Assembly (NCBI GenBank): GCA_050084515.1
Contig: CM114271.1
Coordinates: 11,284,001-11,348,000 of the forward strand
Length of the DNA stretch: 64,000 nucleotides
Origin: Blasia pusilla
Taxonomy: Eukaryota
Direction of reading: 5' to 3'
Positions 1 through 64,000 of the stretch are shown here, in pieces. The translations under genes were made by a program, and so were the position numbers. Positions within the stretch are counted from its first letter, which is position 1. Each line of letters begins with the position of its first letter. The notes under the pieces are model-generated. The model saw only the letters and a program-made list of their open reading frames with translations, searched no databases and was not told the origin of the DNA.

Positions 1-3000
1 AATCCGTCGGAGACTGTTGGGTTGCACGCTTCCCTCATCAAGGGTTAGGAACGATGGCTTCCCGTGCAAGTCGTCGGAGTCTGGCTGGCTGCACCACAAG
101 GCGGCGCCCTTGCGCAACCGGTTGGACGGCGACGGGTTGCACGCCTCGCCGTCTTTGGGCTAAAAGGCGAGGCACCCCCGGAACTCGTCGGGAACAGACG
201 GTTTGCACGCCTCCGGCATCTTCCAGCAAGAAGGAGCGGTATCCCGGCAAGTCGTCGGAGAGCGACGGGTTGCTTGCTTCGACAATGTTTAGCAGAAGCG
301 TGCAACTCGTCCGATGCCGACGGGTTGCAGGCTTCGGTAAGCTTCGGGTAATTTCTGAGTTACCAGGACCCCGACGGGTTCCAAGTGATGCGCAACCCTG
401 TGCTTCCCAAATCCGGTAACATATTGCAACAACATTGAATGTGTCACTGAATTGGATCCATTGTGTCAGACATTCTCCCCCACCGAATTCATCTTGTCAG
501 TAAAAATCTGTCAGGAGTATCTGTTTCCTATTCACTGTAAATTAAATATTCTCATTCTCATTCTCATTCTCAGTCTCAGTCTCCTCCCGTAGGAATCTTC
601 TTGGAATGGATAATTATGTTAAGCTCACTTGTGGCAGTCATCTGGTGGCCCTTCCTCAATCAGAAATCATTCGACCCCAAGCTCGTGAGTCTTTCGTAGC
701 AGTGGATGAAAATTTTCTGTCTGTTCGATTTCTTCTTCAAATTGGAACCATCTTTGTATCCAAAGATGTTAGGGTGGAAGGTATGGAAGAAATAATAGGT
801 GAGACGGTCCAGCAAGTGACCTCAACCGTAAAGTATGGAATCTCCTACCTATCGCAAATGGTCAATACAGAGTTTACGGCCTGCCCCTGAATTCGTCTGT
901 TTCCCAAGTAGACGGTCTAGAATTTCCTAGTGCTCCGAGCTCTACGTTTGCAACTCCAAGCTTTGCAGATCCGGCTTCGACTCCAACTTCGCACACTCGT
1001 AACAATGTTGTTCTTCCTGAAGAGATTCCGGATGTTATCAACCTCAGCGGATCTATCGAACACCAATCGGGCCCTGTGTCCGCCTACTCGTTCCTCTTGC
1101 GAGTATCAGGCAATAGTTTGCTTTCGTCTCTGCCCTTGAAAATGTTCAAGCACATTCTTGTCGACGAGCTGCCGCCCACGTACGATGAAAATTGCATTTT
1201 TGAGTTGCCTCCGCTTCTTTGCTCTGCTCAAAAGAAGGATGGAGGGCGCTGAAGGGTATGGACGAAAAAGTCGATTGTCATCGATGGTGCAGGCTTCAAC
1301 GGACCTGTGCTTCCATCCAGATGGTCCTTGGATTGTCTCCCGCCGCCAATGCGTGGGAGCCTTGGAGTGTAGAAGTCCAGCATGCCCGTATCTAGAGCGC
1401 AACGGGCGAGTCAATACGTCGCAATTCCCCCCCAAGAATGCAGAAACTCCATACGAGGTGGGTGCCACAATACCGCCGGGAGGCCATCGATGTCCTCATT
1501 GTCAGGCATCGCCCTTCTGCGTTGGAGCGTGTCCTGCATACATATTTTTCATTGTCCATGACTTGGGCTCCACGTCAGAGTATACAAAATTTGGCAGTTC
1601 ATGTTGGCTCCCACACTCATCCTGTGACCGATGCAATTCAAAGACACATCAAGGAGGATGTGGCGAAGAAAGTAGCCGAGGTCTTCAGAAACTCTCCGGG
1701 TTCAAAGCCCGGGGTGATCAAGCTCACAACGGCATCACAAATTTGTGAAAAATTGCTTGGAATCCCTGGACAGGGCAAGATCACGGCGGTTGAGGAGAAA
1801 CAACTCTGGGAAAATCTCGCGTTTCTCGCTGATCCTGAATGCTTCCGGAATTTGTTGCGTCAGATACGAGTTTTGGATGGAAAGACGGCCGAAATGGATG
1901 CCATCGCCAAAATCAAGGCTAACTCCAGATTTCCATTTATTCAGAGATGGCAGTTCATGGGCCAAGGAGGCGAGGGATCCAGGGCCTATGTCTTCAAAAT
2001 GTCAACCATAGGTCCCTCGAGTGGCCTCAATCTTATAGATCGAATGAGGGAAGGGGAAGATCTTTACGGGAGCCGGGTCGGCTTTGATATTTGCTCTGAG
2101 TCTTTGAACGGATGGTTGACGATGGGTGCTCACGTTTATGACCATGTGGAGAACGGACTCAAAACTATATTTGTGTGTGAAGTAAAGCGTAAGACGTTGG
2201 CGCGGTTTGAAGATGTCTTTGGTTACTCTTATTGGAGGTGGTGAAGGAAAACAAAAGGCCACCTCCGGAAATTTATGGGTTCATGGCGGACAATGCACAA
2301 CCTGGGTGGATTGCTATCCGGGAAATGTTATGGGGTGGAGAGGTTTCAACTGCAGAGGGAAAGGTCGGATGCTTTCCATTGGCAACAGTCTGTGACCCGG
2401 TACACCAAATCTTGCATCAAGGAGAATAAGAGGACAGAGCATGTCACTCTACTCCAACGCTGCAAGGACAAAAAAACCTTGAAGTAAAGGCCATGGACCG
2501 GGAAGAACTTCATGGGCGGTGGAGGGAGCATGCGATTGAGGGGAAGTACAAAGAGTTGTGCTCTTGGTTGAGTTGGTGGACTGTACGTATGAGACAATGG
2601 GGAAACTTCATGCGGCAGGTGAGTTCACTATTTTGTCTTGTCAAGCTCACGCTGAGAATTGTTTGTAAAGTTGTAGCTCAGGGTGAGAAGCGTGGGAATT
2701 ATATGGATTTCAAACCCAAGAAACCAAGCAAGTTGTCGGATGCGATGGGTTTCCCGAGTGTGCAACCCGACGGAAACCGACGGGTTGCCCAAGGGTGCAA
2801 CCCGACAGAAACCGACGGGTTGCATCCAGATGTTTGATGCAACCCGAGTGTGCAACCCGTCGGGACCCGACGGGTCACAGAGTCGTTCATGGGATGCCTC
2901 GGCCTTGCAACCCGTCGGGTTGCAGTAGGTGGGTTTAAGGTTACAACACGTCGGTTTCCGTCGGGTCGCAGAGTCGTTCATGGGATGCCTCGGGCTTGCA

Positions 3001-4987
3001 ACCCGTCTGGTTCTGACAGGTTGCTTATTTCTTTGACTCCTGGGTTATTTTCGTTCCCTTGTAACATTGCCGTCGTTGCAGGGATTGAACGTTCATGAAA
3101 ATGCCCTCTGCCCCAACACAAGTGGAGCAGAAAGTGTTCATTCCTCCTGGAGGTCGTCACAAGCATGCCAACGAATTTCACTTGTGGAGGCATGCCAACA
3201 AGACCAGGCAAGAGCAATCTACTGATCAGAGCATCCCATATCTTTCTCACAAAAGGCATAACAAAAGGAAAAGGGCCGTCGATCTACGGAGCTCTTTGTT
3301 AGGGCGGTTGTGAGATCTGGTGATGAAAATTTGTATGTCGAGCCCTTCACCGGTGCGTAGCTGGAACTCCACTCGAGCAAGACGTACACATTGGTGGGGA
3401 TATTCGTGCAGGGTGTTTCAAGACGTCCCCCATAGATGGTGGTAGAGCAGTCCGAACGAGACTCGTGGAGACCAGATAAGTATCTTGACTTCAGGCAGGT
3501 AAAGAGGCAGCATCGAGGAACGATTTCGGTGATTGATTTGGATGAGGAAATTACACCGCCCGAGTATTCGGGGACCCCGGACCCGTCCCAAATCCGTGAT
3601 GGAGTTACTTCTCCAAAATCAGTGAATGTTTTATTTCAAAAGCCCTCCTTGGCTGGAAGTTCGCAACATCCTGTCACTGGGGTGGTTCAACAATATGGGA
3701 TTCCGGCAATGGAGGTGGATTGCAACCTAAAACGGTGGCATATATCTCGGAGCAACCCAGGATGTGAACCCACCTGCAGGGCAGGATCTGATGGCATTAG
3801 GAGAGCATGCGACACTTTCCTAAATAAGAACTGTACAAGGACTGGACGACCTCTGCCTGGGTTTTGGGGACTCAAAACCTTTGATCGTTTCACGAGGACC
3901 GGGGATCAATTGAAGTACTTCTTCTGCCCAAATGAATCTTGCGCTTTCCGGGAGTCTTATCCGGCTGCCATTGGAGCTCTCGGGAATACCCCCACGATTT
4001 GGCCCATCGGCGCAGGCACGAACTGCACTCAAGACGAAGTGGACAATCTTACAAGTGCCGGTTTCAGACTCGTAGACGGGGGAAGTTCGAAGCATGTTCG
4101 CATTACAGAGACCTTCGCATTTTGTATTCAACCCAAGATTGATGTCAACATGTACCCGGAGAAGGTGGATGATCTCAATCCATTATTTCTGTTTGAGTCT
4201 AGAAATGGGGTGAAGAGAAACAGAATGTGTAGGCCAACGTTGGAGAGAGCAAAACGAATTGCAGCAGCTCGGGAGGCAAAAATGGAGATCATCGCAACGA
4301 AAGATGTCATGAGTGGCAATGGAATAGGAAGGATGTATTGGGTCAGGAACAACACTTTAAATTCAAGTGTCACAGGGGTGTATGTGGTGCACATCTGTTG
4401 CTTTCCCACATGTTCATGTGATGACTTTGTCCAAAGAGAGACAAAAGGCAAAAGGTATTTCCCTTCTAAGCAGATGTACTATGTGTTGCTGGTAGTTTTA
4501 AGAGATTCAGAGGTAGGAGTAGGAATCCACCAACCAATTCTGTCCCTCAAATAAGTTCGAAATATTTTAAACAAACCACTTTGAGGATGCAAAATGAGGT
4601 GGTTGATTGTACTTTTATTTTTTTCTCAACCTTCACTGTGAGCTTGAACTCTATTCAGCCCGGGGAAAATGATAGATTTTTTCCAGACCTTGGATGGAAA
4701 AAGTGATTGGTTCCACACTTATGATTCCACTGATTTTTCAGTTTTGTAAATTTTGTGCAATTTGCAACTCGTCGGACTCACAGGGGTTGCCAAAATATGG
4801 AAGAGGAAAAAAAATTTGTGGGATTGTTTAATAAATGAACAAAAATGTGCAAAAAATTCACACAAAAAGTTTCCTCTCTTCAACCCAACGGAAACTCTCT
4901 TAAAAAAAAAGTATCTATATCGGTTGAAGGTAGTTTCCTCTCTCCTCTCTCCTCTCTTCCTCTCTTCCTCTCCTCTTACCGCACCTC
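1..4987 (+). mobile_element. Mutator-like (MULE) DNA transposon copy E1, transposase arm; runs off the window on the left, right terminus ...ACCGCACCTC at 4987
   Basis: Contains the transposase pseudogene and palindrome clusters. The CT-rich subterminal tract and terminus are shared with copy E2 (8668-8677 ACCGCTCCTC). An 11-bp target sequence follows at 4988-4998. Confidence 0.8.
606..4584 (+). pseudogene. MULE-type DDE transposase with GCM/WRKY-like Zn finger and C-terminal SWIM finger; two exons, frameshifts and stops
   Basis: Zn finger: RQCVGALECRSPAC...RCPHCQASPFC...GSHTHP. Catalytic candidates: GFD (~2085), FMADNAQ (~2280), DAFHWQQS (CxxH-like, ~2370). GT-AG intron 2619-3081 is followed by NTSGAESVHSSW (third acidic residue). 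SWIM finger: CSCDDF...FP(C/S)K(H/Q)MYY. Confidence 0.8.
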
Positions 4988-5251
4988 TCAGGGGCGAGTA
5001 TCAGGGACGTCTGGCAGAGTGGCAGGAACATTCTCTGCCTTGAGGGAAGGCATGAATTTTTTGACCTTTGCAAAGAGGCAAAGGCATATTACAATAGGCT
5101 AGTTGGGGCGTACAACTCTCCTCCGAAGCCGACAACTTCGGTTCCAGACCCACCATTGGTAGTGACACCATCGTCACTTCCCACGATTTCAAAAATCGGG
5201 ACTGCAAATCCGACAGTAATTCGGGAGGAGCTCTCGGACGATGACGAGTGA
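4988..5251 (+). pseudogene. Inverted C-terminal fragment of the beta-class amino-methyltransferase cargo gene
   Basis: Translates SGASIRDVWQSGRNILCLEGRHEFFDLCKEAK...DDDE*, resembling the GSGTT..A...GR..IG.E....Y segment of N6_N4 MTases. It joins in frame to the minus-strand part ending at 8678-8688. Confidence 0.75.
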
Positions 5252-5289
5252 GTTCAAAGAACTCAAGGATCCAACTTAACTACAGCGTT

Positions 5290-6404
5290 TTGGAGTAGGG
5301 ATTTATTTGATGACGAGGCAGAAGAATTCATAGAATCGATCAAATGTATGGTTCTGAGCTTCCTTTGGATGTAATAAAGGACACGATTTTTTCAAACCAT
5401 GATGGTGTTTGTAAAATTTTGTTGAATATCTTTTTTGGTCTTGACGATTGTGATCGTCTATGTTTTCTGACACTTCATAATGCAACCCGTCGGATTGCCA
5501 CGGTTGCAACTTTTCACTTTTTGACCACTGCACCATTCTAACCACTTCCAGGCAACCTGTCGGATTCCGACACGTTGGCTCCATGAGTGATCGGACTCTT
5601 TCCCTGTTAGTCCAACTTTACAGGCATTCTGGCGGGCTTCTTCACTTTGGCATCTTCCCCTAGTTTCATCAAACAAGTCTTAGGCTTCCTCTCTTCTCTA
5701 AGACGTGTTGGATTCCTACTACCTGGCTGAGGACATGATGGTGGCTCCAAGGACGGAGCACATATTGATACTGGATGGGTATCACCTTGCAGAGCGTACA
5801 AGATTTACTGCCAAAGAAGGCGGTGGGACTCAAATAAGGTTACATGGAACCGTTATGGTGTACGTAGGGGGGTGCCAAGGCTCTCGAATTCGCCAACATT
5901 TTCGATCCCCGTCTACAATCGGCCAGAGGAGCTACTTGTATCCCAGGACATTCCTTTTGTACAGGAACCTAGGAGAGTTAGGAGTAAATTTGTAGATGAC
6001 GAGGCTGAAGAAATCATAGATTAGATCAAATGTACATTTGTGAGCTTCCTTTGGATGTAATAAAGGACAAGATTTTTTCAAACGATAATGGTGTTTGTAA
6101 AAGTTTGTTGAATATTTTTTTTGGACTTGTCGATTGTGTTCGTCTAGCTACTTAGAATGTTTATTTTGCAACCCGTCGGATTCCGACATATTGCAACTTT
6201 TCACTTTTTCACCACTGCAACTTTTTAACCATTTACAAGCAAGCTGTCGGATTTCGACAGGTTGGCTGCTTGAGTGATCGGACTCTTTCCCTGTGAGACC
6301 AACTTTTGAGGCATTGTGGCGGGCTTCTTCACTTTTGGCTAGTATTGTCGAACCAGTTGTAGGCTTCTTTTCTTCTCTAAGACGTGTTGGATTCCTACTA
6401 CCTG
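5290..6404 (+). repeat. Imperfect ~420-bp direct duplication (about 5290-5725 and 5980-6404) around a unique ~255-bp segment
   Basis: Both copies run from GATGACGAGGC.GAAGAA.TCATAGA to GACGTGTTGGATTCCTACTACCTG. Confidence 0.85.
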
Positions 6405-7079
6405 TCGGATTGCCATTTTGGATTCCCAACCGGTTGGATTTTTGTGGGTGCAGGGTGGAATGGAATCACTTCTCAAAATCTTTCCTTTGTTATGTTGAGC
6501 TTGCTTGCAAGGGATGCAAGCCATTTGATTCGGACGAGTTGCAAGAGTTGCAACCTGTAAAATTCCGACAGGTTGGGAGGGGTGCAGCTTCTCGGTTTCT
6601 CAGATTTAGGATCTGAATAAACGGACATCAGTTCCTCTTTACTCCAGACAGCTAACAATCTTTTGGTTCAATTATCGTCTTCTGTGTTCACATTTCACAA
6701 AGTTGGTCTTTATTTGAACCTTTCATTGAGATGAGATTGCTACTTCTGGTCTAATTATTTGCCAATGATCCTCCAACAAAAAAAACCTTTGGGCACAACT
6801 TACTGTAGACTGAGACAGGCAATGTGAAGAAACTTAGGCTCATATGGAGAGTGATGGAAAATTTTTTTAGTGGTCTTATGATGTCTACGTGTTTTTCGCC
6901 CCAGGAAAAAGGAGGTTTCTTTAGGCCCAAATGTGGACCACTACCTACTCTCTTCTAAAGATTTCATGAATTTGAAAGCAAACAAAAATTTCAAATATGT
7001 CAAAAAGTTTTGAAGGCGGCGGCGTTTCAATAGCCTTCAAATATGAGAGGAGGCAGATTTGGCCCTTTTTTTCTAACGA

Positions 7080-7142
7080 GAGACTCTCCTCTCTTCCTCT
7101 CTTCCTCTGCTCTCTTCCTCTCTCCTGCCAGAATACCAACCC
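7080..7142. mobile_element. Probable second (cargo-side) terminus of the MULE element, now inverted
   Basis: CT-rich tract like those at 4935-4978 and 8625-8667, followed by an abrupt junction into the middle of the SWIM exon of copy E2. Confidence 0.5.
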
Positions 7143-8677
7143 CCAGATAAGTATCTTGGCTTCAGGCAGGTGAAGAGGCAGCATCGAGGAACGAACCCGA
7201 TGATTGATTTGGATGAAGAGATAACGCCGCCAAGGTATTCGGGGACCCTGGATTGCTCCAAAATACGTGCTTGAATAACTTCTCCAAAATCAGTGAATGT
7301 TTTATTTCAAAAGCCCTCCGTTGTTGGAAGTTCGCAACATCCGGTCGCTGGGATGGTTCAACAATATGGGATTCCGGTCATTGAGGTGGATTGCAACCTC
7401 AAAAGGTGGCATATATCTCAGAGCAACCCTCAACGTGGACCCACTTGCAGGGCAAATCTGATGGCATTAGGAGAGCATGCACCACTTTCCTAAATTAGAA
7501 GTGTACAAGAACTAGACGACCACTCCCTAGATTTTGGGGACTCAAAACCTTTGATCGTTTCACGAGGACCGAGGATCAATTGAAGTACTTCTTCTACCCA
7601 AATGAATCCTACGCTTTCTAAAAGTCTTATCCGGCTGCCATTGGAGCTTCGGGGAATACCCCCACGATTTGGCCCAACGCCGCAAGTACGAATTGCACTC
7701 ACGACGAAGTGGACAATCTTACAAGTGCTGGTTTCATACTCGTAGACAGAGGAAGTTCGGAGCATGTTCGCATTATAGAGACCTTTGCATTTCATATTCA
7801 ACCCAAGAGTGATGTCAACATGTATCCGGAGAAGGTGGATGATCTCAATTCACTATTTTTGTTTGAGTCTAGAAATGGGATAAAGAGAAACAGGATGTGT
7901 AGGCCAACGGTGGCAAGAGCAAAGCGAATCGCATCAGCTCGGGAGGCAAACATGGAAATCATTGCCACAAAAGATGTCCAGAGTGGCAATGGAATAAGAA
8001 GGATGTATTGGGTCACATTAACACTGTTCATTTAAGTGTCACAGGGGTGTATGTGGTGCATATCTGTTGCTTTCCCACATGTTCCTGTGATGACTTTTTC
8101 CAAAGAGAGACAAGTGGGAAAAGGTATTTCCCTTGTAAGCACATGTACTATGTGTTGCTTGTAGTTATAAGAGAGTCGGAGGTAGGAGTAGGAATCCACC
8201 AACCAATTCTGTCCCTCAAAGAAGTGCAAAGTATTTTAAACAAACCACTTTGAGGATGCAAAATGAGGTCTTAGATTGTACTTTCATTTTCCAGAACCTT
8301 CACTTAGAGCTTGAACTCTATTCAGCCCAGGGCAAATGATAGATTTTTTCTAGACCTTGGATGGAAGAAGTGATTTGTTCCACATTTATGATTCCAATGA
8401 TTTTTCAGATTTTTAAATTTTGTGCAAATTGCAACCAGTCGGATTCAAAGGGGTTGCCAAAATATGGAAGAGGAAAAAAAGATCAGTAGGAGTGCCTAAT
8501 CAGTGAAAACAAAAGTGCAAAAAAATTCACCAAAAAGTTTCCCCTCTTCAACCCAACAGAAACTCACTTCAAATCACAAGAAACTCACTTCAAAAAAAAG
8601 TCTCTCTTTGGGTTGAAGGTAGTTTCCTCTCTCCTCTCTCCTCTCTTCCTCACTTCCTCTCTTCTTTACCGCTCCTC
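7143..8677 (+). mobile_element. MULE copy E2: 5'-truncated SWIM exon plus right terminus
   Basis: Collinear with 3472-4987. The SWIM motif CSCDDFFQRETSGKRYFPCKHMYY is intact at 8008-8253; the copy is frameshifted. Confidence 0.9.
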
Positions 8678-11600
8678 CTCGCCCCTGATAGGGCCACTAA
8701 GTCAAAGACCAAGTCACCTGGCCTCGAGCAAAGCTCCATGAGTGTTTGCATCAAGGCAGGTGACTTCTCCCTTCCTTCAAGTAAGGGGATCCCTTGGGGG
8801 AATTGTAGAGACTATCTAAGCTGTACCCATCACAGCATGGATCCACTGGATCCGGGATCTGGAACGCCTGGAAGTTGTGCTCGGGCCTTACAAAGCAGTA
8901 AAAAAATGAGTGGTCCATGTGTGAACAAGCAAGTGGAAAATAATGTCAACAAAAAGAAAAAGCTAGTAGACCGCTAGTCTACTCTCAATATAGTGACATA
9001 ATGTGCAACCCGTCGGGATCCGACGGGTTGCTCATTTGGCTAGGCAGAGGAGCAACCTGTCGAAGTCCGACTGGTTGCTTTTCATCCCGTCCTACTAGTC
9101 CATAATGATTACCAACCCGTCCAAACTTGGCCTACAGGCCCTGACAGAACAGCAACATGTCGGAGTCCCACGGGTTGTTTTTCAACTCTAAGTGGATTCT
9201 TTGGCTATGAGCAACCAGTCAGAAGCTGACAAGCTGCTCATTTTGTCGGACAGAACCTCCACTTGTCAAAGTCCGATGGTTGGCTTACAATTGAATACAA
9301 TTCTTCAGAGTTGAGAGTTTCTTAATATGAGAGCAACACGTCGCTTTCAGACGGGTTGCATCACTCCAAAAACATGTGGAAAAGCAATGCTACTTGCAGC
9401 CCGTCGAGTTTTGACGCGTTGCAATCAATGGAGACTTGTTGGTGAATTTGCAACTCGTCGGTTTCAGACGGATTGCAACATCGCTGACACAAGTGCAAAG
9501 GATCTCAGGAAAGTTTCTAAGGTGAATTTGCAAGCTGTTGGGATCTGACGGGTTGCATGCAGAGATGGAACCCGTCGGAGTCTGACGGGTTGAATTTCTG
9601 TACAAACTCAATTGGTTGAAAAAGAGCACTTACCCGGACTTGAGTCATCACCGATATGAGTGGATTACTCATTTTTAATGACCCATGATTGCGCCATCCT
9701 CCACTTCAGCGACCTCTTCACGCACTGAAGGTTGAAGAGCTCATCTTCGCTCCCTCCCGTGAGGACCAAGAAACAATCCTTGCCACTCAGATTCGCGTCG
9801 GCAAAAGAAAACAACAGCGCGATCTGGTCATACGAAAGCAGGACATTCCAGTCTAGGACAGTGTGTGACGGATTATTGTCCCACAAGCGAATCCCAAAAG
9901 GCAAATCCGCAATGAGGAGGTCCACCGCCACCTCCTCAACAACCCCATGCACCGTCTAGGGGGCGTGCCCGTTTCGAAGGAGTTTTCGTCCCAGCACGGT
10001 CAATTTCTCGATGGCAGGTGTCGACTCTTGAGAACTGAAACTGTGCAGCTCATCGACAAGATGAGTCAAGTGAAGAAGGACATTTGTCTTGGTGGTAGTT
10101 TCCCTATGCCTGCCCAAGAATGATGGAGTGTATTCCACATCCTTATCTCCTCCCTCGGACTAACCAGACGCCTCCCGCTTTCACTTCTCCTGAGTCTGCT
10201 ATCCGCTTGTTGGAGTCTCCATTACCTTAGACTCCACATGAGTTTTCTTGGACGAGGACCTGGTCCAGCCCTCTTGCCCCGCTTGCCCAGACGATTCCGC
10301 CTCTCACCTTGAAGACTCAGCCTCTTTTCTCGAAGAGTCGACTTCGGAATTCCTCGATCCCCTTGCCTTGGATTTCAAACCCGCTATGGATTTTTCTTTG
10401 GCGGTGATGACCTTTGCCACCAACTCCGCTATCTTGAGGGCTTGCTCTTCCGCATCTCCTTTGAAAAAATTGTTAGGCTTCACGAAGTTCGGAATGTCGT
10501 CCCTACCTGCGACCAGTGCATGATAGACCACACGTAGATTTTTGTCCGTAATGTCCTCTGAGTGGTTGAAGTCCAACCAGATTGGACAATTGATTACCTC
10601 CTAATCGGACATGCCCTATCCCATCTCCATGTCATTTATGGAGAATCCCTCTCCATCAAGCGGAGAAGCCCACAATTTGCAGGCTGCCGGAATTTTTTGC
10701 CTAGTACCTGCATTCATACAATTGATGAGGTACCTGTACACCATCCGCTCGGCAGCTCTTTGTTGAGATGACTCGACCCCTTGGTCCTGAAGATCTCGCT
10801 TCTTCTTTGCAAAATCCCATTTTCTGGCGTCTATTTCCTCATCCAGGTCTGCCTGAGGGAGGATGTGATTCTTGAACATCATCTTGAATCATGGGTTTTT
10901 CGTCAGCTTCTCTCTAATGTCATCAAGCCATAGTTCAAAATCTTCTACAGCCTCTAGGTTTGCTTCTTCTGGAACTGGCTGAATCTTCTTCAGCTCTGCT
11001 TGTAGACCCACGATCATGGACTTCCCGAGAAGGCGCAATGCGTCCCAGAATGACCATTCCCGTAGCCAATGGGAGATCACTAGATCTGAAACTCCCAACG
11101 GGTGGTGTGCCGCCCACTTTTGGGCCTCAGTGCCCTCGAGACTGATTTTCATCAATCGGATATCCCAGACATCGCAAACCTGTGCACGCGGTCCAGAGAC
11201 ACTTTCTCTCCAATCTGACCCTGTGGATCTTCGTCTCTCTTCCGCACGCGCTTGATTATCGCCTTGAGCTCCTTGTAAAACTCCGGGCCAAGTTCGGGGT
11301 TGAGGACTGCAATATAACGCTGCATCTTGCTTGCAATGTACTTTGTAGTTGTAGATACGGCATCCTGAATAAACTTTGCACATTCTGATGCGGACACGTT
11401 CTCCCTTTGCTCCAGTTCCAACGTAGCACTATTCTTGGCGGCCTGGATCTTGGACCAACATAGGATTGTGACGGTTGCATCTTGGGAAATGAAGGTATTT
11501 TCCCATGTCTTCTTTTTTATTTGAGCTCCCTTTTCCAGCATTTCATTCACCAGATCCTGGCCCATGAATCCCTTGTACTCTTCCGGGTGCATCGTAAGCA

Positions 11601-13945
11601 CCTTCTTGACCGTGTTGCAATCTTGGATCCAGTGGTGGGTGACGTTCCCCTTGGATAAAATCCTGCAAATCCAAACACAAGGTAAGAATACTGCAAGCTA
11701 TTGGGTTCTTGCAACCCGTCGGACTTTGACGGATCGCTATTTTGTCAACCTTTCGGGGTCCAAATTGTAGCATAGAGATACGTGTTGCAACCCGTCGGAC
11801 TCCGACGGGTTGCAATTCTATCAATCCATCGGGATCCAAATCATAGCACAGAGATAAGTGTTGCAACCCATTGTACTCCAACGGGTCGCAATTTTTTCAA
11901 CCCATGGGGGTCCAAATCGTAACACAGAGATAAATGTTGCAACCGGTCGGAGTCCGACGGGTCGCAACACTCGTCTTTGTGTTATATTTATTACAACACG
12001 CTTGAAATTTTTAGAGAGAATTGCAACCCATCGGAGTCCGACGGGTTGCACTTTGTGTTCGTGACTCTCAGGTCCAAGCGATCGGTTCCTCTTATTCCTT
12101 GGTTCCAACCCGTCGGACTCTGACGGGTTGTAGAATGACTTCCTTTCGGAGATAGGTTTCCGGATAAAAACTGACCATATCAACCTGTTAGAGTCCAACT
12201 GATTGCGCAATGGCCCTGTAAAGCTGGAATTGGATGCCTAAGAGCAAGGTGTGGGACTCCGACCACGTAGCTTGGGGGAAAATGCAACTTGTCGGAGTCC
12301 GACGAGTTGCTTCCGCCAAAAGTATCAAAAAAATAGCAGACAGTCCAACAACTCGTCAGACTTTGACGAGTTGCTTTTAGGCGTCCGATGATTTGTTACC
12401 CCTCATTGTGCAACTCGTCTAAGTCCGACGGATTGAAGAAAAAATAAATCATGCAGTCATTTTTCCACCCGTGGATGTTTAACTGGTTTCAGTATCCCGG
12501 ATTAATGTTGTGAGCTTGGCCACCAGGCAACCCGTCGGACTCCGACGGTTTGCTTGACTATGACCTTGATCACAAATAGGATGGTGGCAAGAGACTCAAA
12601 TCATTCTTGCCCATCTCTAAGCTTTCCAATTATGCAACCCGTCGGACTCCGACGGGTTGAAGCAATCAAACTTAAGGATGAGGAAACTTACGTATTCATC
12701 GCATGCATTGCCATTTCCACCCTTGCCATGTGATGAGGAAATGGATGGAGCACAACTGACTTCACACAAAAATGCGCCTCCAATGAATTTGGGTGCTCCT
12801 CTACAAACTGCGTCCACGCCATGTACATGTGGTTCCCATCCCAAATGAAGAAGTAGAGGTTCCGGATCTAGCTAAATTGGGTTCCTTCAATCGCTCTTCT
12901 GAAGTCCTGATCTCTCATCCTCCACAATGTATCCAATGCCTCCAAGTCCTCTTCTGTCACCAGAGCTTGGGTTCCATGTTCATTGTAAGGCTGAACATAG
13001 AACGGAGGGAAGCTGTCGACGTAGGATTTAGTCGCTGCTGACTGTTTGAGCTTTGCAATGTCCTCCTTCGACTAAATTTCACGCACATACTTCATTGTCC
13101 GCAATCGACAGAGTGGATTTCTTGGGGCCTTTTGGCCTTCCATTTGTGCCATCTGCTTAACAACCCGCCACAATGGGGACAAAGTCAATAAAATACTATG
13201 TTTTGCCAATGAATTGCATAATGAGCCTTCACATAACTTGAGTTTTTCTTACCCGCTCAAAGATTGGGTCGGTGTCCAAGCCCGCCAGCTGCTTTGGGAC
13301 AGGAGCTGGCAAGTCCACGGGAAACTCATCGATCCGATAAAGGTCGATTTCTTCCACCGGCCTCAAAGACGACAAAGACTCTTCTCTTGCTTCTTCAGAG
13401 ATGTCCACCATCTCCACACTTGTTGTCCTCGTGACCTCATCGTCCGTCACTTGAACTTCGGCCATTTCCTCAGCCAATTTTAGATTCATGGTATCCCAAG
13501 ACCTCATCGGAGATATTTCCTCCATCTCAACATTGTTTGTTGGATGGGCACGGATTTCTTCAATGGCAATTTCTTTTTCTCTTTGAGCTTTCCCCAATTC
13601 TGCTCTCCTGGCGGAGGCGTCAAGACGCTTCTTCTCGCGTTTCTCGTCCGCGACAATTTTCTTCAAGGCCTTTGATGCCTCAACCTCGGCGTTTTGCTTT
13701 GCAAGCTCCTTTAGAGCAACTTTTGCTAGAACTTCCTGCCTGTGCATATCTGCTTCCCTTTCCCGCTCCTCTATTTCTTGTTGCCTTATCTCATTCGCTG
13801 AATGAGGACTTGGAGATGGTGATGCAGGAGTCCTGATAGACTTGGGAGTGATGCTCCCTACCTTGGTTACTTGTGTTTCCTTTCTCGTCATGGTGCACGT
13901 TGGGTCAGTTCTTCCTCCTTGACAGTCTAATCTGCTCTTGTGCAC
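8678..13945 (-). pseudogene. Cargo gene: charged/coiled N-terminus, ParB/Srx-like domain and beta-class N4C/N6A DNA methyltransferase; at least 3 exons, decayed
   Basis: ParB-like: VREI*SKEDIAKLKQS...PPFYV...FFIWDGNHMYMAW (WDGNH at 12829-12843). GT-AG intron 12691-11663 splices in phase. Motif IV VDLLIADLPFG (DLPF at 9896-9907). Second intron 9633 to ~8887. Motifs X/I EKSPALMQTLMELCSRPGDLVFDL at ~8700-8775. Start codon uncertain. Confidence 0.75.
11785..11815. repeat. Perfect exemplar of the dispersed palindrome TTGCAACCCGTCGGA-N-TCCGACGGGTTGCAA
   Basis: 15-bp inverted arms with a 1-nt spacer. Degenerate copies cluster at 1-400, 2740-3030, 9000-9600, 11700-12660, 14300-15000 and 17790-18650. 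Confidence 0.95.
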
Positions 13946-14289
13946 AACAGATTCCTCAAAGCTTCGATGGAGTGCCTAAACGCAACTCACGAAGCGTTTC
14001 GTGATGAAGCGCCGTGACCCTTGAGCGGATGGGCTTGCCGAAATCGAACCTCAAAGTGTCGGGTGCTGGATCGTCGTAACCTTCCAACGAAGGGGTCAAT
14101 GTAATCGACTTTGGCAGCGGAAAGGTACCATCAGCTAGTGCCAGGAAGAGCACATAAAATCCGCGAAATGAAAAATGGAAATGAGCAAAATCTTAGCCTT
14201 TTATACTTTTCGAGCCGTTAAGCTGACCGTTGGGTCATTGGGTCGTATCGACGGCAACGTTGGCCGTTATGGAACTTTGCACATGGGAA

Positions 14290-15000
14290 CCCCGGAAACC
14301 CATCGGATACCGATGGGTTGCACACTTCCCTCATCTTGGGGATACAAGGCGAGGTACCCGGGCAACCTGTCCAAGACCGATGGGTTGCATGCTTCCCTCG
14401 TCTTTGGGTAACAAGGCGAGGTACCCGCGCCACGCGTCGGAGGCCAACTGGTTGCATGCTTCCCTCGTCTTGGGGTAACAAGGCAAGGTACCCAAGCAAC
14501 CTGTTTGAGACCGACGGGTTGCAAGCTTCCCTCATCCTCAGGTAACAAGGCGAAGTGCCCAAGCAACCCATCGAAGACCGACGGGTTGCACGTTTCTCTC
14601 GTCTTGGGATAACAAGGCGAGGTACCCGTGCAACCCGTCGGAGACCGATGGGTTGTACGCTTCCCTCATCTTGGGGTAACAAGGCAAGGTACCCGCGCAA
14701 TCCGTCGTAGACCGATGGGTTGTACGCTTCCCTCATCTTGGGGTAACAAGGCGAGGTACCCGTGCAACCCGTCGGAGACCGATGGGTTGTACGCTTCCCT
14801 CATCTTGGGGTAACAAGGTGAGATACCTGTGCAATTCCTCGGACACTGACGGGTTGCATGCTTCCCTTGTCTTGTGGTAACAAGGCGAGGAACCCAGGCA
14901 ACCGGTCTTAGACCAACGGGTTGCATGCTTCCCTTGTCCTTGGGTAACAAGGCGACAAAGCATAGTCCCGAGGCAACCCATTGACCTCCGACGGGTTACA
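14290..15000. repeat. Tandem array of ~10.5 units of 67 bp, each containing the palindrome
   Basis: The (A)ACAAGG anchor recurs at 14343, 14410, 14477, 14544, 14611, 14678, 14745, 14812, 14879 and 14946, an exact 67-bp period. A degenerate homologue lies at 1-340. Confidence 0.95.
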
Positions 15001-15004
15001 AGGT

Positions 15005-17737
15005 CTACCCGCGGTTGGACACTTCCCACCATACGGCAAAAGTGCCCCGTATTATGGAGGCACATATTGGGTGATCCAACTTCATCTAGGATTTGGTGGT
15101 GGCACAACTTGGATTGCATAGCACCCTCCCCACTATTCGGGTTCATACCACCCTTCTTCTGTAATGGGATCTTCCTAGATCCAACGTAAATCCCTCTCAG
15201 TATGACATTCCTGGGCAGTATGCCGTTGGGTTCTGCAGGTACTGCACCAGATGTTGGGCCTCATCAGACCTGGTCGTCTTCTGGGATCCTTCTGGGCCGC
15301 CAGATGTACCTTCAATTCTGCCATTTGCTTACTTAGCTCTTCCATGGCCGACTTGTCGGCCTTCCTCACTGTCCCCCTCACTGGACTTTCCGACCGCTGG
15401 AGAAGGTGCTTTGTTGGTCGGGTTTTCCTTTGGTGCTTGGGAGAGTGGTGGCGCGTGCTTTTTCTTTTCCGTTTAGATTTTAAATCTTTCTCAGAGTCCG
15501 AGGACTCCGAAGTGTCCCCCATAGAGGATTCCGTGTCTGTGGAAGACGATTCGTCCTCCGACGAAGCACTAGTTTGCGACGAACCTCGTCGTTGGTGACG
15601 CCATCTTCATTTTTTACGGGACTTCTCTAAGGCCTCGTACGCCTCTGCGGAGCTACATGGGTAAATTCAAGCACAAAGTTGTCCACATCATCTCGCCGTT
15701 CCCCTGCAAAGGTGGGGTATCTTAGCAGCGTCTTCCTAGTATTGGCCATGGGGAATGGTCTGCTGCTGGGTCCCGGGCTTGATGCTCGGGAGGGAGGAGG
15801 TAGCGGTTCGGCTATAGTTGACTTGGTCGGCTCCATGTCCCCCGAGTCCTCAAAGGGGTCCCAGGTTGACTCTTCGTCCGACTGCGAACTAGCAGGGGAC
15901 GTAGTGGAGAGTTTGTTCCTCTCTCTCTCCTTGCTCTTGGGCTTCGTGCGTAGACGAAGACCGGGAGACAGCCCAGGCGGTCTCCAAGACGGGTGATCTT
16001 CTTGCTGCTTACTGCGTCGATCGGCTCGCTGATCTCACGAAGAGGGCCGGGAGCCTTCCATGAGTCCCTTCTGGGATTCAGGAGTTTGCTTCCGCACCCA
16101 CGGTCGCAACAAGGTAGGGGTCCATGGAGGGAAATTAAATGTTTCTAATTCCTAAGCCTACAGGAGTGTGCCCGGTGCTCTTAATCTTCATGCCAGGTTT
16201 TCCTCCCATAAATAAAAGTACCGGGTCATCACCAAGAACAACTGAAGTTCATGGGCGGAGCACCGTTCGGTGACTGGTTTATTGACAATACTAATTAATT
16301 GTTCTATCTTTTCTAGCACCAATGCAGCAAATCGGTTGTTATCTTCTTTCATCCATTGTCTGAGGGGGATAGCTAGAGATAGCAGATGGTCTTTAGTAAG
16401 AACTGACTGGTTGGGTCTTCTAGGAGACGAGGCTTCTTTCCCCGCTCCCAGATTCCCCATGTGTCTCTTTCCCTCTTCAGCAAAGCTTATGATCTCGGGC
16501 AGCGGCGCCAAAAAGTTTCTTTTTGTATGTAATGTACAAGAGTTTTTATTTTACAGTCGTTTTAATAAGTTCGATCCTTAAGAGGATCATTGTTTGATGA
16601 AAAGAGAGTTCGAAATTACAATTCTGTTGTAATAGTTGTATTTAAATGTGTATGAGTTCTATTCAATGTCATATCAATATCTGCTGATCTTTCTTAGTAC
16701 CAAAGGATCTTTTCTCGATTCTCTCTAGTGGAATTGATAGCAGGTTCATGTAGATTTTCCTCTTGACATCAAGAAACCTCACAGAGATCTCAACATGAAA
16801 GCTGGCTTCTCCTACTTTCGGAACTCAATCCGTCTCGGCACGCTACTCTCTGTCAAAAAGATTTCCTACAACTCAGGTTGATTATTTCATTGATGAGAAA
16901 GGTTTGCCTGATTCACTCTTCACTTTGTAGACCCAAAAAGAATACTCAAACATAAGCATCGCACATCAAAATGAATGAATAATTGCTTTACTATTCCATC
17001 AAGAATGAGAAAGCTTCAAAGTGTATACAAGCTTGAGAGGGTACTACTCCCTTGCTCAGACCATTCCTACAGCATAAGGATTTTGTAAGAGAATGATGAT
17101 TATGGCTTCTATCTTGTTTCTTAAATACTCGCTGGAGTAGAAGTGATCCAAAGATTCAAAGCATTCTTGATGAAGCGAGTGTCTCTTCACCATTTCTAAC
17201 TACCTAGATCTATGGTTCTCTTAGCTTTTCCTACGATCCCTGTGAATCCGCAGAACAAAACTGTCCCAACTACCAATTTGATACAAAGGGTCGCGCCTCT
17301 TCCTAGTCTAACAGTTCTAACGTGCGTCGCTTGAAATCACAGTCGTTCTTAGCTTCGCTTCGCTGGACTTCATGAGGACGAAGCACTTCATGCTTTGTTC
17401 TTATTTCAGATGCTTCGTGCTTCGCACTTCATACAAGAGCGAAGTACTTCTTTCTCCTCTTCTTCATGCTTCGGTATGCTTCGTTATAGAGCGAAGCACT
17501 TTGTAGACAGAGCTTTGTTGAGCTTCGTTGAGCTTCATTATTGCATTTTCCTCTCCACTAAGGCAAATCCTTGATCTTCCATCTCTCTACCTTGTCCCAA
17601 GAGCTTCGTGATTCACTTTAATCTTACTCATTCTTCCTCATAATAATAAATAATCAAAATCAAAATCATAATGTACAAGAGTCTTCTTTGAATAAAAAGA
17701 TACATTTCTTCAAAAGTACAAAATTGTGGGTATCACA
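15005..17737 (-). mobile_element. Truncated Ty3/gypsy-type element: 5' LTR (~16524-17737), PBS and decayed gag
   Basis: The LTR begins TGTGATACCC on the minus strand and matches 53054-54263. PBS TGGCGCCGCTGCC at 16498-16510 (-) is Athila/Tat-like. Zn knuckle CSTCRTQRHTAQEC. Inserted in the MULE transposase intron (the right flank matches 2668). Confidence 0.8.
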
Positions 17738-20700
17738 AAAGTTGTAGCTCAAGTTGAGAAGCGTGTGCACTATAGGGATTTCAAACTGCAGAAAACCAAG
17801 CAACCCGTCGGAAACCGACAGGTTGCATCAAGAATGTTTGTGCAACCCGTTGGAACTCGACTGGTTGCATGAGTGTCACACCCGTCCGAGCGCGACATCA
17901 TGCACGAGGAATGTTTGTGCAACACGTCGGAACCCGATTGGTTGCATGAGTGTGCAACCCTTTCGAATCCCAATGAGTTGCAAGTTGCATGTATACAAGG
18001 CCTGCAAATAGTTTGATGCGGATGGGTTGCAAGCCCCAAGGCTGCGAGTTAACTTGGTCTGCAACCCGTCGGATTCCGACAAGTTGTGTCTGTCTGCAAC
18101 TTGTCGGATTCCGACTAGTTGCCTCTGTATGCGACTCATCACATTCAGACAGGTTGTTGTTGTCTCCAAGTCCTCGCATCCAGACACGTTGCATCAGTGC
18201 AAGTTAATTTGAACCCGTAAAATTCCAATAGTTGCAAAGCTACCTATGTGGACACTTCTTGCAAGCCAACAAAATCCGACAGGTTGCACAAGGATTTTTT
18301 AGACCGGACCGGCCTGCTTCTCACAACCCGTCCGATTTTGATGGGTTGCAGTAGTAGGTTCCCGAGTGCTAGGTTGCAATAAAAGGTTATTGGGACATTC
18401 CAAGGATGTCTCCAACTTGCAACCCGTTTCAAGTCGGAGGCTGGAAAATCCATGTGCAACCCATCGGATTCCGATGACTTCCAGTTGGATCTTCCAGCCC
18501 GGAGTGGCCAAAGTTACTTGCAACCCGTCTGAACCCCACAGGTTGCACTAGGTGGTTCTTGGATGTTGCAACACGTCGGAAACCGACCGGTCACAGAGTC
18601 ATTCATGGGATGCCTCCGACTTGCAACCCATCTTGTTCCGACAAGTTGCTTTTTTCTTTGCTCATAGAGTTATTTTCGTTCCCTTCTCATATTTCTGTCG
18701 TTGCATGGATTGAACATTCATGAAAATGCCCTCTGCCCCAACATAAGTGGAGCAAAAAGTGTTCATTCCTCCTAGAGGTCATCACAAGCATGCCAAAGAA
18801 TTTCATTTGTGGAGGCATGCCAACAAGATCAGGCAAGAGCAATTATCGCGCCCCTACTCTCCTTGAACGTCAATCTTTAGTGTTGCGGAAGCGTGCGTTC
18901 AGTAGGTCACGAACTCATCGCCGATCTGCACCCAAACACGCACTCTCGTTAGTCGGGTTTGGCCAACCAGCGTTCCAACCCACCAAGTCCTCAACTCGGC
19001 GTCTCATTAAGCTCAACCTTCCTTAGTTCCTAGCTCCCAACACATGGCAAGTCCTTCAAGACTTGGAACAGACTTCCTGGTTAGTCCAGGGATCTGAAAC
19101 AGCACTTGCACGCCTAGCAATCCCAGCTATTCAACGGTCCTCGTGTGAGTTCCGAACCGAGACCCAAGTAGTTGAGTCGCGGCGTGAAATCCAAGAGGGA
19201 TGCCTAAAATCGCCTCAATGGACTTGGTGCAGGTTTTCCAACCCAACGCCCAAACTCGCGTTCCGTTCCATGCCCTTGAGCTGCCCCGCGGCGCCCAAAG
19301 TGGGGTTTGGGTTCCAAGCACTCTCGGAGACCTGCCCCCTTACTAGTACTTTTGGGGTTCTCCAATAACCCCTCCCCTTTGGGAAAAGAGGTTCGGGCCC
19401 TTCATTGTGGCCCTCAACCTGACTCCACTTACAGTTGTTTTCGGGTTGTATCTCGGCCGCTGCTTATGCGTTTGCAACAATCTTTGGTGCGTTTGGACCG
19501 GCTCTCCATAAGCTTTCCAACGCACCCTTATTTGCTCCAAAACCATCTTGGCGCTAAAAGTTATGGCCATAAATACAGTCGGAAACTCTCAAACGTAAGT
19601 GGCGTTCCAAATCCGGATCTTTCCTTTGGCAACCCCCTTCCTAGACTCGACTTCTTTCAAGTCTCATTCCGCGTTTGGTCCAGGTTTCTGAGTCACAACC
19701 ATAACACCTGAAACGCGATTCCTTGCTCGCGTCTCGTCTCTTGTCTCCTCTTTGAGACACCTCCAACGCGCAAACCATCTTAGCGTGAGTCCGCTAATGT
19801 TCTGATGTTCCGCTTGGTACTTGTTTGGTCATGAGGGTCGCGACAGCAATGGTACAGTCTGCAGCATCCCATATCTTCCTCAAAAAAGGCATAACAAAAG
19901 GAAAGGGGCCTTCAATTTATGAGCTCTATGTCAGGGCGGCTGTGAGATCTGGTGATGAGAAACTCTATGTGGAAGCCTTCAATCAGTGCGTAGCAGGAAC
20001 TCCTCTCGAGCAACATGTCCACATTGGTGGGGATATTTGTGGGCGTGTTTCAAGACGTCCCATACAGATGGTGGTAGAGCAGTCCAAGCGAGACTCGTGG
20101 AGACCAAATTAGTATCTTGACTTGAGGCAAGTGAAGAGGCAACATCGAGGAACGAACCCAATGATTGATTTGGATGAAGAAATTACGCCCTGGTATTCGG
20201 AGACCCGGGATTGCTCCTAAATCTGAGATGCAGTAACTTCTCCAAAATCACTGAATGTTTTTTTTTCAAAAGCCCTTCGTTGCTGGAAGTTCGCAACATC
20301 CGGTCGCTGGGGTAGTTCAACAGTATGGGATTCCGGTCATTGAAGTGGATTGCAACCTCAAAAGGTGGCATATATCTCCCAACAACTTTGAACGTGGACC
20401 CACTTGCAGGGCAAGATCTGATGGCATTAGGAGAGCATGCGGCACTTTCCTAAATAAGAAATGTACAAGGACTAGACGACCACTCCCTAGATTTTGGGGA
20501 CTCAAAACCTTTGATCGTTTCATGAGGACCGAGGATCAATTGAAGTACTTCTTCTGCCCAAATGAATCCTGCGCTTTCCAAAAGTCTTATCCGGCTGCCA
20601 TGGGAGCTCCAGAGAATACCCCCACGATTTGGCCCATTGCCGCAGGTACGAATTGCACTCAGGACAAAATGGATAATCTTACAAGTGTCCACTTGAGTCT

Positions 20701-21618
20701 CGTAGACGGAGGAAGTTCGGAGCATGTTCGCATTACAAAGACCTTCGCATTTCGTATTCAATCCAAGATTGATGTCAACATGTATCCGGAGAAGGTGGAT
20801 GATCTCAATCCACTATTTTTGTTTGAGTCTAGAAATGGGATAAAGAGAAAGAGGATGTGTAGGCCAACGGTGGAGAGAGCAAAGCGAATTGCATCAGCTC
20901 GGGAGGCAAACATGGAAATCATCACCACAAAAGATGTCCAGAATGGCAATGGAATAGGAAAGATGTATTGGGTCATATTAACATTGTAAATTCAAGTGTC
21001 ACAGGGGTGTATGTGGTGCACATCTGTTGCTTTCCCACATGTTCCTGTGATGACTTTTTCCAAAGAGAGACAAGTGGGAAAAGGTATTTCCCTTGTAAGC
21101 TTATGTACTATGTGCTGCTTGTAGTTTTAAGAGAGTCAGAGGTAGGAGTAGGAATCCACCAACCAATTCTGTCCCTCAAAGAAGTGCGAAGTATTTTAAA
21201 CAAACCACTTTGAGGATGCAAAATGAGGTCTTACATTGTACTTTCATTTTCCAGAACCTTCACTTTGAGTTTGAACTCTATTCAGCCCCAGGCAAATGAT
21301 AGATTTTTTCCAGAACTTGGATGGAAAAAGTGATTTGTTCCACACTTATGATTCCAATGATTTTTCAGATTTTTAAATTTTGTGCAAATTGCAATCCGTC
21401 GGATTCAGAGGGGGTTTCCAAAATGTGGAAGAGGAAGAGAGGAGAGAGGAGAGAGGAAACTACCTTCAACCCAAAGAGATACTTTTTTTTAAGAGAGTTT
21501 CCTATGATTTGAAGAGAGTTTCCGTTGGATTGAAGAGAGGATACTTTTTATGTCAATTTTTTTGCACTTTTATTCTCAGTGCGTAGGCACTCCTGCACAA
21601 AATTTTGCCCTCTTCCAC
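17738..21618 (+). mobile_element. MULE copy E3: transposase intron (palindrome-expanded), second exon with SWIM finger, rearranged subterminal region
   Basis: Collinear with 2668-4970. Splice acceptor mutated (GTTGCAT at ~18700). Interrupted by a solo LTR. Confidence 0.9.
18844..19845. mobile_element. Solo LTR (~1.0 kb) with 5-bp target site duplication GCAAT
   Basis: Ends TATCGCG...CGCGACA (TG..CA with one change). GCAAT at 18839-18843 and 19846-19850. The MULE exon continues on both sides. Confidence 0.9.
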
Positions 21619-21619
21619 T

Positions 21620-24600
21620 CAACTATAAACCAGTATCACACACAATCACAAGGTGGTGATGGTGGAAACCATTGGGGTTGAGATCAGTAGTAGAGGATCC
21701 CTGGATCTTGCAATTACTATGGGATAAAGGATCACTATGCAAAGTTTTGATTCAAGAAGAAGGCAGATATGAGAACAAGAGCCTTACAACAACAAAATTA
21801 TGTGGAGCAACAACACGAAGAGCAGTAACAAAAACAACATCATTCACAAACGAAGCATCTCTTGATCATGACTCATCATATGGAAGCAATGGTCAAGAAA
21901 GACTCGACAGCAGATTGGTACATTGATTCTAGAGCATCAAATCACATGACCTCACAAGCTAAATGGTTTAGTAGTTTGGAGCCGGTGAAAGATCCTGCAA
22001 TTGTGCTCATAGGAGATGACACTCAACATCATATCACGTAAACCGGTAAAGTTCCAATAGCATCATATGGTCTTTGTGCTCTTGGAAATTTTCTTTATAT
22101 TCCTACCATTGCAAGAAACCTGATCTTTGTAGTACATATAGTAGAACACGGTTATCAAATGAAGTTTAACGTAGATGGTTGTTTTATTGAAATAATGGAT
22201 GACCAGACTACGATAGCCAAAGGAACTAGATCTGGCAGAATGTTCAAATTAGATATTTTTATACCAAAGATTCAAACAGCAATGTATGGTCAAACCGGCC
22301 AACAAGTCACAGATCTAAATATGTGGCATAAAAGAATTGGACATATGAATCTTCAAAGATAACAGAATCTTTCATCATCTAATATAGTAATAGGACTCCC
22401 TAAATTAGCAAGTCCTACTACATTAGAGGTATGTCTTGCTTGCCAATTTGGAAAACAAGCTAGATTTCCTTTTCCAAAGTAAGATAGAAGAGCATCTACG
22501 ATATTGGAGTTGATCCACAGTGATGTGTGGACAACATCACAACATAGCCTTAGTGGTTGCCAGTACTTTGTTTCATTTATTGATGACTTCTCTAGATATA
22601 TATGGATATACTTTCTGAAAGCCAAGTCAGAGGTATTCTCTGTGTTCCAAACATCCAGAGTTCTAGTAGAGAAGCAAATTGGAGAACACATTCTGAAATT
22701 GCGTTGTGATGGAGGAGGAGAGTATCTTTCAACAGAGTTTGATGACTATTTACGTAAGAATGGCATTCAACGTCAAGTGACTTGCCATTACACTCCACAA
22801 CAAAATGGAGTGGCTGAGAGGAAGAATCGACATATTGCTGAAGCGGCACGAGCTATGTTGAATGAGAAGAACATGCCTAAGGTCTATTGGGCAGAGGCTG
22901 TAGCATGTGCAGTTTTCTTAATCAACTGAACTCCAACAGCAGGAGTTCATGATAAAACTCCATTCGAAGTCTTCACAAAAAGTAAACCTGATTTTTCCTT
23001 CTTGAAAGTATTTGGCTGTATTTGTTACGCTCATGTTCCTTTTGAGAGAAGCGTTGTTAGATCCCAAGTCTGAAAGATGTTAGATCCCAAGTCTGAAAGA
23101 TGTATCTTCATTGGCTATGCTGATGGAACTAAGGGATATAAGTGCTACATTCCATCCTCTAGGCAACTTATTATTAGTCGAGATGTTGTCTTTGATGAGC
23201 TAAAGTCATGGTATGCTCCATATGTGCCTATTCCACCTTTAAACTTGTATATTGAGGGGGAGAATATGATTGTAAACCAACACACATTGTCTTCAACTTC
23301 CCCAAGTATTAGTGCAGGATTAGGAGAGGTCCTAGATTCATGAGTTAAATCTGTAAGTCCATGGATGGGAAGAGTACGTATTCAGTCTGTTGACACTAGT
23401 CAGAGCTTGAGTCAGGTATTACAAGCATCTACCTCTGAACAACAACTTCGTAGATCAAGTAGAGTTATACATCCAGTTCATAGAATCATAAATGAAGGTT
23501 TCCTTTCGACACATCATGCATATATAATGATTATCCTTCAAGAACAAGAGCCAAATTATTTTGAAGAAGTTGCAAGTAAAGTCGAATGGATTGAAGCTAT
23601 GGAGGAAGAGCTTGCTGCATTAAGACATCAACAAACATGACAGCTGGTTGATATACCTTCCGGTAAGGAAGCTATTGGTTGCAAATGGGTTTACAAAATC
23701 AAGCGCAATCAAGATGGTGCAATTAAGAGATACAAAGTGAGATTGGTGGCTAAGGGCTATGCACAACAATATGGTATCGATTATGAGGAAACATTTAGCC
23801 CTGTTGCAAATATGGCGACTACGAGAACAGTGGTTGCAGTTGCAGTAAGTAAGAAATTGAGATTACATCACATGAACGTCAAGAATGCTTTCTTGAATGG
23901 AGATCTATACGATGAGGTATATATATGACTCAGCCATCTGGATACGAGCATCCAAAGTTTCCATTTCGCGTATGCAGGTTGAAGAAAGCTCTATATGGGC
24001 TCAAACAAGCTCCAAGAGTTTGGTATGGCAAGATTACATACGTTCTACAAGAGTTGGGTTTTAGGGTATGTGATTCTGACTCCTCGTTATATGTCTTGAG
24101 AGGAAAAGATCATACGGTTCTCATTGTGTTGTATGTTGACAATCTCCTGATTACTGGGAGTATTGAAGAAATGGTATAACAAGTCAAGCTTAAGTTACAA
24201 GTAAAATTTGATATGAAGGCCTTGGGAGAACTCAAGTACTTCCTTCGTATTGAGTTTATCAAGGTTGGAGAAAGCAGGTGGTTACTACAACGACAATATG
24301 CTATTCATATGCTTTCAAAATATGGTATGACAGCTTGTAAGTCAATCTCTACACCGTTGGACCAAAGCGTGAAGCTAAGAGTGGATGAAGGAGAGATGCT
24401 TGCACATTCTAATATGTACAGGCGCGTGGTTGGAAGTTTAATCTATCTAACTATAACCAGACTAAATTTGAGTTATGGTGTTGGCCTAGTGAGCCAGTTT
24501 ATGCAAGCACCTCGGAAACCTTACCTTGATGTTGTGAGGAGGATTATGCAGTATGTGAAATTCTCTATTCAATTCGGGCTTCAATTTGAACCTTCTCCGA

Positions 24601-25407
24601 GTTCTCAATTATAAGGATTCACAAATGCTGATTGGGCAAGAAGCCTGTCTGATCAACACTCCACATCTGGTTATTCATTTACTTTGGGAAGCGAAGCTAT
24701 AAGTTGGGCTTCAAAGAACCAACCTACAATTGCTTTATCTTCAATAGAGGTTGAGTACAGAGGAGTAACCAATGCCGCATGTGAGGCGGTGTAGTTTCAT
24801 CAATTACTTGTTGAGATTGGTGTTAGTAACTTAAGACCTAGTGTAATATATGCAGACAATATTAGTAGCATCAAGCTTGCTAATAACCTTGTGTTCATGC
24901 TCGTACAAAGCATTTTGAGGTGCACTATCATTTTATCAGAGAGAAAGTACTTGCAAGAGAAATAGATCTTGTGTATATAGGTACAGATCAGCAAATTGCT
25001 GACATCTTTACAAAGGCATTGTCGAGAGATAAGTTTGAGATGTTTAGAAATTATTTAGGCGTTAGAGATATCGATATGAGCTTAAGGAGAAGTATTGAAG
25101 ATTGAGTTATAGTCAAGCTCATGAGACACCTGAACTGCTACATTTGGTACTCACACGAAGTAGGGAAGCTTAATGTTGGTTAGTCAGTTAAGCGCGATTA
25201 TCTTAACTATGGTTAGTTAATCACAGTTAGTCTAACTCGAGATTAAGGTTAGTGTTAGAGTTGCTTGTACATACCCTATATAATTGAGAAGGGGAACAGC
25301 CTCTATTCATTCTCTCATTGCAAATTTCGTTCTCCATGGTGGTGTGTGTGTGTGAGAGCCGTTTTCCACCAGTTATGCTTGTTTAGCAGTTTTCCATAAA
25401 TCTAACG
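21620..25407 (+). mobile_element. Ty1/copia retrotransposon relic, 5' truncated, with 3' LTR at about 25093-25407
   Basis: Domain order: protease WYIDSRASNHMT, WHKRIGH, integrase (LIHSDVW, LRCDGGGEY, PQQNGVAERKN), RT (RLVAKGY, LYGLKQAPR, LYVDNL), RNase H (QQIADIFTKAL), then a purine tract at ~25084. Many stops. Confidence 0.95.
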
Positions 25408-27244
25408 GCAAATATGAATGAATAAGGCTAAACCTAAGAATGAGGTCAAACTCGACGTTGTATGAGCCGGTTAGTGAGCAGAGTATCAAAATCCAAGTAT
25501 CGTATAAATATAGTCATCCCTGCAAAGTACTTGAGAACAGAACTACTAGAGCATATCCTGACCCTCTTCATCAACGGACCACTTTTATCACGATCGTAAC
25601 TGAAAAAAGTAAAGTATTTGGAAAAATCCATTATTAAATATGCGGCGGCAATATAACCTTAAAGTCACGCGTCGGACGACTACAAAAATTTACCCTGAAG
25701 GCTCAAAAAAATACGCTACTTGCACTGGCCGAAAGTGCCACGTGTCAGACGGAGAGTTGTTTACGATAGGAGAAGGCACTCTCCCATAATAGTAAAGATG
25801 TTCATCTTATATTTTATTTTCTATTATTTTTTAATATATTAACAATACATATTTATGTCGGATGATTGAGATTGTCGCAAGATGCTGAATCTCAAGAGGA
25901 ACCATCGAGGCGAAATGAGAAAAGGCCATTCATAAACATCACAAATGTAGTCTCTTTATCTAACATGGAGTATGATCACCATATTTCATGTAGTCTATGA
26001 TCTTCTATATGGGTTTTTAGAGGAAACAGAGAAGCTTGCATGTAAGAAGGAAAGAATAACAGCATTTAAAAAAAGTAGAAGGACGCTTTGAGATATGCGA
26101 TTTATAACTCATTCTACGACTTCGTCATCTCCAATGTAGCAATGCTTAGCTTTATGATGATACAATGATTCCATAATTGCATGTGCATAGTCGGATTTGT
26201 TGTGTGACTTTAGTATTTTTCATGTTGATGTTATAGACTTCCAAATCCGTTGAACCCGCAACGCTTACATGATTTACATCAAATTTCGAGAGCTCAAGGA
26301 CAAAGACGAAGACATTCCAATTCCGTTCAATGGAGTCATGTTGAAGCTATAGAGAATCACAAACATCCATCATAGATGACTTCCATGATGTAGATAATAG
26401 AAGGTACTTATTTTTCTATAACTTTTCAATTATCTATCATAATAGTTAGAGCACACTTTTCATTTGGTGATTTCTCCTAACTCTTTCTCGAGGTTGATCG
26501 TAGCACCCACTGATGGGAATCTTCATGCTTCAACCTACACTGCATTATCTCCCATGCATGTTTCATTACCAAATAAATTAAATTTTTTTGTTTTTGCTTT
26601 GTTGATTAGAAAATTTTAATTTTATTGTATTTCCATTATTATGACTTGCTTTTTTACAAAAACAAAATCTCAGTCTTCCTCTCCCATCCAATCCTCGTGG
26701 ATTACATGGTCTGATTCAAGTTGCACGAGTTAAAGCACAAGGAAAAAGGCATGCAATTTCGGCCGAAGCGAATCTTCTTCAAGTATCCATGAATCTACTT
26801 CCTAGAGAAGAAGCAGAGTTTATCGCTACTAATGACGTTCATACCAGCTAATACAAGGTATGCTTACATACTTTTATTATTATATGTTTTTAACTTGGTC
26901 TTTAAAATGTTCTGAATTATTTCTAAAAAATGTTGTCTCATAGACCTTCATGGAATTTCCTCAATCAAGTTGGAGCTATTTCTGAACTCTAGGATTGTGA
27001 TCACACCATCTCTTACCCATATTTAATATATTTCTAATATATGATATATTTCTATTTCTAATTATATTATAGTCTTCCAAGTGCCACCAACCCTCCACAA
27101 GTGTTTCACATGCTTCAAGAGTCCACGAATGAGTGCCAAAGGGGTAGACATGCTCATTTGGCTGAAGTACATGATATCGGATATGTTGACGGTTGTTTCA
27201 ATAGGAGTGATGCAAATGAAAACAATCATGCATGCTAGACGGAA

Positions 27245-30200
27245 GTGAATGAGGATTGTGTACATGCCTTGATTCCAAACATAAGATCTAGAAGGGTTGT
27301 GAACTTGAAAAAGTTACTCAACATTGCACGTATTCCAGACTTTGAGGAGAAGCATATTCGATTCCTTTGGTTGGGAGATTGTATTGATAGTATAACTGGT
27401 CGTTTTACTATTGGACCTATGAATGATATTTTCCCAAGTTGCAATGCTTTACATTGGAAGTGTGAGAGAATTAAGTATACAAGGTTTACAAGCTCATCTT
27501 TTGGTATGTGTTGTCATTGTGGTAAGATTCATCTACCATATTTGGCGGCTTCACCCTCTATACTATCAGAATTAATTTCTAGTATGAGTTCAAATAGTCT
27601 TCATTTTTTTCGGAATACACGTGCCTATAATAGTGCTCTTGAATTGGCATCCACTGGGACACATGTTACACAACAACGAGGTGGTACAGGAAATTTTATG
27701 ATTCAAGGTGGTATTTATCATTCTATTGGACCTCTTCATGTAGATACTAATGCTCTTCCACAATTTGTGCAAATCTATATTCATGCTAATGAGCATCAGA
27801 TGGAACATAGAAGAAGGATTATGAATACAGATAATTCTGATAAGTTGAAGTCAGAGATCATAGGGGGATTACAAGATATGCTATATGCTCGTAATCCATA
27901 TGTAGCTCTATTTTGAAAGATGGCTATTGACCAATGTAACTCTCACTTCCATATTGTTTTTAAGGGTAGTAAGCAAGGTCTTAATGTAAAATGATATACC
28001 TTGCCTTTTGCTTAAGAGGTTGTTGCTAGCTTGCCAAGAGATGGGAGTGAGCATGTACAAGGACATGATATTTTTGTTGGTTTATATAGAGGATGGATTT
28101 GTCGCCTATTAAACTTGAATGAAGCCTATATCCCATTACACTTTGTTTTTCCCTTTGCCTATGGTGAAGCAGGTTGGCATCTTGGGATACCTTTGCAAGT
28201 GCAAGAATGTATAAGAGGTGATCAGATGATAAGAGGGCATCTTGTGATTGATGAGGATCTGAATGAAGATCATAATTTGCATGAGGGAATTGAAGGGGAC
28301 CAGATTTAAGGTGGATTTGACACTCATGAAGCAAGTTCAAAGACAATAGAAACTTTACAATTTGCTTCATTTTGACTTCAAATGCGAGCTAATGCTAAGG
28401 ATAAAAATTTGTTGTTGCGGTTTGGTCATCTTACTCAAGAATATATAGTGGATATGTATGCAACTATTGAAATGCAATGACTGACTTGAATAGGACTAAA
28501 TCAAAAGGCGTTGAGCATTGTGTAGTGCCCATGTTTTTTAAATTTTGACAGAAAGAGCATTTTTTGTATAGAAGTCTTTCTTAAGTGAAGACTAAAGACT
28601 CAATAGTGGAAGTAAAGAGGTATGCTTTAGTGAAATTGTATGAAAACCTTGACTAATAGAACTTAGATGAGAGGATAGGAGATGTTAGAAGATTAAGGAC
28701 TGTCTTGGAAGAGTGAGAATAGTGTAAAAATAGGGAAATAAGTTAGAAGAGGAAGCGTGGGTGCTTCGCAAGGAAGACCGCGGTGAGAATAGTGGTAAAG
28801 ACTGTCAACGAAGACTGAGAAAAGGCTTCTTTATAAGAAAAGACTAAAGGTAGTCTTCGTGCAAAGACCGGGTACAAAGAACAAAGAGCAAAGATCCAAA
28901 AGCAAAGACTAAGAACTCTAAGAAGGAAGAGGAAGAAGCAGAAGAAGTCAAGGAGTCTTCAGAAAGCGAAAAGGTGTATGAAGGATAGGAATAAAAAGAT
29001 AGAGAATGCTTTGAAGAAAGCTGAGTGAAAGAAAGTAGGAAGGAGGAATCTTCACGGCGACAGAAGGATAAGAGTCTTCACGAAGACAGAACTACAAAGA
29101 AAGAATTGCGAAGATAGGCCTACGAAGATAGGACAGCGAAGACCGTGAAGATTGAATCGTCGTGGCGGTTTTGGAAGCTGGATATGGAGCAACGCAGCGA
29201 TTAAGAAGGAAGAGGGAATGAAACATCAGGGCAACCAACCAACTTAGGAAGGTGGAGGGTTGGAGAATTTGAATGGAGGAGGTTAGGATTAGCAGTTAGA
29301 ATTCTAAATTAGAATAGGAAGATCAATCAAGGATTCTAAAAAACTATTTAAAGAGTAAATAAGAAGAAGAACGAATCATTCCCTTGTGTCTTGAATTCCC
29401 CTGTACTATTGGTTAGCATCAATTCTTTGTATCTAGAGTTTACCAGTAGTCTTAGTGGGTTGTGTAAGGAGTTATGTGGGGATGATTCAAGTTGAAGAGT
29501 CTTTTACTTTCTGAAGCTTGTAATACTTTCTAGTTCTTTCTAGTCTTTGATGCAGAAGAAGAGTCTTCTCTCATGTTTTCTGATGTGCGAAGTTGAATGT
29601 AAAATCTTATTGGGTTGTAGTAGGAATGAGAGTTGAGTCTTGTGATTTCGAAATTCTAGAATATAATCAAGAAGAGCATAGGAAAGTTGTTAGACACTGA
29701 GTAGCCTGCCATGACAGATTTAGTTCTGAAAGTAGGATGAGTCGCCATTCTTGAGGTCTCTTTGAGGTCTTCGTTGGAGCTTTGTTATTCAAGATTCGCA
29801 AGAGTATTCGTTTGCACTTGAGAAGAGTCTTTTCCAAGAGGAAAGAAAATCCTTTTATTCTTTTGTACTTGTAATGGCAACTTAGTTGTAGTTAGTAAGT
29901 AAAGTTAGTGAAGAAGGAGTTATTCTTGATTCTTGAAGCAACATTCGATTCTCCTGTCTTGGTTGTACGTGTTTTCCAAAAAAAAGAAGGATTTGTTGAG
30001 ACTTATTGTGGAGACGCATATTTTGGGTCGTGTGGTAGGATGTATTCATGTAGTTGAGTTCCAAAAAATAGGTTTACTACAGATGCATATCTTGATTTAT
30101 TCTTGCATGAGAGGATAAGCCAAGGACAACCTCTCATTTTCATGATATTATATCTATTGAGATTCTGAATCCTATTACTCATCCTAGGCTTTATCCTATT

Positions 30201-30900
30201 GTGAGAAACTGTATGATTCTTGGCGCATATGGAGTAGCACATCCAAATGCATTTTGTACAGAGAAAATGACAAAAGTCTGTTCAAAAGGATACCCTATGC
30301 CTTTTACATCAATGATCATGAAGAATGAGGATGGATATTCCATTTATAAGAGGTAATTTCCAAGTTTCTTGTTTTTCTTTAAATATTTTTTTTTTCATTA
30401 CAAATTTTCCCAATATTTTCTCAAAGTACTAATTGGATTGTATTTGTGATTATGCAAGCGTGATAATGGCAGATTGATTAATAACTCAAATCATGACTTT
30501 GATAATCGTTGGCATGGGCGGTTCCATATAATCCAATCTTATGTACTTTATTTGATTATCATATCAATTTGGAGATAACAAATAGCATCTTGGCATTTAA
30601 GTATTTTTACAAGTATGTATATAAGGGATCCAACACGATATCAAATACCGTGGCAAAGAGTACATCGGTCAAGGAAACTACTGATGAGACATCATTATAT
30701 CTTGATGCGAGGTATAATTTCGATACTTTTAACGATAAAATGTTTCTATATTTTTCCAAAAATAAAATATTGGACTATAATAATTTTTACATTTTTTTGT
30801 ATGAAGGTACGTTTCTTCTTCAGAAGCATATTGGTGAATCTTTAAGTTTAGTCTTCATGCGGAGCAACCAAGTATTGTGAGATTGATCATTCATATTCTA
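27245..30900 (+). pseudogene. Helitron Rep/helicase relic (N-terminal and Rep motifs); termini not identified
   Basis: CCHCGKIHLP, RAYNSALELAS, IQGGIYHSIGPL..PQFVQIYI, YIPLHFVFPFAYGEAGW, VVEFQKIGLLQMHILI (HUH motif decayed), VPYNPIL...HINLE...KYFYKYVYKG. Confidence 0.9.
28521..29969. mobile_element. Probable LTR-derived insertion interrupting the Helitron
   Basis: ORF-free, purine-rich block starting TGTAGTG that breaks Helitron coding collinearity. No clean TSD seen; boundaries approximate. Confidence 0.45.
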
Positions 30901-32233
30901 GATAAATTTCCACTCACAATAAGTCCCTAGCTCTTATGTCCTGTCGTAATATATCCAAGACTCAAAGGAAAACTTCTCTTATGAAATTTCCCTTATTCAC
31001 CAAACCTCAATGTTGCATAGTTAGTCCTCCTAACTTTTACCACCTATTGGCTTGAGATAATTTTGATTATTATTTTCGTAAGTACATCATCCTCATATGT
31101 GAGAGCCTCTATTAAGATCAATGTTGGCAGTGAGCAAAACCTTGCAACCAATTGCAATTAGTGGCAGTTGGTGGAACTCATAATCTATGAGCCAAGTCTC
31201 AAAATGTTTATTTGGCGGACAATCAGATTGGATGTGAATATGAATGATATCAACTTCTCTAGAGAAATTTTGAAGTGCAATTAGATTGAACACAACATCT
31301 AAGCCATGAGAACATATTCTCTAAGTATCATCATTGATAAAATCAACAACGTGATTCTCATTAACAAAGGAGTCTTCAAGCATGGTATCAAGTTCAAGTT
31401 ATGATGGCAAACGTTGTCTAATTATTTTCGCGAACTCAAGGAAGGTAAGATCGCTACTGTGACGGTATTATGATATAAGTAAGTGTTGCTCTACATTTTC
31501 AAATAATGGGGACAAAGAAATATGACAGAACCTGTAGAAAGGAACAGAGCGATGTTTGCAAATTAGTGGTAATTGGCATAAATCACCAATAAGTGCAACA
31601 AGTTTAGGTGATGTGATACCCATCATTTTGACATTTTTGCTATTAAGATGTTGTTGTACATAATTGAGTTGAAGTCTTCGTGGACAAGGATCAAAGATTT
31701 AAGATTTTGTGAAGATTGTGTACTAGTAAAATAAGGGAAAATCTTCATGAAGATATTGAGTATTGCAGCATTCCAAAGTGAATGGAAGTTTTATTGGATG
31801 GAAGTGAAGCTATTTTGAGAAGACAAGGAGATTGGAAAATGAGGGACTTGTCTTGGAGGAGTAGAAAATTTTGAGAATAGGTTGGAGTTAAAGAAGAAAT
31901 CACGAAGAAGTGGTGAGCTTCACAACAAAGACTTGTTAAGAAGAAGAAGTACTAAAAGAGGATTGTGAAGAGATAGGTTCTTCGTAAAAGAAGGAACCAA
32001 AAGGAAAAAAACAACTTCACGCAGAAGAGAAGATTGAAACATCTTCGTGAACTGGCGAAGACTGAAACATCTTGATAAAGAAGAGACGGATGTAACCAAT
32101 CCAAGTGGTGCACGGTTAGAGTAGTTAGGATGGATAGGGATATACTGTTCTAGGGGAACAGAGAGGGGTACGACAGTTAGCTTCAGCAAATTCATAGGGA
32201 TCAGAGGAAAAGCAAACAAAATTTCAAGTGTTT

Positions 32234-34123
32234 CATGCATTTATGGTCGCGACTAAGGAAACCAAAACTAAGCATGGAACCCAGACTTAAGAGAATTCGA
32301 GTCTTGGAAGGAGACATGGCCAAGGGGTGAGAACCGGATTTGGGACACGACTAGCGTTTGGAATTTCTAACTATACTTTTGACCATAAATTTTAGCCCCA
32401 AGATGCATTTGGGACAAGAAAGATAGTGTTGGAAAGCTTCAACGACATTAGTTCCAACGCACTAAATATCTTGGAAAACGCTCAAGCAAAAGCCGAGATA
32501 TGGGCAAAAATCAAATGTACGGGGAGTCGAGTTGAGGGCCAAAAAGAGAGGCACAGGTGCTCCTTCCCAAAGGTAGAGGGATCACAGGAATCCCCATAAG
32601 TACTAGTAAGGGAGAAGGTCTCCAAGGATGCTTGGAACTTGAATCCCACTTTGGGCGCGGCGGATCGACTCAAGGGCACGGAATGGATTGGGAGTTTTGG
32701 CGTTGGGATTCGAAACCCGAACCAAGTCTAATAGAGTGGATTTTGGAGGTCCCGCTTGGATTCCAACTTGCGACTCATATTTTTGAGTCTTGATTGGGGG
32801 CTCATGCAAGGTCCATTAGACAGTTGGGACCGCCAAGCGCATAAACATCGTTTTAGGTGCCTGGACTAATCGGAAAGATTGCCCCAAGTCTCGGAAGACT
32901 TGCTCGTGTTGAGAACTTTGGAATGAGGGAAGGTTGAGCTTGATGAGGTGCCGAGTTGAGGATTTGGTGGGTTGGAAGGCCGCTTGACCCAAACCAAATT
33001 AACGTGAGTGCATTTGGATGCAAGTTGGCGATGAGAGCATGTCCTACTGAACGCACGCTTTCGCAACACTAAGATTGACGTTCAAGGGGAGTAGGCCCAT
33101 GACATAGGGTGTTACGACCCTCATAAGCAAACAAGTGCCAAGCATAACATCCAAACTCTAGGAGGCTCATGCTAGGATGGTTTGCCCATTGGAGTGGTAT
33201 CTTGGAAGAGACGCAAGAGACACAAGAGATGAGACGCAAAAAGGGTTGAGCGTTTCATGCATTTGTGGTCGCAACTAGGAAACCTCGACCAAATGTGAAC
33301 CAAGACTTGAGAGGAGTCGAGTTTAGGAAAGTTGGTTGCCAAAGAGGTAAGAAATGGATATGGAATGTGAGTAGCATTTGGGTTTTTGATCATATATTGG
33401 ATCATAATTTTTAGTTCCAAAATGTGTTTGGGAAAAGTAAGGTGGAATTGGAAAGCTTATGCAAAGCCACTTGCAATACATCAAAGATCTCAGCAAATGC
33501 ATAAGCAAAGGCCGAGAACTTGGCAAAAAAGATTGTATAGGGAGTTGGGTTGAGGACCAGAAAAAGGGGTCCGAACATCTCTTCCCTAAAGGTAGGGGGA
33601 AGGCGAAGATCCCCAAAAGTACTAGTAAGGGGGAAGGTCTCCAAGAGTGCTTGGGACTCAAACCCCACTTTGGGATGCCGTGGGGCCATCCAAGGGCACA
33701 GAGTGAATTGATATTTTTGGCGTTGGGATTCGAAACCCAAACTAAGTCCAATAGAGTGGATTTCGGAGGTCCCTATTGGATTCCAATCCATGACTCATTT
33801 AGTTGGGTCTTGGTTTGGGGGCTCATGCGAGGTCCATTCAACATTTAGGATCACAAGCGCACGAACGTTGTTTTAGGTGCCTCGACTAACCAGAAAGTTT
33901 GTCCCAAGTCTCAAAAGACTTTCCCATTGTTGGGAAGCTAAGAGTGAAAGAAGGTTGAGCTTGATGACGTGCCGAGTTGAGAACAAGGTTTGGAAGGACG
34001 ATTGACCTAGACTAGGCTAATATGAGTATGTTTGGGTGCATATCGGCAATGAGAGCGTGTCCTACGGAACCTACGCTTCCGCAACTCTGAAGATTGACAT
34101 TCAAGAGGAGTAGATACACAACA
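32234..34123. mobile_element. Two adjacent copies (32234-33104 truncated; 33110-34123 full) of the LTR seen at 18844-19845, in reverse orientation
   Basis: TGTTACGACCCTCAT at 33110 is the reverse complement of the 19845 end. GATTGACGTTCAAG.GGAGTAG near 33075 and 34092 matches the 18844 end. Confidence 0.85.
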
Positions 34124-37100
34124 CAAGGGCAATATAGGAACTATAGTTTTTCACTCTTCAGAGACATAGTGATATGGCCTTGCAAGAGCGGCTTGTCCGA
34201 CCACAGTCCGCACTAAGCCGACGTAGGCGATTACTGCAAACCAAGATGCGTTAGCACGGGACAATTCCACTTGCATCCATTTTTATGTGGCTTTGGTATC
34301 CACTTCAAAATTACTAATTTTTGCTGATTTTTTGTCAAAAAACTTATTTCAATATTGAGGCACTACAATCACACTCGGCTTGTTGTAGTTAGACATTGAC
34401 TTGTTATCAAAACACATGAAGTTTTTCCCCTGCCACACCAAGTCCTTTAGTCATGGTATTCAACTCAACAACTCCCCATTTGCTCATGGGCCAGAAATAT
34501 GTGTCCCCAATTTTGTCCGAATGCAGGAATTAAAGCAACCAGACGAACCTAGATTCTAAGGTACGAACGATTGCAGGGAATGGACCGACCGCCCTTCAAC
34601 ATTGAAGAGATGCAATAGCTGACGAAGTCCGTTACAACATTACAGTGTACAACTATTTGAAGCTAAGAATGAGTAGTACTAGAACCCAGAGGTTCATTTG
34701 AAGGAGGGAATGCGATCCCTTGAAACCTAAAATTTCAAAACTACTTTAGCTGGCAGTGTGTTCGGACAGTGTTCCACAACACAACGTATGAAGTGTGGCA
34801 GCATAAGTTTCAAGAGCCAACACAATATACAACTTGTAGCAATAGAAGATTTAGGAGCTGAATGACTCAAGTTCATGAAATATTTCATGGAAAGGTATAG
34901 AGACATGGTAGAGAATTGAAAAAAAGGACAACTTCCTATGCTGTGTCGCGAACTACCCTAAACGCCCTTACCGCTACGGATATGTTATCAGAATGTTGGT
35001 ATGTAGAATGCTTGTCTTCAAAATAAGGAGTGGTAGCCCCACCATATACTATCACAAAGCAAACCCAACAACACCGAATCTAAATCGAACCAATGAGCAA
35101 TCCAAACTTTTCTAGTCGACGCATATCTATGTGAAGTGGATGAGGGTGCCTACTTGATAGTGAAAAATGGTAATTGATTATTTTAGGTGCAAGTAAGCAG
35201 TGGTAGATGAGCAGAGAGATAGCTCTCTTCACAAAGATTGCATGCAAAAACAAAGGGAGTTAAAATTTGACGAGAAGAGAGGAAGCGACGAAGAGAGCCC
35301 GTGTAAGTGCACTTAGAAGAATAGGGGATCGATGACACCTTTATAGGAGGAGATCACCGTAAAATCAAAACAAAAAGAATGGAACCTCCATACTCTCGAC
35401 ATGTAGCAACCTTTGCGAGTTCAACACTCATGTATCTGCCAATTTCTAAGTAGTCGTAAGAGTGACCGTGAAGACAAGCATGACCACAAAGCTGCACCAC
35501 GAAAGAAGGAAAAGCGGAGGGAGGTCGGAGAGAGCAGAAAATGTATTACTCGACTCCTACACAGTCGTGTGGCCGACAACAAGCATAAGAACAAACACAA
35601 AGCTGCAACGGGTACAAAAGAAAAATCGAGGGAGATGAGGGAGAGCGGAAAAATATATACGGTACTGATATTCATGATGTAGATTCTCCATATGATGTCA
35701 TCTCTGTTTGAAACTATAATCTTGTTGCCATTAATTTAAGCCACATGGACGAGCTACGCCCAAATGCAACTTGGGTTGATCTTCATCAACCTTGAAGAGA
35801 CAGAAAAGGAAAAAATAGCCACGACATTCACCGTACTCATCGAAGAAACTCGAGAAACAATTTCCCCGCAGACAAAATAGAGCAATGGCGCATATCCCTG
35901 CCCTAAACAAGAAAAAACGGATTTTTTCATAAGCCATCAATGTGAATGGATAAGATTACCCCAAAATTGTCCCAAACGTGCCTAAACTGGATATTGCTTG
36001 AATAGTGCCTTACAAACTAGTGTTGTTAATCAGACTCATCAAACAAGACACATTATCACACATGACTTGGTGACACATGGATACCCTGCCCTCCTTCTGC
36101 ATATCGACCTGACGTGTTGCTACTGGAAATCGGTGTTGCGGAATCCTATTAGCAGGGGCCGCAACTACATTTGGAGATTAGTGACTCATTTGAGAGTTGT
36201 TAAAATTGACTCTGGTTTATTAAGGAGGGACCTGATCAAGGTCTCTCTTAATGGCACCTTACTATAAAATTATATGAAAAACTTCTCCCAATAATTGAAA
36301 TGTTTTCACCCATTGTGTGGCTTCTCCTTGTAGGGAGGAAGTTTTCATCGAAAATTGGTACATTTAGGGTCTATACAGAAGAGAACGAAAATTTTTAAAA
36401 TTTTCCTGATTCAGTCGGCTACTTGATACAAATGCCAAAAAGAGCATGTGTATTCCGTCTGTTTTCGGCGGTAACTGAGTCTTGAATTTTAAAATTTCTC
36501 CGGCTAGTTTATTCAACACATAACCCCGTTTTCCCCGGCCTTGTACTTCCGACAGGTTCCCATGTAAATTTTTTTAAAGTGTGGATTTGTACGATTTTAT
36601 AATGGGAAGTGTTCATGACATGTGTACATGAGCGGAAGGGTTTGTGTACATGACACGTAGTCTGCCTACATGATATGACATGACATGTAAACACCTTGGG
36701 AAATGAAACTTGTGCTCAACTTTTATCCCGGTGACCGATGATTCACATGGTGCAGGCTGGCGATACATTTTGCCTCCCGTGCCCAGGTCCGTCCTCTTGC
36801 CGTCCTGGTCTCCTTCGTTCGCCTCCGCTGCTTTGCAGCAAGCAGGCCGCAATTTGCTTCGCCCCTTTGACGTCACTCTCCACACTTCACAGGGATAAAT
36901 GACAAAGTCCACGTAAGTGAGCTATCATGTAGTCCCTGCGCTAGAGATCTCAACAGAGCTTCCCGATACCTTTTGTTGCGTCATTCATCAGACCAGGTTT
37001 TGGAGCCTGGAAACGGGACAAGTAACGGAGGAGAATTGAACTTGGTAGCGTGACGGAAAGATGCTGCTTTCTCTTCGCTGACGATGCGAACAAGGCTGGC

Positions 37101-37151
37101 GCGAGCGGGGGCCAATTCTGCTGTGTGTGGCTGATTCAGTGGGAAAACGTC

Positions 37152-40100
37152 ATGGAAGCACTACCGCTCGTCGCTCGCTGTAAGTGCAACTCTGGCCCGT
37201 TGCTGCTGCTAACTGTATGTTCTGGTGATGTTGATGATGAACTGCTTGTTGAGAAGGAATTTGTGTAAATCATATTACTGGCAGATCGATTCGCTAGTAT
37301 TGTGTGAATGTCAACAACTCCGATTCCTCGCGCCAGTCGTTGTTGGAAAGCCGCGTTGTTATTAGTCACCCGTCACCTTTTCTCCTCCGCCTTCAATCTC
37401 GTCACCGCGGAATTCCGATTAGGATTATCAGCGATGGAAAGCGGCACTGTCCTGTTTTACTAAACGTTGGAGGAGGCGACTTACCTGTATTTGTGCTTGA
37501 TGGTACAGTTTTGTTCTTGTTGCTCTTACCTCCGATCTATGCCATCCCGGAGCAGCAGGAGATGCGCTGCGAACATATAGTCCGATCCTGGTCGGAGACA
37601 GAGCTCACAAAATCTGTTCCTCAGGACTATGAGAAATTGAGGCTTCGGGATCTTCTTTTTTTTCTCCACATCCCTCGAACTGGCGGACGAACGTATCACC
37701 AATGGTGAGGCTTCGTTTTGCACTACCTTTTTGATACTTGGAGGAGCCTCCGCGAATAAATTGTGAGAGAATTTCACCGTTAACTCTCCTTGAGCTGATT
37801 ACTCTAAGTGTGGTATTTCTTCGACGTTTTCACTGAAATCATCTCGCAATAGTTGCTCGTAGACTGTTCGCTTTCAAGAATTTGGAAATTTCGGTATTTA
37901 CTGTTCACTAAATTGCTCATTGGGACTGCGGAAATATGCCAGCGTCTAAACACGCGGAGCCGAGTCATGGCTGCGTTTCAATCATTCAACAATTGCCACA
38001 ACCTTATAGTCAGCTTACGATAACCTTATAATCTTGCTGTTCATTTCTTCGTAGAGTTTTGATGAACTCTACTTTTTGTGTAGTTAGTTCTTCAAATTTT
38101 GACTACTCATCATTCGTTTCTTATATTGCAAGTACTGCATGTTCTAGAGTTTTGGTCGCGTAGGAGATTTTTTTTTCCATCAAAGCTGCGGTACAGTTTG
38201 CGAGCTCAGCAAATTTGTCATTTGTATGTTGACGGAGGATCTGTTCAATCGTAAATGTGCAACACAGGAGCTTTTGTGGGATCAATATCATTGAATCCTG
38301 CTGGCTAACCAATCTTTAGATATGGTTGAGATAGAGTGCGTTGTTTCTATAGATTTTTCGCTTAGTCGGTGATTTGAAAGCTTTATAGTTAATTTTTCGG
38401 TCTCTTACCGATTGACAGCGTTTTAAAGATCTTCAACCTATTTCAGATTCGCGCTTTGTATCTTTTCATCTTATCCTACCAGAGATACCTGGCAGGATGT
38501 GTCTTCGTTCATATGGAAGTTTTTGGTTCTGCCAACTAGTGCGCTTACCCCCATTCAACTTGATCACCCTTCTCTTATCCTTGATCTAATTCTAATAAAT
38601 TTTCCATGATGTGTTCAATTTGCAGTTTCCTGAAACATCTGTTCGGCTCAGATGAGAGATGTCCAAGGTCTTACGACAAACTGAGAATTGACACCAGGTC
38701 TGTTCAAACATTCTGTTTTGGCCAGATCTTTTGTGTTGGTCAAAACCTTATGCCTGCTGTAGTAAAGTGATGGACTTAATTCTTCCTGGGTCCTATATGA
38801 TTTTTCAAATCAGTCTCATACCCAACAAAGTCCAGAGATTTCTGTCGTTTATCCATTCAAATTGTCAAATTAATCTCATACCAAACAAAGTCCAAAGAGT
38901 TCTGCTGTTTATCCATTCAAATCTGTGGACATATTTTGCAGGGTTGTCACATTTTGTGCACAACTTTATTTGCATTGGAAGTTGCTCTTTTATGTTACTT
39001 GTAGACAGCTTAGACTTTGAGTGAATGCTTTGGACTTCTAGGATGCTTGAATGTGTGCCAAAGTTGTGATCTGTATTGGTTTTTAGTTGAATTTTGGTGT
39101 ATTTTTGTAAATTTTGAATGACAAGCCTTGAAGTGGTTGATGCAGGCAACCAGGGTGCCGACTTATTTCAACACATGATGACTTCAGCGTTTTACGAATG
39201 TTTCCAGATAACATAGCATCTGTAGTAACAAACCTGCGCAATCCTCTTGATCGTGTTCTTAGCTCTTACGAGTTTTCGGTTGAGGTTGCTTCACGCTTCC
39301 TAAGACATTATAAGACCGGAACCACAGTCCGCACAGGCAAGCCAAGAACTGGTCCCCGGCAAATGAGCACTCTTGATATCTGGCCTTGGAAGTATCTAGT
39401 GCCAATGATGCAGAAGGACATTTTTGCACGTGTAAGCTTCTTTCTATACTTTTTGGGAAATCCAATGTACAGTGGATATGTGTCTCCCTTCAATTGCGAG
39501 GTCCCTAATCACAAATAGGCAAGGAGAGGTCTGAGGTATATTTCTTTTCCTTCCAGCCAGCTAGATCATCTAACAAAATTGGTGAAGCTGGCTGTGTAGT
39601 GAAGGTCATGTATGCATGGTTTGGTGGTGGAGGCAGGTCTGGTAATTATCATTAAAGCATAGGATAAGGAGTGCACAAGATATTGATGTGAAGTTTGTGT
39701 CGTGACAGCGTGATGCAAGAGAGGCTGGATTATTGAAGTCTTTATTGGAAGTTCCTTTCAACCATTCCTATGACGTTGAGTCAATTGTGATGCCATTTCA
39801 AGAATTCATTGACCATCCCTTGGCACACGAGCTTGTGCATAATGGCGCAACATTTCAGGTGAGCAGATAATTTTGGAACATATTTGTACATCATAATCCT
39901 TTGCTAAAAAATGTTCCCAGCTTTTTGATAGAATTCACTACTATGGCTGTCTAGCTTTAATTGCATGATCCAAGTGGGAAAACAATTTTTTTGATATTTT
40001 TGAAAATTGAATAAATGGATTTCTTCCTTAAGTCTGTCTTTTATTTGATGAGGAGCGTTGACCTTAGATTGCAGGACTCACAAACAACTCCTACATTGAG

Positions 40101-43100
40101 GTGGCAAAAGAGATACGTTCTTGTGTGGTGAAGTATAAGCACCTTGGTCAATATGTGCTCAGCGTAGCCAAGGTTCTCTTTCCACCTTCCCAAGTCAAAC
40201 CTGTGAATGTGGTTGGAACAGGTCATTCATGTCTATTATTGCCCTTAAGTATTTTTCCACTGAACAAATCATTGTGTTTGAGTCTCTCCGTGGCTTCAAG
40301 TTCTTCTTAGAGCAGTTTGTAAGAAAGCCAAATTTTATTCTAGTCCTTTCAATGGATATGGACATGGAAATTTCAACTTGTTAACTCACCTTAGAAGTTT
40401 CTTGACAATGTCGAGAAAATGCTCAATGATTTCGTCCAATGTTGTTGACACGTGAGTTGAGGTACACATGGCTAGAGGTCAAGCGAAGGGCCATGATTAA
40501 GTTCGTGAATATATAGAACTGTGCTGAAGTATAGCGTAACCTACCTGACTGGATATGAGACATTGCAGTCAGGATCTATCTTTAGTTGGAGTGAAACAAC
40601 TCCTTTACCAATAATTTCTCTAGAACCAGGTTGTTGATCAGACTTTGAGTGGTTAGATTATAGTTGTGAAACTAACTACATTTACCAATTTATGATGGAA
40701 ATATATGCACTATGCAGAGAAGGTTGGATATTATGCTCTATGTTGGGCTTACGGAGAATCAAGAAGAGTCAGTAACCTTCTTTGCAAATGTTCTTCGAGG
40801 TCAAATTCCAATGGAGCGCAGAATCAAAGACCCAGAAAAGTCACAACCAGAAGGTCAAATTAAATGCCTACAAACTGGTGTAGTACTTGTTTTTACTTGT
40901 TCTTGGATAAAAGATCACAAAGGCTCTTTTTCATGAATTCTTTGGTGCAGGAATTCAACTCTCCAAAGCGAATTTTGATTGATAAATGGGGAATTGATTC
41001 CAGAGTCAAAGTTAACTGTGTAGCATGTGAAATGGTTCTTATGTGCTCATGTATCAAATTGTTGTGTTCCTGCAATAGGTCATCCGGTATCTATCTCAAA
41101 GAAAAGGTCTTATGAAGTGAAAGAGAATCTATTGATGGATCATCAACTTACAGAATTGAATAGGACATCTGAAACGAAGGATCAGGTTTGGAACTCAGAT
41201 TGACATGGTTTTCTTACTACCGTGAAATTTTCTAGTTGACTGTAATTCAATGGTCTTGGAAGAGAAGAAGAAAAGTTACCTGTGTTGGAAGAGCAAATTA
41301 AAGATCACTTTTCTCAAAAGGTTATCTTGAAATGATATGCAAAGTAATAGAGCCTGGTAAAAGGCTGACTGAGAGGATTGGGTAAAGTCTGGAGATCCGT
41401 AACATCAGAGACTATTGGATTTCATCACCAGTAGGTGTATCCAGAGCGTCATATGGCTTTATTTTATGTAGATGGAGTACCTACTTTGGTTTGGTGTCAG
41501 ATCGTTTCTAATTATAAATTAGACAAACAGGACTTCAAATCCCGTAGAGGCTAGTCAAGGGCCTTGAGATCTGTGTTGAAATGACTGACTTGTCTAGAGC
41601 AATTACTCATTATGGAAAATGGAAATCTTAAGCTTAGGATCAACAAGACCAAAGCCATTGTAGCAGTAGCTATCATTCAATTTACTCCATGTGAGCAGAA
41701 TTTTGTGAGTAGCATTTCGAAGTCAGATTAGTTGCTTTGATTTAAGAGTGCTTGAAGCTAGGTATGCAAGTTGTGTATCTTGTTCATAGGCTAAAGGTCG
41801 TAGGTTGATGGACAATATGCTAATCTCTTCAACCTATAACCCTTTGTCTAGGTGTCATGTTTGTACTTCTTGTTGTAATTATAAGAAGGGCAAAAAGTGG
41901 GAGCTTCCACCAAGTGAATCTGAAAAATGATGTTTCGCTAGGCTTGGATAATAGTCCAGTCAGGAGGCACTTTGTCTAGATGGTATGTTGATACTTGAGG
42001 TTTTAGTTCTAAGAAAGGCAAAGGGTGGGTGCTTACACTAATTGAATCCGCCATGTGAGGAGTCACTTCTGTGCAGCAGATGCTGTCTCATTATTTTAGT
42101 GAGAGTATATTACAAGAATCTGTACATGTGAAGAATTACAAGATCTTGCAATCTAATGATAGTGGTTGATAGGTCTACCAATAGTAGATTAGCCTATATG
42201 TAGATAGGTAGTTCTAGTTATCTGTTCAGTATATTTACACTCAATTACAAAAATTTTCATGATAACTAGATTATTTTTGGCAGGATGTGATCGATGATTT
42301 GTTGGACTCCTATGAAACCTGTGTGTCGGACTTGCGCTTCACTCAAGAAAGCCGCCGGGTGGTATCACTGGAGCTCATTGCGCCAATCAATTTCACGAGA
42401 AAGGTGTGGCTAAAATTAGCTAGTGGGTGAATCAATGTTGGACAAGAGAACTTTTCCAATTCGGATGTTTCTGAGACAGAGTTGGATGGCAGCAAGTCCT
42501 ATCCTCCTGTTTGTCCACACGGCCAATCAGATTAAGGCAGCAGGGGTCGTGAGTTTGTTAGTTTTGTTTCTAGGTATGTTCAGGTTGGTATGAGGTTCTT
42601 ATCGTGACTGCTTTGGAGCTGAAGGCAAAGTCGGTACCTGCAACTCTTCATTAGTGACGTGAGATCATCTTCTGCCTTGTCTCGTTCTCAGACTCCCAAC
42701 TGGTAAGGTCAGTATGCTGTCAAGAGGGGTGGAAGTCCAAACATTTCAATGTCTACAATGGAATGGCCTTTGATGTTTGAGAGTCCAGTGCTTCATGAGA
42801 TGTACTTTGAAGGGAAGTCTGTTTCTTAAGATCTTGAGATCATGGAATGAAAAAGCATTTTCAGTTTCTATTACGTATGATCAAGTACAGTTATGTGTCC
42901 TCTCATCCATCTTTTGTGGTAAGATAAAGACTCATCATGTTCTGGCTATTTTTTGCAGGAGAGGAAACTCATACCAGAGAGTGTCACAGGACAGGTGGTG
43001 CATCTGAATAGTTTAGATGTAGAACTTTACTCCCATGCACAAATGCTTTTTGCAAAGCAGCAGTATTTGCTCGAGCATGGTCTAAATAAGGTATCTAATG

Positions 43101-43836
43101 TAAATAATCTTTTGGTCTGCCTTTACAGTTTTCTTTATTTTACTCTAAGTAAATGAGGTATCTAATGTAAATAATTTATTGTTATTCTCTTCCTGGAGTT
43201 TTTCACTCCCCAGGATCAATGGACTTCTAAGTCTACTAGAAGTGAAATGCAAACGTGGGCCAAAGAACCTGAACTAATGAACTATGCAGTTGATTAAAGC
43301 TGTTTTATTAGATTTGGTCGCCACCAGCTTATATCAAACTACCCTTGGCAATCTAGAAAGCTTTGACAAGGGACGATGTTCAGCTCTTGTAGATTGGAGG
43401 CAACTCCTAGTTGCAGTGTGGAGGTTACACGCCGGAGACCCAAATAGTAGGACTTTTCAGTTTTCAGATTCAGCTGTAATAAGGTTGATAAGGTTGAAAA
43501 TTGACTGATTCAGTAGGCAAAGAGTCCTTACAGCGTTTGGTAAGAAGTGGAGAAATTCTTCTATGCCTCGAGAAATTGAGTCATTGACTGGGATTATATG
43601 TGATGCAGGAAAGAGACAGCCAGATTTTGGGCAGACAGAATGGAAAACCTCAGGAAGGCGAACTAAACAGTGTGCAACAAAACTCTAGCTTAAATGTGGT
43701 GGTCATTGGAGTTTTGGTGACTTTTTTCGGGCTGGTTATGACTACTCATGTGCTACTTAAGAAGAAATTTCCAAGAGAGCTGACACCGAGCCGCGGACAC
43801 CATTCCCTGTTCATGAAGGTACATGAGAAGGTTTGA
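37152..43836 (+). CDS. TPST: Plant-type protein-tyrosine sulfotransferase, ~10 exons, type I membrane protein
   Basis: Predicted exons: 37152-37179, 37509-37704, 38626-38697, 39146-39431, ~39709-39858, ~40069-40171, ~40719-40853, ~41079-41185, ~42284-42403, ~42959-43090, ~43609-43836 (one of the short middle exons is uncertain). Motifs: LFFLHIPRTGGRTY, CPRSYDKLR, THDDFS, LRNPLDRVLSSYEFSVEVA, HNGATFQIAGLTNNS, MLYVGLTE, LNSLDVELY. Signal peptide MEALPLVARFLFLLLLPPIYA and a C-terminal TM helix. Confidence 0.92.
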
Positions 43837-44615
43837 AAACGTAGTTCGGTTAAAATGAAAAATTCTTGTGTATATTCCCGTTGTCTTTCTTCACATCTAC
43901 AGAGCATGACAGTTGATGTGATGCCAATTTTGCACCGTTGAGAATGGACTGAGGCTACACAAGTCTCAATATCTGTCATCCGGGTTTGGCTGTTTCCTAC
44001 TATACGCCTTGGAGGATGATTAGAGTACTGTTTAGAAATAGGAAAGCCAGTGGATCTAGATAACTTACATTTAAGGTGAGCAGGACAGACTACGATGTTT
44101 GCTTATAGAGGAGGATTCAGGCATTTCCTAATTTGGATTGTTTGAGCCATCTTAAATCTGGCTCAAAACTTTCGAACACATACCGTTCATCAGCTCATAA
44201 CTGGGACCTTGGGTAGGTTAAAACGCCATGGGGACTCGGCTTGGAAATTCTTGAGTGGAGGACAGGTGGAAAGGGTTCAAAGAAACTCTTGCCAGCCAAA
44301 GTAGACCTAAGGATTAGACTAATCGTCGGCCTGCAGTGTGCACTGTGTCCACTAAACTTGGAAAACCTGTCCTGGCGTCGAAGGTCGGGTTTCAGTAGTG
44401 ATGGCTCTTTGTACCTTCTCTCGTTCCATTTGAGATTTTTTTAATAAACGGAAGGTTATGAACATTTCGAACTGAGCGAGTGCCGTCAAAATTTACCTTT
44501 ACGGGCTGTGGTCTGACATCTAGCAGTTTAAAGAGGCTTCATAGCAGGTTGCGTGTGTGCAGGGGGAAGATTTTCAGCCTGATGACATCCTCTCTTTAAA
44601 ATAGCTGCAGTGTGG

Positions 44616-46822
44616 TTATTCTGACCCGAAACAGGCATCGTACACAAGACTGGCTACGAGCACTGATGTCATGTTGCGAACGAAAGCCCTTCGCTTTTTA
44701 TTCATGGCTTCACTTCCTGTTTCGTTCAGTTCTGGACCCAGGACATTGAGGAGAGCTCCAGCCGCACAGACCTGACACGGAGGGAACAGTCAGTAGGGGC
44801 TGGGATAAAAACCGTCGACTTCATAGAAGACTGTCAAAGCTAATTTTTCGAGCAAGTAATAAGAGTCATCGTCCAGCAAAGCTTCAAAAGTCGTAAACAT
44901 TCCGCGACCAAGGTGAGACTCACAACACCTGCGCCCGTACTTCAGAGTTCGAGAGCAGCCCTATTAGCAAAGGAAGCGCCTGGGACTCTCGGATTATAAT
45001 TCGACTTGCGACCTCGCGGGATATGTTCTGAAGCGCTCCTGCTGCCGAACCACAAATCGATGGATGACTCCCTTGGAGCAATTTGATCAGATACTTGATG
45101 CCGTGTTTTACGCGAATAATACGAATCGCATCCACGTCAGAGCTCATGTTGTGCAAAGCTCCAACAGCCCGAGCCTTAACCTGTGCAAACATAAGCGGAT
45201 AGATGTAACAAATAAACTCCATACGAGTATTTATTGAATCGTCGATGTACGTGCCTAGTGATCACGTAGTCCTAACGGCTGCAACTGTTTTCCACTCACA
45301 TTTATGGACGGAACATCAAGGAGCTTAACGAGCAGTGGAATGGCCCCCAGATTGCGGACGACACGGCGACCCTCTGGCTGAAAACATATGCTCTGCAAGG
45401 CGCCTGCTGCGTTAGCTTGTAGCTCCTCGTCATCTGACGCGAGAAATTCAACCTGCAAGGCGTGGAGAAGATGTTCCATTGACCAGAGTTGCAAAAGAAG
45501 AGACTAGACTCTTAAGTCGATTGCAAAAGAAGGGTCAATATTCTCTGTACTGGACGGAGCTCCGGTTTTGTACGATTGTAGATGACAGGTCTTAGTTCCG
45601 TAGTTCCATTCGAGAGAGGGCGATATTCTGCACGTTGGACGTGCTGGACATGATTTCGGATCGGCGATCGATGAGAAAAGAGCTGGAGATTTCGCGTGCA
45701 TGATGCATGTATCACTAGTGCAGCCCTACGCTTGAGTTTTCACATGTTGTATTTCCATGGTCTTGAGAGGGCTCGTTGACACTGACGAACGAGCTGGTGA
45801 AGTAGTACTTCACATACTTGCCAAGGTCCGGACAAAATTGGCACCAGAGAATCTCCTACAACAGTGTAGGAAGATGAGGGGGAAGGAAGAAGAGACCAAA
45901 GTGGCCGCACCGCCGCACTCGATCACAACTTTGACATTCTCCTTTTCATAGCACACGTTGAGAATGACGTTAGCACCCTCTGCGGCAATTTTGGCAATGT
46001 GTTTGGAGTTGTTTAGATGCTTGATGACAGCTGATATTCCTTCTTTACCAATCGATCTTCGAGTGATATGTTTCCTCGACAAAATCTTTAGGCGTCCCAA
46101 AGTTGGCAAGAGTTCGTGCCTTTCCTGCAACACTCTCGATGGTTCCTGTAGTACCAATTTCAAATGGTCTAAAGCCGCCCTGTCCTGCGTATAACGATGG
46201 ACGAGGTTGAGTTCATTTTACAGCTAGGAATTACTTGTACAGATCTGACTTTAGATACCCGGAAAAATCTGGAGGACTGCAGCCAAGATCGATTCTTCTC
46301 ATAGTAGAACGCTAATGTTAAGCTATGCGCGAGGCGCGAGAAGTGCATCTTCCGACAATAACTATCCCAATCTTCGAAAAGTAACCAAAGTACGGAATAT
46401 TCAATTAATCGACAAACAAAACCTCAGAAATGATCAATTTGATCAATTGACAAGTTTGGGGACCCGAACCCCACCGAAACCGCATATTAGATATCCTCAC
46501 TGAAGGATACATCCACGAGTCGAAGGAACGCAAGACCTGTCTCTTACTTTACTCCGGAAGATTGTGATAGATAACGATTCACTCCACTCCTCTAGCATCG
46601 TTCAACAGTTACCGGAAAAAAACAAGAAGAGTATATGAGATAACTGAAGCCTATCATCAATCCCATCCGAAACTCCGACTGCGCTCACAGCCTTTCCATA
46701 ATGAAGAAATGAACCTCGATAAGTTCGTTGTCCAATGTGGTGATAGCTTTATTCAATGTGTTACCGACATGTACGTCGGCACCATGGGCATGCGGTGCGC
46801 TGTTGTTGTAGACACGATCCAT
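44616..46822 (-). CDS. Armadillo-repeat protein, ~5 exons
   Basis: Repeated ARM signatures across GT-AG exons: AAEGANVILNVC, LQANAAGALQSIC..GAIPLLVKLL, ARAVGALHNMS, SAAGALQNIS, CAAGALLNVL. Stop TAA at 44616-44618. First exon (ATG at 46822) is tentative. Confidence 0.85.
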
Positions 46823-47569
46823 AATTCCGAATGCAAATGGTTGTTGAGCGATGCGGAAACGGCATAGGCGCACGCAATTTCTCGATCTCGTCGTCACAAG
46901 ATTGACACTCGTCTCTTGCAGTACAGATTTCTAAACTAAGATAATACCTCTACGTTATTGCGAGCTCTACGGTCCTACGCTCGCCTCTGTAGAGACTCGA
47001 GATTGGCGTCTCCAGCACACAAATGCAGCCACACACACACGGCCATCTTTCTCTCGTGCGACGGATGGGATATGCAACGTATGCGTATTCCAGCGTTAGC
47101 TTTATCCTCACTTTCGTGGCTAAAGTTGGAGAATCGCTTCCGTATCGACATCGCTATGCTGAGTCTGATCATATCTGTACACGACTCTCTCGACATTCTG
47201 CGTACATCCATTTCACGAGTAGAGGGGAATATTAGACACTTTTTAACTAATACCTAACTGGATCCCTACTTTTCACGTGTAGAACTGAATATTCTACGCT
47301 TCTAAGGAATACGTAACCGGATCCAACCTTTTCAGGAGGAGAAATGGAATATAGAATATTTGACACTAACTGGACCCGTCATTTTCACGAGGACGAAGGG
47401 AATAATTTTCATAACTAGACAATACGTATCGGAATCACTCCTTCTCAACCGGTACAAGTGGAATACTCGGCACTTACATGAAAAGCGAAACCAAATCCAT
47501 CCTTTTGAGCCAGTGGAAGTGAGATACATTACATGAAGTGCATTTTACCCTGCATCGTCTTGTTCGGTA

Positions 47570-48612
47570 AATGGCATGTGTATGTCTCTGTTTCATTTTC
47601 TCCCCGGAGGCTATGTCCTCGTGTCAAAACGATTATGTCGGATTCTTTCTAGTGGACGAGAAAATGGCACATGAGAACTTTGTATTAAGTGCGCCTCGAT
47701 TTTAGGTGTGTAAAGTTTACCCGCCGCGAGGATTTAGCAGGTGTGCCTTCAACATCGTTTCATGTGAGAGTTCTCTCTGTTGCCACGCGTGGGCTTCACT
47801 CCGCCTACTTGCAATCTTGTTGCAATCTTGGTTCAGCATTATGAATTTCTGAATTCTCCCCAGCCGCGCGTGAGATTTTCCGACCTATGTTATGTTTCTC
47901 ACCACTAGTGCATACGTTAGTACCGTCTACGTTACTATTGCGGGCGAGGTTCCGGACTATCTTAGTGCGGATTTGCTAAGAATTAGATGGTTGTTGGATG
48001 TCTTTTGCTAAGGCTGGATGTTTTTTTTTTCCTCTTCTTTTCCCATTCACGCATGCATTGAGGGAGAGGAGGAGGAGAGGAGGAGGAGAGGCTCCAACAG
48101 AATAATTCATAATAAGAATTTATTAACGATTTTTTTTTCTATCTACTGCCTATACTAGTAGGTTCGGTTTTAAATGCATTCTTTTTTATGGCTTGTGTAT
48201 GTCTCTATTTTATTTTCTCCTTAGAGACTATGTCCACATGTCAAAAACGATTACTTGGTTTATCCTAACACCGTCCGATTCTTTCTAATGGAAGAGAAAA
48301 TGGCACGTGAGAACCTTGTATTAAGTGTGCCTTGATTTTAGGTATGTGAAGGTTACCCGCCGCGAGGGTTTAGCACACGTGCCTTCAACATCATTTCATG
48401 TGAGAGTTCTCTCTTTCGTTTGAGACTTCTCGGTTGCCACGGGTGGGCTTCACTTTGCATACTTGCAATCTTGTTGCAATCTTGGTTCAGCATTATGAAC
48501 TTCTGAATTCGTCCCAGCCGCACGTGAGATTTCTTGACATATGTTATGTTTCTCACTACTAGTGCCTACATTAGTACCGTCTACACTACTGTGGGTGAGG
48601 TTTGACTATATT
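47570..48612 (+). repeat. Imperfect ~400-bp direct duplication (about 47570-47960 and 48190-48612)
   Basis: Shared blocks such as GAGAAAATGGCAC.TGAGAAC.TTGTATTAAGTG and CTTGCAATCTTGTTGCAATCTTGGTTCAGCATTATGAA. Confidence 0.85.
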
Positions 48613-48614
48613 GG

Positions 48615-49337
48615 TGACCCTCAAGTAGCTTATGGCATCCTTTCATCCTATTTCGCTCGTAGACTTGGTTATCTTTGTAGAACCGTGTGGGTGTCTAGCC
48701 ACATTTCTTCCTTGTATTGATCCTTTCATAGAAAGATCATGTAGGCGTTTGGGGATCTACTAGGACCCGGCTCCTTAGAGTGCCCCGCGGGGAAGTTAGC
48801 TCGTAGACAGGCTTTTTGGCCGATTTCCTTTGGCAGAGTAGGTCTTATAGCGATTGAGTTAGTGGGGCCTTCGGCTTTTTTAGGGAGTTGGGCCACTATA
48901 GCACCCCTTCTTTGCTCCCAATTTTTTTTTAGGATAGACCGCTCCTTTTACAATATGTTTACTAGGTTGAGCATGACCTTTTCCCACTTCAGTCTTCACT
49001 CACAGATTGTAGAGACTCCCTTTTAGTTGAGGTTAGAGGAGTTCTTCCCACTTTCTCTTCTCTAGTTACCTCTGGGCAGTATGGACTCCAATCTTTTTAC
49101 ATAGAAGCCCACTTTGAGGCAATGTTTAGAGGTATTATGTTGGATGGGAATATCCCCATGGAGGTTTGGGCCCGTATTCCCTCTTGCTCTGGAAAGGGGG
49201 TAGGCTTATGGGTGGGGGCTCACCCCCTCATCTCGGCTTTCCGCATCGCACCACTTACCTACACTACAGCGATACGATTCCGACTGGGCCTCCCCCAACC
49301 ATCGGTGGTTAGTTCGACACATTGCAAGTATCGCCAT
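48615..49337 (+). mobile_element. Fragment of a non-LTR retrotransposon ORF (post-RT region)
   Basis: SCSGKGVGLW...P...F.....YTTAIRFRLGLPQP......C resembles the region preceding the Zn knuckle in RLE-type LINEs. Truncated by an LTR at 49338. Confidence 0.5.
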
Positions 49338-49488
49338 TGTCGTGCGCATACACATCGCTACACAAGATACATCGTTGTCACCGAACACACACAATCCCAT
49401 GCTAACTCATCGCATCCAAACAACGAGACAAGAAGTACCAAAATATCTCCAATAAAATAAGATCCAATCTCTCTCACAACACCATAGT

Positions 49489-50111
49489 TGTCGTGCGCAT
49501 ACATATCGCTACACAACATACATCGCTGGTCACATCTACACCACACAACACCGATCTTCCCCACACACGGGTCGATCCACACATGTACAAAAATCAACTC
49601 ATACATATACATGGAGATCACACAAAAAAAATAAAGAGTAGTAAAAACGGCACACCCGGCCTAAAACTCCACTCCTCAATCTACATCGGCATATCGAGCC
49701 TCGTCCACCCTGTGCTATCAAGGAATCCGGACGCTGTGCTAGCGTCCTAGGTCCATTGTGTCAGGAACGTTGTTTCTGACAACTTTCATGTTGAGGTCTT
49801 TGACAGCCGGGTGACTTGTTGACCAAGTCACCCGCCCTTGGTAACCTGTGCGCGCAGGTTACCAAGGGAAGGGCTATTTTTAGGGGAAGAGCCTTTTGGC
49901 TCTTCCTAATCCTATATAAGAGAGGAAGATGGCTTTCCTAAGCCATCTTTCTCATGTTGGGCCGTTGGAGCACCTCCATTGTATGTGTGTGAGATAGGAC
50001 TATCCTCAACCTCATCCAACACCGTGGGACAAAGTTACACTCAAGATAGTCCGCTGGCTCCTACGCCCTATCCACGATAGATCTCGGCCTATCGGCTACT
50101 CAGATGTGACA
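49489..50111. mobile_element. Nested LTR-like insertion (TG...CA) inside the gypsy 3' LTR
   Basis: Starts TGTCGTGCGC and ends TGTGACA, flanked by duplicated TAGT. The empty site CACCATAGTTCTCACA is seen at ~60105. Confidence 0.75.
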
Positions 50112-50801
50112 TAGTTCTCACATGTGTGCACTCTCATATGTCTCTCTCAATGTCAAAGCAAACCCACTCTCCTCATGAGAGGCTTGAGTTACACACACAA
50201 GGTAAGCAAGACCATAGCTCCGCCGCCTCATGCCAAGAGGTTCAACAAAGAGAGAATAAGCTCTCAATCTCTCTCTCCTTGAGGTATACCCCTCCCCTCT
50301 CCCAAGCTCTCTCCATGGTAACATATGCTCCCAAGTCACCTCCTTGGCTCTTGACCTAATATAGGAGGTCAAGGGCCACTTACCAAAAATAGAAAGTTGA
50401 CCATATACTCAAAATGATACTTATCTAAAATAGTAAGTTCCTCAATATGGCTCCAAATGAGCCGAAACGAAGGGGAAACCTGCTCTCTAAGATTTCTCGG
50501 GGCTTCAACATGTCATTCTCGACCTACTGAGCATGTCCTCCACTACCCACGAAGGCGCTCTATTAGATCTCACCGATCTATCCTAAAAGACGTGATAGCT
50601 GTCTATCAAAATATCTCCAATCGCCCCCCTAGCTGGTGGTTAGGTCCCTCTAACTCCAGATAGCCATATATCCCTACCTACCATGACATACATCTCTCGG
50701 ACGCTAAGAGCAAGAAGGCCCAGTGCTCATGTGGCCCCATCGTTAGTCGCCTTCTTGTCATCCATATCACAGACACAAGTTAGAATGTAGAACTACCTAC
50801 T

Positions 50802-50950
50802 CTATGTACATTTGGGACACATCCATCGTCCCTGAGGAACCCTGGTGAGAGGTGGCGTCAAAGATGCCATATGCCATCTTCTCGAACACCCATCACAGAC
50901 TAGCATAGTGGTTGCACCATAGACGGAACCACACAACATACACCGCAAGC
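50802..50950 (-). pseudogene. PHD finger at the pol C-terminus
   Basis: CMLC...MLVCDGCSRRWHMASLTPPLTRVPQGRWMCPKC (C4HC3 with one C>S). A second copy lies at ~63830-63975. Confidence 0.9.
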
Positions 50951-53053
50951 CTGTAGGAACTATTGCTAAGCTCAAATCAAATATACCGTCAATGTTCGGA
51001 AGATGATATGGCGCACAGTTATGCTTATGATCCTTCCAAAGCATACCATCACGTCCCTCCAATAAGAGAACACCGGATGGCAAAACCTCACACACTCTCA
51101 AGATGGTGCGCCCTACAGTCACATCCAACGTCGTGGATGCCGTCTTCTGCAAGTAGATATAGTCTCCCTAATGAAACCTTCGGATAGTAGGTCGATAACC
51201 ACCTCCCCCAATAGTCGCATACCTCAACATATCCCGATGTTGCACAATCGCCAAGTTCTCAAATGCCATGGGCATCACTCTCCGAAACAATTGAGCCCTC
51301 TGAGAACATGTTCGCATCCATACATCAAGGTCATCAAGGTTCAACACCTCACCAACATCTCGATGAATGGCCGTAGGTAAATCTGGTTCTCGGCCATAAA
51401 ACAACAAGTACGCTAAGGATGCATGCTTGCTAAATCTGTTTCCCATCGCCAATCATGGCAACTAAAGGTCCCAATCTCCTAGGTGACCTCTCTGCAAGCC
51501 ATACTTGCGTAGTCCTCTCTTCACTGTCTGCACAACTCGCTCCCCTAGTCCATCTACCTTAGGATAATCTCGCGAAGTAGTGCGGTGGTCGATCAGTGCC
51601 TGATCACACAAGGCCTAAAATGCCATGCGGAACTCTGTACCTTGGTCTGTCAACACCTCAGCTGGTGCGCCGTAATGACTCAACACTCGATTTAGGAAGG
51701 CATACGCTACTCCCTCACTCGTTTTGTCAGGCAATGCAACCAACTCTATCCACTTCGAGAAGTGCTCGACCATCCATCACCAAGACATAACGACTATGGC
51801 GCTCCGTCAAAGGCAAAGGTCCTGCAAAATCCAAACTCCATCTATAATCTAAACCCATGATCGGAAGTGGATGCAACTGTGGAGTTGGAGCATTGAATGA
51901 TGCTTGGACTCAATCACACACCATGCATCTGGCAACAAACTGTTGAACGTCAGTCTGCATGCCTTGCCACCAATACTAAATTTGGAGCAAGCTGTATGTC
52001 CACTTCACTCCAAAATGATCCAACTCCTCATGGGCATGACGCACCAAATGTGTTCTTTGCGAAGGATGAGGCACTACACACACTCTACCATCCTCTCACA
52101 CTTGCAATACATATGTGCCCTCCCACCGGAACCGTCTAGCTTGTTGTAGGATCCGATCGCTCTCTCTAGCACCAACTGTGCTCACGACGCTGCCAATATG
52201 CACGTACTCCAAGACCACTCCATCGTCATGAATGTCTTGACCACCTATCGTCTCCTCACCGGCCTCTGGATCTAAGGACTCTCCATCAGACCTCGCCATC
52301 GAAGTCTCAGCAATTTGGCTCTCCATAGCCAACATGCCCAAATAGGCTGTCGCATGCCATCTTGGCACCAACTCCTCATCACTCTGACCATGCCAACCAG
52401 CTTCAGTTGCATCTCGCTGACTCAGACATGGGTTACAGCTCAAACTATCTGCATCCTGGTTGAGCGTCCCAGGTCTATGCACCACTTGGAAGTCATACTC
52501 CTGCAACAAAAGAGCCCACCTTGCAAGCTTCCCTGTAAGCTTGTCGAACTCCATCAACCACTTGAGTGGCTGATGATCAATAATGATGATAAAGGGATTT
52601 CCGAATACATAACATCTAAAATGTGTGATAGCCCACACTGCAGCCAAGCACTCACCCTCATACGAGCTATACATCGCCTCTGCAGCGTTGTTTGAGCGAC
52701 TAGCATAAGCCACCACAAACTCTCTATCATCATCGTCATGCTAGGTGAGCATGGCTCCAAGCCCCAACATGCTCCAATCGATATGCAACTGGAAAGGACG
52801 CCCCCAAATCCGTCTCCTCAATATGGGCGCGGACGTCAATCTATCCTTGAGCATCTAAAATGCTCTCTCTTGCTCATTCCCCCAGTGCCACTCCTGATCC
52901 ACCTTGGTCATCAAGGTTAGCGGATTCGCAATTGAATTGAAACCCTTAACGTACCGTCGATAGAAGTTTTCCAATCCCATGAATGCACAAACTCGACTCA
53001 CATATGTAGGGCGTGGAATGTGTGAAATAGCCTCTACCTTTATTTGTTGCACA

Positions 53054-54263
53054 TGTGATACCCATAATTTTGTAATCTTGAAGAATATATCTTTTTATTC
53101 AACAAAGACTCTTGTATATTATGATTATTTATTATTATGAGGAAGAATAAGTGAATCACAAAGCTCTTGGGACAAGGGAGAGAGATGGAAGATCAAGGAT
53201 TTGCCTTAGAGAAGAGGAAAACGCAATAACGAAGTCTCAAGACTCAGAACGAAGCTCAACGAAGATGTACGAAGCTCTGTTTTTGTAGTGCTTCGCTACA
53301 TAACGCAGCATCACGAAGAAAATAAGAAAGAAGTACTTCGCTCTTTAACGAAGCGCGAAGCACGAAGTACGAAGCACCGGAGATAAGAACGAAGCATGGA
53401 GTACTTCGTCCTCCTGAAGTCCAACGAAGCGAAGCTAAGAAGGACTGTGATTTCAAGAGACACATGTTAAAACAGCTAGACTAGGAAAGGGCGTGAACCT
53501 TTGTATCAAATTGGTAGTTAGGACAGTTTTGTAGTGCGGACTCACAGGGATCATAGGAAAAGCTAAGAGAACCATAGATCTAGGTAGTTAGAAATAGTGA
53601 AGAGACACTAGCTTCATCAAGAACGTTTCGAATCTTTGGATCACTTCCACTCCAGCGAATATTTAAGAAGCAAGGCAAAAGCCATAATCATCATTCTCTT
53701 ACAAAGTCCTTATGTTGTAGGAATGGTCCGAGCAAGAGAGTAGTACCCTCTCAAGCTTGTATACACTTTGAAGCTTTCTCGTTCTTGATGGAGTAGTAAA
53801 GCAATCATTCATTCATTCTGATGTGCGATGATTATGTCTGAGTATTCTTTTTGGGTTTGCAGAGTGAAGAGTGAATCAGACGAACCTTTCTCATCAATGA
53901 AATAATCAACCTGAGTTGTAGGAAATCTGTTTGACAGAGAGTAACCTGCCGAGACGGATTGAGTTGCGAAAGTAGGAGAAGCCAACTTTTGTGTTGAGAT
54001 CTCTGTGAGGTTTCTTGATGTCGAGAGGAAAATCTACCTGAACATGCTGTCAATTCCACTAGAAAGAATCGAGAAAACATCCTTTGGTACTAAGAAAGAT
54101 TAGAAGATATTGATAAGACATTGAATATAACTCACACACCTTTAAATACAACTATTACAACAGAATTGTAATTCCGAACTCTCTTTTCATCAAACAATGA
54201 TCCTCTTAGGGATCGAACTTATTAAAACGACTATAAACTAGAAACACTTGTACATTACATATA
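53054..54263 (+). mobile_element. Solo LTR inserted into the gypsy RT; same family as 16524-17737
   Basis: Runs TGTGATACCC to TACATTACATATA, with flanks GCACA/GCACC. RT coding (PGGLG / QQIKVEAI) resumes across it. Confidence 0.85.
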
Positions 54264-55379
54264 GCACCAAGTCCCCCAGGGTATATTGTATGACCCAAGT
54301 ACTCAATCTGGTCATAGAAGAACTTGCACTTGCCTGGATGTACCTTCAGCCCATGTAACTGCAATCGTCGAAACACCTCCTCTAGATGTCGCTCATGCTC
54401 CTCAACCGTGGCGCTAAAGACTACGATATCATCAATATAACACCTAGCAAAATCTTGACTTGCCAAGATCCTATCCATGACCCTGTGAAACTCAGCCGGG
54501 GCGTTCTTTAACCCGAATGATAAGAACCGCCACCGGTACAAACAATCCTTCCCGTGAGGATCGATGCCCCAAAATGCCGTCTTCGCTTGTCCTCCAATCT
54601 GATAGGCAGCTGATGGTATCTGGCTCGCAAATCCAATGAACTGAAGATCTTTGCATGCCCAATCGTATCAAAGATCTCCTCAGGGGTGGGCATGGCATAC
54701 CTATTGGACTTCGTGTGGCGATTGATAGGTTGGTAATCTCCACACATTCGCCTATCCGTCCAGTTGCCATTCAAATCCTTCTTGGCGGGCATCATAGTGG
54801 CAGATGCATACTCTCCATGCGACATCTCCACGAGTCCTGTTCCAACCAAAACCTGGTTCCTACTCTGAATCAGAGCCCTCTCCATGTCACTCTATCAGTA
54901 GGATCGTCGAAAGATCGACGTGTCACTCGACAACTCAATGCGGATCCTTGGATCCTTCAGTGTATTCAAATCATGTATACTAAATGTAAAATAACTCCTA
55001 TAACTCCGAAGGAAGTGGTGTATCCAGCACCGCTCTCCTCTTGTCAACTTAGGGCCCATATTTGGCTCCCAAGTCTCCATCGTGACTACAATAGGACTCT
55101 CCGGCGTGGATGTTGGTGGTTGCTATGGTGCAACCCCGTCTTGGACAATAAAACTCTCATCTCCACGTGCAGTACCCAGAACCACGCTGTGGCTATCATC
55201 TCCTCGCATACATGCAAAACATCCCAAGAAGTCCAAGGGTATCTCTCTCGATCACCCATGGTGTGTCGATCTCCTCGAGTCTCGCCCCCAGCCACTGCCT
55301 CAACTGTCTCGGTAGGCATGGGGCTCACCAACGCAACAGCTATGATCTGTCACATCCTCAAACAACACTGCTCAGCTAC

Positions 55380-56340
55380 TCCTAAGCTGAAATCCATGTC
55401 AAGCAGTTCAAGTCCATCGCTTGACCCAAGACATGATGTCGTGATGCCTCCAATAGTGATGGTATTGCCGTCACTCCTGTGGGGAATCCCATTGCTCGCT
55501 CTCGCTCATCGGCGTTGGGCTCCACCAACCTCTATACCTGGTCATCCCAAACCAAGCCGGGTCTGGCCTTCTTGAATGCATAGGAAGCGGGAAAACTCAC
55601 CAATGTGGGAAAGGCGGCTCGTGGCATGCCAAGCCTCTTGACCACAGTCAACGGCGGTTGATCATTGTGCCTCACTGCCTGTGATTGACGACCCATATCC
55701 AATATAGAATCCACCAATAAATTGTAGGGACGCTCCACTCTCGCATAAGCCCTCCACAATACCTCATAAGGTAGCAAGTGGGTCCACCAAAGACGCGGGT
55801 GGTGTGCTCTAAAACCTACACTCGCCGGATCTAACAACATTGCCGGGCCGATCCATGCGCGCACATGATGTGCATTCGTCACCACGCGGGACCTTGAATC
55901 GCCCAAAATTGGCACAATCTCCAAAATGTATGCTGGAGAACAAGGCTGAAGCTCCTATAAATGTCGCAAGATCCGCATCATCTCCCACAACAACCTGGAC
56001 TATTGTCAACTAACCCGCTACCTCGTCCAACACTCGATTGGCCCTGACACGGCCAACCAGCAATGACTAAGTCTATGGTCCCTACCCGCTCCAAGTCTTG
56101 CGCCCCCAACAATGAAATGTCCCTCAGTAGGGAACTCTGGTAATCCTGAATGGAGAACGTAGATAAAAAGTCGAGAAAACGGAGGCGTAACAACGCCATA
56201 TGGTGAAGTGAAGTGCGCCTCGCAACATCATCAGTCTCCACATATAGGTACAGCTGCACGTGCACTCCAGCGTGCAAAATAGCAGCTAACCCAGTGCTGA
56301 TCCCTCCAAAGATCCCTCTCAGATGCGCCATACAATGGGT
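55380..56340 (-). pseudogene. C5-cytosine DNA methyltransferase domain inside gypsy pol, frameshifted
   Basis: Motif I GIFGGISTG; motif II YVETD; motif IV DLVIAGWPCQG with catalytic Cys; motif VI-like YILEIV (~55920); motif VIII-like ASVGFRAHHPRLWWT; motif X-like GQAMDLN (~55410). Confidence 0.9.
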
Positions 56341-59300
56341 GTGGTATCCAAGGGCGTCATTACAACACTCTCGGCTACCTCGGGTTTCTCTGGCCCGTCA
56401 CGCTCTGGTGCAAAGTTCTCGCTCCATGCGGTCTGCACATGCTCAGTGGCTAAGCATCAAAGCTCCTCAATCGAGCCCCAAAGCGGCACCTCTCCTTCAC
56501 GGACTGATGCGGCTAGAAATGTCAGGAACGGGAGTATCCCTTGCATGAACATGTCCCTCAATCAAATCACTAGGCCAAGTGATGGCAGTGCTAAATGCTG
56601 CTAAGGTCTCCATCTCTCTTGGCCGTGCTCAATCACCCCACCTGTGAATCAAACGGGTAATGAGCTAAGGCGCCCATCACCTAATTGCCATCATGGTATG
56701 TAGGATGCTGATTCCTCCCAATAATCCAGGGAAAATCCCATCGGGTATAATATTGCTCCACCAACCAAGACGTCGTAGGACTCTGCATTAGTCACTATCG
56801 CCTTGGGTCCCACCACGGACTCATCTGTAGGATGTCCTGGGCAAATCCTCACTACAACCTCTTGTCACGTGATATACTGTGTGGTACTCGCTCCACCCAA
56901 GGATGTCTCTATTCGGAATGGACAACGCTCCACATCGGCTCTCGTCAAGCCCAATCCTCTGAATGACGCTTTCCCCAACATCAGGGGTTGCGCTCCTGAA
57001 TCCAACAAGACGCGCTACGGACTAAAAGCTGTACCTCCGGGACTCACCAACTGCAAGACCTCTCCTTAGTTATCTAGCAACACAACACCAAGAGAAGCCA
57101 TGGCACGCTCTATCGCGGATCTAGCCAGCATCTCCGCCATCCTAGCAGCCGCACCTTGCCATGAATCTGACGTGGACGGCCCGAGCATCCGCTCCAAGGG
57201 CGGGTCCATCACCTCCTCTGCAATCACCTCTAAACATGATGCAAGAAATCCAACTCCACGCTCACATAGTGTAGCGGCCAGCCAAAAAACCTCGGCGGGC
57301 GTACCTCCCAACGTCATAACATGAGAAGCAGAAAATAAAGGAGCGTGGTACACAATGGTGGCCGCCCCCAACAACGTGCTTGACACATGCCCCCCTGAGC
57401 ATCAACAATAGGAGTCGTCGCACTCGCTTCTCCCATTGCCCTCCATGCCTACACACCAACAACATCACCAACTCTCCAGGAACTCTAATCAGGACCCATC
57501 GATGGGGTCCTCATTGCCTTGGACAACGTGAAAGATTGAGGAAGCCTAGTCTGTTTCCTTGCTTCCCCTGGCTGTGGATCCAACTCTGTGGCTACTCCAC
57601 ACGTCACAACTGTGGCGGCCTCTATCTGGGCAACCCCGCACATCCAAACAGGATCCTCCATATCTGTGGCTACTCCATATGATATCGATGCCATGGATCC
57701 GGCATCGGGTAACCTCAATGCCATAGCGGCAATCTACTCCTGTAGCTGTTGTATCTGAGCAGCCATCCCAGTTCTCCGTCCGCACCCCTTGGTAGGTCGC
57801 CCTCAACTCAACAAAGAACTCAACCACGCGGTTGAACCTAGGACGAACCCAACTAGATGGTGCAACTGCTCCAGTGCGAGTGATCCCTCTTAAAACATCA
57901 CTAGTGGAAGAGGAAGCAGCCTCTCTTGACTCTTCCTCCTTATCTGGGAATGGCTCCGTCCATGACACATAGTGTGGGTCATATTAGAGTCACCATGCCT
58001 CAATCTCTTGGGCATATCTGTGGGAGAACTCATGGTAATCGTCCATGGGCGCCCCCTCCAAATGTTGGAACATACCATTCCATGCTATAAATGGGTTGAG
58101 CTCTCTAGAGTTCCTGGCCCGTTGTGAGTCACACCAACTCCTAAACTCCGCAATGAAGACGTGTAGCTCTATAGTGCCTACAACACCTAAAAACCTACGT
58201 GGTCCTCTGCCCCGATCGTCCATCTCGTACGCCCAACTGGTAGGTCCACTCTATGTGTATGGTGGATCACTAACACACTCCTCTATACGCTCCCCCTCGT
58301 CTGAAGACGACACAGAAGGAGATCAAGGTGGTCTCTCATGTGGAGATCCTCAAAACCTCGCACCACTCCGGGTAAACTCCCGAGAGCTACTCTTAGGTCC
58401 ACTACCTCATCTCTCAAAATCCCAAAAAGACGCCGTGATGGCCCTCGTGCCCCTCTCACATGATCACTCTCAATCTCGCAAGTAATCCCTCCATCACTCA
58501 AACTAAATATATGGCACTCAATTTACACTCTCATTGAGACGTGTGCTATGCATCAACAAGCAGCATGGTGCAGCAAATCACTGATCTATTGTCTCATCGA
58601 CAAACCATCCTCAACTCTGGACATCCCACACACGTCTATGTCCCCTAAACCCATACAACATTGATGCTCCTAGCATCAGCACGAAACCCAATATCCCAAA
58701 TAACTTCCCAATATCCGAAAACCCCTCACACGTGTAGGGTAAGAGACCAGAATGGGTAACCTGACAATAATGTGGATGTCGCTCCTCGAAAACTGCAAAT
58801 CTCGACCCCAACTCGGTCGTGGAGACAACTCCTCCAATTAGCAAGTCTTACTCCTCTTGTACTAACGCTGTTCAAACCTCCTCGATGTGCGGTGTAGGTC
58901 CAACGGTCCGGTGCGGCACTAGCAACACGGAACGGCTACATATGGCACGACACTCGAGAATGGGGTGCGACACTCGACGGCATACCCTCCTCAATCAGCA
59001 ATTCACACGCTCTGCTCCTTAGTGAAGGAGCGGCTCCGCGATCAAGACAGTACGGTGCAGCCACGAGCAACACGGCACGGCACGGCAATCGGTGGCATAT
59101 TGCGGCTACAAGCGTCACAGCACGCTACTTGATCGTCGTAAAGCGGCTACCAATCACAACATAGCAACATGAAATGAAAACTCAAACACCATAACCCGAG
59201 GTCACCTGCCATCACTGGTTGATGACGAAACGATGACGATGGCAGCCAAAAAAAAGTACGTGGTGGAGATGCAAGTTAGAGAATTAACGGTCGTCATGGA

Positions 59301-61249
59301 AGACCCTCCACTCCATAATGGCGGCAATGGCAACCAAAGGGTGGACAACGGACGAACACGGCTCTGAGCAGCGATAGGCGGCGGCGGTGGCCGATGGTGG
59401 ACGGTGGACGGTTGGCCGTTGATGGTGACGGCCGACGGCTGACGGTGATGGTCGATGGAAAACTGTTGAGGGTGACTATGACCATTGACGATGACTATGA
59501 CGGTGGTGGCCGCCGCCGGCATGGCGGCTGGTTTAGGGTTTGAACAATTTAACCCTAAAAATCGCCTAATAATGGCAGTTTTGCAAGATTGACCATAACT
59601 TTTTGCTCGCAACTTCAAATTATGCACAGTCTATTGCACAACGTGCACAAACGATCTACAACTGCGTAAAAAAACATTTGGAATTGAACATTCTAGTAAA
59701 AATTGACGGGGACAATCATAAAGCCCAATATCTCTTTCTCCTACACAAAATTTGGCAGCACTTTCGCGCTGATTTCTCCCAACGAAAATGTAAAACATGT
59801 GAGAACACAAATCAGCAAGTTACATGGTGCTCTTGAGAGCACCAGCATGGGGCAACTTGCCCCCATACTCAATCCCTATAAAAAATTGGGCAGCACTTTC
59901 GTGCGCCACTCTTCCATCCAAAAGATCGGCAAAGCAAACATCACAAGTAAGCGGCTCTTGGTCCGGTGAGCACTCCCATGAACCGCTCAATAGGGAATAC
60001 GATCCCCAACCTGCAAAAACAACAAGTGACCAGCAAGCTCTCCCATGAAGCTCTCTCACTCACTCATTCTCTCATTGTAAAATAAGATCCAATCTCTCTC
60101 ACAACACCATAGTTCTCACATGTCTCTCTCAATGTCAAACCAAATCCACTCTCCTAATGAGAGGCTTGGATTACACACACAAGGCAAGCAAGACCATAGC
60201 TCCGCCGCCTCATGCCAAGAGGTTCAAGAAAGAGAGAATGAGCTCTCAAGCTCTCTCTCCTTGAAGTATACCCTCCCATCTCCCAAGCTCTCTCCATGGT
60301 AACCTATGCTTCCAAGTCACCTCTTTGGCTCTTGACCTGATGTAGGAGGTCAAGGTCCACTTACCAAAAATAGAAAGTTGATCATATTTTCAAAATGGTA
60401 CTTATCTAAAATAGTAAGTTCCTCAATATGGCTCCAAATGAGCCGAAACAAAGGGGAAACCTGCTCTCTAAGGTTTCTCGAGGCCTCAACAAGTCATCCT
60501 TGACCTACGGAGCCTGTCCTCCACTACTCACAAAGGCGCTCTACTAGATCTCACCGATCTATCCTAAAAGACGTGACAACGAAGTCTGGATCCACTTGGT
60601 TTGCATTTGGCACGTTGTCCAATTGGGGATGAGAGGATAACCACTCACGATGCAATGCGGGATATCATTTCTTAATTGCTCGGGAGAGTGGCTTCCATGT
60701 GTAGAGAGAGAGGCACTACTCCATGCGGCCCGTTCCCGTGAGTTGAAGAATATGTAGTAGTGGTTGGGATTCATGCAGAAACATCCAACATCAGAGGCAG
60801 ATCAGAAGTTGCGTTAGCACTAGCCATGAGGGTCGGGAAAATTTCGGAGTTGAGAGGTGCAAACGTTGTCTCTTCCTAAATTTTTTTTGTCTTTAACTTA
60901 CAAGCACCCCGTGAAAATCCATATTTGCATCCACAATTTTCCCACTAATGGTAGGTCAACTCCCTCCAACATAACTTTTTCACTAGTTTCTAACTCCAAG
61001 TGATAACTTGACTTGTCTAGTCCTCTAAAAATAATTGATGTTTACCTTTCTACCTCCCACTTGAGGAATTTCCAAAGAGATCTCAAAATTTCACTCACAT
61101 ATTGGAATCGTGGCTATGATAGCCCAAAGAAAATTGTCGTAACTTCATGCTCACACAATCAAATCACGCACCTTTTCTTACATAGTGTGCACAACTTCCT
61201 ACCCAATCTACAACAACATCAAATTGGTTTCTTCATTAGACCGAGTTGG

Positions 61250-62869
61250 GGTTGACATTTGCAGTTGCTAAGGAGCGATAGAGAAATTTATTTAGGTTAC
61301 CCATTCTGGTCTTTTGCCTTGCACGTTTTAGGGATTTCCGAGTATTGGGTAGTTATTTGGGATATTGGGTTTTGTGTGGATGTTGAGAGAATCATTGATG
61401 TATGGGTTTAGGGAACATAGACCTATGTGGGATGTCCATAGTTGAGGGTATGTCATGTCAATGAGATGATAGGACACTAGCCGATTGCCACACCACGTCG
61501 CTTGTTGCCGCACAACACACGTCTCAGTGAGAGAGAATGTAGATTGAGTGCCACATATTTAGTTTGAGTGATTGAGTGATTACTCATGGGATTGAGAGTG
61601 ATCGTGTGAGAGGGGCACGAGGGTCATCATGGCATTCTTTTGGGACTTTGAGAGGCGAGGTGGTAGACGTGAGGGTAGCTCTAGAGGGTTTACGCGGCAT
61701 GGCGCGAGGTTTCGAGGATCTCCACGTGAGGGACCGCCTTGACCTCCTTCTGTGTCGTCTTTAGCAAGGGGGAGAGTGTAGAGGAGTATGTTAGTGATTC
61801 ACCACACACAATGAGTGGTCCTACCGGTTAGGCATATGAGATGGACAACATGGGTAGAGGACCGCATAGGTTTTCGGGTGCTATAGGCACGATAGAGTTG
61901 CACAACTTTTTTGGAGAGATTAGGAGTTGGTGTCACTCATAGCGGGCTAGGAACTCCAGAGAGTTCAACTCGTTTGAAACATGGAATGGAATGTTCTAGC
62001 ACTTAAAGGGGGCACCTATGGACGATTACCATCAGTTTTCCCAAAGATATGCCCATGAGATTGAAGATTGACTCTACTATGATCCACATTATGTGTAATG
62101 GACGAATCCGTTTCTCGATGTGGAGGAGGAGTCAGGAGAGGCTTCTTCCTCTTCCATGAGTGATGTTTTAGGAGGAGTAACTCACAAAGGAGCAGTTGCA
62201 TCGTCCAGTCGGGTTTGTCCCAGGTTCAACCCCGTGGTTTAGTTCTTTGCAGAGTTGAGGACGAGCTACTAGGGGGTACAGATTGAGAAGTTGCAAAACA
62301 TCCACGACTTCCAAAGACGCATGGGTGAGAGTTTGTATGGGGCCTACACTCGCTTGCGCCGGTTGATTAACATCACTCAGGGGGATGACAGAGTCCCAGA
62401 CTATCTAGTCATAGTACGCAATGTTGGACCGACTCCTGCGGACACGGGTGCGGGAGGGGTGCTTCTTATGAACACCTCACCTATGTTAAGAGATGTTTTT
62501 AGGACCGCCGAGAATATTGAGTGCAAGATGGCAAAGGAGAGTGTAGCCACCATGGGTTCTAGGCAAAAGCAATCACGATTACCTATACCACCAGTGCAAG
62601 AACGTGGATTCTGAGATAAGTCTGTGGCACCACGAGCTCAGGAAGGATATAGGGAGGCGTGCCATAGAGAACTACGTCTTCATATGTGGCTCAGCAGCAG
62701 TCGCCTATGATTATTTGTCGGGCATGTGGTGGGGGCACAGCTTGTTGCTATCGTTATATGTGGAGCCACCGTAGAGTTGAATCCATAGAGAGGGGAAGCC
62801 AGGAAACAGACCAGGCTTCCTCAGTCTTTCACGTTGTCTGAGGCGATGAGGACCCCATCGATGGGTCCT
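61250..62869 (+). mobile_element. Second fragment (5' leader and gag) of the same gypsy family, opposite orientation
   Basis: Reverse-complement homology to ~57490-58800, e.g. GIESDRVRGARG versus CEIESDHVRGARG. Ends abruptly at an LTR junction. Confidence 0.85.
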
Positions 62870-64000
62870 TTCGTGCGCATACACATCGCTACATAACATA
62901 CATCGCTGTCATTGAACACACACACAAATACACACGATCCCATGCTAACTCATGGCATCCATACATAGAGGCGAGACGTACCAAAATATCTCCAATTAAA
63001 GTTAGATCCAATCTCTCTCTACACTATCTCATACCATAGCTCTCAAAGGTGTCCACTCTCTCTCATGTCAAACCAAACCCACTCTCCTAATGAGAGGCTT
63101 GGATTACACTCACAAGACAAGGGACCATAACTCCGTTGCCTTATGCCAAGAGGTTCAACAAAGAGAGAATAAGCTCTCAAGCTCCCTCTCTTGGAGGTAT
63201 ACCCCCTTCCCTCTCCCAAGCCCTCTCAACCGTAACCTATGCTCGCACGTTACCTCCTTGGCTCTTGACTTGCTATAGCGGATCAAGGGCCACTTCCAAA
63301 AGTGGAAAGTGAACTATTCCCAATATGGAAACTTACCCGAAATAGTAAGTTTCTCTATATGGCTCCAAATGAGCCGAAACGAAGGGGAAACCTGCTCTCT
63401 TAGGTTTCTCTGGGCCTCTGCAAGTCATTCTCAATCTCCTAGGCATGTCCTCCACTACTCGTGAAAATGCTCTGCTAGATCCCAACGATCTATCCTAATA
63501 GTCATGACAGCTATCGTGCGCATACACATCGCTACACAACATACATCGCTATCATCGAACACACAAGAAACAATTACACACCATCCTATGCTAACTCATG
63601 GCATCCATACACAGAGGCGAGAAGTACCAAAATATCCAAGCGCCCCCCTAATTGGTGGTTAGGTCCCTCTAACTCTAGATAACCATCTATCCCTACCTAC
63701 CACGATATACATCTCTAGGACGCTAAGAGCAGAAAGGCCGGATGCTCATGTGGCCCCATCGTTAGTCACCTTTCCGTCATCCATATCACAGAAAAAGTTA
63801 GAATCAAAACCTACCTAGTATCTCCTCTATGTACATCTGGGACACATCCATCGTCCCTGAGGAACCCTAGTGAGAGGTGGCGTCAGACATGCCATATGCC
63901 AACCTCTCGAACTTCCATCACAGACTAGCATCATGGCCGCACCATGGGAAAAACCATACAACATACAACGCAAGCGTGCAGGAACTACTGCTAAGCTTGG
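62870..64000 (-). mobile_element. 3' end (LTR ~62870-63509 and PHD region) of a third copy of the gypsy family, running off the window
   Basis: Homologous to 49338-50970. Confidence 0.88.

What the first reader, a model, noticed from the sequence alone, without database searches (positions are those of the whole stretch)
1..21420. Dozens of 31-bp palindromes confined to the introns and intergenic DNA of the MULE
Seen: TTGCAACCCGTCGGA-N-TCCGACGGGTTGCAA and variants, roughly 70 by eye. They lie in the transposase intron (2619-3081, expanded at 17790-18650), both cargo introns (8890-9633 and 11663-12691), the central array and the subterminal regions. I saw none in exons, in the nested retroelements, or beyond 21.6 kb. 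Inference: these may be multimerised binding or loading sites for an element-encoded protein. ParB proteins load on palindromic parS sites, and VANC proteins bind motifs amplified in VANDAL non-coding DNA. The CCG/CGG/TCCGA-rich core could also be the MTase target. Hairpin RNA or cruciform roles are alternatives.
Basis: partly seen in the sequence, partly recalled or inferred. Interest (0 to 1): 0.8.

Follow-up and report, generated by a model that had tools for sequence, protein, structure and literature searches.

The report
Transposon-specific palindrome arrays in non-coding DNA
A 29-base mirror-symmetric DNA motif is repeated about 68 times in the introns and spacers of a cluster of decayed Mutator-like jumping genes and nowhere else nearby, most likely a multiplied docking site for one of the element's own proteins, a known strategy seen here in an unusual palindromic form.

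Summary
A position-weight scan finds 68 copies of TGCAACCCGTCGGA-N-TCCGACGGGTTGCA, all between 64 and 21,419. None lies in homology-defined transposase exons, in the nested repeats, or in the remaining 42 kb; shuffles give 0.13 or fewer.

The repeated unit is a sharply bounded 29-bp dyad with uninformative flanks and no target-site duplications, so it is not a MITE. The arms do not covary beyond shuffles, so nothing supports selection for a hairpin. Copies fall into 11 clusters, some as 35-, 67- and 76-bp tandem arrays. Each compartment has its own sub-variants, and one intron holds 6 copies in one transposase copy and 14 in another.

The closest relative found, metagenome locus L015 (40-45% aa identity), carries three copies of a different 26-bp palindrome in the homologous intron. 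Other relatives carry their own amplified motifs.

Best reading (about 0.5): a family-specific, multimerised binding site for an element-encoded protein, as in VANDAL/VANC or Spm/TnpA motif clusters. Binding is untested.

ParB or methyltransferase identity of the "cargo" has no profile support. The host genome was not available, so genome-wide restriction is untested.

The parts
1..420 (.). Left array of about 67-bp units, cut by the window start. It holds five palindrome sites (64, 112, 178, 245, 300) and lies upstream of transposase copy A.
   Evidence: 96-351 aligns to 14,411-14,679 at 67-71% identity.
1055..2618 (+). Transposase copy A, 5' coding part (zinc-finger region and the N-terminal half of the DDE core). 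It is decayed by a frameshift and an in-frame stop. No palindrome sites.
   Evidence: tblastn of 91 relatives covers 1055-2630. P0002 has 90 relatives at E<=1e-3.
2619..3081 (+). Transposase intron, copy A (GTGAGT...TTGCAG), with six palindrome sites (2760-3026). One of them (2905) is centre-deleted: only its 5' part is a short 19-bp palindrome.
   Evidence: Homology stops at 2618-2630 and resumes at 3076. Sites. The RNA fold has z = -6.45.
3082..4572 (+). Transposase copy A, 3' coding part (catalytic-E region to a SWIM-like finger). No palindrome sites.
   Evidence: P0004 residues 11-503 align to 3076-4572.
4762..4792 (.). Single degenerate palindrome just inside the 166-188-bp segment 'B' (4798-4963). 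Its homologues lie at 8429-8459 and 21389-21419.
5480..6578 (.). Six palindrome sites in the unassigned stretch 4,991-7,142. All six have the centre triplet ATT. Part of the stretch is an internal duplication (5309-5725 matches 5995-6404).
7143..8677 (+). Transposase copy B, 3' part only, with an intact CxC...CxH finger, followed by the palindrome at 8429 and segment B.
   Evidence: 87-92% identity to the other two copies. tblastn. SWIM E = 0.14.
8890..9633 (-). Putative intron of the minus-strand 'cargo' gene, with ten palindrome sites.
   Evidence: The intron limits rest only on ORFs and splice signals.
11663..12691 (-). Putative cargo intron (GTAAGT...TTTGCAG on the minus strand) with thirteen sites, including the only perfect 31-mer (11785) and a 76-bp x 3.4 array (11709-11967).
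14286..15002 (.). Central 67-bp x 9.8 array with eleven sites. It lies between the cargo gene's 5' end (minus strand) and what remains of transposase copy C (plus strand).
15003..17737 (.). Nested unrelated repeat with no palindrome sites. It replaces the 5' coding part of copy C and the first 48 bp of its intron.
   Evidence: 16526-17737 matches the reverse complement of 53054-54261 at 87%, next to a Ty3-type RNase H ORF. Copy C homology starts at about 17741, equivalent to 2667.
17738..18852 (+). Transposase intron, copy C, expanded to fourteen sites including a 35-bp x 3.9 array (18057-18191).
19841..21201 (+). Transposase copy C, 3' coding part, with no palindrome sites. It is preceded by a second nested repeat (18853-19840).
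21389..21617 (.). Last palindrome (21389-21419) followed by segment B in inverted orientation (21430-21617). All similarity to the element stops at 21617. This is a candidate right end.

Best explanation
The palindromes are a lineage-specific cis-motif of a divergent Mutator-like DNA transposon family. One 29-bp dyad (two 14-nt half-sites around a free central base) has been multiplied by local tandem duplication in every non-coding compartment of the element: the array upstream of the transposase gene, the transposase intron, the introns of the neighbouring minus-strand gene, intergenic DNA, and the position just inside the terminal segment.

The most likely function in active family members is a cluster of binding sites for a dimeric, element-encoded DNA-binding protein. 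The candidates are the transposase, through its N-terminal Cys/His finger region, or the accessory 'cargo' protein. Such a cluster would concentrate that protein on the element for end recognition and/or for transcriptional activation or anti-silencing, as VANC does on VANDAL21 and TnpA does on Spm.

The copies in this window are relics. All three transposase copies are broken and the CpG-rich motifs are decaying.

Shown: the motif, its numbers, its confinement within the window, its sharp boundaries, the absence of TSDs, its tandem amplification and turnover, and the analogous but different palindrome in a relative's homologous intron.

Inferred: that a protein binds it, which protein, and what the binding achieves.
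For: 1. Enrichment and confinement. There are 68 sites in 21.4 kb and none in the other 42.6 kb, against 0.13 or fewer expected. None falls in the 12,740 bp of exons and nested repeats.

2. A discrete unit. Information content is 0.46-1.88 bits at positions 2-15 and 17-30 (0.06 at the free central base 16) and at most 0.33 bits in 30-bp flanks on either side. The 29-bp dyad is what was propagated or kept, in otherwise unrelated contexts.

3. Sequence, not pairing. The arms match the consensus independently. There are 36 compensatory cells against 29-31 in shuffles, and 172 and 269 of 2000 shuffles reach that count.

4. Local amplification with concerted sub-variants.
- Tandem arrays have periods of 35, 67 and 76 bp.
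- Centre triplets are compartment-specific: ATT in 6 of 6 sites, ACT or AGT in 12 of 13, AGA in 7 of 11.
- The same intron has 6 sites in copy A and 14 in copy C.

5. Independent parallel. In L015, the closest relative among 80 loci (40-45% aa identity), the homologous intron (309-nt gap) holds three 26-bp palindromes of a different sequence. The 14 other loci with a clean junction have 21-256-nt gaps and no palindrome.

6. Other relatives carry their own amplified short motifs next to the gene: L061 33 copies, L055 18, L022 13, L035 9, L007 7, each allowing up to 1 mismatch.

7. Literature precedent. VANC21 binds motifs that form tandem repeats in introns, intergenic and terminal non-coding regions. 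Repeats are gained and lost between copies and the motifs differ between families (PMC5735166, passages). TnpA binds dense motif clusters (bioRxiv 10.64898/2026.08.24.746577, abstract and passages).
Against: - No binding data exist and no binder has been identified.
- In the youngest array the palindrome columns are less conserved than the spacer (0.835 against 0.908; non-CpG columns 0.863 against 0.912).
- Orthologous palindromes differ more than their flanks between copies A and C. There is therefore no sign of constraint in these copies. This is expected for dead copies, so it is uninformative about active ones.
- Absence from exons would follow from selection on coding sequence under any model. 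Absence from nested repeats would follow simply from the motifs being older than those insertions.
- Only one relative (1 of 15 loci with a clean junction) shows the intronic palindrome parallel.
- The cargo gene has no detectable DNA-binding domain or homologue.
Confidence: 0.5

Rival explanations
1. Neutral, self-expanding palindromic minisatellite. A palindrome-containing unit expands and contracts by replication slippage, unequal exchange and hairpin-associated rearrangement wherever the element tolerates it (non-coding DNA). It has no function for element or host.
For: - Tandem arrays with 35-, 67- and 76-bp periods.
- Copy-number difference between paralogous introns.
- Palindrome columns less conserved than spacers in the 67-bp array.
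- CpG columns deviate more than others (130 of 544 against 224 of 1360), with 83 of those 130 being transitions.
- A centre-deleted 19-bp palindrome at 2905 and a 29-nt-arm extended hairpin in L015 point to palindrome instability.
- Exon avoidance is explained by coding constraint alone.
Against: - The same 29-bp core occurs in 11 separate clusters in at least seven compartments, with uninformative flanks. Simple tandem growth would copy spacers as faithfully as cores.
- Palindromes arose independently in the same intron of a 40-45%-identical relative.
- Lineage-specific motif arrays recur across the family.
Confidence: 0.28
2. RNA-level role. The palindromes form hairpins in the pre-mRNAs of both genes; being palindromes, they fold in either transcript orientation. 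The hairpins would modulate splicing or feed small-RNA or dsRNA pathways, either as a host silencing trigger or as element self-regulation.
For: - Forty-three of 68 sites lie in introns of genes on both strands.
- The copy A intron folds much better than shuffles (-194.8 against -155.6 kcal/mol, z = -6.45, 0 of 100 shuffles as stable).
- L015 has a perfect 29-bp-stem hairpin in the homologous intron.
Against: - There is no excess of compensatory changes or of paired cells over shuffles: 683 of 1020 cells paired against about 672.
- Single dyads give stems of about 13-15 bp, short for Dicer-type processing (established knowledge, not tested).
- Twenty-five of 68 sites lie outside the named introns, in arrays and subterminal DNA.
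- There is no Rfam match in the window.
- No expression data could be obtained.
Confidence: 0.1
3. Independent mobile or satellite sequence. The dyad is a tiny MITE-like or REP-like element, or a genome-wide satellite, that happens to have invaded this region.
For: It is a dispersed, discrete unit with sharp boundaries. The host genome could not be scanned, so abundance elsewhere is not excluded.
Against: - No TSDs: direct repeats of 5 bp or more flank 0 of 68 sites at any of six boundary offsets, and 2-4-bp repeats occur at background frequency.
- None of the 68 sites lies in the 42.4 kb beyond 21.6 kb or in the nested retroelement pieces.
- There are no exact matches in metagenome, prokaryote-genome or viral contig collections. 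Those collections do not hold the host, so this is weak evidence.
Confidence: 0.05
4. Specific sub-hypotheses of the first reader. The dyads would be parS-like loading sites for a ParB-like cargo protein, or the recognition sites of a cargo DNA methyltransferase.
For: - The motif is palindromic and CpG-rich, with four CpGs per dyad.
- One 96-aa cargo ORF (9668-9955, minus strand) resembles methyltransferase clusters in a language-model search (scores 0.83-0.89, below the 0.9 level the tool treats as more than a lead). It contains a DPPY-like 'DLPFG' by eye.
- Palindromes fill the cargo gene's own introns.
Against: - No ParB or methyltransferase family is found in seven cargo ORFs scanned against Pfam (E up to 0.01 or 0.1) and NCBIfam (E up to 1).
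- There is no PDB sequence match for two cargo ORFs.
- No homologue of the 181-aa ORF turns up among longer proteins.
- No cargo homologue lies next to the transposase in 80 related loci.
- The ORFs are fragments of a possibly decayed gene, so absence of hits is weak evidence.
Confidence: 0.07

Closest known systems
VANC target-motif clusters of Arabidopsis VANDAL21/VANDAL6 (Mutator-like elements); Hosaka et al. 2017, PMC5735166 (passages read; supplementary figures not seen)
   Same: - A short family-specific motif accumulates in introns, intergenic and terminal non-coding regions of a Mutator-type element.
- It is amplified as tandem repeats.
- Repeats are gained and lost between related copies.
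- Related families carry different motifs.
   Different: - Here the motif is a 29-bp dyad-symmetric palindrome, not a short asymmetric 9-mer-type motif.
- No VANC (DUF1985) or other recognisable accessory protein was found in the 23 ORFs of the region scanned against Pfam.
- The transposase belongs to a clade that Pfam's MULE model does not detect.
- Binding and hypomethylation are untested.
Subterminal repeat and motif clusters bound by transposon proteins: TnpA on En/Spm 12-bp motifs (bioRxiv 10.64898/2026.08.24.746577, abstract and passages); Ac AAACGG repeats and the MURA site in Mu TIRs (recalled, not from a call)
   Same: - There are many copies of one short motif near the ends and upstream of the transposase gene.
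- Motif pairs occur in inverted orientation (recalled for En/Spm).
- CpG-containing motifs could couple binding to methylation.
   Different: - The motif here is also abundant deep inside the element, in the introns of two genes.
- The element's ends are not resolved, so a 'subterminal' position is only partly established.
Bacterial REP/BIME palindromes and eukaryotic MITEs or foldback elements
   Same: Short, dispersed, hairpin-capable palindromes in non-coding DNA.
   Different: - There are no TSDs.
- Within the window the copies are confined to one transposon family's DNA.
- There is no HUH/RAYT-type gene.
- Copies are amplified as tandem arrays, not inserted singly.
ParB-parS partition and loading systems
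   Different: - No ParB domain is detectable.
- The dyad is 29 bp, against 16 bp for canonical parS (recalled).
- The setting is a eukaryotic transposon.

Membership tests
Mutator-like element (MULE) | DDE transposase of the Mutator/IS256 type | tested here: inconclusive
   - No Pfam MULE or Transposase_mut hit for the window ORFs or for 10 relatives, even at E up to 10 for P0012, P0006 and P0004.
- Relatives show a D...D...CxxH...W pattern by eye.
- The AF2 model of relative P0006 (pLDDT 77.7) has an RNase H-like core. Its best structural matches are the IS256-family ISCth4 transposase (Foldseek prob 0.97, E 0.023; VIA Z 7.5, rmsd 11.5 over 165 residues), then Hermes and retroviral integrases at Z about 6.5. 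These Z values are middling.
Mutator-like element (MULE) | C-terminal SWIM-type CxCxnCxH zinc finger | tested here: inconclusive
   Pfam SWIM scores E = 0.14 and 12.2 bits, below the 19.6-bit cut-off, for 7903-8250. The CSC...CKH pattern is visible in copy B and in P0004; copy C has CSC...CKL and copy A has SKQ instead.
Mutator-like element (MULE) | Long terminal inverted repeats with 8-11-bp target-site duplications | tested here: inconclusive
   Segments 4798-4963 and 8465-8651 match 21430-21617 in inverted orientation at 76% and 86%. Their arrangement is equally explained by a local inversion between GGAAGAGG and CCTCTTCC. The left end lies outside the window and no TSD could be assigned.
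VANC-type motif cluster system (VANDAL) | Family-specific motif concentrated in the element's non-coding regions as tandem repeats, with gain and loss between copies | tested here: met
VANC-type motif cluster system (VANDAL) | Related elements carry different motifs at equivalent places | tested here: met
   L015 has a different 26-bp palindrome, three copies, in the homologous intron. That is 1 of 15 loci with a clean exon junction. Other loci have their own amplified motifs.
VANC-type motif cluster system (VANDAL) | Element encodes a VANC-family (DUF1985) protein | tested here: not met
   No such Pfam hit in the 23 ORFs of 1-21.7 kb that were scanned. The ORFs are fragments of decayed genes.
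VANC-type motif cluster system (VANDAL) | The protein binds the motif and causes loss of DNA methylation | not testable with these tools
   Needs ChIP or DAP-seq and methylomes.
MITE / independent mobile palindrome | Target-site duplications flanking each copy | tested here: not met
   None of the 68 sites has a direct repeat of 5 bp or more at any of six offsets. Shorter repeats occur at background frequency.
MITE / independent mobile palindrome | Copies outside the host element | tested here: inconclusive
   None of the 68 sites lies in the 42.4 kb of the window beyond 21.6 kb. The host genome was not available.
Structured RNA hairpin family | Compensatory covariation between the arms | tested here: not met
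   There are 36 compensatory cells against 29-31 in shuffles; 172 of 2000 (all-site) and 269 of 2000 (within-region) shuffles reach that count. No Rfam family matches.
ParB-parS | ParB N-terminal domain protein encoded beside the sites | tested here: not met
   No ParB family among seven cargo ORFs in Pfam or NCBIfam. The fragments limit sensitivity.

The most novel reading that the evidence does not exclude
The dyads are operators of a transposon-encoded, sequence-specific anti-silencing or activation system that evolved independently of angiosperm VANC and TnpA. A dimeric element protein (the unassigned 'cargo' protein or the transposase finger) would coat about 60 palindromes spread over promoter, introns and ends, keeping the element demethylated or transcribed. 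Protein and palindrome would co-evolve rapidly between lineages, as the different palindrome in L015's homologous intron suggests.
Probability: 0.15. Interest if true: 0.8.

Novelty: new variant of a known kind. Interest (0 to 1): 0.5.

Why it matters
Motif clusters bound by transposon proteins (VANC, TnpA) are at present documented mainly in flowering-plant elements. They explain how a transposon can recognise and reactivate only its own family.

Here a divergent Mutator-like family carries a long, dyad-symmetric motif multiplied about 68-fold in promoter-side arrays and in the introns of two genes. A relative shows a different palindrome in the same intron. If binding is shown, this would be a new and experimentally convenient case of protein-motif co-evolution in transposons. 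It would also supply a specific 29-bp operator for testing.

If instead it is a neutral palindromic minisatellite, it is an ordinary by-product of repeat dynamics in decaying transposons.

Tried and rejected
- **Sequencing runs.** Coded runs of the same organism were listed, including RNA and WGS raw reads. No RNA holder was listed and only small shares (0.12-0.15) appeared in five DNA runs. There are therefore no data on splicing, expression or copy number.
- **Exact-motif scans.** Metagenome, prokaryote-genome and viral contig collections gave 0 matches each. Protein P0002 against genome contigs gave 34 pattern matches, none confirmed. These collections do not contain the host.
- **Homologue searches.**
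  - P0001 against longer proteins: none.
  - P0001 against proteins of similar length: one hit, P0004.
  - Cargo ORF 11155-11697 against longer proteins: none.
  - Atlas for P0001: no usable hit.
- **Profile of transposase relatives against PDB sequences.** Only chance-level hits, E 0.29 or higher.
- **Rfam on the whole window.** 0 matches.
- **Earlier findings of this scan.** Nothing for this genome, motif or protein.
- **Literature.**
  - The motif 12-mers occur in two unrelated papers (listing only).
  - A search for palindromic repeats in transposase introns listed nothing comparable (listing only).
  - The search on MULE, palindromic and subterminal repeats listed the Muta1 papers (listing and abstract starts only).
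- **Origin of the arm from coding sequence: considered and set aside.** A 14-mer differing by 1-2 bases encodes the C-N-L-S-E-T motif in L006, L007 and L008. Three hits in 657 kb is within the shuffle range of 0-3, and the three loci are homologous at that site.
- **Conservation tests (palindrome against flank) in paralogous copies.** These turned out to be uninformative about function, because all copies here are dead and the motif is CpG-rich.


Full report
**1. The observation**

The literal 31-mer with up to 3 mismatches occurs only 5 times, with 0 expected in 100 shuffles. The 15-nt arm TTGCAACCCGTCGGA is far more frequent.
- It occurs 4, 22, 45 and 76 times at 0, 1, 2 and 3 mismatches.
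- All of these lie at or before 21,600 except one 3-mismatch hit at 36548.
- Forty first-order Markov shuffles of the window give a mean of 1.08 such arms and a maximum of 4.
- At up to 4 mismatches the arms pair into 44 dyads. Forty-two have a 1-nt spacer, one a 2-nt spacer, and one at 47780 has a 5-nt spacer and is probably chance.

- It scores 64 positions at 16 bits or more, against 0 in 30 shuffles.
- It gives 68 local maxima at 6 bits or more, all between 64 and 21,419.
- The 42 seeds match by construction; 26 sites are additional.

Distribution of the 68 sites:

| Compartment | Sites |
|---|---|
| Transposase intron, copy C | 14 |
| Cargo intron 11,663-12,691 | 13 |
| Central 67-bp array | 11 |
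| Cargo intron 8,890-9,633 | 10 |
| Transposase intron, copy A | 6 |
| 4,991-7,142 | 6 |
| Array at the window start | 5 |
| 4762, 8429, 21389 | 1 each |

No site lies in exons or nested repeats, which make up 12,740 of 21,620 bp. Treating the sites as 11 independent clusters gives P = 5.6e-5.

**2. The setting**

The region is not one tidy 21-kb element. Self-comparison shows three direct copies of the 3' half of one gene: 3230-4808, 7143-8677 and 19863-21436, at 87-92% identity. It also shows two related arrays (96-351 similar to 14,411-14,679) and two nested unrelated repeats (16526-17737 similar to the reverse complement of 53054-54261; 18853-19840 similar to repeats at 32-34 kb).

*The gene is a transposase.*
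- ORF P0002 has 90 relatives at E<=1e-3 among 1.84 billion representatives.
- tblastn of 91 relatives maps coding sequence to 1055-2630 and 3076-4572. This confirms an intron at 2619-3081 with GTGAGT...TTGCAG ends.

*Superfamily assignment is consistent with Mutator-like but not proven.*
- Pfam does not recognise the family. The SWIM model scores only 12.2 bits against a 19.6-bit cut-off.
- Relatives show a D...D...CxxH pattern and a C-terminal CxC...CxH by eye.
- An AlphaFold model of relative P0006 (pLDDT 77.7) has an RNase H-like core.
- Its best structural matches are the IS256-family ISCth4 transposase (Foldseek prob 0.97; VIA Z 7.5, rmsd 11.5, 165 residues aligned), ahead of Hermes and retroviral integrases at Z about 6.5. 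These Z values are middling.

*All three copies are decayed.*
- Copy A has a frameshift between ORFs 1140-1745 and 1396-2241 and an in-frame stop at 2242-2244.
- Copy C begins only 48 bp inside the intron, at about 17741, which corresponds to 2667 in copy A.

*The minus-strand 'cargo' gene (about 8.7-14.0 kb) is unassigned.*
- Seven ORFs gave nothing in Pfam or NCBIfam. Two gave nothing against PDB sequences.
- The 181-aa ORF has no longer homologue.
- No cargo ORF has a tblastn match in the 80 related loci.
- One 96-aa ORF gives sub-threshold language-model leads to methyltransferase clusters, scoring 0.83-0.89.

*Surroundings.* Beyond 21.6 kb lie a Ty1/copia-type integrase (rve, E 1.4e-10) and, at 52 kb, a Ty3-type RNase H.

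**3. What the repeated unit is**

*Boundaries.* Aligning all 68 sites with 30-bp flanks shows high information content (0.46-1.88 bits) only at positions 2-15 and 17-30; the central base 16 carries 0.06 bits. Flanks carry at most 0.33 bits. The unit is a 29-bp dyad in otherwise unrelated contexts.

*No TSDs.* Direct repeats of 5-9 bp flank 0 of 68 sites at six boundary offsets. Repeats of 2-4 bp occur at background frequency.

*Arms.* The arms do not covary.
- 683 of 1020 cells are Watson-Crick paired, against about 672 in shuffles.
- 36 cells are compensatory, against 29-31 in shuffles. This count is reached by 172 of 2000 all-site shuffles and 269 of 2000 within-region shuffles.
- What is shared is the half-site sequence, not the pairing.

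*Growth.* Amplification is local and ongoing in evolutionary terms.
- TRF finds arrays of 35 bp (2743-2823; 18057-18191), 67 bp x 9.8 (14297-14955) and 76 bp x 3.4 (11709-11967).
- Compartments have their own centre variants: ATT in 6 of 6 sites, ACT or AGT in 12 of 13, AGA in 7 of 11.
- The same intron has 6 sites in copy A and 14 in copy C.

*Instability.* A centre-deleted 19-bp palindrome at 2905 and a 29-nt-arm perfect hairpin in L015 show typical palindrome instability.

*Decay.*
- CpG columns deviate from consensus in 130 of 544 cells, against 224 of 1360 for other columns. Of those 130, 83 are transitions.
- In the 67-bp array the palindrome columns are less conserved than the spacer, 0.835 against 0.908.
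- These dead copies therefore show no constraint. That says nothing either way about active elements.

**4. Relatives**

A degenerate-pattern scan of metagenome contigs found 258 stretches encoding relatives; the best 80 were kept as L001-L080, 657 kb in total. None contains the window's motif.

*The junction between the two coding parts.* Fifteen loci have a clean junction.
- In 14 of them the gap is 21-256 nt of AT-rich, intron-like sequence with no palindrome of 10-nt arms and at most 1 mismatch.
- The exception is L015, the closest relative at 40-45% aa identity. Its 309-nt gap has GTAATG...TGTGCAG ends.
- That gap holds three copies of a different 26-bp palindrome, TATTGCTAGCGCC|GGCGCTAGCAATA, at 84-90-bp spacing. 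One copy is extended to 29-nt arms.

*Stringent palindrome count* (11-nt arms, at most 1 mismatch):

| Sequence | Largest palindrome family |
|---|---|
| Window 1-21.7 kb | 15 |
| Rest of the window | 2 |
| L015 | 3 |
| The other 79 loci | 2 or fewer |

*Other amplified motifs.* Several relatives carry their own non-palindromic short motifs beside the gene. Allowing up to 1 mismatch, L061 has 33 copies, L055 18, L022 13, L035 9 and L007 7.

Lineage-specific motif arrays are therefore a recurring trait of this transposase family. Intronic palindromes recur in the sub-lineage nearest the window.

**5. Mechanism**

The best-supported reading is that the dyad is a family-specific cis-element that was multiplied because it recruits an element-encoded protein. 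Dyad symmetry and independent half-site conservation suggest a dimer.

Candidate binders are the transposase's N-terminal Cys/His finger region (read by eye; Pfam gives no name) and the unassigned cargo protein.

Two placements fit a regulatory or anti-silencing role as well as end recognition:
- the 11-unit array lies between the divergently oriented cargo and transposase genes;
- one dyad sits directly inside each copy of the terminal segment B.

This mirrors what is documented elsewhere.
- For VANC21: binding in introns, intergenic and terminal non-coding regions; tandem-repeat growth; gain and loss between copies; different motifs in related families (PMC5735166, passages read).
- For TnpA of Spm: binding to dense motif clusters with subterminal hypomethylation (bioRxiv 10.64898/2026.08.24.746577, abstract and passages).

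Shown here are anatomy, statistics, turnover and the parallel in L015. Binding, the binder and the effect are inferred. I put this reading at about 0.5.

Rivals:

| Rival | Confidence | Main point |
|---|---|---|
| Neutral palindromic minisatellite | 0.28 | Explains arrays and decay, but less well the dispersal of a sharply bounded core into 11 clusters and the L015 parallel |
| RNA hairpin or small-RNA role | 0.10 | Intron RNA folds at z = -6.45, but there is no covariation and 25 of 68 sites lie outside the named introns |
| ParB/parS or methyltransferase-target version | 0.07 | No domain support |
| Independent MITE or satellite | 0.05 | No TSDs and none in the flanking 42 kb, but the genome was not scanned |

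**6. Limits**

- No host genome was available. Genome-wide restriction, intron splicing, expression, small RNAs and methylation therefore remain untested.
- The motif is absent from the metagenome, prokaryote and viral collections and from the searched literature (listing only). None of these sources covers the host.
- The element's ends and the status of the cargo gene are unresolved.

**7. Verdict**

The feature is a new variant of a known kind: transposon-protein motif clusters and subterminal repeats. What is unusual is the long palindromic unit and its occupation of introns in two genes. Interest is 0.5.

Noticed in passing
window 4798-4963, 8465-8651, 21430-21617: A 166-188-bp segment follows the transposase 3' end in direct orientation in copies A and B but inverted in copy C (76% and 86% identity). 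It is bounded by the short inverted repeat GGAAGAGG/CCTCTTCC. All similarity to the element stops at 21617, next to copia-like sequence. Either this is the terminal inverted repeat of a roughly 13-kb element (8465-21617), or the segment was flipped by recombination between the 8-bp repeats.
   Followed up: partly
window 2905-2924: A 19-bp palindrome (TGCAACCCG-T-CGGGTTGCA) is the 31-bp dyad with its central 12 bp missing. This is the kind of centre deletion expected from hairpin or cruciform processing.
   Followed up: no
L015:1172-1231: One of the three palindromes in the relative's intron is extended to a perfect 29-nt-arm, 60-bp hairpin, long enough to act as a dsRNA substrate if transcribed.
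   Followed up: no
L006:2414, L007:2497, L008:4185: A 14-mer within 1-2 mismatches of the palindrome arm encodes the C-N-L-S-E-T catalytic-glutamate motif at the start of the second coding part in three distant relatives. The count (3 in 657 kb) is within the shuffle range of 0-3 and the sites are homologous to one another, so this is probably coincidence.
   Followed up: partly
L061:4754-5848, L055:5473-6122, L022:489-833, L035:158-1042, L007:3-105: Related transposase loci carry dense arrays of their own short, non-palindromic motifs next to the gene (33, 18, 13, 9 and 7 copies at up to 1 mismatch). Lineage-specific motif arrays appear to be a family trait.
   Followed up: partly
L030, L034, L053, L057, L067, L069, L070, L079 (400-1,400 bp after the end of the first coding part): Another clade of relatives shares a set of different 22-24-bp palindromes (for example GAGTCAAATTGACAATTTGACTC and CGGGACTCC-N4-GGAGTCCCG) downstream of the first coding part. 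L067 and L069 have up to four within 550 bp. Whether these lie in the homologous intron was not determined.
   Followed up: no
window 1140-2244 and 4480-4520: Transposase copy A is a pseudogene. It has a frameshift between ORFs 1140-1745 and 1396-2241 and an in-frame stop at 2242-2244. The CxH of its SWIM-like finger reads SKQ, whereas copy B keeps CKH.
   Followed up: partly
window 22042-22926; 52099-52740; 16526-17737 and 53054-54261: The flanking DNA is retroelement-rich. There is a Ty1/copia-type gag-pre-integrase and integrase (rve, E 1.4e-10) directly after the element's right edge, and a Ty3-type RNase H at 52 kb. The sequence next to that RNase H is 87% identical to the piece nested inside the element.
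   Followed up: partly
window 143-175: Within the left array, the spacer between dyads contains a second, unrelated short inverted repeat (GCCTCGCC...GGCGAGGC). The 67-bp unit may therefore hold two hairpin-capable elements.
   Followed up: no

What the first reader, a model, noticed from the sequence alone, without database searches (positions are those of the whole stretch)
4988..21618. Large Mutator-like transposon apparently carrying a spliced ParB-like + N4C/N6A amino-methyltransferase cargo gene
Seen: the minus strand at 13945-8678 encodes a ParB/Srx-like segment (FIWDGNH), then beta-order MTase motifs, namely IV (DLLIADLPFG), X/I (EKSPALM...RPGDLVFDLVALSGAS) and GRNILCLE. It has GT-AG introns and points away from a MULE transposase across a central 67-bp array. 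The same palindrome fills the introns of both genes, tying them to one element of roughly 13 kb when reconstructed. Known: beta-class amino-MTases (Pfam N6_N4_Mtase) are mainly prokaryotic or phage; eukaryotic 4mC writers of bacterial origin are reported in bdelloid rotifers and Marchantia; non-TIR MULEs such as Arabidopsis VANDAL carry anti-silencing cargo genes. Inference: this is a DNA transposon family with its own non-5mC DNA-marking enzyme, possibly for self-marking or anti-silencing. I am not aware of it being described. This copy is dead, and DLPF does not tell 4mC from 6mA.
Basis: partly seen in the sequence, partly recalled or inferred. Interest (0 to 1): 0.93.

Follow-up and report, generated by a model that had tools for sequence, protein, structure and literature searches.

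The report
Dead transposon-linked methyltransferase-like gene
A broken, intron-containing gene with a degenerate bacterial-type DNA methyltransferase domain sits among three decayed copies of a Mutator-like transposon in a plant-like genome, so it may be transposon cargo, but this single dead copy cannot prove that.

Summary

**Methyltransferase (MTase) homology: supported, not proven.**
- The motif X-I-II part matches a beta-class MTase profile (hhalign probability 90.8%, P 1.2e-6).
- It is the only Pfam hit and gives the three PHROG hits for that exon, all marginal.
- The motif IV exon aligns at the DPPY position only weakly.
- Catalytic and SAM-binding motifs are degenerate: DLPF here and DLPT in the only homologue, a Riccia sorocarpa hypothetical protein. 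A pseudo-enzyme is likelier than an active 4mC/6mA writer.

**ParB identity:** no profile support.

**Transposon:** no profile hit either. It does show an 11-bp target duplication, shared termini, a SWIM-like finger, three copies 89-92% identical, and dN/dS of 0.37.

**Rearrangement:** the gene was split by an alternative-transposition inversion of 4988-8677.

**Linkage to the transposon: suggestive, unproven.**
- All 33 of the 27-bp palindromes lie in this block, in both genes' introns and the arrays.
- After undoing the inversion, outward-facing element ends flank the gene.

The parts
1..350 (.). Array-like palindrome units upstream of transposase copy A, cut by the window start
   Evidence: 65-75% identical to the 67-bp array at 14286-14931. 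Four full hairpins lie at 114-328.
800..4554 (+). Copy A, the fullest transposase-like gene. It has zinc-finger-like and DDE-like motifs read by eye, a palindrome-filled intron at 2667-3050, and an intact 372-codon 3' ORF at 3436-4554.
   Evidence: ORFs. No Pfam, Atlas or homologue hit. dN/dS of 0.37-0.38 against copies B and C.
4807..4987 (+). End segment X of copy A, terminus ...TTACCGCACCTC at 4987
   Evidence: Continuous homology with copy B through to its terminus (3472-4987 vs 7143-8677, 87.1%). Sequence read.
4988..4998 (+). Target-site duplication copy 1, TCAGGGGCGAG
   Evidence: The exact reverse complement stands at 8678-8688, next to the other terminus.
4988..5251 (+). Last exon of the methyltransferase-like gene (end of motif I, then the motif II-like GRNILCLE at 5021-5044, stop at 5249-5251), displaced and inverted
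   Evidence: The hhalign alignment to beta-class methyltransferases runs through the junction without a gap.
5252..7083 (.). Sequence downstream of the gene, now inverted, with a 686-bp tandem duplication (5294-5730 / 5980-6409) and palindrome half-sites
   Evidence: No match elsewhere in the window.
7084..8677 (+). Copy B, the 3' part of the transposase gene plus end segment X, terminus CTTTACCGCTCCTC at 8664-8677
   Evidence: SWIM is the only Pfam hit for ORF 7903-8250 (E 0.14).
8678..8688 (-). Target-site duplication copy 2 (CTCGCCCCTGA on the plus strand)
8678..8770 (-). Exon with motif X and the start of motif I (EKSPALM...RPGDLVFDLVALSGA)
   Evidence: Pfam N6_N4_Mtase E 0.034. Three DNA-methyltransferase PHROGs at E 0.012, 0.012 and 0.077. 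Rank 1 of 1344 window ORFs against my own methyltransferase HMM.
8771..9668 (-). Intron (GTAATC...AAG, 898 nt) holding six full palindromes
9669..11662 (-). Long exon with the region conserved with Riccia (WSFW, NCPIWLDF) and motif IV-like DLLIADLPFG at 9922-9893. It carries one frameshift near 11150 and 8 stops, 4 of them in a possible intron at 10307-10160.
11663..12691 (-). Intron (GTAAGT...CAG, 1029 nt) made almost wholly of palindrome-bearing 76-bp units
12692..13071 (-). Exon with FIWDGNH (12849-12829), one in-frame TAG at 12870-12868
   Evidence: No ParB profile support.
13072..13252 (-). Intron (GTAAGA...TAG, 181 nt, phase 0)
13253..13891 (-). First coding exon, starting at the ATG at 13891. 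Charged and Glu/Lys-rich (read by eye), with no stop codon.
14219..15054 (.). 67-bp tandem array, each unit holding one palindrome, between the two divergent genes
15055..17737 (.). Nested unrelated material. 15175-16550 (minus strand) looks gag-like with a CCHC knuckle, by eye only. 16526-17737 is a 1.2-kb repeat also found at 54261-53054 (87%).
17738..21440 (+). Copy C, the 3' part of the transposase gene (palindrome intron 17738-18650), with a nested 1-kb repeat at 18844-19862
21431..21617 (-). End segment X of copy C, flipped relative to copies A and B between the short inverted repeats GGAAGAGG / CCTCTTCC. Its terminus is missing.

Best explanation
**What it is.** Window 1-21617 is a nest of three old, decayed copies (A, B, C) of one large cut-and-paste DNA transposon family of Mutator-like character. 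Between copies B and C lies a second gene of the same unit.

**The gene.** It has at least five exons and would encode a protein of roughly a thousand residues. Its C-terminal part descends from a bacterial or phage beta-class (N6_N4) amino-methyltransferase.
- The motif order is IV, then X, then I-II.
- The catalytic tetrad reads DLPF and the SAM loop reads LSGAS. In this family the protein is therefore more likely a non-catalytic DNA- or chromatin-binding accessory protein than an active 4mC/6mA writer (inference).
- It is transcribed away from the transposase across a 67-bp array.

**The palindrome.** The array and the introns of both genes are built from one 27-bp palindrome that is private to this block. 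It is inherited with the element rather than scattered by separate insertions. It could be a binding site for an element protein (speculation).

**How the gene was broken.**
- The facing ends of copies A and B together attacked a target inside motif I.
- This inverted 4988-8677 and left an inverted 11-bp target duplication.
- The pattern resembles reversed-ends alternative transposition of maize Ac/Ds.
- Undoing the inversion gives a 16.6-kb unit, about 12.9 kb without nested repeats. In it, copies B and C form outward-facing inverted arms around the gene.
- Stops, a frameshift and nested repeats followed.

**Shown:** gene, introns, homologue, partial methyltransferase homology, target duplication and inversion, the copies, palindrome distribution.
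**Inferred:** that the gene belongs to the element, and its function.
For: **The gene is real**
- A search of 1.84 billion representative proteins gave one hit, the Riccia sorocarpa protein KAL3687003.1 (E 8.7e-18, 29% identity).
- Conserved blocks show in alignment A1.
- Three GT-AG introns have compatible phases.

**Methyltransferase homology**
- hhalign of exon X plus the last exon against my alignment of 12 beta-class methyltransferases: probability 90.8%, P 1.2e-6, 57 columns, ungapped across the break.
- Five of those 12 sequences were checked and all matched PF01555.
- Pfam N6_N4_Mtase is the sole hit for the exon X ORF (E 0.034).
- The three PHROG hits for that ORF are all DNA methyltransferases.
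- That ORF ranks 1 of 1344 window ORFs against my HMM, at 11.1 bits. The best of 200 shuffles scored 2.5 bits.
- The motif IV exon is the best of 150 background ORFs (P 0.0057) and aligns at the DPPY position.

**Transposon**
- An exact 11-bp inverted duplication abuts two homologous termini.
- Three copies are 88.6-92.0% identical, with dN/dS of 0.37-0.38 between A and B or C.
- SWIM is the only Pfam hit for copy B's ORF.

**Linkage**
- All 33 of 33 hairpins, and 98 of 100 hits to the 12-mer, lie in the block.
- Palindrome introns stand at matching places in copies A and C.
- Array units also lie upstream of copy A.
- B and C are the closest pair, sharing 90 sites against 51 and 44 for the other pairings.

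**Inversion model**
- The layout has one element inside the inversion and one just outside, with target duplications at both termini. This matches passages on reversed-ends transposition in PMC8225341.
Against: **Methyltransferase**
- No piece reaches Pfam's cut-off (14.5 against 26.7 bits).
- The motif IV exon alone is not significant (P 0.026 with Riccia; no Pfam, PHROG or NCBIfam hit).
- PDB sequence searches gave no methyltransferase.
- The AlphaFold2 model of the Riccia protein was unusable (pLDDT 32).

**Transposase and ParB**
- The transposase has no profile, Atlas or homologue hit.
- ParB has none either.

**Linkage**
- It rests on one locus.
- No pair of termini with a target duplication encloses both genes. 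Copy C's terminus is missing.
- Both ends used in the inversion are transposase-side ends, unlike the 5'/3' pair in maize.
- B-C dN/dS is 0.56, below the value of about 1 expected if the arms diverged only after insertion.
- Only one annotated homologue exists, so the gene could be a host gene.
- The rest of the window is other transposons, so it samples the genome-wide distribution of the palindrome poorly.
Confidence: 0.5

Rival explanations
1. Chance nesting. The methyltransferase-like gene is a host gene, or a pseudogenised duplicate, or a remnant of some other element. Members of the transposon family inserted around and into it independently. The palindromes in its introns are small derivatives of the family that hopped locally.
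For: - An element end demonstrably inserted into the gene's exon.
- The only homologue is a single annotated Riccia gene, with no paralogues found.
- No termini with a target duplication enclose both genes.
- B-C dN/dS of 0.56 hints that copies B and C were separate active lineages.
Against: - All 33 hairpins are in the block, and none is in the 42 kb of other transposons or in the repeats nested inside copy C.
- Palindrome-filled introns are inherited at matching places in copies A and C, so the palindromes behave as part of the element.
- After undoing the inversion, outward-facing ends flank the gene, and B and C are the closest pair.
Confidence: 0.3
2. An active self-marking enzyme. Intact copies of the element make a working N4-cytosine or N6-adenine DNA methyltransferase that marks the element or counteracts silencing.
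For: - Beta-class homology of motifs X-I-II.
- D and P of motif IV, and the surrounding DLLxxDLPxxxRLW block, are conserved between the window and Riccia. This suggests constraint.
- A private palindrome rich in CG could be a target.
Against: - The first proline and the aromatic residue of the (D/N/S)PP(Y/F/W) tetrad are not kept: DLPF here, DLPT in Riccia.
- Motif I lacks its first glycine.
- Only about 96 residues separate motif IV from motif X, which leaves little room for a target-recognition domain unless an exon is hidden.
- Palindrome variants show CG-to-TG/CA decay. I read this as typical of 5mC-methylated DNA (from general knowledge).
- This copy is dead.
Confidence: 0.12
3. Not a methyltransferase relative at all. 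The matches are chance resemblance of a short Rossmann-like stretch.
For: - Every library hit is below its threshold.
- Only about 57 residues align well.
- PDB and NCBIfam searches found no methyltransferase.
Against: - Three libraries give the same answer and nothing else.
- hhalign gives P 1.2e-6.
- A second exon aligns independently at the motif IV position and in the right order.
Confidence: 0.08

Closest known systems
Bacterial and phage beta-class amino-methyltransferases (Pfam N6_N4_Mtase, e.g. E. coli YhdJ)
   Same: Motif order IV then X-I-II. The K-(S/P)-P...L...S-x-P-G-D-x-V-x-D...G-R-x-x-x-x-x-E stretch aligns over 57 columns.
   Different: - Eukaryotic gene with introns.
- About 700 extra N-terminal residues of unknown family.
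- DLPF in place of DPPY, and LSGAS in place of GSGTT.
- Short or missing target-recognition region.
- Below Pfam's cut-off.
Methyltransferase-like domain of DIRS1 retrotransposons (Iyer et al. 2016, PMC4738411, passages read)
   Same: A transposon-borne amino-methyltransferase-derived domain with substituted catalytic and substrate-binding residues, judged likely inactive.
   Different: The DIRS1 domain belongs to another methyltransferase group (PCIF1-related), is part of a retroelement polyprotein, and is unpermuted. Here it is a separate gene beside a DNA-transposase gene.
Marchantia MpDN4MT1a/b and rotifer N4CMT (bioRxiv 10.1101/2021.02.12.428880, passages read; PMC8885841, search listing and start of abstract only)
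   Same: Bacterial-type amino-methyltransferases present in eukaryotes. The only homologue of the window's gene is from a liverwort.
   Different: Those are active host enzymes.
Mutator-like elements with accessory genes (MuDR mudrB, VANDAL21 VANC; recalled, no call)
   Same: A large DNA transposon with a transposase gene plus a second, element-specific gene. An 11-bp target duplication lies in the range recalled for MULEs.
   Different: - The transposase matches no MULE profile.
- The accessory gene is methyltransferase-derived.
- Membership of the gene in the element is unproven.
Reversed-ends alternative transposition of maize Ac/fAc (PMC8225341, passages read)
   Same: An inversion with one element inside it and one just outside, and matching target duplications exactly at both termini.
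   Different: - The two ends used here are both transposase-proximal ends.
- The target duplication is 11 bp, not 8.
- The inverted segment is only 3.7 kb.
- The event is ancient and inferred, not observed.

Membership tests
N6_N4_Mtase (beta-class amino-methyltransferase, PF01555) | Profile match above Pfam's gathering score | tested here: not met
   Best score 14.5 bits (E 0.034) against a cut-off of 26.7, on the 53-residue exon X ORF. The other exons gave no hit. The spliced, rejoined protein could not be handed to the Pfam tool.
N6_N4_Mtase (beta-class amino-methyltransferase, PF01555) | Permuted motif order: IV upstream of X, then I | tested here: met
   hhalign places the motif IV exon at template columns 25-88 and the X-I-II part at 216-272.
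N6_N4_Mtase (beta-class amino-methyltransferase, PF01555) | Profile-profile similarity of the SAM-binding half (motifs X, I, II) | tested here: met
   Probability 90.8%, P 1.2e-6, 57 columns. Three methyltransferase PHROGs at E 0.012-0.077. Rank 1 of 1344 window ORFs.
N6_N4_Mtase (beta-class amino-methyltransferase, PF01555) | Catalytic tetrad (D/N/S)-P-P-(Y/F/W) | tested here: not met
   DLPF in the window (9893-9922) and DLPT in Riccia P0003. The consensus form is recalled.
N6_N4_Mtase (beta-class amino-methyltransferase, PF01555) | Motif I glycine loop (F-x-G-S-G) | tested here: not met
   The window reads A-L-S-G-A-S where the template consensus has G-S-G-T-T. This copy is decayed, so the ancestral state is unknown.
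N6_N4_Mtase (beta-class amino-methyltransferase, PF01555) | Methyl transfer to DNA | not testable with these tools
   Needs an assay of an intact copy.
ParB/Srx N-terminal domain (PF02195) | Profile match | tested here: not met
   No Pfam, PHROG or NCBIfam hit for the exon or the read-through. In hmmsearch with a profile of 8 ParB-like proteins, it is not among the 8 best-scoring sequences shown.
ParB/Srx N-terminal domain (PF02195) | DGxHR-type motif in context | tested here: inconclusive
   hhalign pairs FFIWDGNHMYMAW with the IiDGFHR column block, but only 13 columns, P 0.07-0.09, probability under 1%. The arginine position is M here.
Mutator-like (MULE) DNA transposons | Target-site duplication of about 9-11 bp (range recalled) | tested here: met
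   Exact 11-bp duplication at 4988-4998 and 8678-8688 next to homologous termini.
Mutator-like (MULE) DNA transposons | Terminal inverted repeats bounding one element | tested here: inconclusive
   Two homologous termini were found, but both are transposase-side ends. Copy C's terminus is missing. After undoing the inversion, B and C form 1.3-1.6-kb inverted arms that are 92% identical.
Mutator-like (MULE) DNA transposons | MULE / Transposase_mut DDE domain profile | tested here: not met
   No Pfam hit at E up to 1 for the copy A ORFs. Atlas and homologue searches were blank. The D...D and D-x-x-H patterns were read by eye only.
Mutator-like (MULE) DNA transposons | C-terminal SWIM-type zinc finger | tested here: inconclusive
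   SWIM is the only Pfam hit for copy B's ORF, but at E 0.14 and 12.2 bits against a 19.6 cut-off. CxC...CxH is present in B, CxC...CxL in C, and two ligands are lost in A.
Transposon with a resident accessory (cargo) gene | Same gene between the element's termini in independent copies | not testable with these tools
Metagenome, viral and prokaryote scans were blank.

The most novel reading that the evidence does not exclude
A liverwort-lineage family of large Mutator-like transposons permanently carries an intron-bearing gene derived from a phage or bacterial beta-class amino-methyltransferase. Hundreds of copies of a private 27-bp CG-rich palindrome sit in its own introns and in the promoter array. 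The protein, active or as a sequence-specific binder, recognises these palindromes. This would give the element its own way to mark or shield itself from host silencing.
Probability: 0.15. Interest if true: 0.85.

Novelty: new variant of a known kind. Interest (0 to 1): 0.55.

Why it matters
Land-plant transposons are known to carry anti-silencing or captured host genes. Amino-methyltransferase-like domains are known in DIRS1 retroelements.

I found no report of a cut-and-paste transposon with a resident beta-class amino-methyltransferase-derived gene. Three literature searches turned up none. This covers only the held open-access library, and supplements were not open.

If the linkage holds, it would be:
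- a new route by which bacterial-type DNA-modification genes enter and persist in plant genomes;
- possibly relevant to the origin of liverwort 4mC enzymes;
- a testable case of a transposon with its own DNA-recognition module and cognate palindromes.

If the linkage fails, the locus is still a clean natural example of an alternative-transposition inversion outside maize.

Tried and rejected
- Whole-genome search: no genome is held.
Copy number, splicing and intact-junction tests were therefore not done.
- The look-up of sequencing runs listed five low-share DNA holders (0.13-0.15) from two studies and no RNA holder. None was laid, so nothing is concluded from them.
- Paper supplements were closed and not consulted. 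Supplementary tables of PMC4738411 and of the Marchantia 4mC preprint may list relevant methyltransferase clades.

**Searches that came back blank**
- Atlas searches of two transposase ORFs.
- The search for homologous proteins: P0003 found only itself at near lengths and nothing among longer proteins. The copy A 282-residue ORF found nothing among longer proteins only.
- Pfam on P0003.
- PDB sequence searches: no methyltransferase.
- Metagenome scans, 2 of 2, for the gene and the transposase ORF.
- Viral and prokaryote-genome scans.
- Rfam on 1-22000.
- Earlier findings of this scan, 4 look-ups.

**Tests that led nowhere**
- AlphaFold2 on the Riccia protein with a 2-row alignment gave pLDDT 32. 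The model was not searched further.
- The ParB test with 2 and then 8 ParB-like proteins gave no support.
- ParB_N was not found in the 9 distinct phage records searched.
- The plasmid search for ParB-methyltransferase fusions gave no ParB-labelled hit.

**Readings rejected**
- A simple insertion into the gene. The two junctions carry same-side ends and an inverted duplication.
- Replicative intramolecular transposition. It would leave inverted copies and one end of each type.
- X at 8465-8651 and 21431-21617 as the true TIR pair of a 13-kb element. The target duplication shows that the terminus is the other, CT-rich end of X.
- A Helitron reading of ORF 27239-27913. Pfam gave no hit.

Full report
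**Context**

The window is eukaryotic and made of transposons. Pfam recognises copia-type integrase and RVT_2 at 22483-24611, and gypsy-type RVT_1 and RNase H at 52096-54664. No genome is held for the window. Everything below comes from the window itself, public protein libraries and papers.

**Repeat anatomy**

Three direct copies of one sequence family occur.
- Copy A runs from about 800 to 4987.
- Copy B runs from 7084 to 8677.
- Copy C runs from 17738 to 21440, followed by a flipped end segment at 21431-21617.

Over 1.33 kb common to all three, identities are A-B 0.890, A-C 0.886 and B-C 0.920. B and C share 90 derived sites, against 51 and 44 for the other pairings.

The shared part holds an ORF that is intact only in copy A (3436-4554, 372 codons). 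Its dN/dS is 0.38 for A-B, 0.37 for A-C and 0.56 for B-C. The ORF was therefore under purifying selection while the family diversified.

It ends in a CxC...CxH pattern in copy B. SWIM is the only Pfam hit for that ORF, but below threshold (E 0.14).

Upstream exons of copy A (about 800-2660) show, by eye only, a cysteine/histidine finger and D...D / D-x-x-H patterns of the kind seen in Mutator-like transposases. No Pfam family, Atlas cluster or database homologue (longer proteins only) recognises them.

That part of copy A has no counterpart in copy C, apart from two 25-residue tblastx fragments. In copy C, 15055-17737 is other material. By eye it includes a gag-like stretch. It also holds a 1.2-kb repeat found again at 54261-53054 (87% identity), where it interrupts a reverse-transcriptase ORF. 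18853-19840 resembles repeats at 32241-34113.

**The gene**

On the minus strand, exons run from an ATG at 13891 down to 8678. Three introns have canonical ends and compatible phases.

| Intron | Ends | Length | Phase |
|---|---|---|---|
| 13252..13072 | GTAAGA...TAG | 181 nt | 0 |
| 12691..11663 | GTAAGT...CAG | 1029 nt | 2+1 |
| 9668..8771 | GTAATC...AAG | 898 nt | 2+1 |

The long exon, read through with X at stops, found exactly one relative among 1.84 billion representative proteins. This is a 488-residue hypothetical protein of the liverwort Riccia sorocarpa (E 8.7e-18, 29% identity). Several blocks are invariant between the two, such as HHP, WSFW, NCPIW and DLLxxDLPxxxRLW. Further searches with that protein found nothing else.

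The copy is dead.
- The long exon has 8 stops in 494 codons.
- Four of them lie in 10307-10160. Riccia lacks this stretch. It starts with GTGAGA and ends with TAG, so it may be an intron, but I could not make the phases fit.
- Two of the remaining stops replace Q and W of the Riccia protein.
- There is a one-base frameshift near 11150 and a stop at 12870-12868.

**Where the gene ends**

The minus-strand reading runs straight into the end of copy B at 8678. The continuation, including GRNILCLE and a stop at 5249, is on the plus strand from 4988, directly after the end of copy A.

The 11 bases TCAGGGGCGAG at 4988-4998 recur as their exact reverse complement at 8678-8688. Each copy abuts a homologous terminus...TTACCGCACCTC at 4987 and ...TTACCGCTCCTC at 8677. 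This is a target-site duplication.

Both termini are the transposase-side ends of direct copies, and the duplication is inverted. A simple insertion cannot give that. One event can. The facing ends of two neighbouring copies attacked a site inside the gene together and inverted everything between one end and the target (4988-8677).

The outcome has one element inside the inversion and one just outside it, with duplications exactly at the termini. [quoted passage not shown] The difference is that both ends here are of the same type.

**Is it a methyltransferase?**

Piece by piece the evidence is marginal but consistent.
- For the 53-residue ORF with motifs X and I, Pfam's only hit is N6_N4_Mtase (E 0.034, 14.5 bits against a 26.7 cut-off).
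- The three PHROG hits for that ORF are all DNA methyltransferases (E 0.012, 0.012, 0.077). NCBIfam gives nothing.

I built a profile from E. coli YhdJ and 11 phage enzymes. Five of these were checked and all matched PF01555.
- Against it, that ORF ranks first of 1344 window ORFs (11.1 bits; next best 8.4; best of 200 shuffles 2.5).
- Joining the two halves of the gene across the break by coordinates inside a script, hhalign gives probability 90.8% and P 1.2e-6 over 57 ungapped columns spanning motifs X, I and II.
- The motif IV exon scores only P 0.026 with Riccia. As a single ORF it scores P 0.0057, the best of 150 background ORFs (next best 0.0088).
- It aligns DLLIADLPFG with the DPPY block, upstream of X-I as in beta-class enzymes.
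- PDB sequence searches found no methyltransferase. The AlphaFold2 model of the Riccia protein was unusable (pLDDT 32).

I conclude that homology to beta-class amino-methyltransferases is likely, about 0.85.

The catalytic tetrad is DLPF here and DLPT in Riccia, and the glycine loop reads LSGAS. The family therefore looks like a pseudo-enzyme. This parallels the inactive methyltransferase domain of DIRS1 retroelements (PMC4738411, passages).

**ParB**

No library recognises the exon or the read-through. Against 8 ParB-like proteins taken from E. coli and phage records, hhalign pairs only 13 columns around DGNH with the DGxHR block (P 0.07-0.09). hmmsearch does not place the region among the 8 best-scoring sequences shown. 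The assignment remains a resemblance of a short motif.

**Linkage**

The 27-bp palindrome GCAACCCGTCGG-N3-CCGACGGGTTGC occurs 33 times in full form. Every copy has a 3-nt loop, and all lie between 114 and 18546.

| Location | Full hairpins |
|---|---|
| Array upstream of copy A | 4 |
| Intron of copy A | 5 |
| The two large introns of the methyltransferase-like gene | 6 and 7 |
| 67-bp array | 6 |
| Intron of copy C | 5 |

Of 100 hits to the 12-mer, 98 are in 1-22000 and 2 are in the other 42 kb. The repeats nested inside copy C hold no full hairpin. The palindrome introns of A and C are homologous. The palindrome is therefore inherited with the element, and the methyltransferase-like gene shares it.

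Undoing the inversion puts copy B, flipped, downstream of the gene. The gene, the array and copy C then lie between outward-facing ends of the two most similar copies.

Several points count against this.
- There is only one locus.
- Copy C's terminus is missing, so no duplication can be checked for the whole unit.
- B-C dN/dS of 0.56 is lower than expected for arms that diverged only after insertion.
- The single Riccia homologue would also fit a host gene.
- The test on other copies could not be run.

I put co-residence in one element at about 0.55-0.6.

**Literature**

Three searches and passages from three papers gave no report of a DNA transposon with a beta-class amino-methyltransferase-derived gene in plants. 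This covers only the held open-access library. Supplements were closed.

**Verdict**

- The methyltransferase-derived domain is likely real but degenerate.
- ParB is unsupported.
- 'Mutator-like' is plausible from the 11-bp duplication and the zinc finger, but has no profile support.
- Cargo status is suggestive, not shown.

Noticed in passing
window 16526-17737 and 53054-54261: A 1.2-kb repeat, 87% identical and in opposite orientation, is inserted both in transposon copy C and in a gypsy-type reverse-transcriptase ORF. The RT ORF 54206-54667 ends with the same CNVQxFLxYSRFNKFDP tail as ORF 16246-16581. It is probably a solo LTR or another small element.
   Followed up: partly
window 18853-19840 and 32241-34113: A roughly 1-kb insertion in copy C, absent from copy A, resembles two adjacent inverted copies elsewhere in the window (72-74% identity).
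   Followed up: partly
window 21431-21617 vs 8465-8651: The end segment X of copy C is flipped relative to copies A and B between the 8-bp inverted repeats GGAAGAGG / CCTCTTCC. A 60-nt core is 98% complementary, although the copies are otherwise about 92% alike. This hints at a later recombination or conversion event.
   Followed up: partly
window 114-18546 (palindromes): Variant palindrome arms mostly differ from the consensus by CG to TG or CA. This is the usual mark of 5mC deamination, so the block has probably long been CG-methylated.
   Followed up: no
window 5294-5730 and 5980-6409: A 686-bp-period tandem duplication (83% identity) lies just downstream of the displaced last exon. It holds palindrome half-sites and has no match elsewhere in the window.
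   Followed up: partly
window 7084-7135: The inner boundary of truncated copy B begins with a CT-rich stretch that resembles the CT-rich terminal part of X in the same orientation (25 nt, 96%). This may be a trace of how the truncation arose.
   Followed up: no
window 13758-13771: A 14-mer inside the first coding exon matches the element terminus with one mismatch (CTTTCCCGCTCCTC). It is probably chance in a GA-rich coding stretch.
   Followed up: no
window 15175-16034 (minus strand): These ORFs carry a CX2CX4HX4C knuckle and a gag-like FAGE...D...F motif, which suggests a retroelement gag fragment nested beside the array. Pfam gave no significant hit.
   Followed up: partly

Follow-up and report, generated by a model that had tools for sequence, protein, structure and literature searches.

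The 64,000-nucleotide stretch of Blasia pusilla DNA analysed here (the window) contains copies of a repeat unit, E, two of which end precisely where the opposed halves of a putative methyltransferase-like exon begin (Table 1). The sole gene of the unit encodes a zinc-finger and SWIM-finger protein of an unnamed plant family. Its open reading frame covers 372 aa and is open from 3436, with family homology from 3076; residues 11-503 of P0001 align in one frame to 3076-4572 (tblastn). The profile search gathered 219 representatives of this family at E<=0.001, the named relatives being from a liverwort and a fern, and a word-based protein search gave one match. A metagenome scan returned 0 relatives by E-family protein alignment and 0 matches by a 33-base pattern, and an atlas search with ORF 1438-2241 gave nothing. 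The predicted fold of the E protein resembled PARP-type zinc fingers and chains with a SWIM domain only weakly, with no PDB match at E<=0.001 in Foldseek and a best Z of 4.8 in the wide VIA-align search, a value within the range of unrelated matches that rules out no family. No transposase chain occurred among the structure matches listed for this protein.

Table 1. Features of the split gene and of the three E copies, in window coordinates
Feature	Position	Strand	Basis or remark
E1, repeat copy outside the inverted segment	2909..4987	+	3' terminus 4987; blastn
E unit gene, zinc-finger + SWIM-finger protein	3076..4554	+	tblastn; profile search
11-bp target duplication, copy 1, TCAGGGGCGAG	4988..4998	+	
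Last exon of methyltransferase-like gene, 3' half, 87 codons + stop	4988..5251	+	translation; profile alignment continues
Former downstream sequence of methyltransferase-like gene, within the inverted segment	5252..7142		
E2, 5'-truncated E unit copy inside the inverted segment	7143..8677	+	3' terminus 8677; blastn
11-bp target duplication, copy 2, CTCGCCCCTGA, exact reverse complement of copy 1	8678..8688	+	
Last exon, 5' half, 44 codons + 2 bases, AG before it	8678..8811	-	PF01555 match; own profile
Upstream exon of methyltransferase-like gene, degenerate motif IV	9668..9952	-	YhdJ-type profile positions 33-50
Copy 3 of the E unit	18532..21436	+	blastn; third sequence for dating
Copy 3 terminal region, inverted, last ~26 bp missing	21431..21617	-	no usable third terminus

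The two E copies flanking the exon halves terminate at homologous positions. E1 ends at 4987 with ...ACCGCACCTC and is followed by TCAGGGGCGAG at 4988-4998, and E2 ends at 8677 with ...ACCGCTCCTC and is followed by CTCGCCCCTGA at 8678-8688. Comparison of the window with itself (blastn) aligned 3472-4987 to 7143-8677 in direct orientation, at 87.1% over 1540 columns. This homology breaks off exactly at 4987/8677, target sequence starting with the next base. Position 4987 (c) is not complementary to 8689 (t), nor is 4999 (t) to 8677 (c); the duplication thus measures exactly 11 bp, because the complementarity can be extended on neither side. Taken alone, reverse-complement pairs of 11-mers are common, the window containing 2341 of them and 633 whose members are no more than 5 kb apart; the chance that both members of a pair stand at the first base past two aligned repeat ends is ∼4^-11 = 2.4e-7 for one fixed position pair. 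E2 (7143-8677) lies within 4988-8688, and E1 lies outside, ending at 4987. The duplication matches at both junctions, and the target is restored once the 11-mer is counted once. The left limit of E1 is fuzzy, with arrays of palindromic motifs upstream, and E2 has a sharp left border at about 7143, with a CT-rich run (7084-7130) ahead of it. The end region of E carries subterminal 21-bp tandem repeats of a transposon-like kind. The only inverted piece of the E terminus found in the window is the rearranged copy 3 end; a GA-rich inverted match at 35273-35297 is of low complexity only.

When the minus strand, read through 8678, is continued on the plus strand at 4999, the result is one open frame of 44 + 87 codons, the stop codon of which lies at 5249-5251. 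In this frame, the 11-mer of copy 1 (4988-4998) provides the codons S-G-A and the first two bases of S. The 44-aa 5' half matched positions 165-193 of the 221 in Pfam family PF01555 with an E value of 0.024 and 15 bits, a score under the Pfam gathering cut-off of 26.7; when the three pieces were submitted separately to Pfam, neither the 3' half nor the upstream exon matched PF01555. We also built our own profile from 79 YhdJ-type proteins, with 600 shuffles as controls. Its positions 204-255 align to the join without a gap over the junction, and the join scored 5.5 bits, higher than the 5' half alone (3.6 bits); the best of the 600 shuffles (2.0 bits) stayed below both. The upstream exon, although very weak on the same profile at 2.1 bits, exceeded all 600 shuffles, and the positions of the upstream exon (33-50) and of the last exon (204-255) are colinear. 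N6/N4 methyltransferases carry motif IV (D/N/S-P-P-Y/F) near the N terminus and the AdoMet motif I (F-x-G-S-G) near the C terminus. Here, motif IV reads D-L-P-F in the upstream exon versus D-P-P-Y in the family, and the motif I region reads A-L-S-G-A-S versus P-F-s-G-S-f-T-T in the profile. Homologous-protein searches retrieved no homologue of the upstream exon among longer proteins and none of the 3' half of the last exon, and a PDB sequence search with the two exon halves gave one chance match and otherwise nothing. Judged from these alignments, the product of the split gene is methyltransferase-like, a weak assignment in absolute terms, and may be inactive. Since the restored exon aligns gap-free over the junction, the 11-mer is coding sequence of the target and not the terminus of the element. 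The sequence thereby agrees with an earlier note on this locus, which had described an 11-mer after E1 and its exact reverse complement after E2, an uninterrupted frame across the join, and the 11-mer as methyltransferase coding sequence. The former downstream sequence of the gene contains two 417-bp direct repeats (5309-5725 and 5995-6404; 83.5%).

The third copy of the unit is longer than E1 by about 1 kb, between 18843 and 19863. E1 aligned to copy 3 at 86-88% in two stretches (2909-3218 and 3230-4808), and E2 aligned to it at 91.6% (blastn). Over 1330 aligned bases, E2 is 92.0% identical to copy 3 and 89.0% identical to E1, with 90 unique changes in E1, 44 in E2, and 51 in copy 3. This divergence fits E1 and E2 being different copies, rather than one freshly duplicated. 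The end of copy 3 is inverted and bounded by microhomology. No further copy with an intact E terminus occurs in the window, and no LTR pair was found there for recovering the end of copy 3 beyond copia-like sequence.

We estimate at roughly 55% the probability that a single alternative transposition event, of the reversed-ends type, made the inversion 4988-8688. The geometry was read from our own derivation together with the description in the excerpted text of PMC8225341. If the starting order is A-[X>]-spacer-[<Y]-B-t-C and X> becomes linked to the side of t that borders B, the product is A-[X>]-rc(t)-rc(B)-[Y>]-t-C. The locus has just this order and orientation. Such a geometry implies that the progenitor was a head-to-head pair, of which two like (3') ends were used. 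Initially, the 3' termini of the two E copies would have faced each other over a short spacer, with E1 complete on its side, E2 already 5'-truncated, and the methyltransferase-like gene ∼2 kb beyond E2. A transposase would have cut both facing termini, with loss of the spacer, and both ends, still on their chromosome arms, would have been inserted together into the last exon with an 11-bp stagger. E2, the 2 kb next to it, and the 3' half of the exon (now 4988-8677) would then have been flipped, because the E1 end was attached to the target's far side and the E2 end to its near side. After gap filling, each junction would have carried one 11-mer, the two being mirror images. We infer the progenitor arrangement, the spacer loss, the action of a transposase, and the single event from this final product, and the E ends may, to go by this one event, have been transposition-competent. 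The earlier note had likewise proposed a reversed-ends inversion with two ends from different copies. The arrangement is as predicted (direct copies, inverted 11 bp at both termini, one copy inside and one outside), and the divergence data, with E2 nearer to copy 3 than to E1, are in line with the second proposal.

By our own derivation, the same final order and orientation also arise in two steps, by ordinary insertion into the exon of a unit with like outer ends, generating an 11-bp direct duplication, and a later inversion. The inserted unit would be either a family member with terminal inverted repeats (TIRs) of 1.5 kb or more or a tail-to-tail composite of two E copies, and one breakpoint of the inversion would have separated the two arms (at what are now 7142/7143 and the left limit of E1), the other lying downstream of the gene at a distance of ∼2 kb. 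The left border of E2 could be such a breakpoint, because it is abrupt at 7143 beside the CT-rich run, and the undefined left limit of E1 also suits this history. However, two events are required, and in the second the break must fall exactly between the arms; a 1.5-kb TIR would also take in about three quarters of the SWIM gene. Moreover, the arms differ by 11%, E2 being nearer to copy 3 than to E1, and neither E1 nor copy 3 has an inverted copy of the E body alongside it in the window. We regard the two-step origin as unlikely. Three further models fail on geometry, an exclusion that holds unless the TIRs of the element are at least 1.5 kb. If inverted copies had recombined, the two junctions would have unlike (left/right) ends, and so they would after replicative intramolecular transposition. 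After a simple staggered-break inversion, the long duplicates would be in inverted orientation, but E1 and E2 are direct repeats. The view of 4988-8688 as an element of 3.7 kb with TIRs of 11 bp was rejected as well, since its flanks lack a duplication and its coincidence with both E ends and the restored exon would go unexplained.

Breakage and repair independent of a transposase could combine, for example, a break at the center of a head-to-head E palindrome with a staggered break in the exon and end joining; alternatively, E would be a locally duplicated gene. Three E copies in one orientation within 22 kb and the lack of a recognizable transposase in the E gene speak for such an origin, and repair-type rearrangements do occur in the E family, as the microhomology-bounded inversion of the copy 3 end demonstrates. 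The last nucleotide is nonetheless the same in both copies, which is rare after resection and end joining, and an 11-bp target stagger is typical of transposase action. Staggered-break inversions, reportedly described in Drosophila by Ranz in 2007 (a study that PMC5113708 also cites), would leave long duplicates in inverted orientation, contrary to the direct E1 and E2. Together, these observations make a transposase-free origin improbable. About as improbable is an assembly artefact, i.e., a false join or orientation at repeated E sequence. The two junctions do border a repeat that occurs three times within 22 kb, but the divergence of E1 from E2, at about 11-13% of positions, is too great for the repeat to have been collapsed, and each diverged copy continues unbroken into its own flank. 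Furthermore, the window contains no N, and a misjoin would not yield an exact 11-bp mirror duplication through which an exon is restored.

If the inversion arose by alternative transposition, E should derive from a cut-and-paste element. The earlier note had labeled its ends as those of a MULE, an assignment that was not borne out. A MULE/DDE transposase domain was detected in none of the 90 ORFs of the window and in none of 42 E-protein relatives, no left end or TIR of the E family was found in the 64,000-nucleotide window, and the 11-bp length is the single trait that fits. This length, known from one event only, falls within the MULE range of about 9-11 bp that the Wicker classification of 2007 is said to give. 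The TIRs of MULEs are usually about 100 bp or longer. The excerpt of PMC6839031 contains no statement on the length of MULE duplications. Because no transposase gene, left end, or TIR of the family was found in the window, the case for E as a cut-and-paste element is drawn from this one event; an autonomous, transposase-bearing partner may lie elsewhere. A possible but doubtful reading is that E is the end of an undescribed bryophyte/fern cut-and-paste family that makes 11-bp duplications and carries a PARP-like zinc-finger and SWIM protein in place of, or along with, a known transposase. On that reading, alternative transposition involving two like (3') ends of separate copies would have left a natural, fixed footprint here, and the terminus of the E family and the length of its target duplication would be defined for the first time.

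The inside-end ("inside-out") events of Tn10/IS10 follow a comparable course, in that facing like ends of inverse IS copies attack a nearby target, the segment between the ends is lost, and the adjacent DNA is inverted, with a 9-bp duplication. Their likeness to the E locus is one of mechanism only, since the IS is bacterial and the duplication is 9 bp versus 11 bp. In maize Ac/fAc reversed-ends transposition (hAT), as the excerpted text of PMC8225341 describes it, two termini of separate nearby elements take part in one reaction. The flanking segment is inverted, the spacer is lost, target duplications lie exactly at both termini, and one element ends up inside and one just outside the inversion. 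The E locus shares the duplication at both termini and the placement of one copy in and one out, as seen for E1 and E2. The maize elements, however, are direct, a 5' end facing a 3' end, whereas two like 3' ends of inversely oriented copies are implied here. The maize duplication is 8 bp instead of 11 bp, the E family is not hAT, and the E locus is a fixed footprint rather than an observed derivative of a known progenitor.

Mutator-like VANDAL21 elements in Arabidopsis met1 offer a precedent, among plant class II elements, for such rearrangements from a head-to-head pair. According to the excerpt of PMC12312487, a pair with a ∼200-bp spacer gave rise to inversions, deletions, and spacer loss consistent with alternative transposition. 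Those events were somatic and, in that text, their target duplications are unresolved, whereas the junctions and the duplication can be read here; the membership of E among Mutator-like elements is unproven. A natural and fixed counterpart is the 1.17-Mb inversion on Arabidopsis thaliana chromosome 4, which has a Vandal5 copy at each breakpoint and a gene exon cleanly split into two halves of opposite orientation, as reported in the available part of PMC5113708. Both loci thus carry a same-family copy at each breakpoint and an exon split into opposed halves. The Arabidopsis inversion is described there without a target duplication and spans 1.17 Mb; the E inversion spans 3.7 kb and has a perfect 11-bp duplication, the stronger transposase signature.

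The E locus is a new instance of a known mechanism and opens no new one. The best-known cases of alternative transposition are at loci that were engineered or kept under close watch, such as maize p1/p2, rice transgenes, and Arabidopsis met1. It is less common for a natural, fixed footprint to leave the two junctions, the duplication, and the restored target gene all readable, the duplication being absent, for instance, from the Arabidopsis chromosome 4 inversion. The E locus would extend the gene-shaping role of alternative transposition to a spore-bearing land plant. Its practical use lies in annotation and as a handle for the other ends and the transposase of the E family, for it assigns an exact 3' terminus (...ACCGC[A/T]CCTC) and an 11-bp stagger to a repeat family that has no name in current libraries.

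The junctions of the inverted segment were as the earlier note had described them. E1 and E2, two of the three copies of one repeat unit (E unit) in the window, abut mirror copies of an 11-mer: E1 ends in ...ACCGCACCTC at 4987 and is followed by TCAGGGGCGAG at 4988-4998, and E2 ends in ...ACCGCTCCTC at 8677, where CTCGCCCCTGA (8678-8688) comes next, an exact reverse complement of the first 11-mer. The two copies share the 3′ terminus ...ACCGC[A/T]CCTC. A blastn comparison of the window with itself matched 3472-4987 to 7143-8677 as direct copies, at 87.1% over 1540 alignment columns, and the alignment ended at 4987/8677. The duplication is exactly 11 bp, because flank complementarity could be extended by 0 bases on either side. 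Reverse-complement 11-mer pairs are common (the window has 2341, of which 633 lie within 5 kb), and the signal is positional, not the mere existence of a pair: both 11-mers begin at the first base past two aligned repeat ends (probability by chance, about 2.4e-7 for one fixed position pair). The observation is real and far beyond chance.

The inversion splits the last exon of a methyltransferase-like gene. When a script read the minus strand as far as 8678 and then continued on the plus strand at 4999, one open frame resulted, with 44 codons upstream, 87 downstream, and a stop at 5249-5251. The upstream half (44 aa) alone matched positions 165-193 of 221 of the Pfam profile PF01555 (N6_N4_Mtase) with an E value of 0.024 and 15 bits, under the cut-off of 26.7; this profile would be expected to run on into the other half. 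In a profile of our own, built from 79 YhdJ-type proteins (drawn from 80 loci that a search seeded with E. coli YhdJ had returned), positions 204-255 aligned to the join with no gap over the junction. Bit scores were 5.5 for the join, 3.6 for its upstream half taken by itself, and 2.1 for a further exon located upstream, against a maximum of 2.0 among 600 shuffled controls. The further exon is colinear at profile positions 33-50 (D-P-P-Y motif), where its residues are D-L-P-F. All three pieces sit at colinear profile positions, and the spacing at the junction is right only with the 11-mer counted once. Since scores are low and motifs are degenerate, we name the gene only methyltransferase-like; no close homologues of either exon were found in the protein collection searched or in the PDB. 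The open join and the gapless alignment bear out, within the reach of the window, the earlier proposal that the 11-mer is coding sequence of the target rather than part of the element's terminus.

To account for this structure, we wrote out the final arrangement predicted by each model. From a start A-[X>]-spacer-[<Y]-B-t-C (A, B, and C, flanks; t, target; X and Y, facing element copies), both facing ends would be cut and integrated at t, where X> is linked to the B side, and the outcome would be A-[X>]-rc(t)-rc(B)-[Y>]-t-C. The scheme predicts direct copies, each then followed by one t in mirror orientation, with one copy inside the inverted segment and one outside. The observed order and orientation match, with rc(t)-rc(B)-Y corresponding to 4988-8677, and alternative transposition, put forward earlier as reversed-ends transposition, is the best single explanation (probability of roughly 0.55). 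The same end state would also result from a two-step history, in which a unit with like outer ends was inserted and an inversion then broke exactly between its arms, a course of events that we regard as less likely. Staggered-break inversion was rejected, as the long duplicates would then be inverted, whereas E1 and E2 share one orientation. Recombination between inverted copies and replicative intramolecular transposition were also discarded; both put the left end at one junction and the right end at the other, and would fit only with TIRs of at least 1.5 kb. Judging from the exon halves, which are both still open, and the two 11-mers, which are still perfect, the event probably postdates the E copies themselves.

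All three E copies lie on the plus strand, and the end region of the unit carries 21-bp subterminal tandem repeats. Over 1330 aligned bases, identity was 89.0% for E1-E2, 88.6% for E1-copy 3, and 92.0% for E2-copy 3, with 90, 44, and 51 changes unique to E1, E2, and copy 3, respectively; such differences speak against a fresh duplication as the source of E1 and E2. No further E copies were found in the public collections scanned. Homology of E2 to the other two begins abruptly at about 7143, right after a CT-rich run. This run (7084-7130), which adjoins the truncation point on its left, is similar over 30 bp (96.7%) to a subterminal CT-rich tract at the E 3′ end; the similarity may reflect either low complexity by chance or the way in which E2 was truncated. 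The terminal ~165-188 bp of copy 3 (21431-21617) are inverted relative to E1/E2, lack the final ~26 bp of the terminus, and are edged by a 9-bp inverted repeat (TGGAAGAGG / CCTCTTCCA); microhomology-mediated inversion is one possible origin. Unrelated sequence lies beyond, followed by copia-like gag/integrase/RT pieces (22042-24611).

Assignment of the E unit to MULEs, whose target duplications are about 9-11 bp, found no support beyond the features named below. Among 109 stop-to-stop ORFs of ≥95 aa in the window, 90 were scanned with Pfam, leaving out 19 (satellite sequence, already-scanned ORFs in E copies or the methyltransferase exon, antisense ORFs in E copies, and two others). The scan returned pieces of copia and gypsy retroelements together with a small number of host-like exons, with no transposase near any E copy among these 90 ORFs, and the window holds no inverted copy of the E terminus. 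The label is therefore left with the 11-bp duplication length and a SWIM finger in a protein not recognisable as a transposase, and is unsupported.

The E unit has one gene, to which the protein P0001 (507 aa) aligns in a single frame (3076-4572). A profile search recovered 219 family representatives at E≤0.001, 89 at 1e-10, and 22 at 1e-30, with a usual length of 450-520 aa; eight members were looked up, four of them named ("SWIM-type domain-containing" or hypothetical; liverwort and fern). Pfam domains were checked in 42 of 150 listed members, of which seven carry a SWIM finger at E≤0.001, one a LINE-domain fusion, and none a DDE transposase domain of MULE or any other type; for the E protein itself, SWIM was the sole Pfam family identified. 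Its AlphaFold2 model, with a mean pLDDT of 77 and good confidence from residue 81 onward, had no Foldseek match at E≤0.001. With VIA-align, residues 97-211 weakly resembled PARP-type zinc fingers (Z 4.8, rmsd 3.4, 83 aligned) and residues 264-367 SWIM-domain chains (ZSWIM8: Z 4.2, rmsd 2.9, 77 aligned), Z values so low that, as the tool cautions, the likeness may be chance. The E protein is thus a member of an unnamed plant family and combines a Cys-rich N-terminal domain, weakly resembling PARP-type DNA-break-binding zinc fingers, with a C-terminal SWIM finger.

The locus is a fresh instance of an already known kind of event, to which Tn10 inside-end events offer an analogy. Reversed-ends transposition is well documented for maize Ac/fAc, whose inversions bear the same signature as the facing-ends prediction (PMC8225341). 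A head-to-head pair of the Mutator-like VANDAL21 with a ~200-bp spacer undergoes somatic rearrangements that fit alternative transposition; duplications are not resolved there (PMC12312487), whereas the 11-bp one is resolved here. The 1.17-Mb inversion on Arabidopsis chromosome 4 carries Vandal5 at each breakpoint and interrupts an F-box exon, yet it lacks a duplication (PMC5113708). Two like ends, a resolved 11-bp duplication, and an unnamed family set the present case apart from these.

Features of the window (for the last four rows, coordinates and contents are paired by list order)
Feature	Coordinates	Strand	Basis or remark
E1	about 2909-4987	plus	sequence comparison
E2	7143-8677	plus	5′-truncated
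Copy 3	about 18532-21436	plus	sequence comparison
E protein gene	3076-4554 (E1); also 7143-8250, 20068-21201		homology
Further upstream exon, methyltransferase-like gene	9668-9952	minus	own-profile alignment
Palindromic-motif sites	2743-2823, 11709-11967, 14297-14955, 18057-18191		
Palindromic-motif single copies, e.g.	about 4765-4795; within the intron 8812-9667		
C-5 cytosine DNA methylase fragment, weak	55981-56397	minus	E 0.003, below cut-off
PHD-finger exon	50805-51167	minus	
Armadillo-repeat exon	44923-45261	minus	
Gypsy-type RT/RNase H pieces	52099-54667	minus	

The inverted segment also contains, past the stop codon of the methyltransferase-like gene, two direct repeats (5309-5725 and 5995-6404) of ~417 bp each, 83.5% identical and 270 bp apart. 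A palindromic motif of ~30 bp, GCAACCCGTCGG-n-CCGACGGGTTGC, is scattered over both strands of the window, also occurs in tandem arrays (periods 35, 67, and 76 bp), and gives rise to recurring peptide strings in numerous spurious ORFs; the motif may represent a satellite of the Blasia pusilla genome or a miniature hairpin repeat.

Follow-up and report, generated by a model that had tools for sequence, protein, structure and literature searches.

A bryophyte Ty3/gypsy retrotransposon lineage that encodes a DNMT3-type cytosine methyltransferase ahead of a conserved readthrough-type stop codon and ends in unusual terminal repeats

We describe a Ty3/gypsy retrotransposon family of liverworts and mosses in which a DNMT3-type C5 cytosine methyltransferase precedes the reverse transcriptase (RT). 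This kind of element is already known from Klebsormidium; what is added here is its occurrence in liverworts and mosses, a stop codon predicted to be leaky, and a replication route proposed from the odd ends of the element. The copy from which the analysis started lies in a 64-kb window (the whole stretch of DNA analysed, 64,000 nucleotides), where gag, protease, C5 methyltransferase, RT, RNase H, integrase and a PHD finger follow one another on the minus strand. We propose that it is a dead copy from an old, high-copy, transcribed bryophyte Ty3/gypsy lineage that would use stop-codon readthrough, integrate by way of a circle and methylate its own cDNA; taken as a whole, we consider this account moderately probable.

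The window copy of the element

The initial annotation had assigned the element to Ty3/gypsy, and the assignment holds: the gag–PR–RT–RNaseH–INT order is present, the closest solved match of the RT is Ty3-G Gag-Pol, and a Pfam search for a tyrosine recombinase, a trait of DIRS and Ngaro elements, found none, with rve and H2C2 integrase domains instead. That annotation had not mentioned the A-coding-B-A-B ends, the putative self-priming site or the PHD finger at the C-terminus, which are described below. The following features are all on the minus strand unless stated otherwise. The 5' copy of a terminal repeat, A (60078–60578), starts with TGTCA and contains a stretch complementary to the putative self-priming (Tf1-like) primer-binding site that adjoins it (60063–60077; 11 nt complementary to position 337 of A). 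An N-terminal part of gag follows (57957–58250), about 800 bp of gag being absent relative to siblings; in an uninterrupted sibling frame gag gave a weak PF03732 match (E 0.007), and gag-asp protease Pfam matches are present in distant relatives. Alignment to siblings places an aspartic protease (LLDSG) at 57026–56718. It is followed by the decayed DNMT3-type methyltransferase (55385–56313), the C-terminal domain of a Gag–PR–DNMT frame; by a conserved in-frame stop in the readthrough-type context TAG-CAA-CCA (55117–55125); and by a frameshifted RT (54915–54293; RVT_1 E 1e-22). An unrelated 1.2-kb insertion, to which no strand is assigned, separates RT from RNase H (53084–54261). A further copy of it lies at 16526–17737; the two AT-rich copies are in opposite orientation and 87% identical, and this element is probably a solo LTR of another family. 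RNase H (52453–52800; RT_RNaseH E 3e-26) precedes an integrase with an H2C2 zinc finger and rve core (51411–52038, placed by alignment, with the Pfam matches on the sibling frame) and a C-terminal PHD finger (50802–50945; PF00628 E 1.6e-9).

At the 3' end, a polypurine tract (PPT; 50621–50631) stands before a second repeat, B, and not before A. Next come a remnant of this internal B with a CA-gc-T(G) junction to A (50598–50620), the first part of the 3' copy of A (50112–50597), a 623-bp unit inserted in that A (49489–50111), and the end of A with a terminal B that ends in CACGACA and forms the right end of the element (49338–49488). The 623-bp unit has family termini (TGTCAC...CACGACA) and ACTA duplicated on both sides; it is either a solo A-B unit or a derivative of a related family. 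The two copies of A are 92.5% identical (K2P 0.080), and no matching target duplication was found in the flanks of the window's own copy. A first reading as simple paired LTRs (50132–50595 and 60114–60576) was rejected, the pair being repeat A only.

The window also holds the 3' end of a second copy, PHD-B-A-B (62868–64000, minus strand), and, adjoining the element, an inverted fragment of the 5' region and gag of the same family (61239–62289, plus strand). A multi-exon host gene with armadillo repeats occupies 43700–47300 on the minus strand (PF00514, E about 1e-10). A 26-bp imperfect palindrome (GCAACCCGTCGG...CCGACGGGTTGC) recurs in dispersed form about 38 times over 1–18600, some copies lying in a 67-bp tandem array at 14219–15054; these copies are possibly subterminal repeats of a DNA transposon.

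A DNMT3-type methyltransferase domain

A frameshifted C5 methyltransferase between protease and RT had been proposed from the letters alone, and both its position and its frameshift were borne out. The natural methyltransferase domain of a sibling copy aligned to 56313–55391 (minus strand) in two frames, with 56% and 67% identity (E 7e-103), and six motifs follow in order: I (about 56290–56311, its 5' part truncated), II (56227–56241), IV with GWPCQG (56041–56058), VI (55913–55927), VIII (55792–55807) and X (55412–55430). The family has all of these, including PC in motif IV, EN in VI and RxR in VIII; the window copy is damaged. Against all three siblings compared, it carries single-base gaps near 55999 and 55392. 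A stop codon also interrupts it prematurely near 55530, and motifs VI and VIII carry substitutions, so that the copy is dead. The Pfam profile that had been suggested as a check, PF00145, missed the window fragment (17.5 bits, below the cut-off of 22) and recognised the uninterrupted sibling frame (36.3 bits).

By sequence profile and modelled fold, the domain is of the DNMT3 type. In a single-sequence search, the closest solved relatives were DNMT3A/B/C (E 2e-9), with DRM2 at 5e-5. With a profile, DNMT3A/B gave E 1e-17 to 4e-13, compared with 2e-7 for a plant DRM-type entry and 3e-6 for M.HaeIII, again among solved relatives. A single-sequence fold was discarded (pLDDT 37). A structure model built from 68 sequences reached pLDDT 96.5 and matched DNMT3A/B best (Foldseek E 1e-19; Z 29.6, rmsd 2.5 Å over 270 aligned residues), the best bacterial enzyme scoring Z 25.4. 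Since its motifs are not permuted, the enzyme is not a DRM. The catalytic Cys is retained in 28 of 30, 18 of 20 and 74 of 76 aligned copies in three sets; catalytic residues are the majority state in all three, and the motif VIII arginines are damaged more often. A DUF3444 search for a host DNMT3 gave a DnaJ-DUF3444 gene, with no methyltransferase within about 19 kb.

The methyltransferase is a family trait under selection

The 961-bp stretch that carries the domain had 5,055 candidate matches in the 390-Mb genome, and the 40 that were scored are 88–100% identical. An exact pattern coding for AGWPCQG occurs at 1,619 places in this genome and exact B-nn-A junctions at 1,362, with 0 for the control in each case. 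When loci were chosen by RT alone, 26 of 30 carried the domain no more than 1.5 kb upstream, or 25 of 29 once the window's own locus is set aside. Each of the four lacking it is rearranged in its own way: one by an inserted repeat A, one by an internal deletion, one by truncation and one by a 1-kb insertion. The own-genome sampling covers two subfamilies. Divergence between the two A repeats of a copy ranges from 0 to 0.08 in 12 copies, and insertion must therefore have continued until recently. At L087/L114 the two A repeats are identical over 518 bp and the coding region is full of stops, as either recent mobilisation in trans or gene conversion would leave. Units of the family are repeatedly inserted in other family copies (the window unit at 49489–50111; L250, L094, L286). 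One ACTATGGTG stretch of repeat A is the site of the window insertion and also of the right flank of L286, and may be a hot spot for insertion.

The domain is also present in NCBI proteins of Marchantia polymorpha (Mp8g17980, Mp6g11220, Mp8g15430, MARPO_0063s0090 and MARPO_0008s0049), Calypogeia fissa and three Sphagnum species, and these named proteins support the earlier suggestion that such elements persist in land plants. Gag-protease-DNMT is the order in the long Marchantia models and in one from S. fallax, and two of these models continue into RT. DNMT sequences from the 390-Mb genome are 75–80% identical to those of Marchantia, Calypogeia and Sphagnum. This similarity, a gene with the FLZ domain, a land-plant marker, and eight contigs of 29–69 Mb beside one of 14 Mb suggest that the host is a bryophyte, whereas the occurrence in land plants rests on the named proteins. 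A match to IFT57, taken as a marker of flagella, fell below the cut-off. Of 80 metagenome loci, 51 had enough DNA to look for protease, which is upstream in 47, and 65 had enough to look for RT, which is downstream in 55.

A profile search of 1.84 billion representatives returned 417 at E 1e-30 or better. In the best 150 of these 417, most of those with recognisable neighbours have the enzyme between RNase H and integrase-PHD. Such proteins (P0081, P0095, P0099, P0111, P0113 and about 80 others) are diverse gypsy polyproteins with a related DNMT3-type domain between RNase H and integrase and a C-terminal PHD finger, and we found no description of this arrangement in the literature. A profile search limited to longer named proteins of 3,486–5,000 aa gave none. 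In midpoint-rooted FastTree trees, built without any named Klebsormidium or cellular DNMT3 sequence, elements of the protease-DNMT-RT type group together: 26 of the 110 DNMT sequences (support 0.996) and 12 of the 57 RT sequences (support 0.995) make up a single clade in their respective trees. Viral contigs gave six weak partial matches (33–42% over 47–74 aa); prokaryotic genomes gave four weak matches and one full-length match, a whole element in a genome bin. No close viral or bacterial donor is seen with the few patterns used. A 9-kb contig filed as uncultured cyanobacterium (L271) has a full methyltransferase (51%), a TAG-CAA-TCA stop and an RT linker, and is most likely DNA of a plant or alga that entered a genome bin.

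Pooled pairwise dN/dS between lineages, from pairs that are not independent, was 0.10–0.23 for DNMT, 0.13–0.15 for RT, 0.20 for protease and 0.07–0.15 for integrase, so the sequences indicate that the methyltransferase is under purifying selection between lineages. Within families the values were 0.6–0.9 for DNMT and 0.3–0.7 for RT, protease and integrase, which decay after insertion explains. The broken state of the window copy and of most copies, and the high within-family ratio of DNMT, are what one would expect if the enzyme were a one-off capture, a nested insertion or a functionless passenger. Its fixed position within the family and in other species, the low ratios between lineages and the congruence of the DNMT and RT trees make that reading extremely improbable, and its one-off-capture part is already refuted. 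Sibling elements without the domain had been named as the finding that would expose a capture; the presence of the domain in 25 of 29 siblings and at the same position in other species shows instead that it belongs to the family.

A conserved stop codon separates the methyltransferase from RT

The methyltransferase had been thought to lie within pol, in a continuous PR-DNMT-RT frame that intact copies would reveal. In these families this was not borne out. In the window an in-frame TAG (55123–55125) separates DNMT from RT, and sibling frames are likewise split by one conserved TAG. In one sibling, a stop-free Gag-protease-DNMT frame of 1,254 codons is followed by a single TAG and, in the same phase, by an RT-RNaseH-integrase frame of 934 codons. 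ORF1 is thus Gag-protease-DNMT3 with the conserved stop at its end, and RT-RNaseH-integrase-PHD comes next in the same frame. Among own-genome copies (30 examined in each set), 25 of 26 and 28 of 29 that could be aligned have the stop, as do 61 of 62 aligned metagenome loci (80 examined). Its context is exactly stop-CAR-YYA, with UAG-CAR-YYA being the readthrough consensus of TMV (PMC3159437), in 22 of the 26 and 22 of the 29 own-genome copies and in all five more distant loci inspected, four of which are only about 50% identical in the enzyme; in 58 of the 62 aligned metagenome copies it is stop-CAA-CCC, one base off the TMV consensus. Two distant relatives, P0039 (2,240 aa, with a PHD-like cysteine pattern at its end) and P0085, have no stop between DNMT and RT.

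The family is transcribed. In three stranded RNA runs of 10–12 million reads, 4,506–4,893 reads per run matched one full copy at 90% likeness; the species label of these runs is shared with one carrier of the element and is not certainly that of this genome, and only about a fifth of the reads are 99% alike. Almost all reads are sense and spread across the whole coding region. The methyltransferase is covered at a depth of 44–72. Depth declines within the 3' A and is 7–10 in the final bin, which contains the end of this A and the terminal B. Loose read ends indicate that the window's subfamily is transcribed too.

We propose, with considerable confidence from the motif and its conservation, that leaky readthrough of UAG-CAR-YYA yields RT and integrase, so that DNMT would be produced and packaged in the same proportion as Gag and would outnumber RT. 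Because DNMT ends the Gag-PR-DNMT frame before the stop, it is probably made at Gag levels. Read depth does climb towards the 3' end, from about 50–70 over the methyltransferase to 105–130 over RT, as it would if RT and integrase came from a separate internal or spliced RNA and the stop were a true terminator. However, the rise is gradual, as 3' bias predicts, no GT-AG joint is among the 14 joints listed in the RNA, and both the frame and the CAR-YY context are retained across lineages whose linker is otherwise unalignable; we regard a separate RNA as quite improbable. The exact TMV-type motif stands here, as in TMV (PMC3159437), at an in-frame stop before the polymerase. The difference from this signal and from MuLV gag-pol readthrough is that the stop here comes after Gag-protease-DNMT3 and not after Gag; readthrough of it is predicted.

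Terminal repeats and integration signals

Copies of the family do not show the ordinary LTR layout of two identical bounding LTRs with a PPT next to the start of the 3' LTR. They read A-coding-B-A-B, with an A of 368 or about 500 bp and a B of about 105 or 125 bp, beginning with TGTCA and ending with CACGACA. Both ends were found in 15 of 20 extended copies, 11 with exact 4-bp duplications, three matching at 3 of 4 positions and one mismatched. A preference for NCGN targets, a trait of the Phygy clade (REXdb; PMC6317226), was not seen, none of the 14 duplications read having a central CG. Of 30 junction loci, 29 have the PPT ahead of the internal B, and in 27 a second B adjoins the end of A, the A-to-B join being nearly always precise to within 1 nt. 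At the same loci B and A meet as CA-nn-TG, where nn is GC in 10, AC in nine, GT in nine and AT in two, the pattern expected from deamination of a GC spacer. Both subfamilies of this genome and metagenome loci retain the junction CACGACA-nn-TGTCAYG, and so does L189, with an enzyme of only 50% identity. The A-coding-B-A-B layout also recurs in metagenome loci L132, L136 and L145, and PPT-B-junction-A in the distant L189. In L278, L282 and L277 the B-A spacers measure 4 nt (about 30 nt in one) and not 2 nt.

No tRNA-type site follows the first A. Instead, all copies compared (14 of 14 and 5 of 5) have 9–16 nt there that could pair with one constant position within A, about 25–30 nt behind a TATA-like stretch. 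The complementarity extends over 9–14 nt at the same position of A in the 14 copies, compared with at most 9 in random controls, and over 13–16 nt in all four siblings of the window's subfamily.

Two A-to-B junctions are atypical, L070 retaining leftover PPT sequence and L069 carrying a deletion. The permuted order A-B-A-internal-B was found at 0 of the 30 junction loci. Cross-matching of coordinates gave a single B-A-primer-site case (L276), which is a head-to-tail dimer. Solo A-B and A-internal-B copies were considered as proof of double cutting of a circle and set aside as unusable: L279 and L280, 21 kb apart, share the same right flank through a local duplication, one with a full B-A-B end and the other a solo A-B, and solos therefore arise by recombination.

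Proposed replication route

With a primer site after A and a PPT before B, ordinary reverse transcription yields (B-A)-internal-(B-A). The placement of these signals makes it very likely that the minus strand would be self-primed by the 5' end of the RNA and the plus strand primed from the PPT before B, the functional LTR being B-nn-A and the linear cDNA (B-A)-internal-(B-A). B seems to occur only once in the RNA. To reach the integrated form, the two ends of this cDNA, at the right of A and the beginning of B, would have to be joined and an internal CA-nn-TG cut. In the step that we favour, with some reserve, the cDNA ends would be joined into a circle that integrase opens at the internal CA-nn-TG nearest the new junction, giving A-internal-B-A-B with a 4-bp duplication. 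The PPT remnant of L070 and the deletion of L069 fit junctions of end-joined circles. A symmetric circle also predicts A-B-A-internal-B, and its absence at all 30 loci leaves the choice of one site unexplained.

The main rival to the circle places the ends in reverse transcription itself: RT would copy B again by an end-to-end template jump, and integrase would trim the linear product internally. A one-sided outcome is more natural on such a route, the A-to-B junction is nearly always precise, and RT overrun could have left the PPT remnant of L070. Yet the end of A shares no homology with the beginning of B that could guide the jump, and the primer site after A and PPT before B already predict (B-A)-internal-(B-A) cDNA; we consider a template jump possible and distinctly less likely than the circle.

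Role of the methyltransferase

We are evenly divided on whether, as we suggest, a packaged DNMT3 methylates the cDNA or circle before integration, probably at CG, and so would protect it or pre-mark the new copy. This inferred role is the weakest step of our account. It is the most economical idea in view of the predicted stoichiometry of the enzyme and the CG activity of SymbioDIRS-Dnmt3, which methylates CG de novo in yeast (PMC5890265). KnitGypsy-Dnmt3 gave no methylation in yeast, a result that the same authors call inconclusive (PMC5890265). We rejected CpG depletion as a footprint of self-methylation: the observed/expected ratio is 0.57–0.72 in the element and 0.67 in a host gene, and no depletion beyond that of a host gene is present. 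C-to-T differences between the two A copies are most frequent in CHG (24 of 354), followed by CG (24 of 458) and CHH (77 of 3,677), a pattern for which host silencing alone suffices.

The enzyme might instead serve integration, by binding or methylating the CpG-containing CA-nn-TG junctions and thereby deciding which site is opened, or by acting with the PHD finger on target chromatin. This would accord with the conservation of CACGACA-nn-TGTCAYG as far as L189, with the use of only one of two equivalent sites (no permuted copy at 30 loci), and with the company that A-coding-B-A-B ends keep with DNMT3 in both KnitGypsy-Dnmt3 and SymbioDIRS-Dnmt3 (PMC5890265). However, distance from the joined ends, about 105–125 as against 370–500 bp, could explain the asymmetry without methylation; the 14 target duplications also show no CG preference. 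An integration role strikes us as unlikely, and methylation of cDNA or circle remains our preferred reading.

Relation to known elements

The nearest described element is KnitGypsy-Dnmt3 of Klebsormidium nitens (de Mendoza et al. 2018, PMC5890265), of which the bryophyte lineage would most likely be the land-plant continuation. The two share the Gypsy domain set, a non-rearranged intronless DNMT3-type enzyme under purifying selection, and DIRS-like A-coding-B-A-B repeats. KnitGypsy-Dnmt3 is described with DNMT and RT in one Pol ORF, while in the bryophyte family the two are separated by a conserved stop of the readthrough type; it has few copies, whereas here over 1,600 have an intact catalytic motif and the hosts are land plants. 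The available text of PMC5890265 does not mention a PHD finger, self-priming, target duplications or the replication route. SymbioDIRS-Dnmt3 (PMC5890265) also combines DNMT3 in a retroelement with A-coding-B-A-B repeats, but it is a DIRS element with a tyrosine recombinase, in contrast to the DDE integrase and 4-bp target duplications found here. The self-priming elements Tf1, Tj1 and Tcn1 (PMC4600332, PMC6317226) likewise have a primer site that adjoins the 5' repeat, is complementary to its interior and lacks the tRNA-type TGG; they differ in having ordinary paired LTRs and no methyltransferase, and Tcn1 has a chromodomain where a PHD finger is found here.

EpiLTRs of Cymbomonas and Euglena (bioRxiv 10.64898/2026.05.21.726589) are also LTR retrotransposons with a C5 methyltransferase and a chromatin-reader domain, but their enzyme is sister to DNMT4 and they add an adenine methyltransferase and a chromodomain; their authors treat the streptophyte Gypsy-DNMT3 as a separate acquisition. 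Cellular plant DNMT3, such as MpDNMT3b (Mp5g09290; bioRxiv 10.1101/2021.02.12.428880), belongs to the same enzyme family by structure and profile. These are multi-exon host genes, whereas Mp8g17980, Mp6g11220 and Mp8g15430 are other loci and begin with Gag and protease.

In the open literature, with subscription journals and Repbase outside its scope, we found no report of a DNMT3 gypsy element in land plants, of the presumably leaky stop or of a replication route, and the available parts of PMC12344493, PMC9477723, PMC12885004 and bioRxiv 10.1101/2022.06.16.496473 hold no bryophyte report. Two recent papers, one of them bioRxiv 10.64898/2026.05.21.726589, speak only of 'streptophytes' in their available text, with land plants unnamed; their supplementary trees may include bryophyte sequences.

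Implications

Tentatively, we extend these observations to an LTR lineage reaching from charophytes to liverworts and mosses, Marchantia polymorpha among them, that would integrate by opening a cDNA circle at an att site inside the LTR and not by joining the cDNA ends, would package DNMT3 at Gag level to methylate that circle, and would be a single branch within a far larger, as yet unnamed radiation of gypsy elements with DNMT3 and PHD domains. The priming signals are of standard kinds but stand in unusual places, which leads to the proposal of circle integration at an internal site, a route that, if true, differs from textbook LTR integration. LTR finders that expect paired LTRs and a flanking duplication would misdraw A-coding-B-A-B elements.

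Until now, DNMT3 in retrotransposons has been an oddity of dinoflagellates and a single alga, lacking both a tractable host and a known role. In bryophytes, counts of methyltransferases, and de novo methylation as well, may owe something to enzymes that such elements encode. The conserved, presumably leaky stop suggests that the enzyme is wanted in many copies per particle. With hundreds to thousands of transcribed copies in bryophytes, and with Mp6g11220, Mp8g17980 and Mp8g15430 as unrecognised models in Marchantia, the question of why a transposon carries a silencing enzyme becomes testable in a genetic model.
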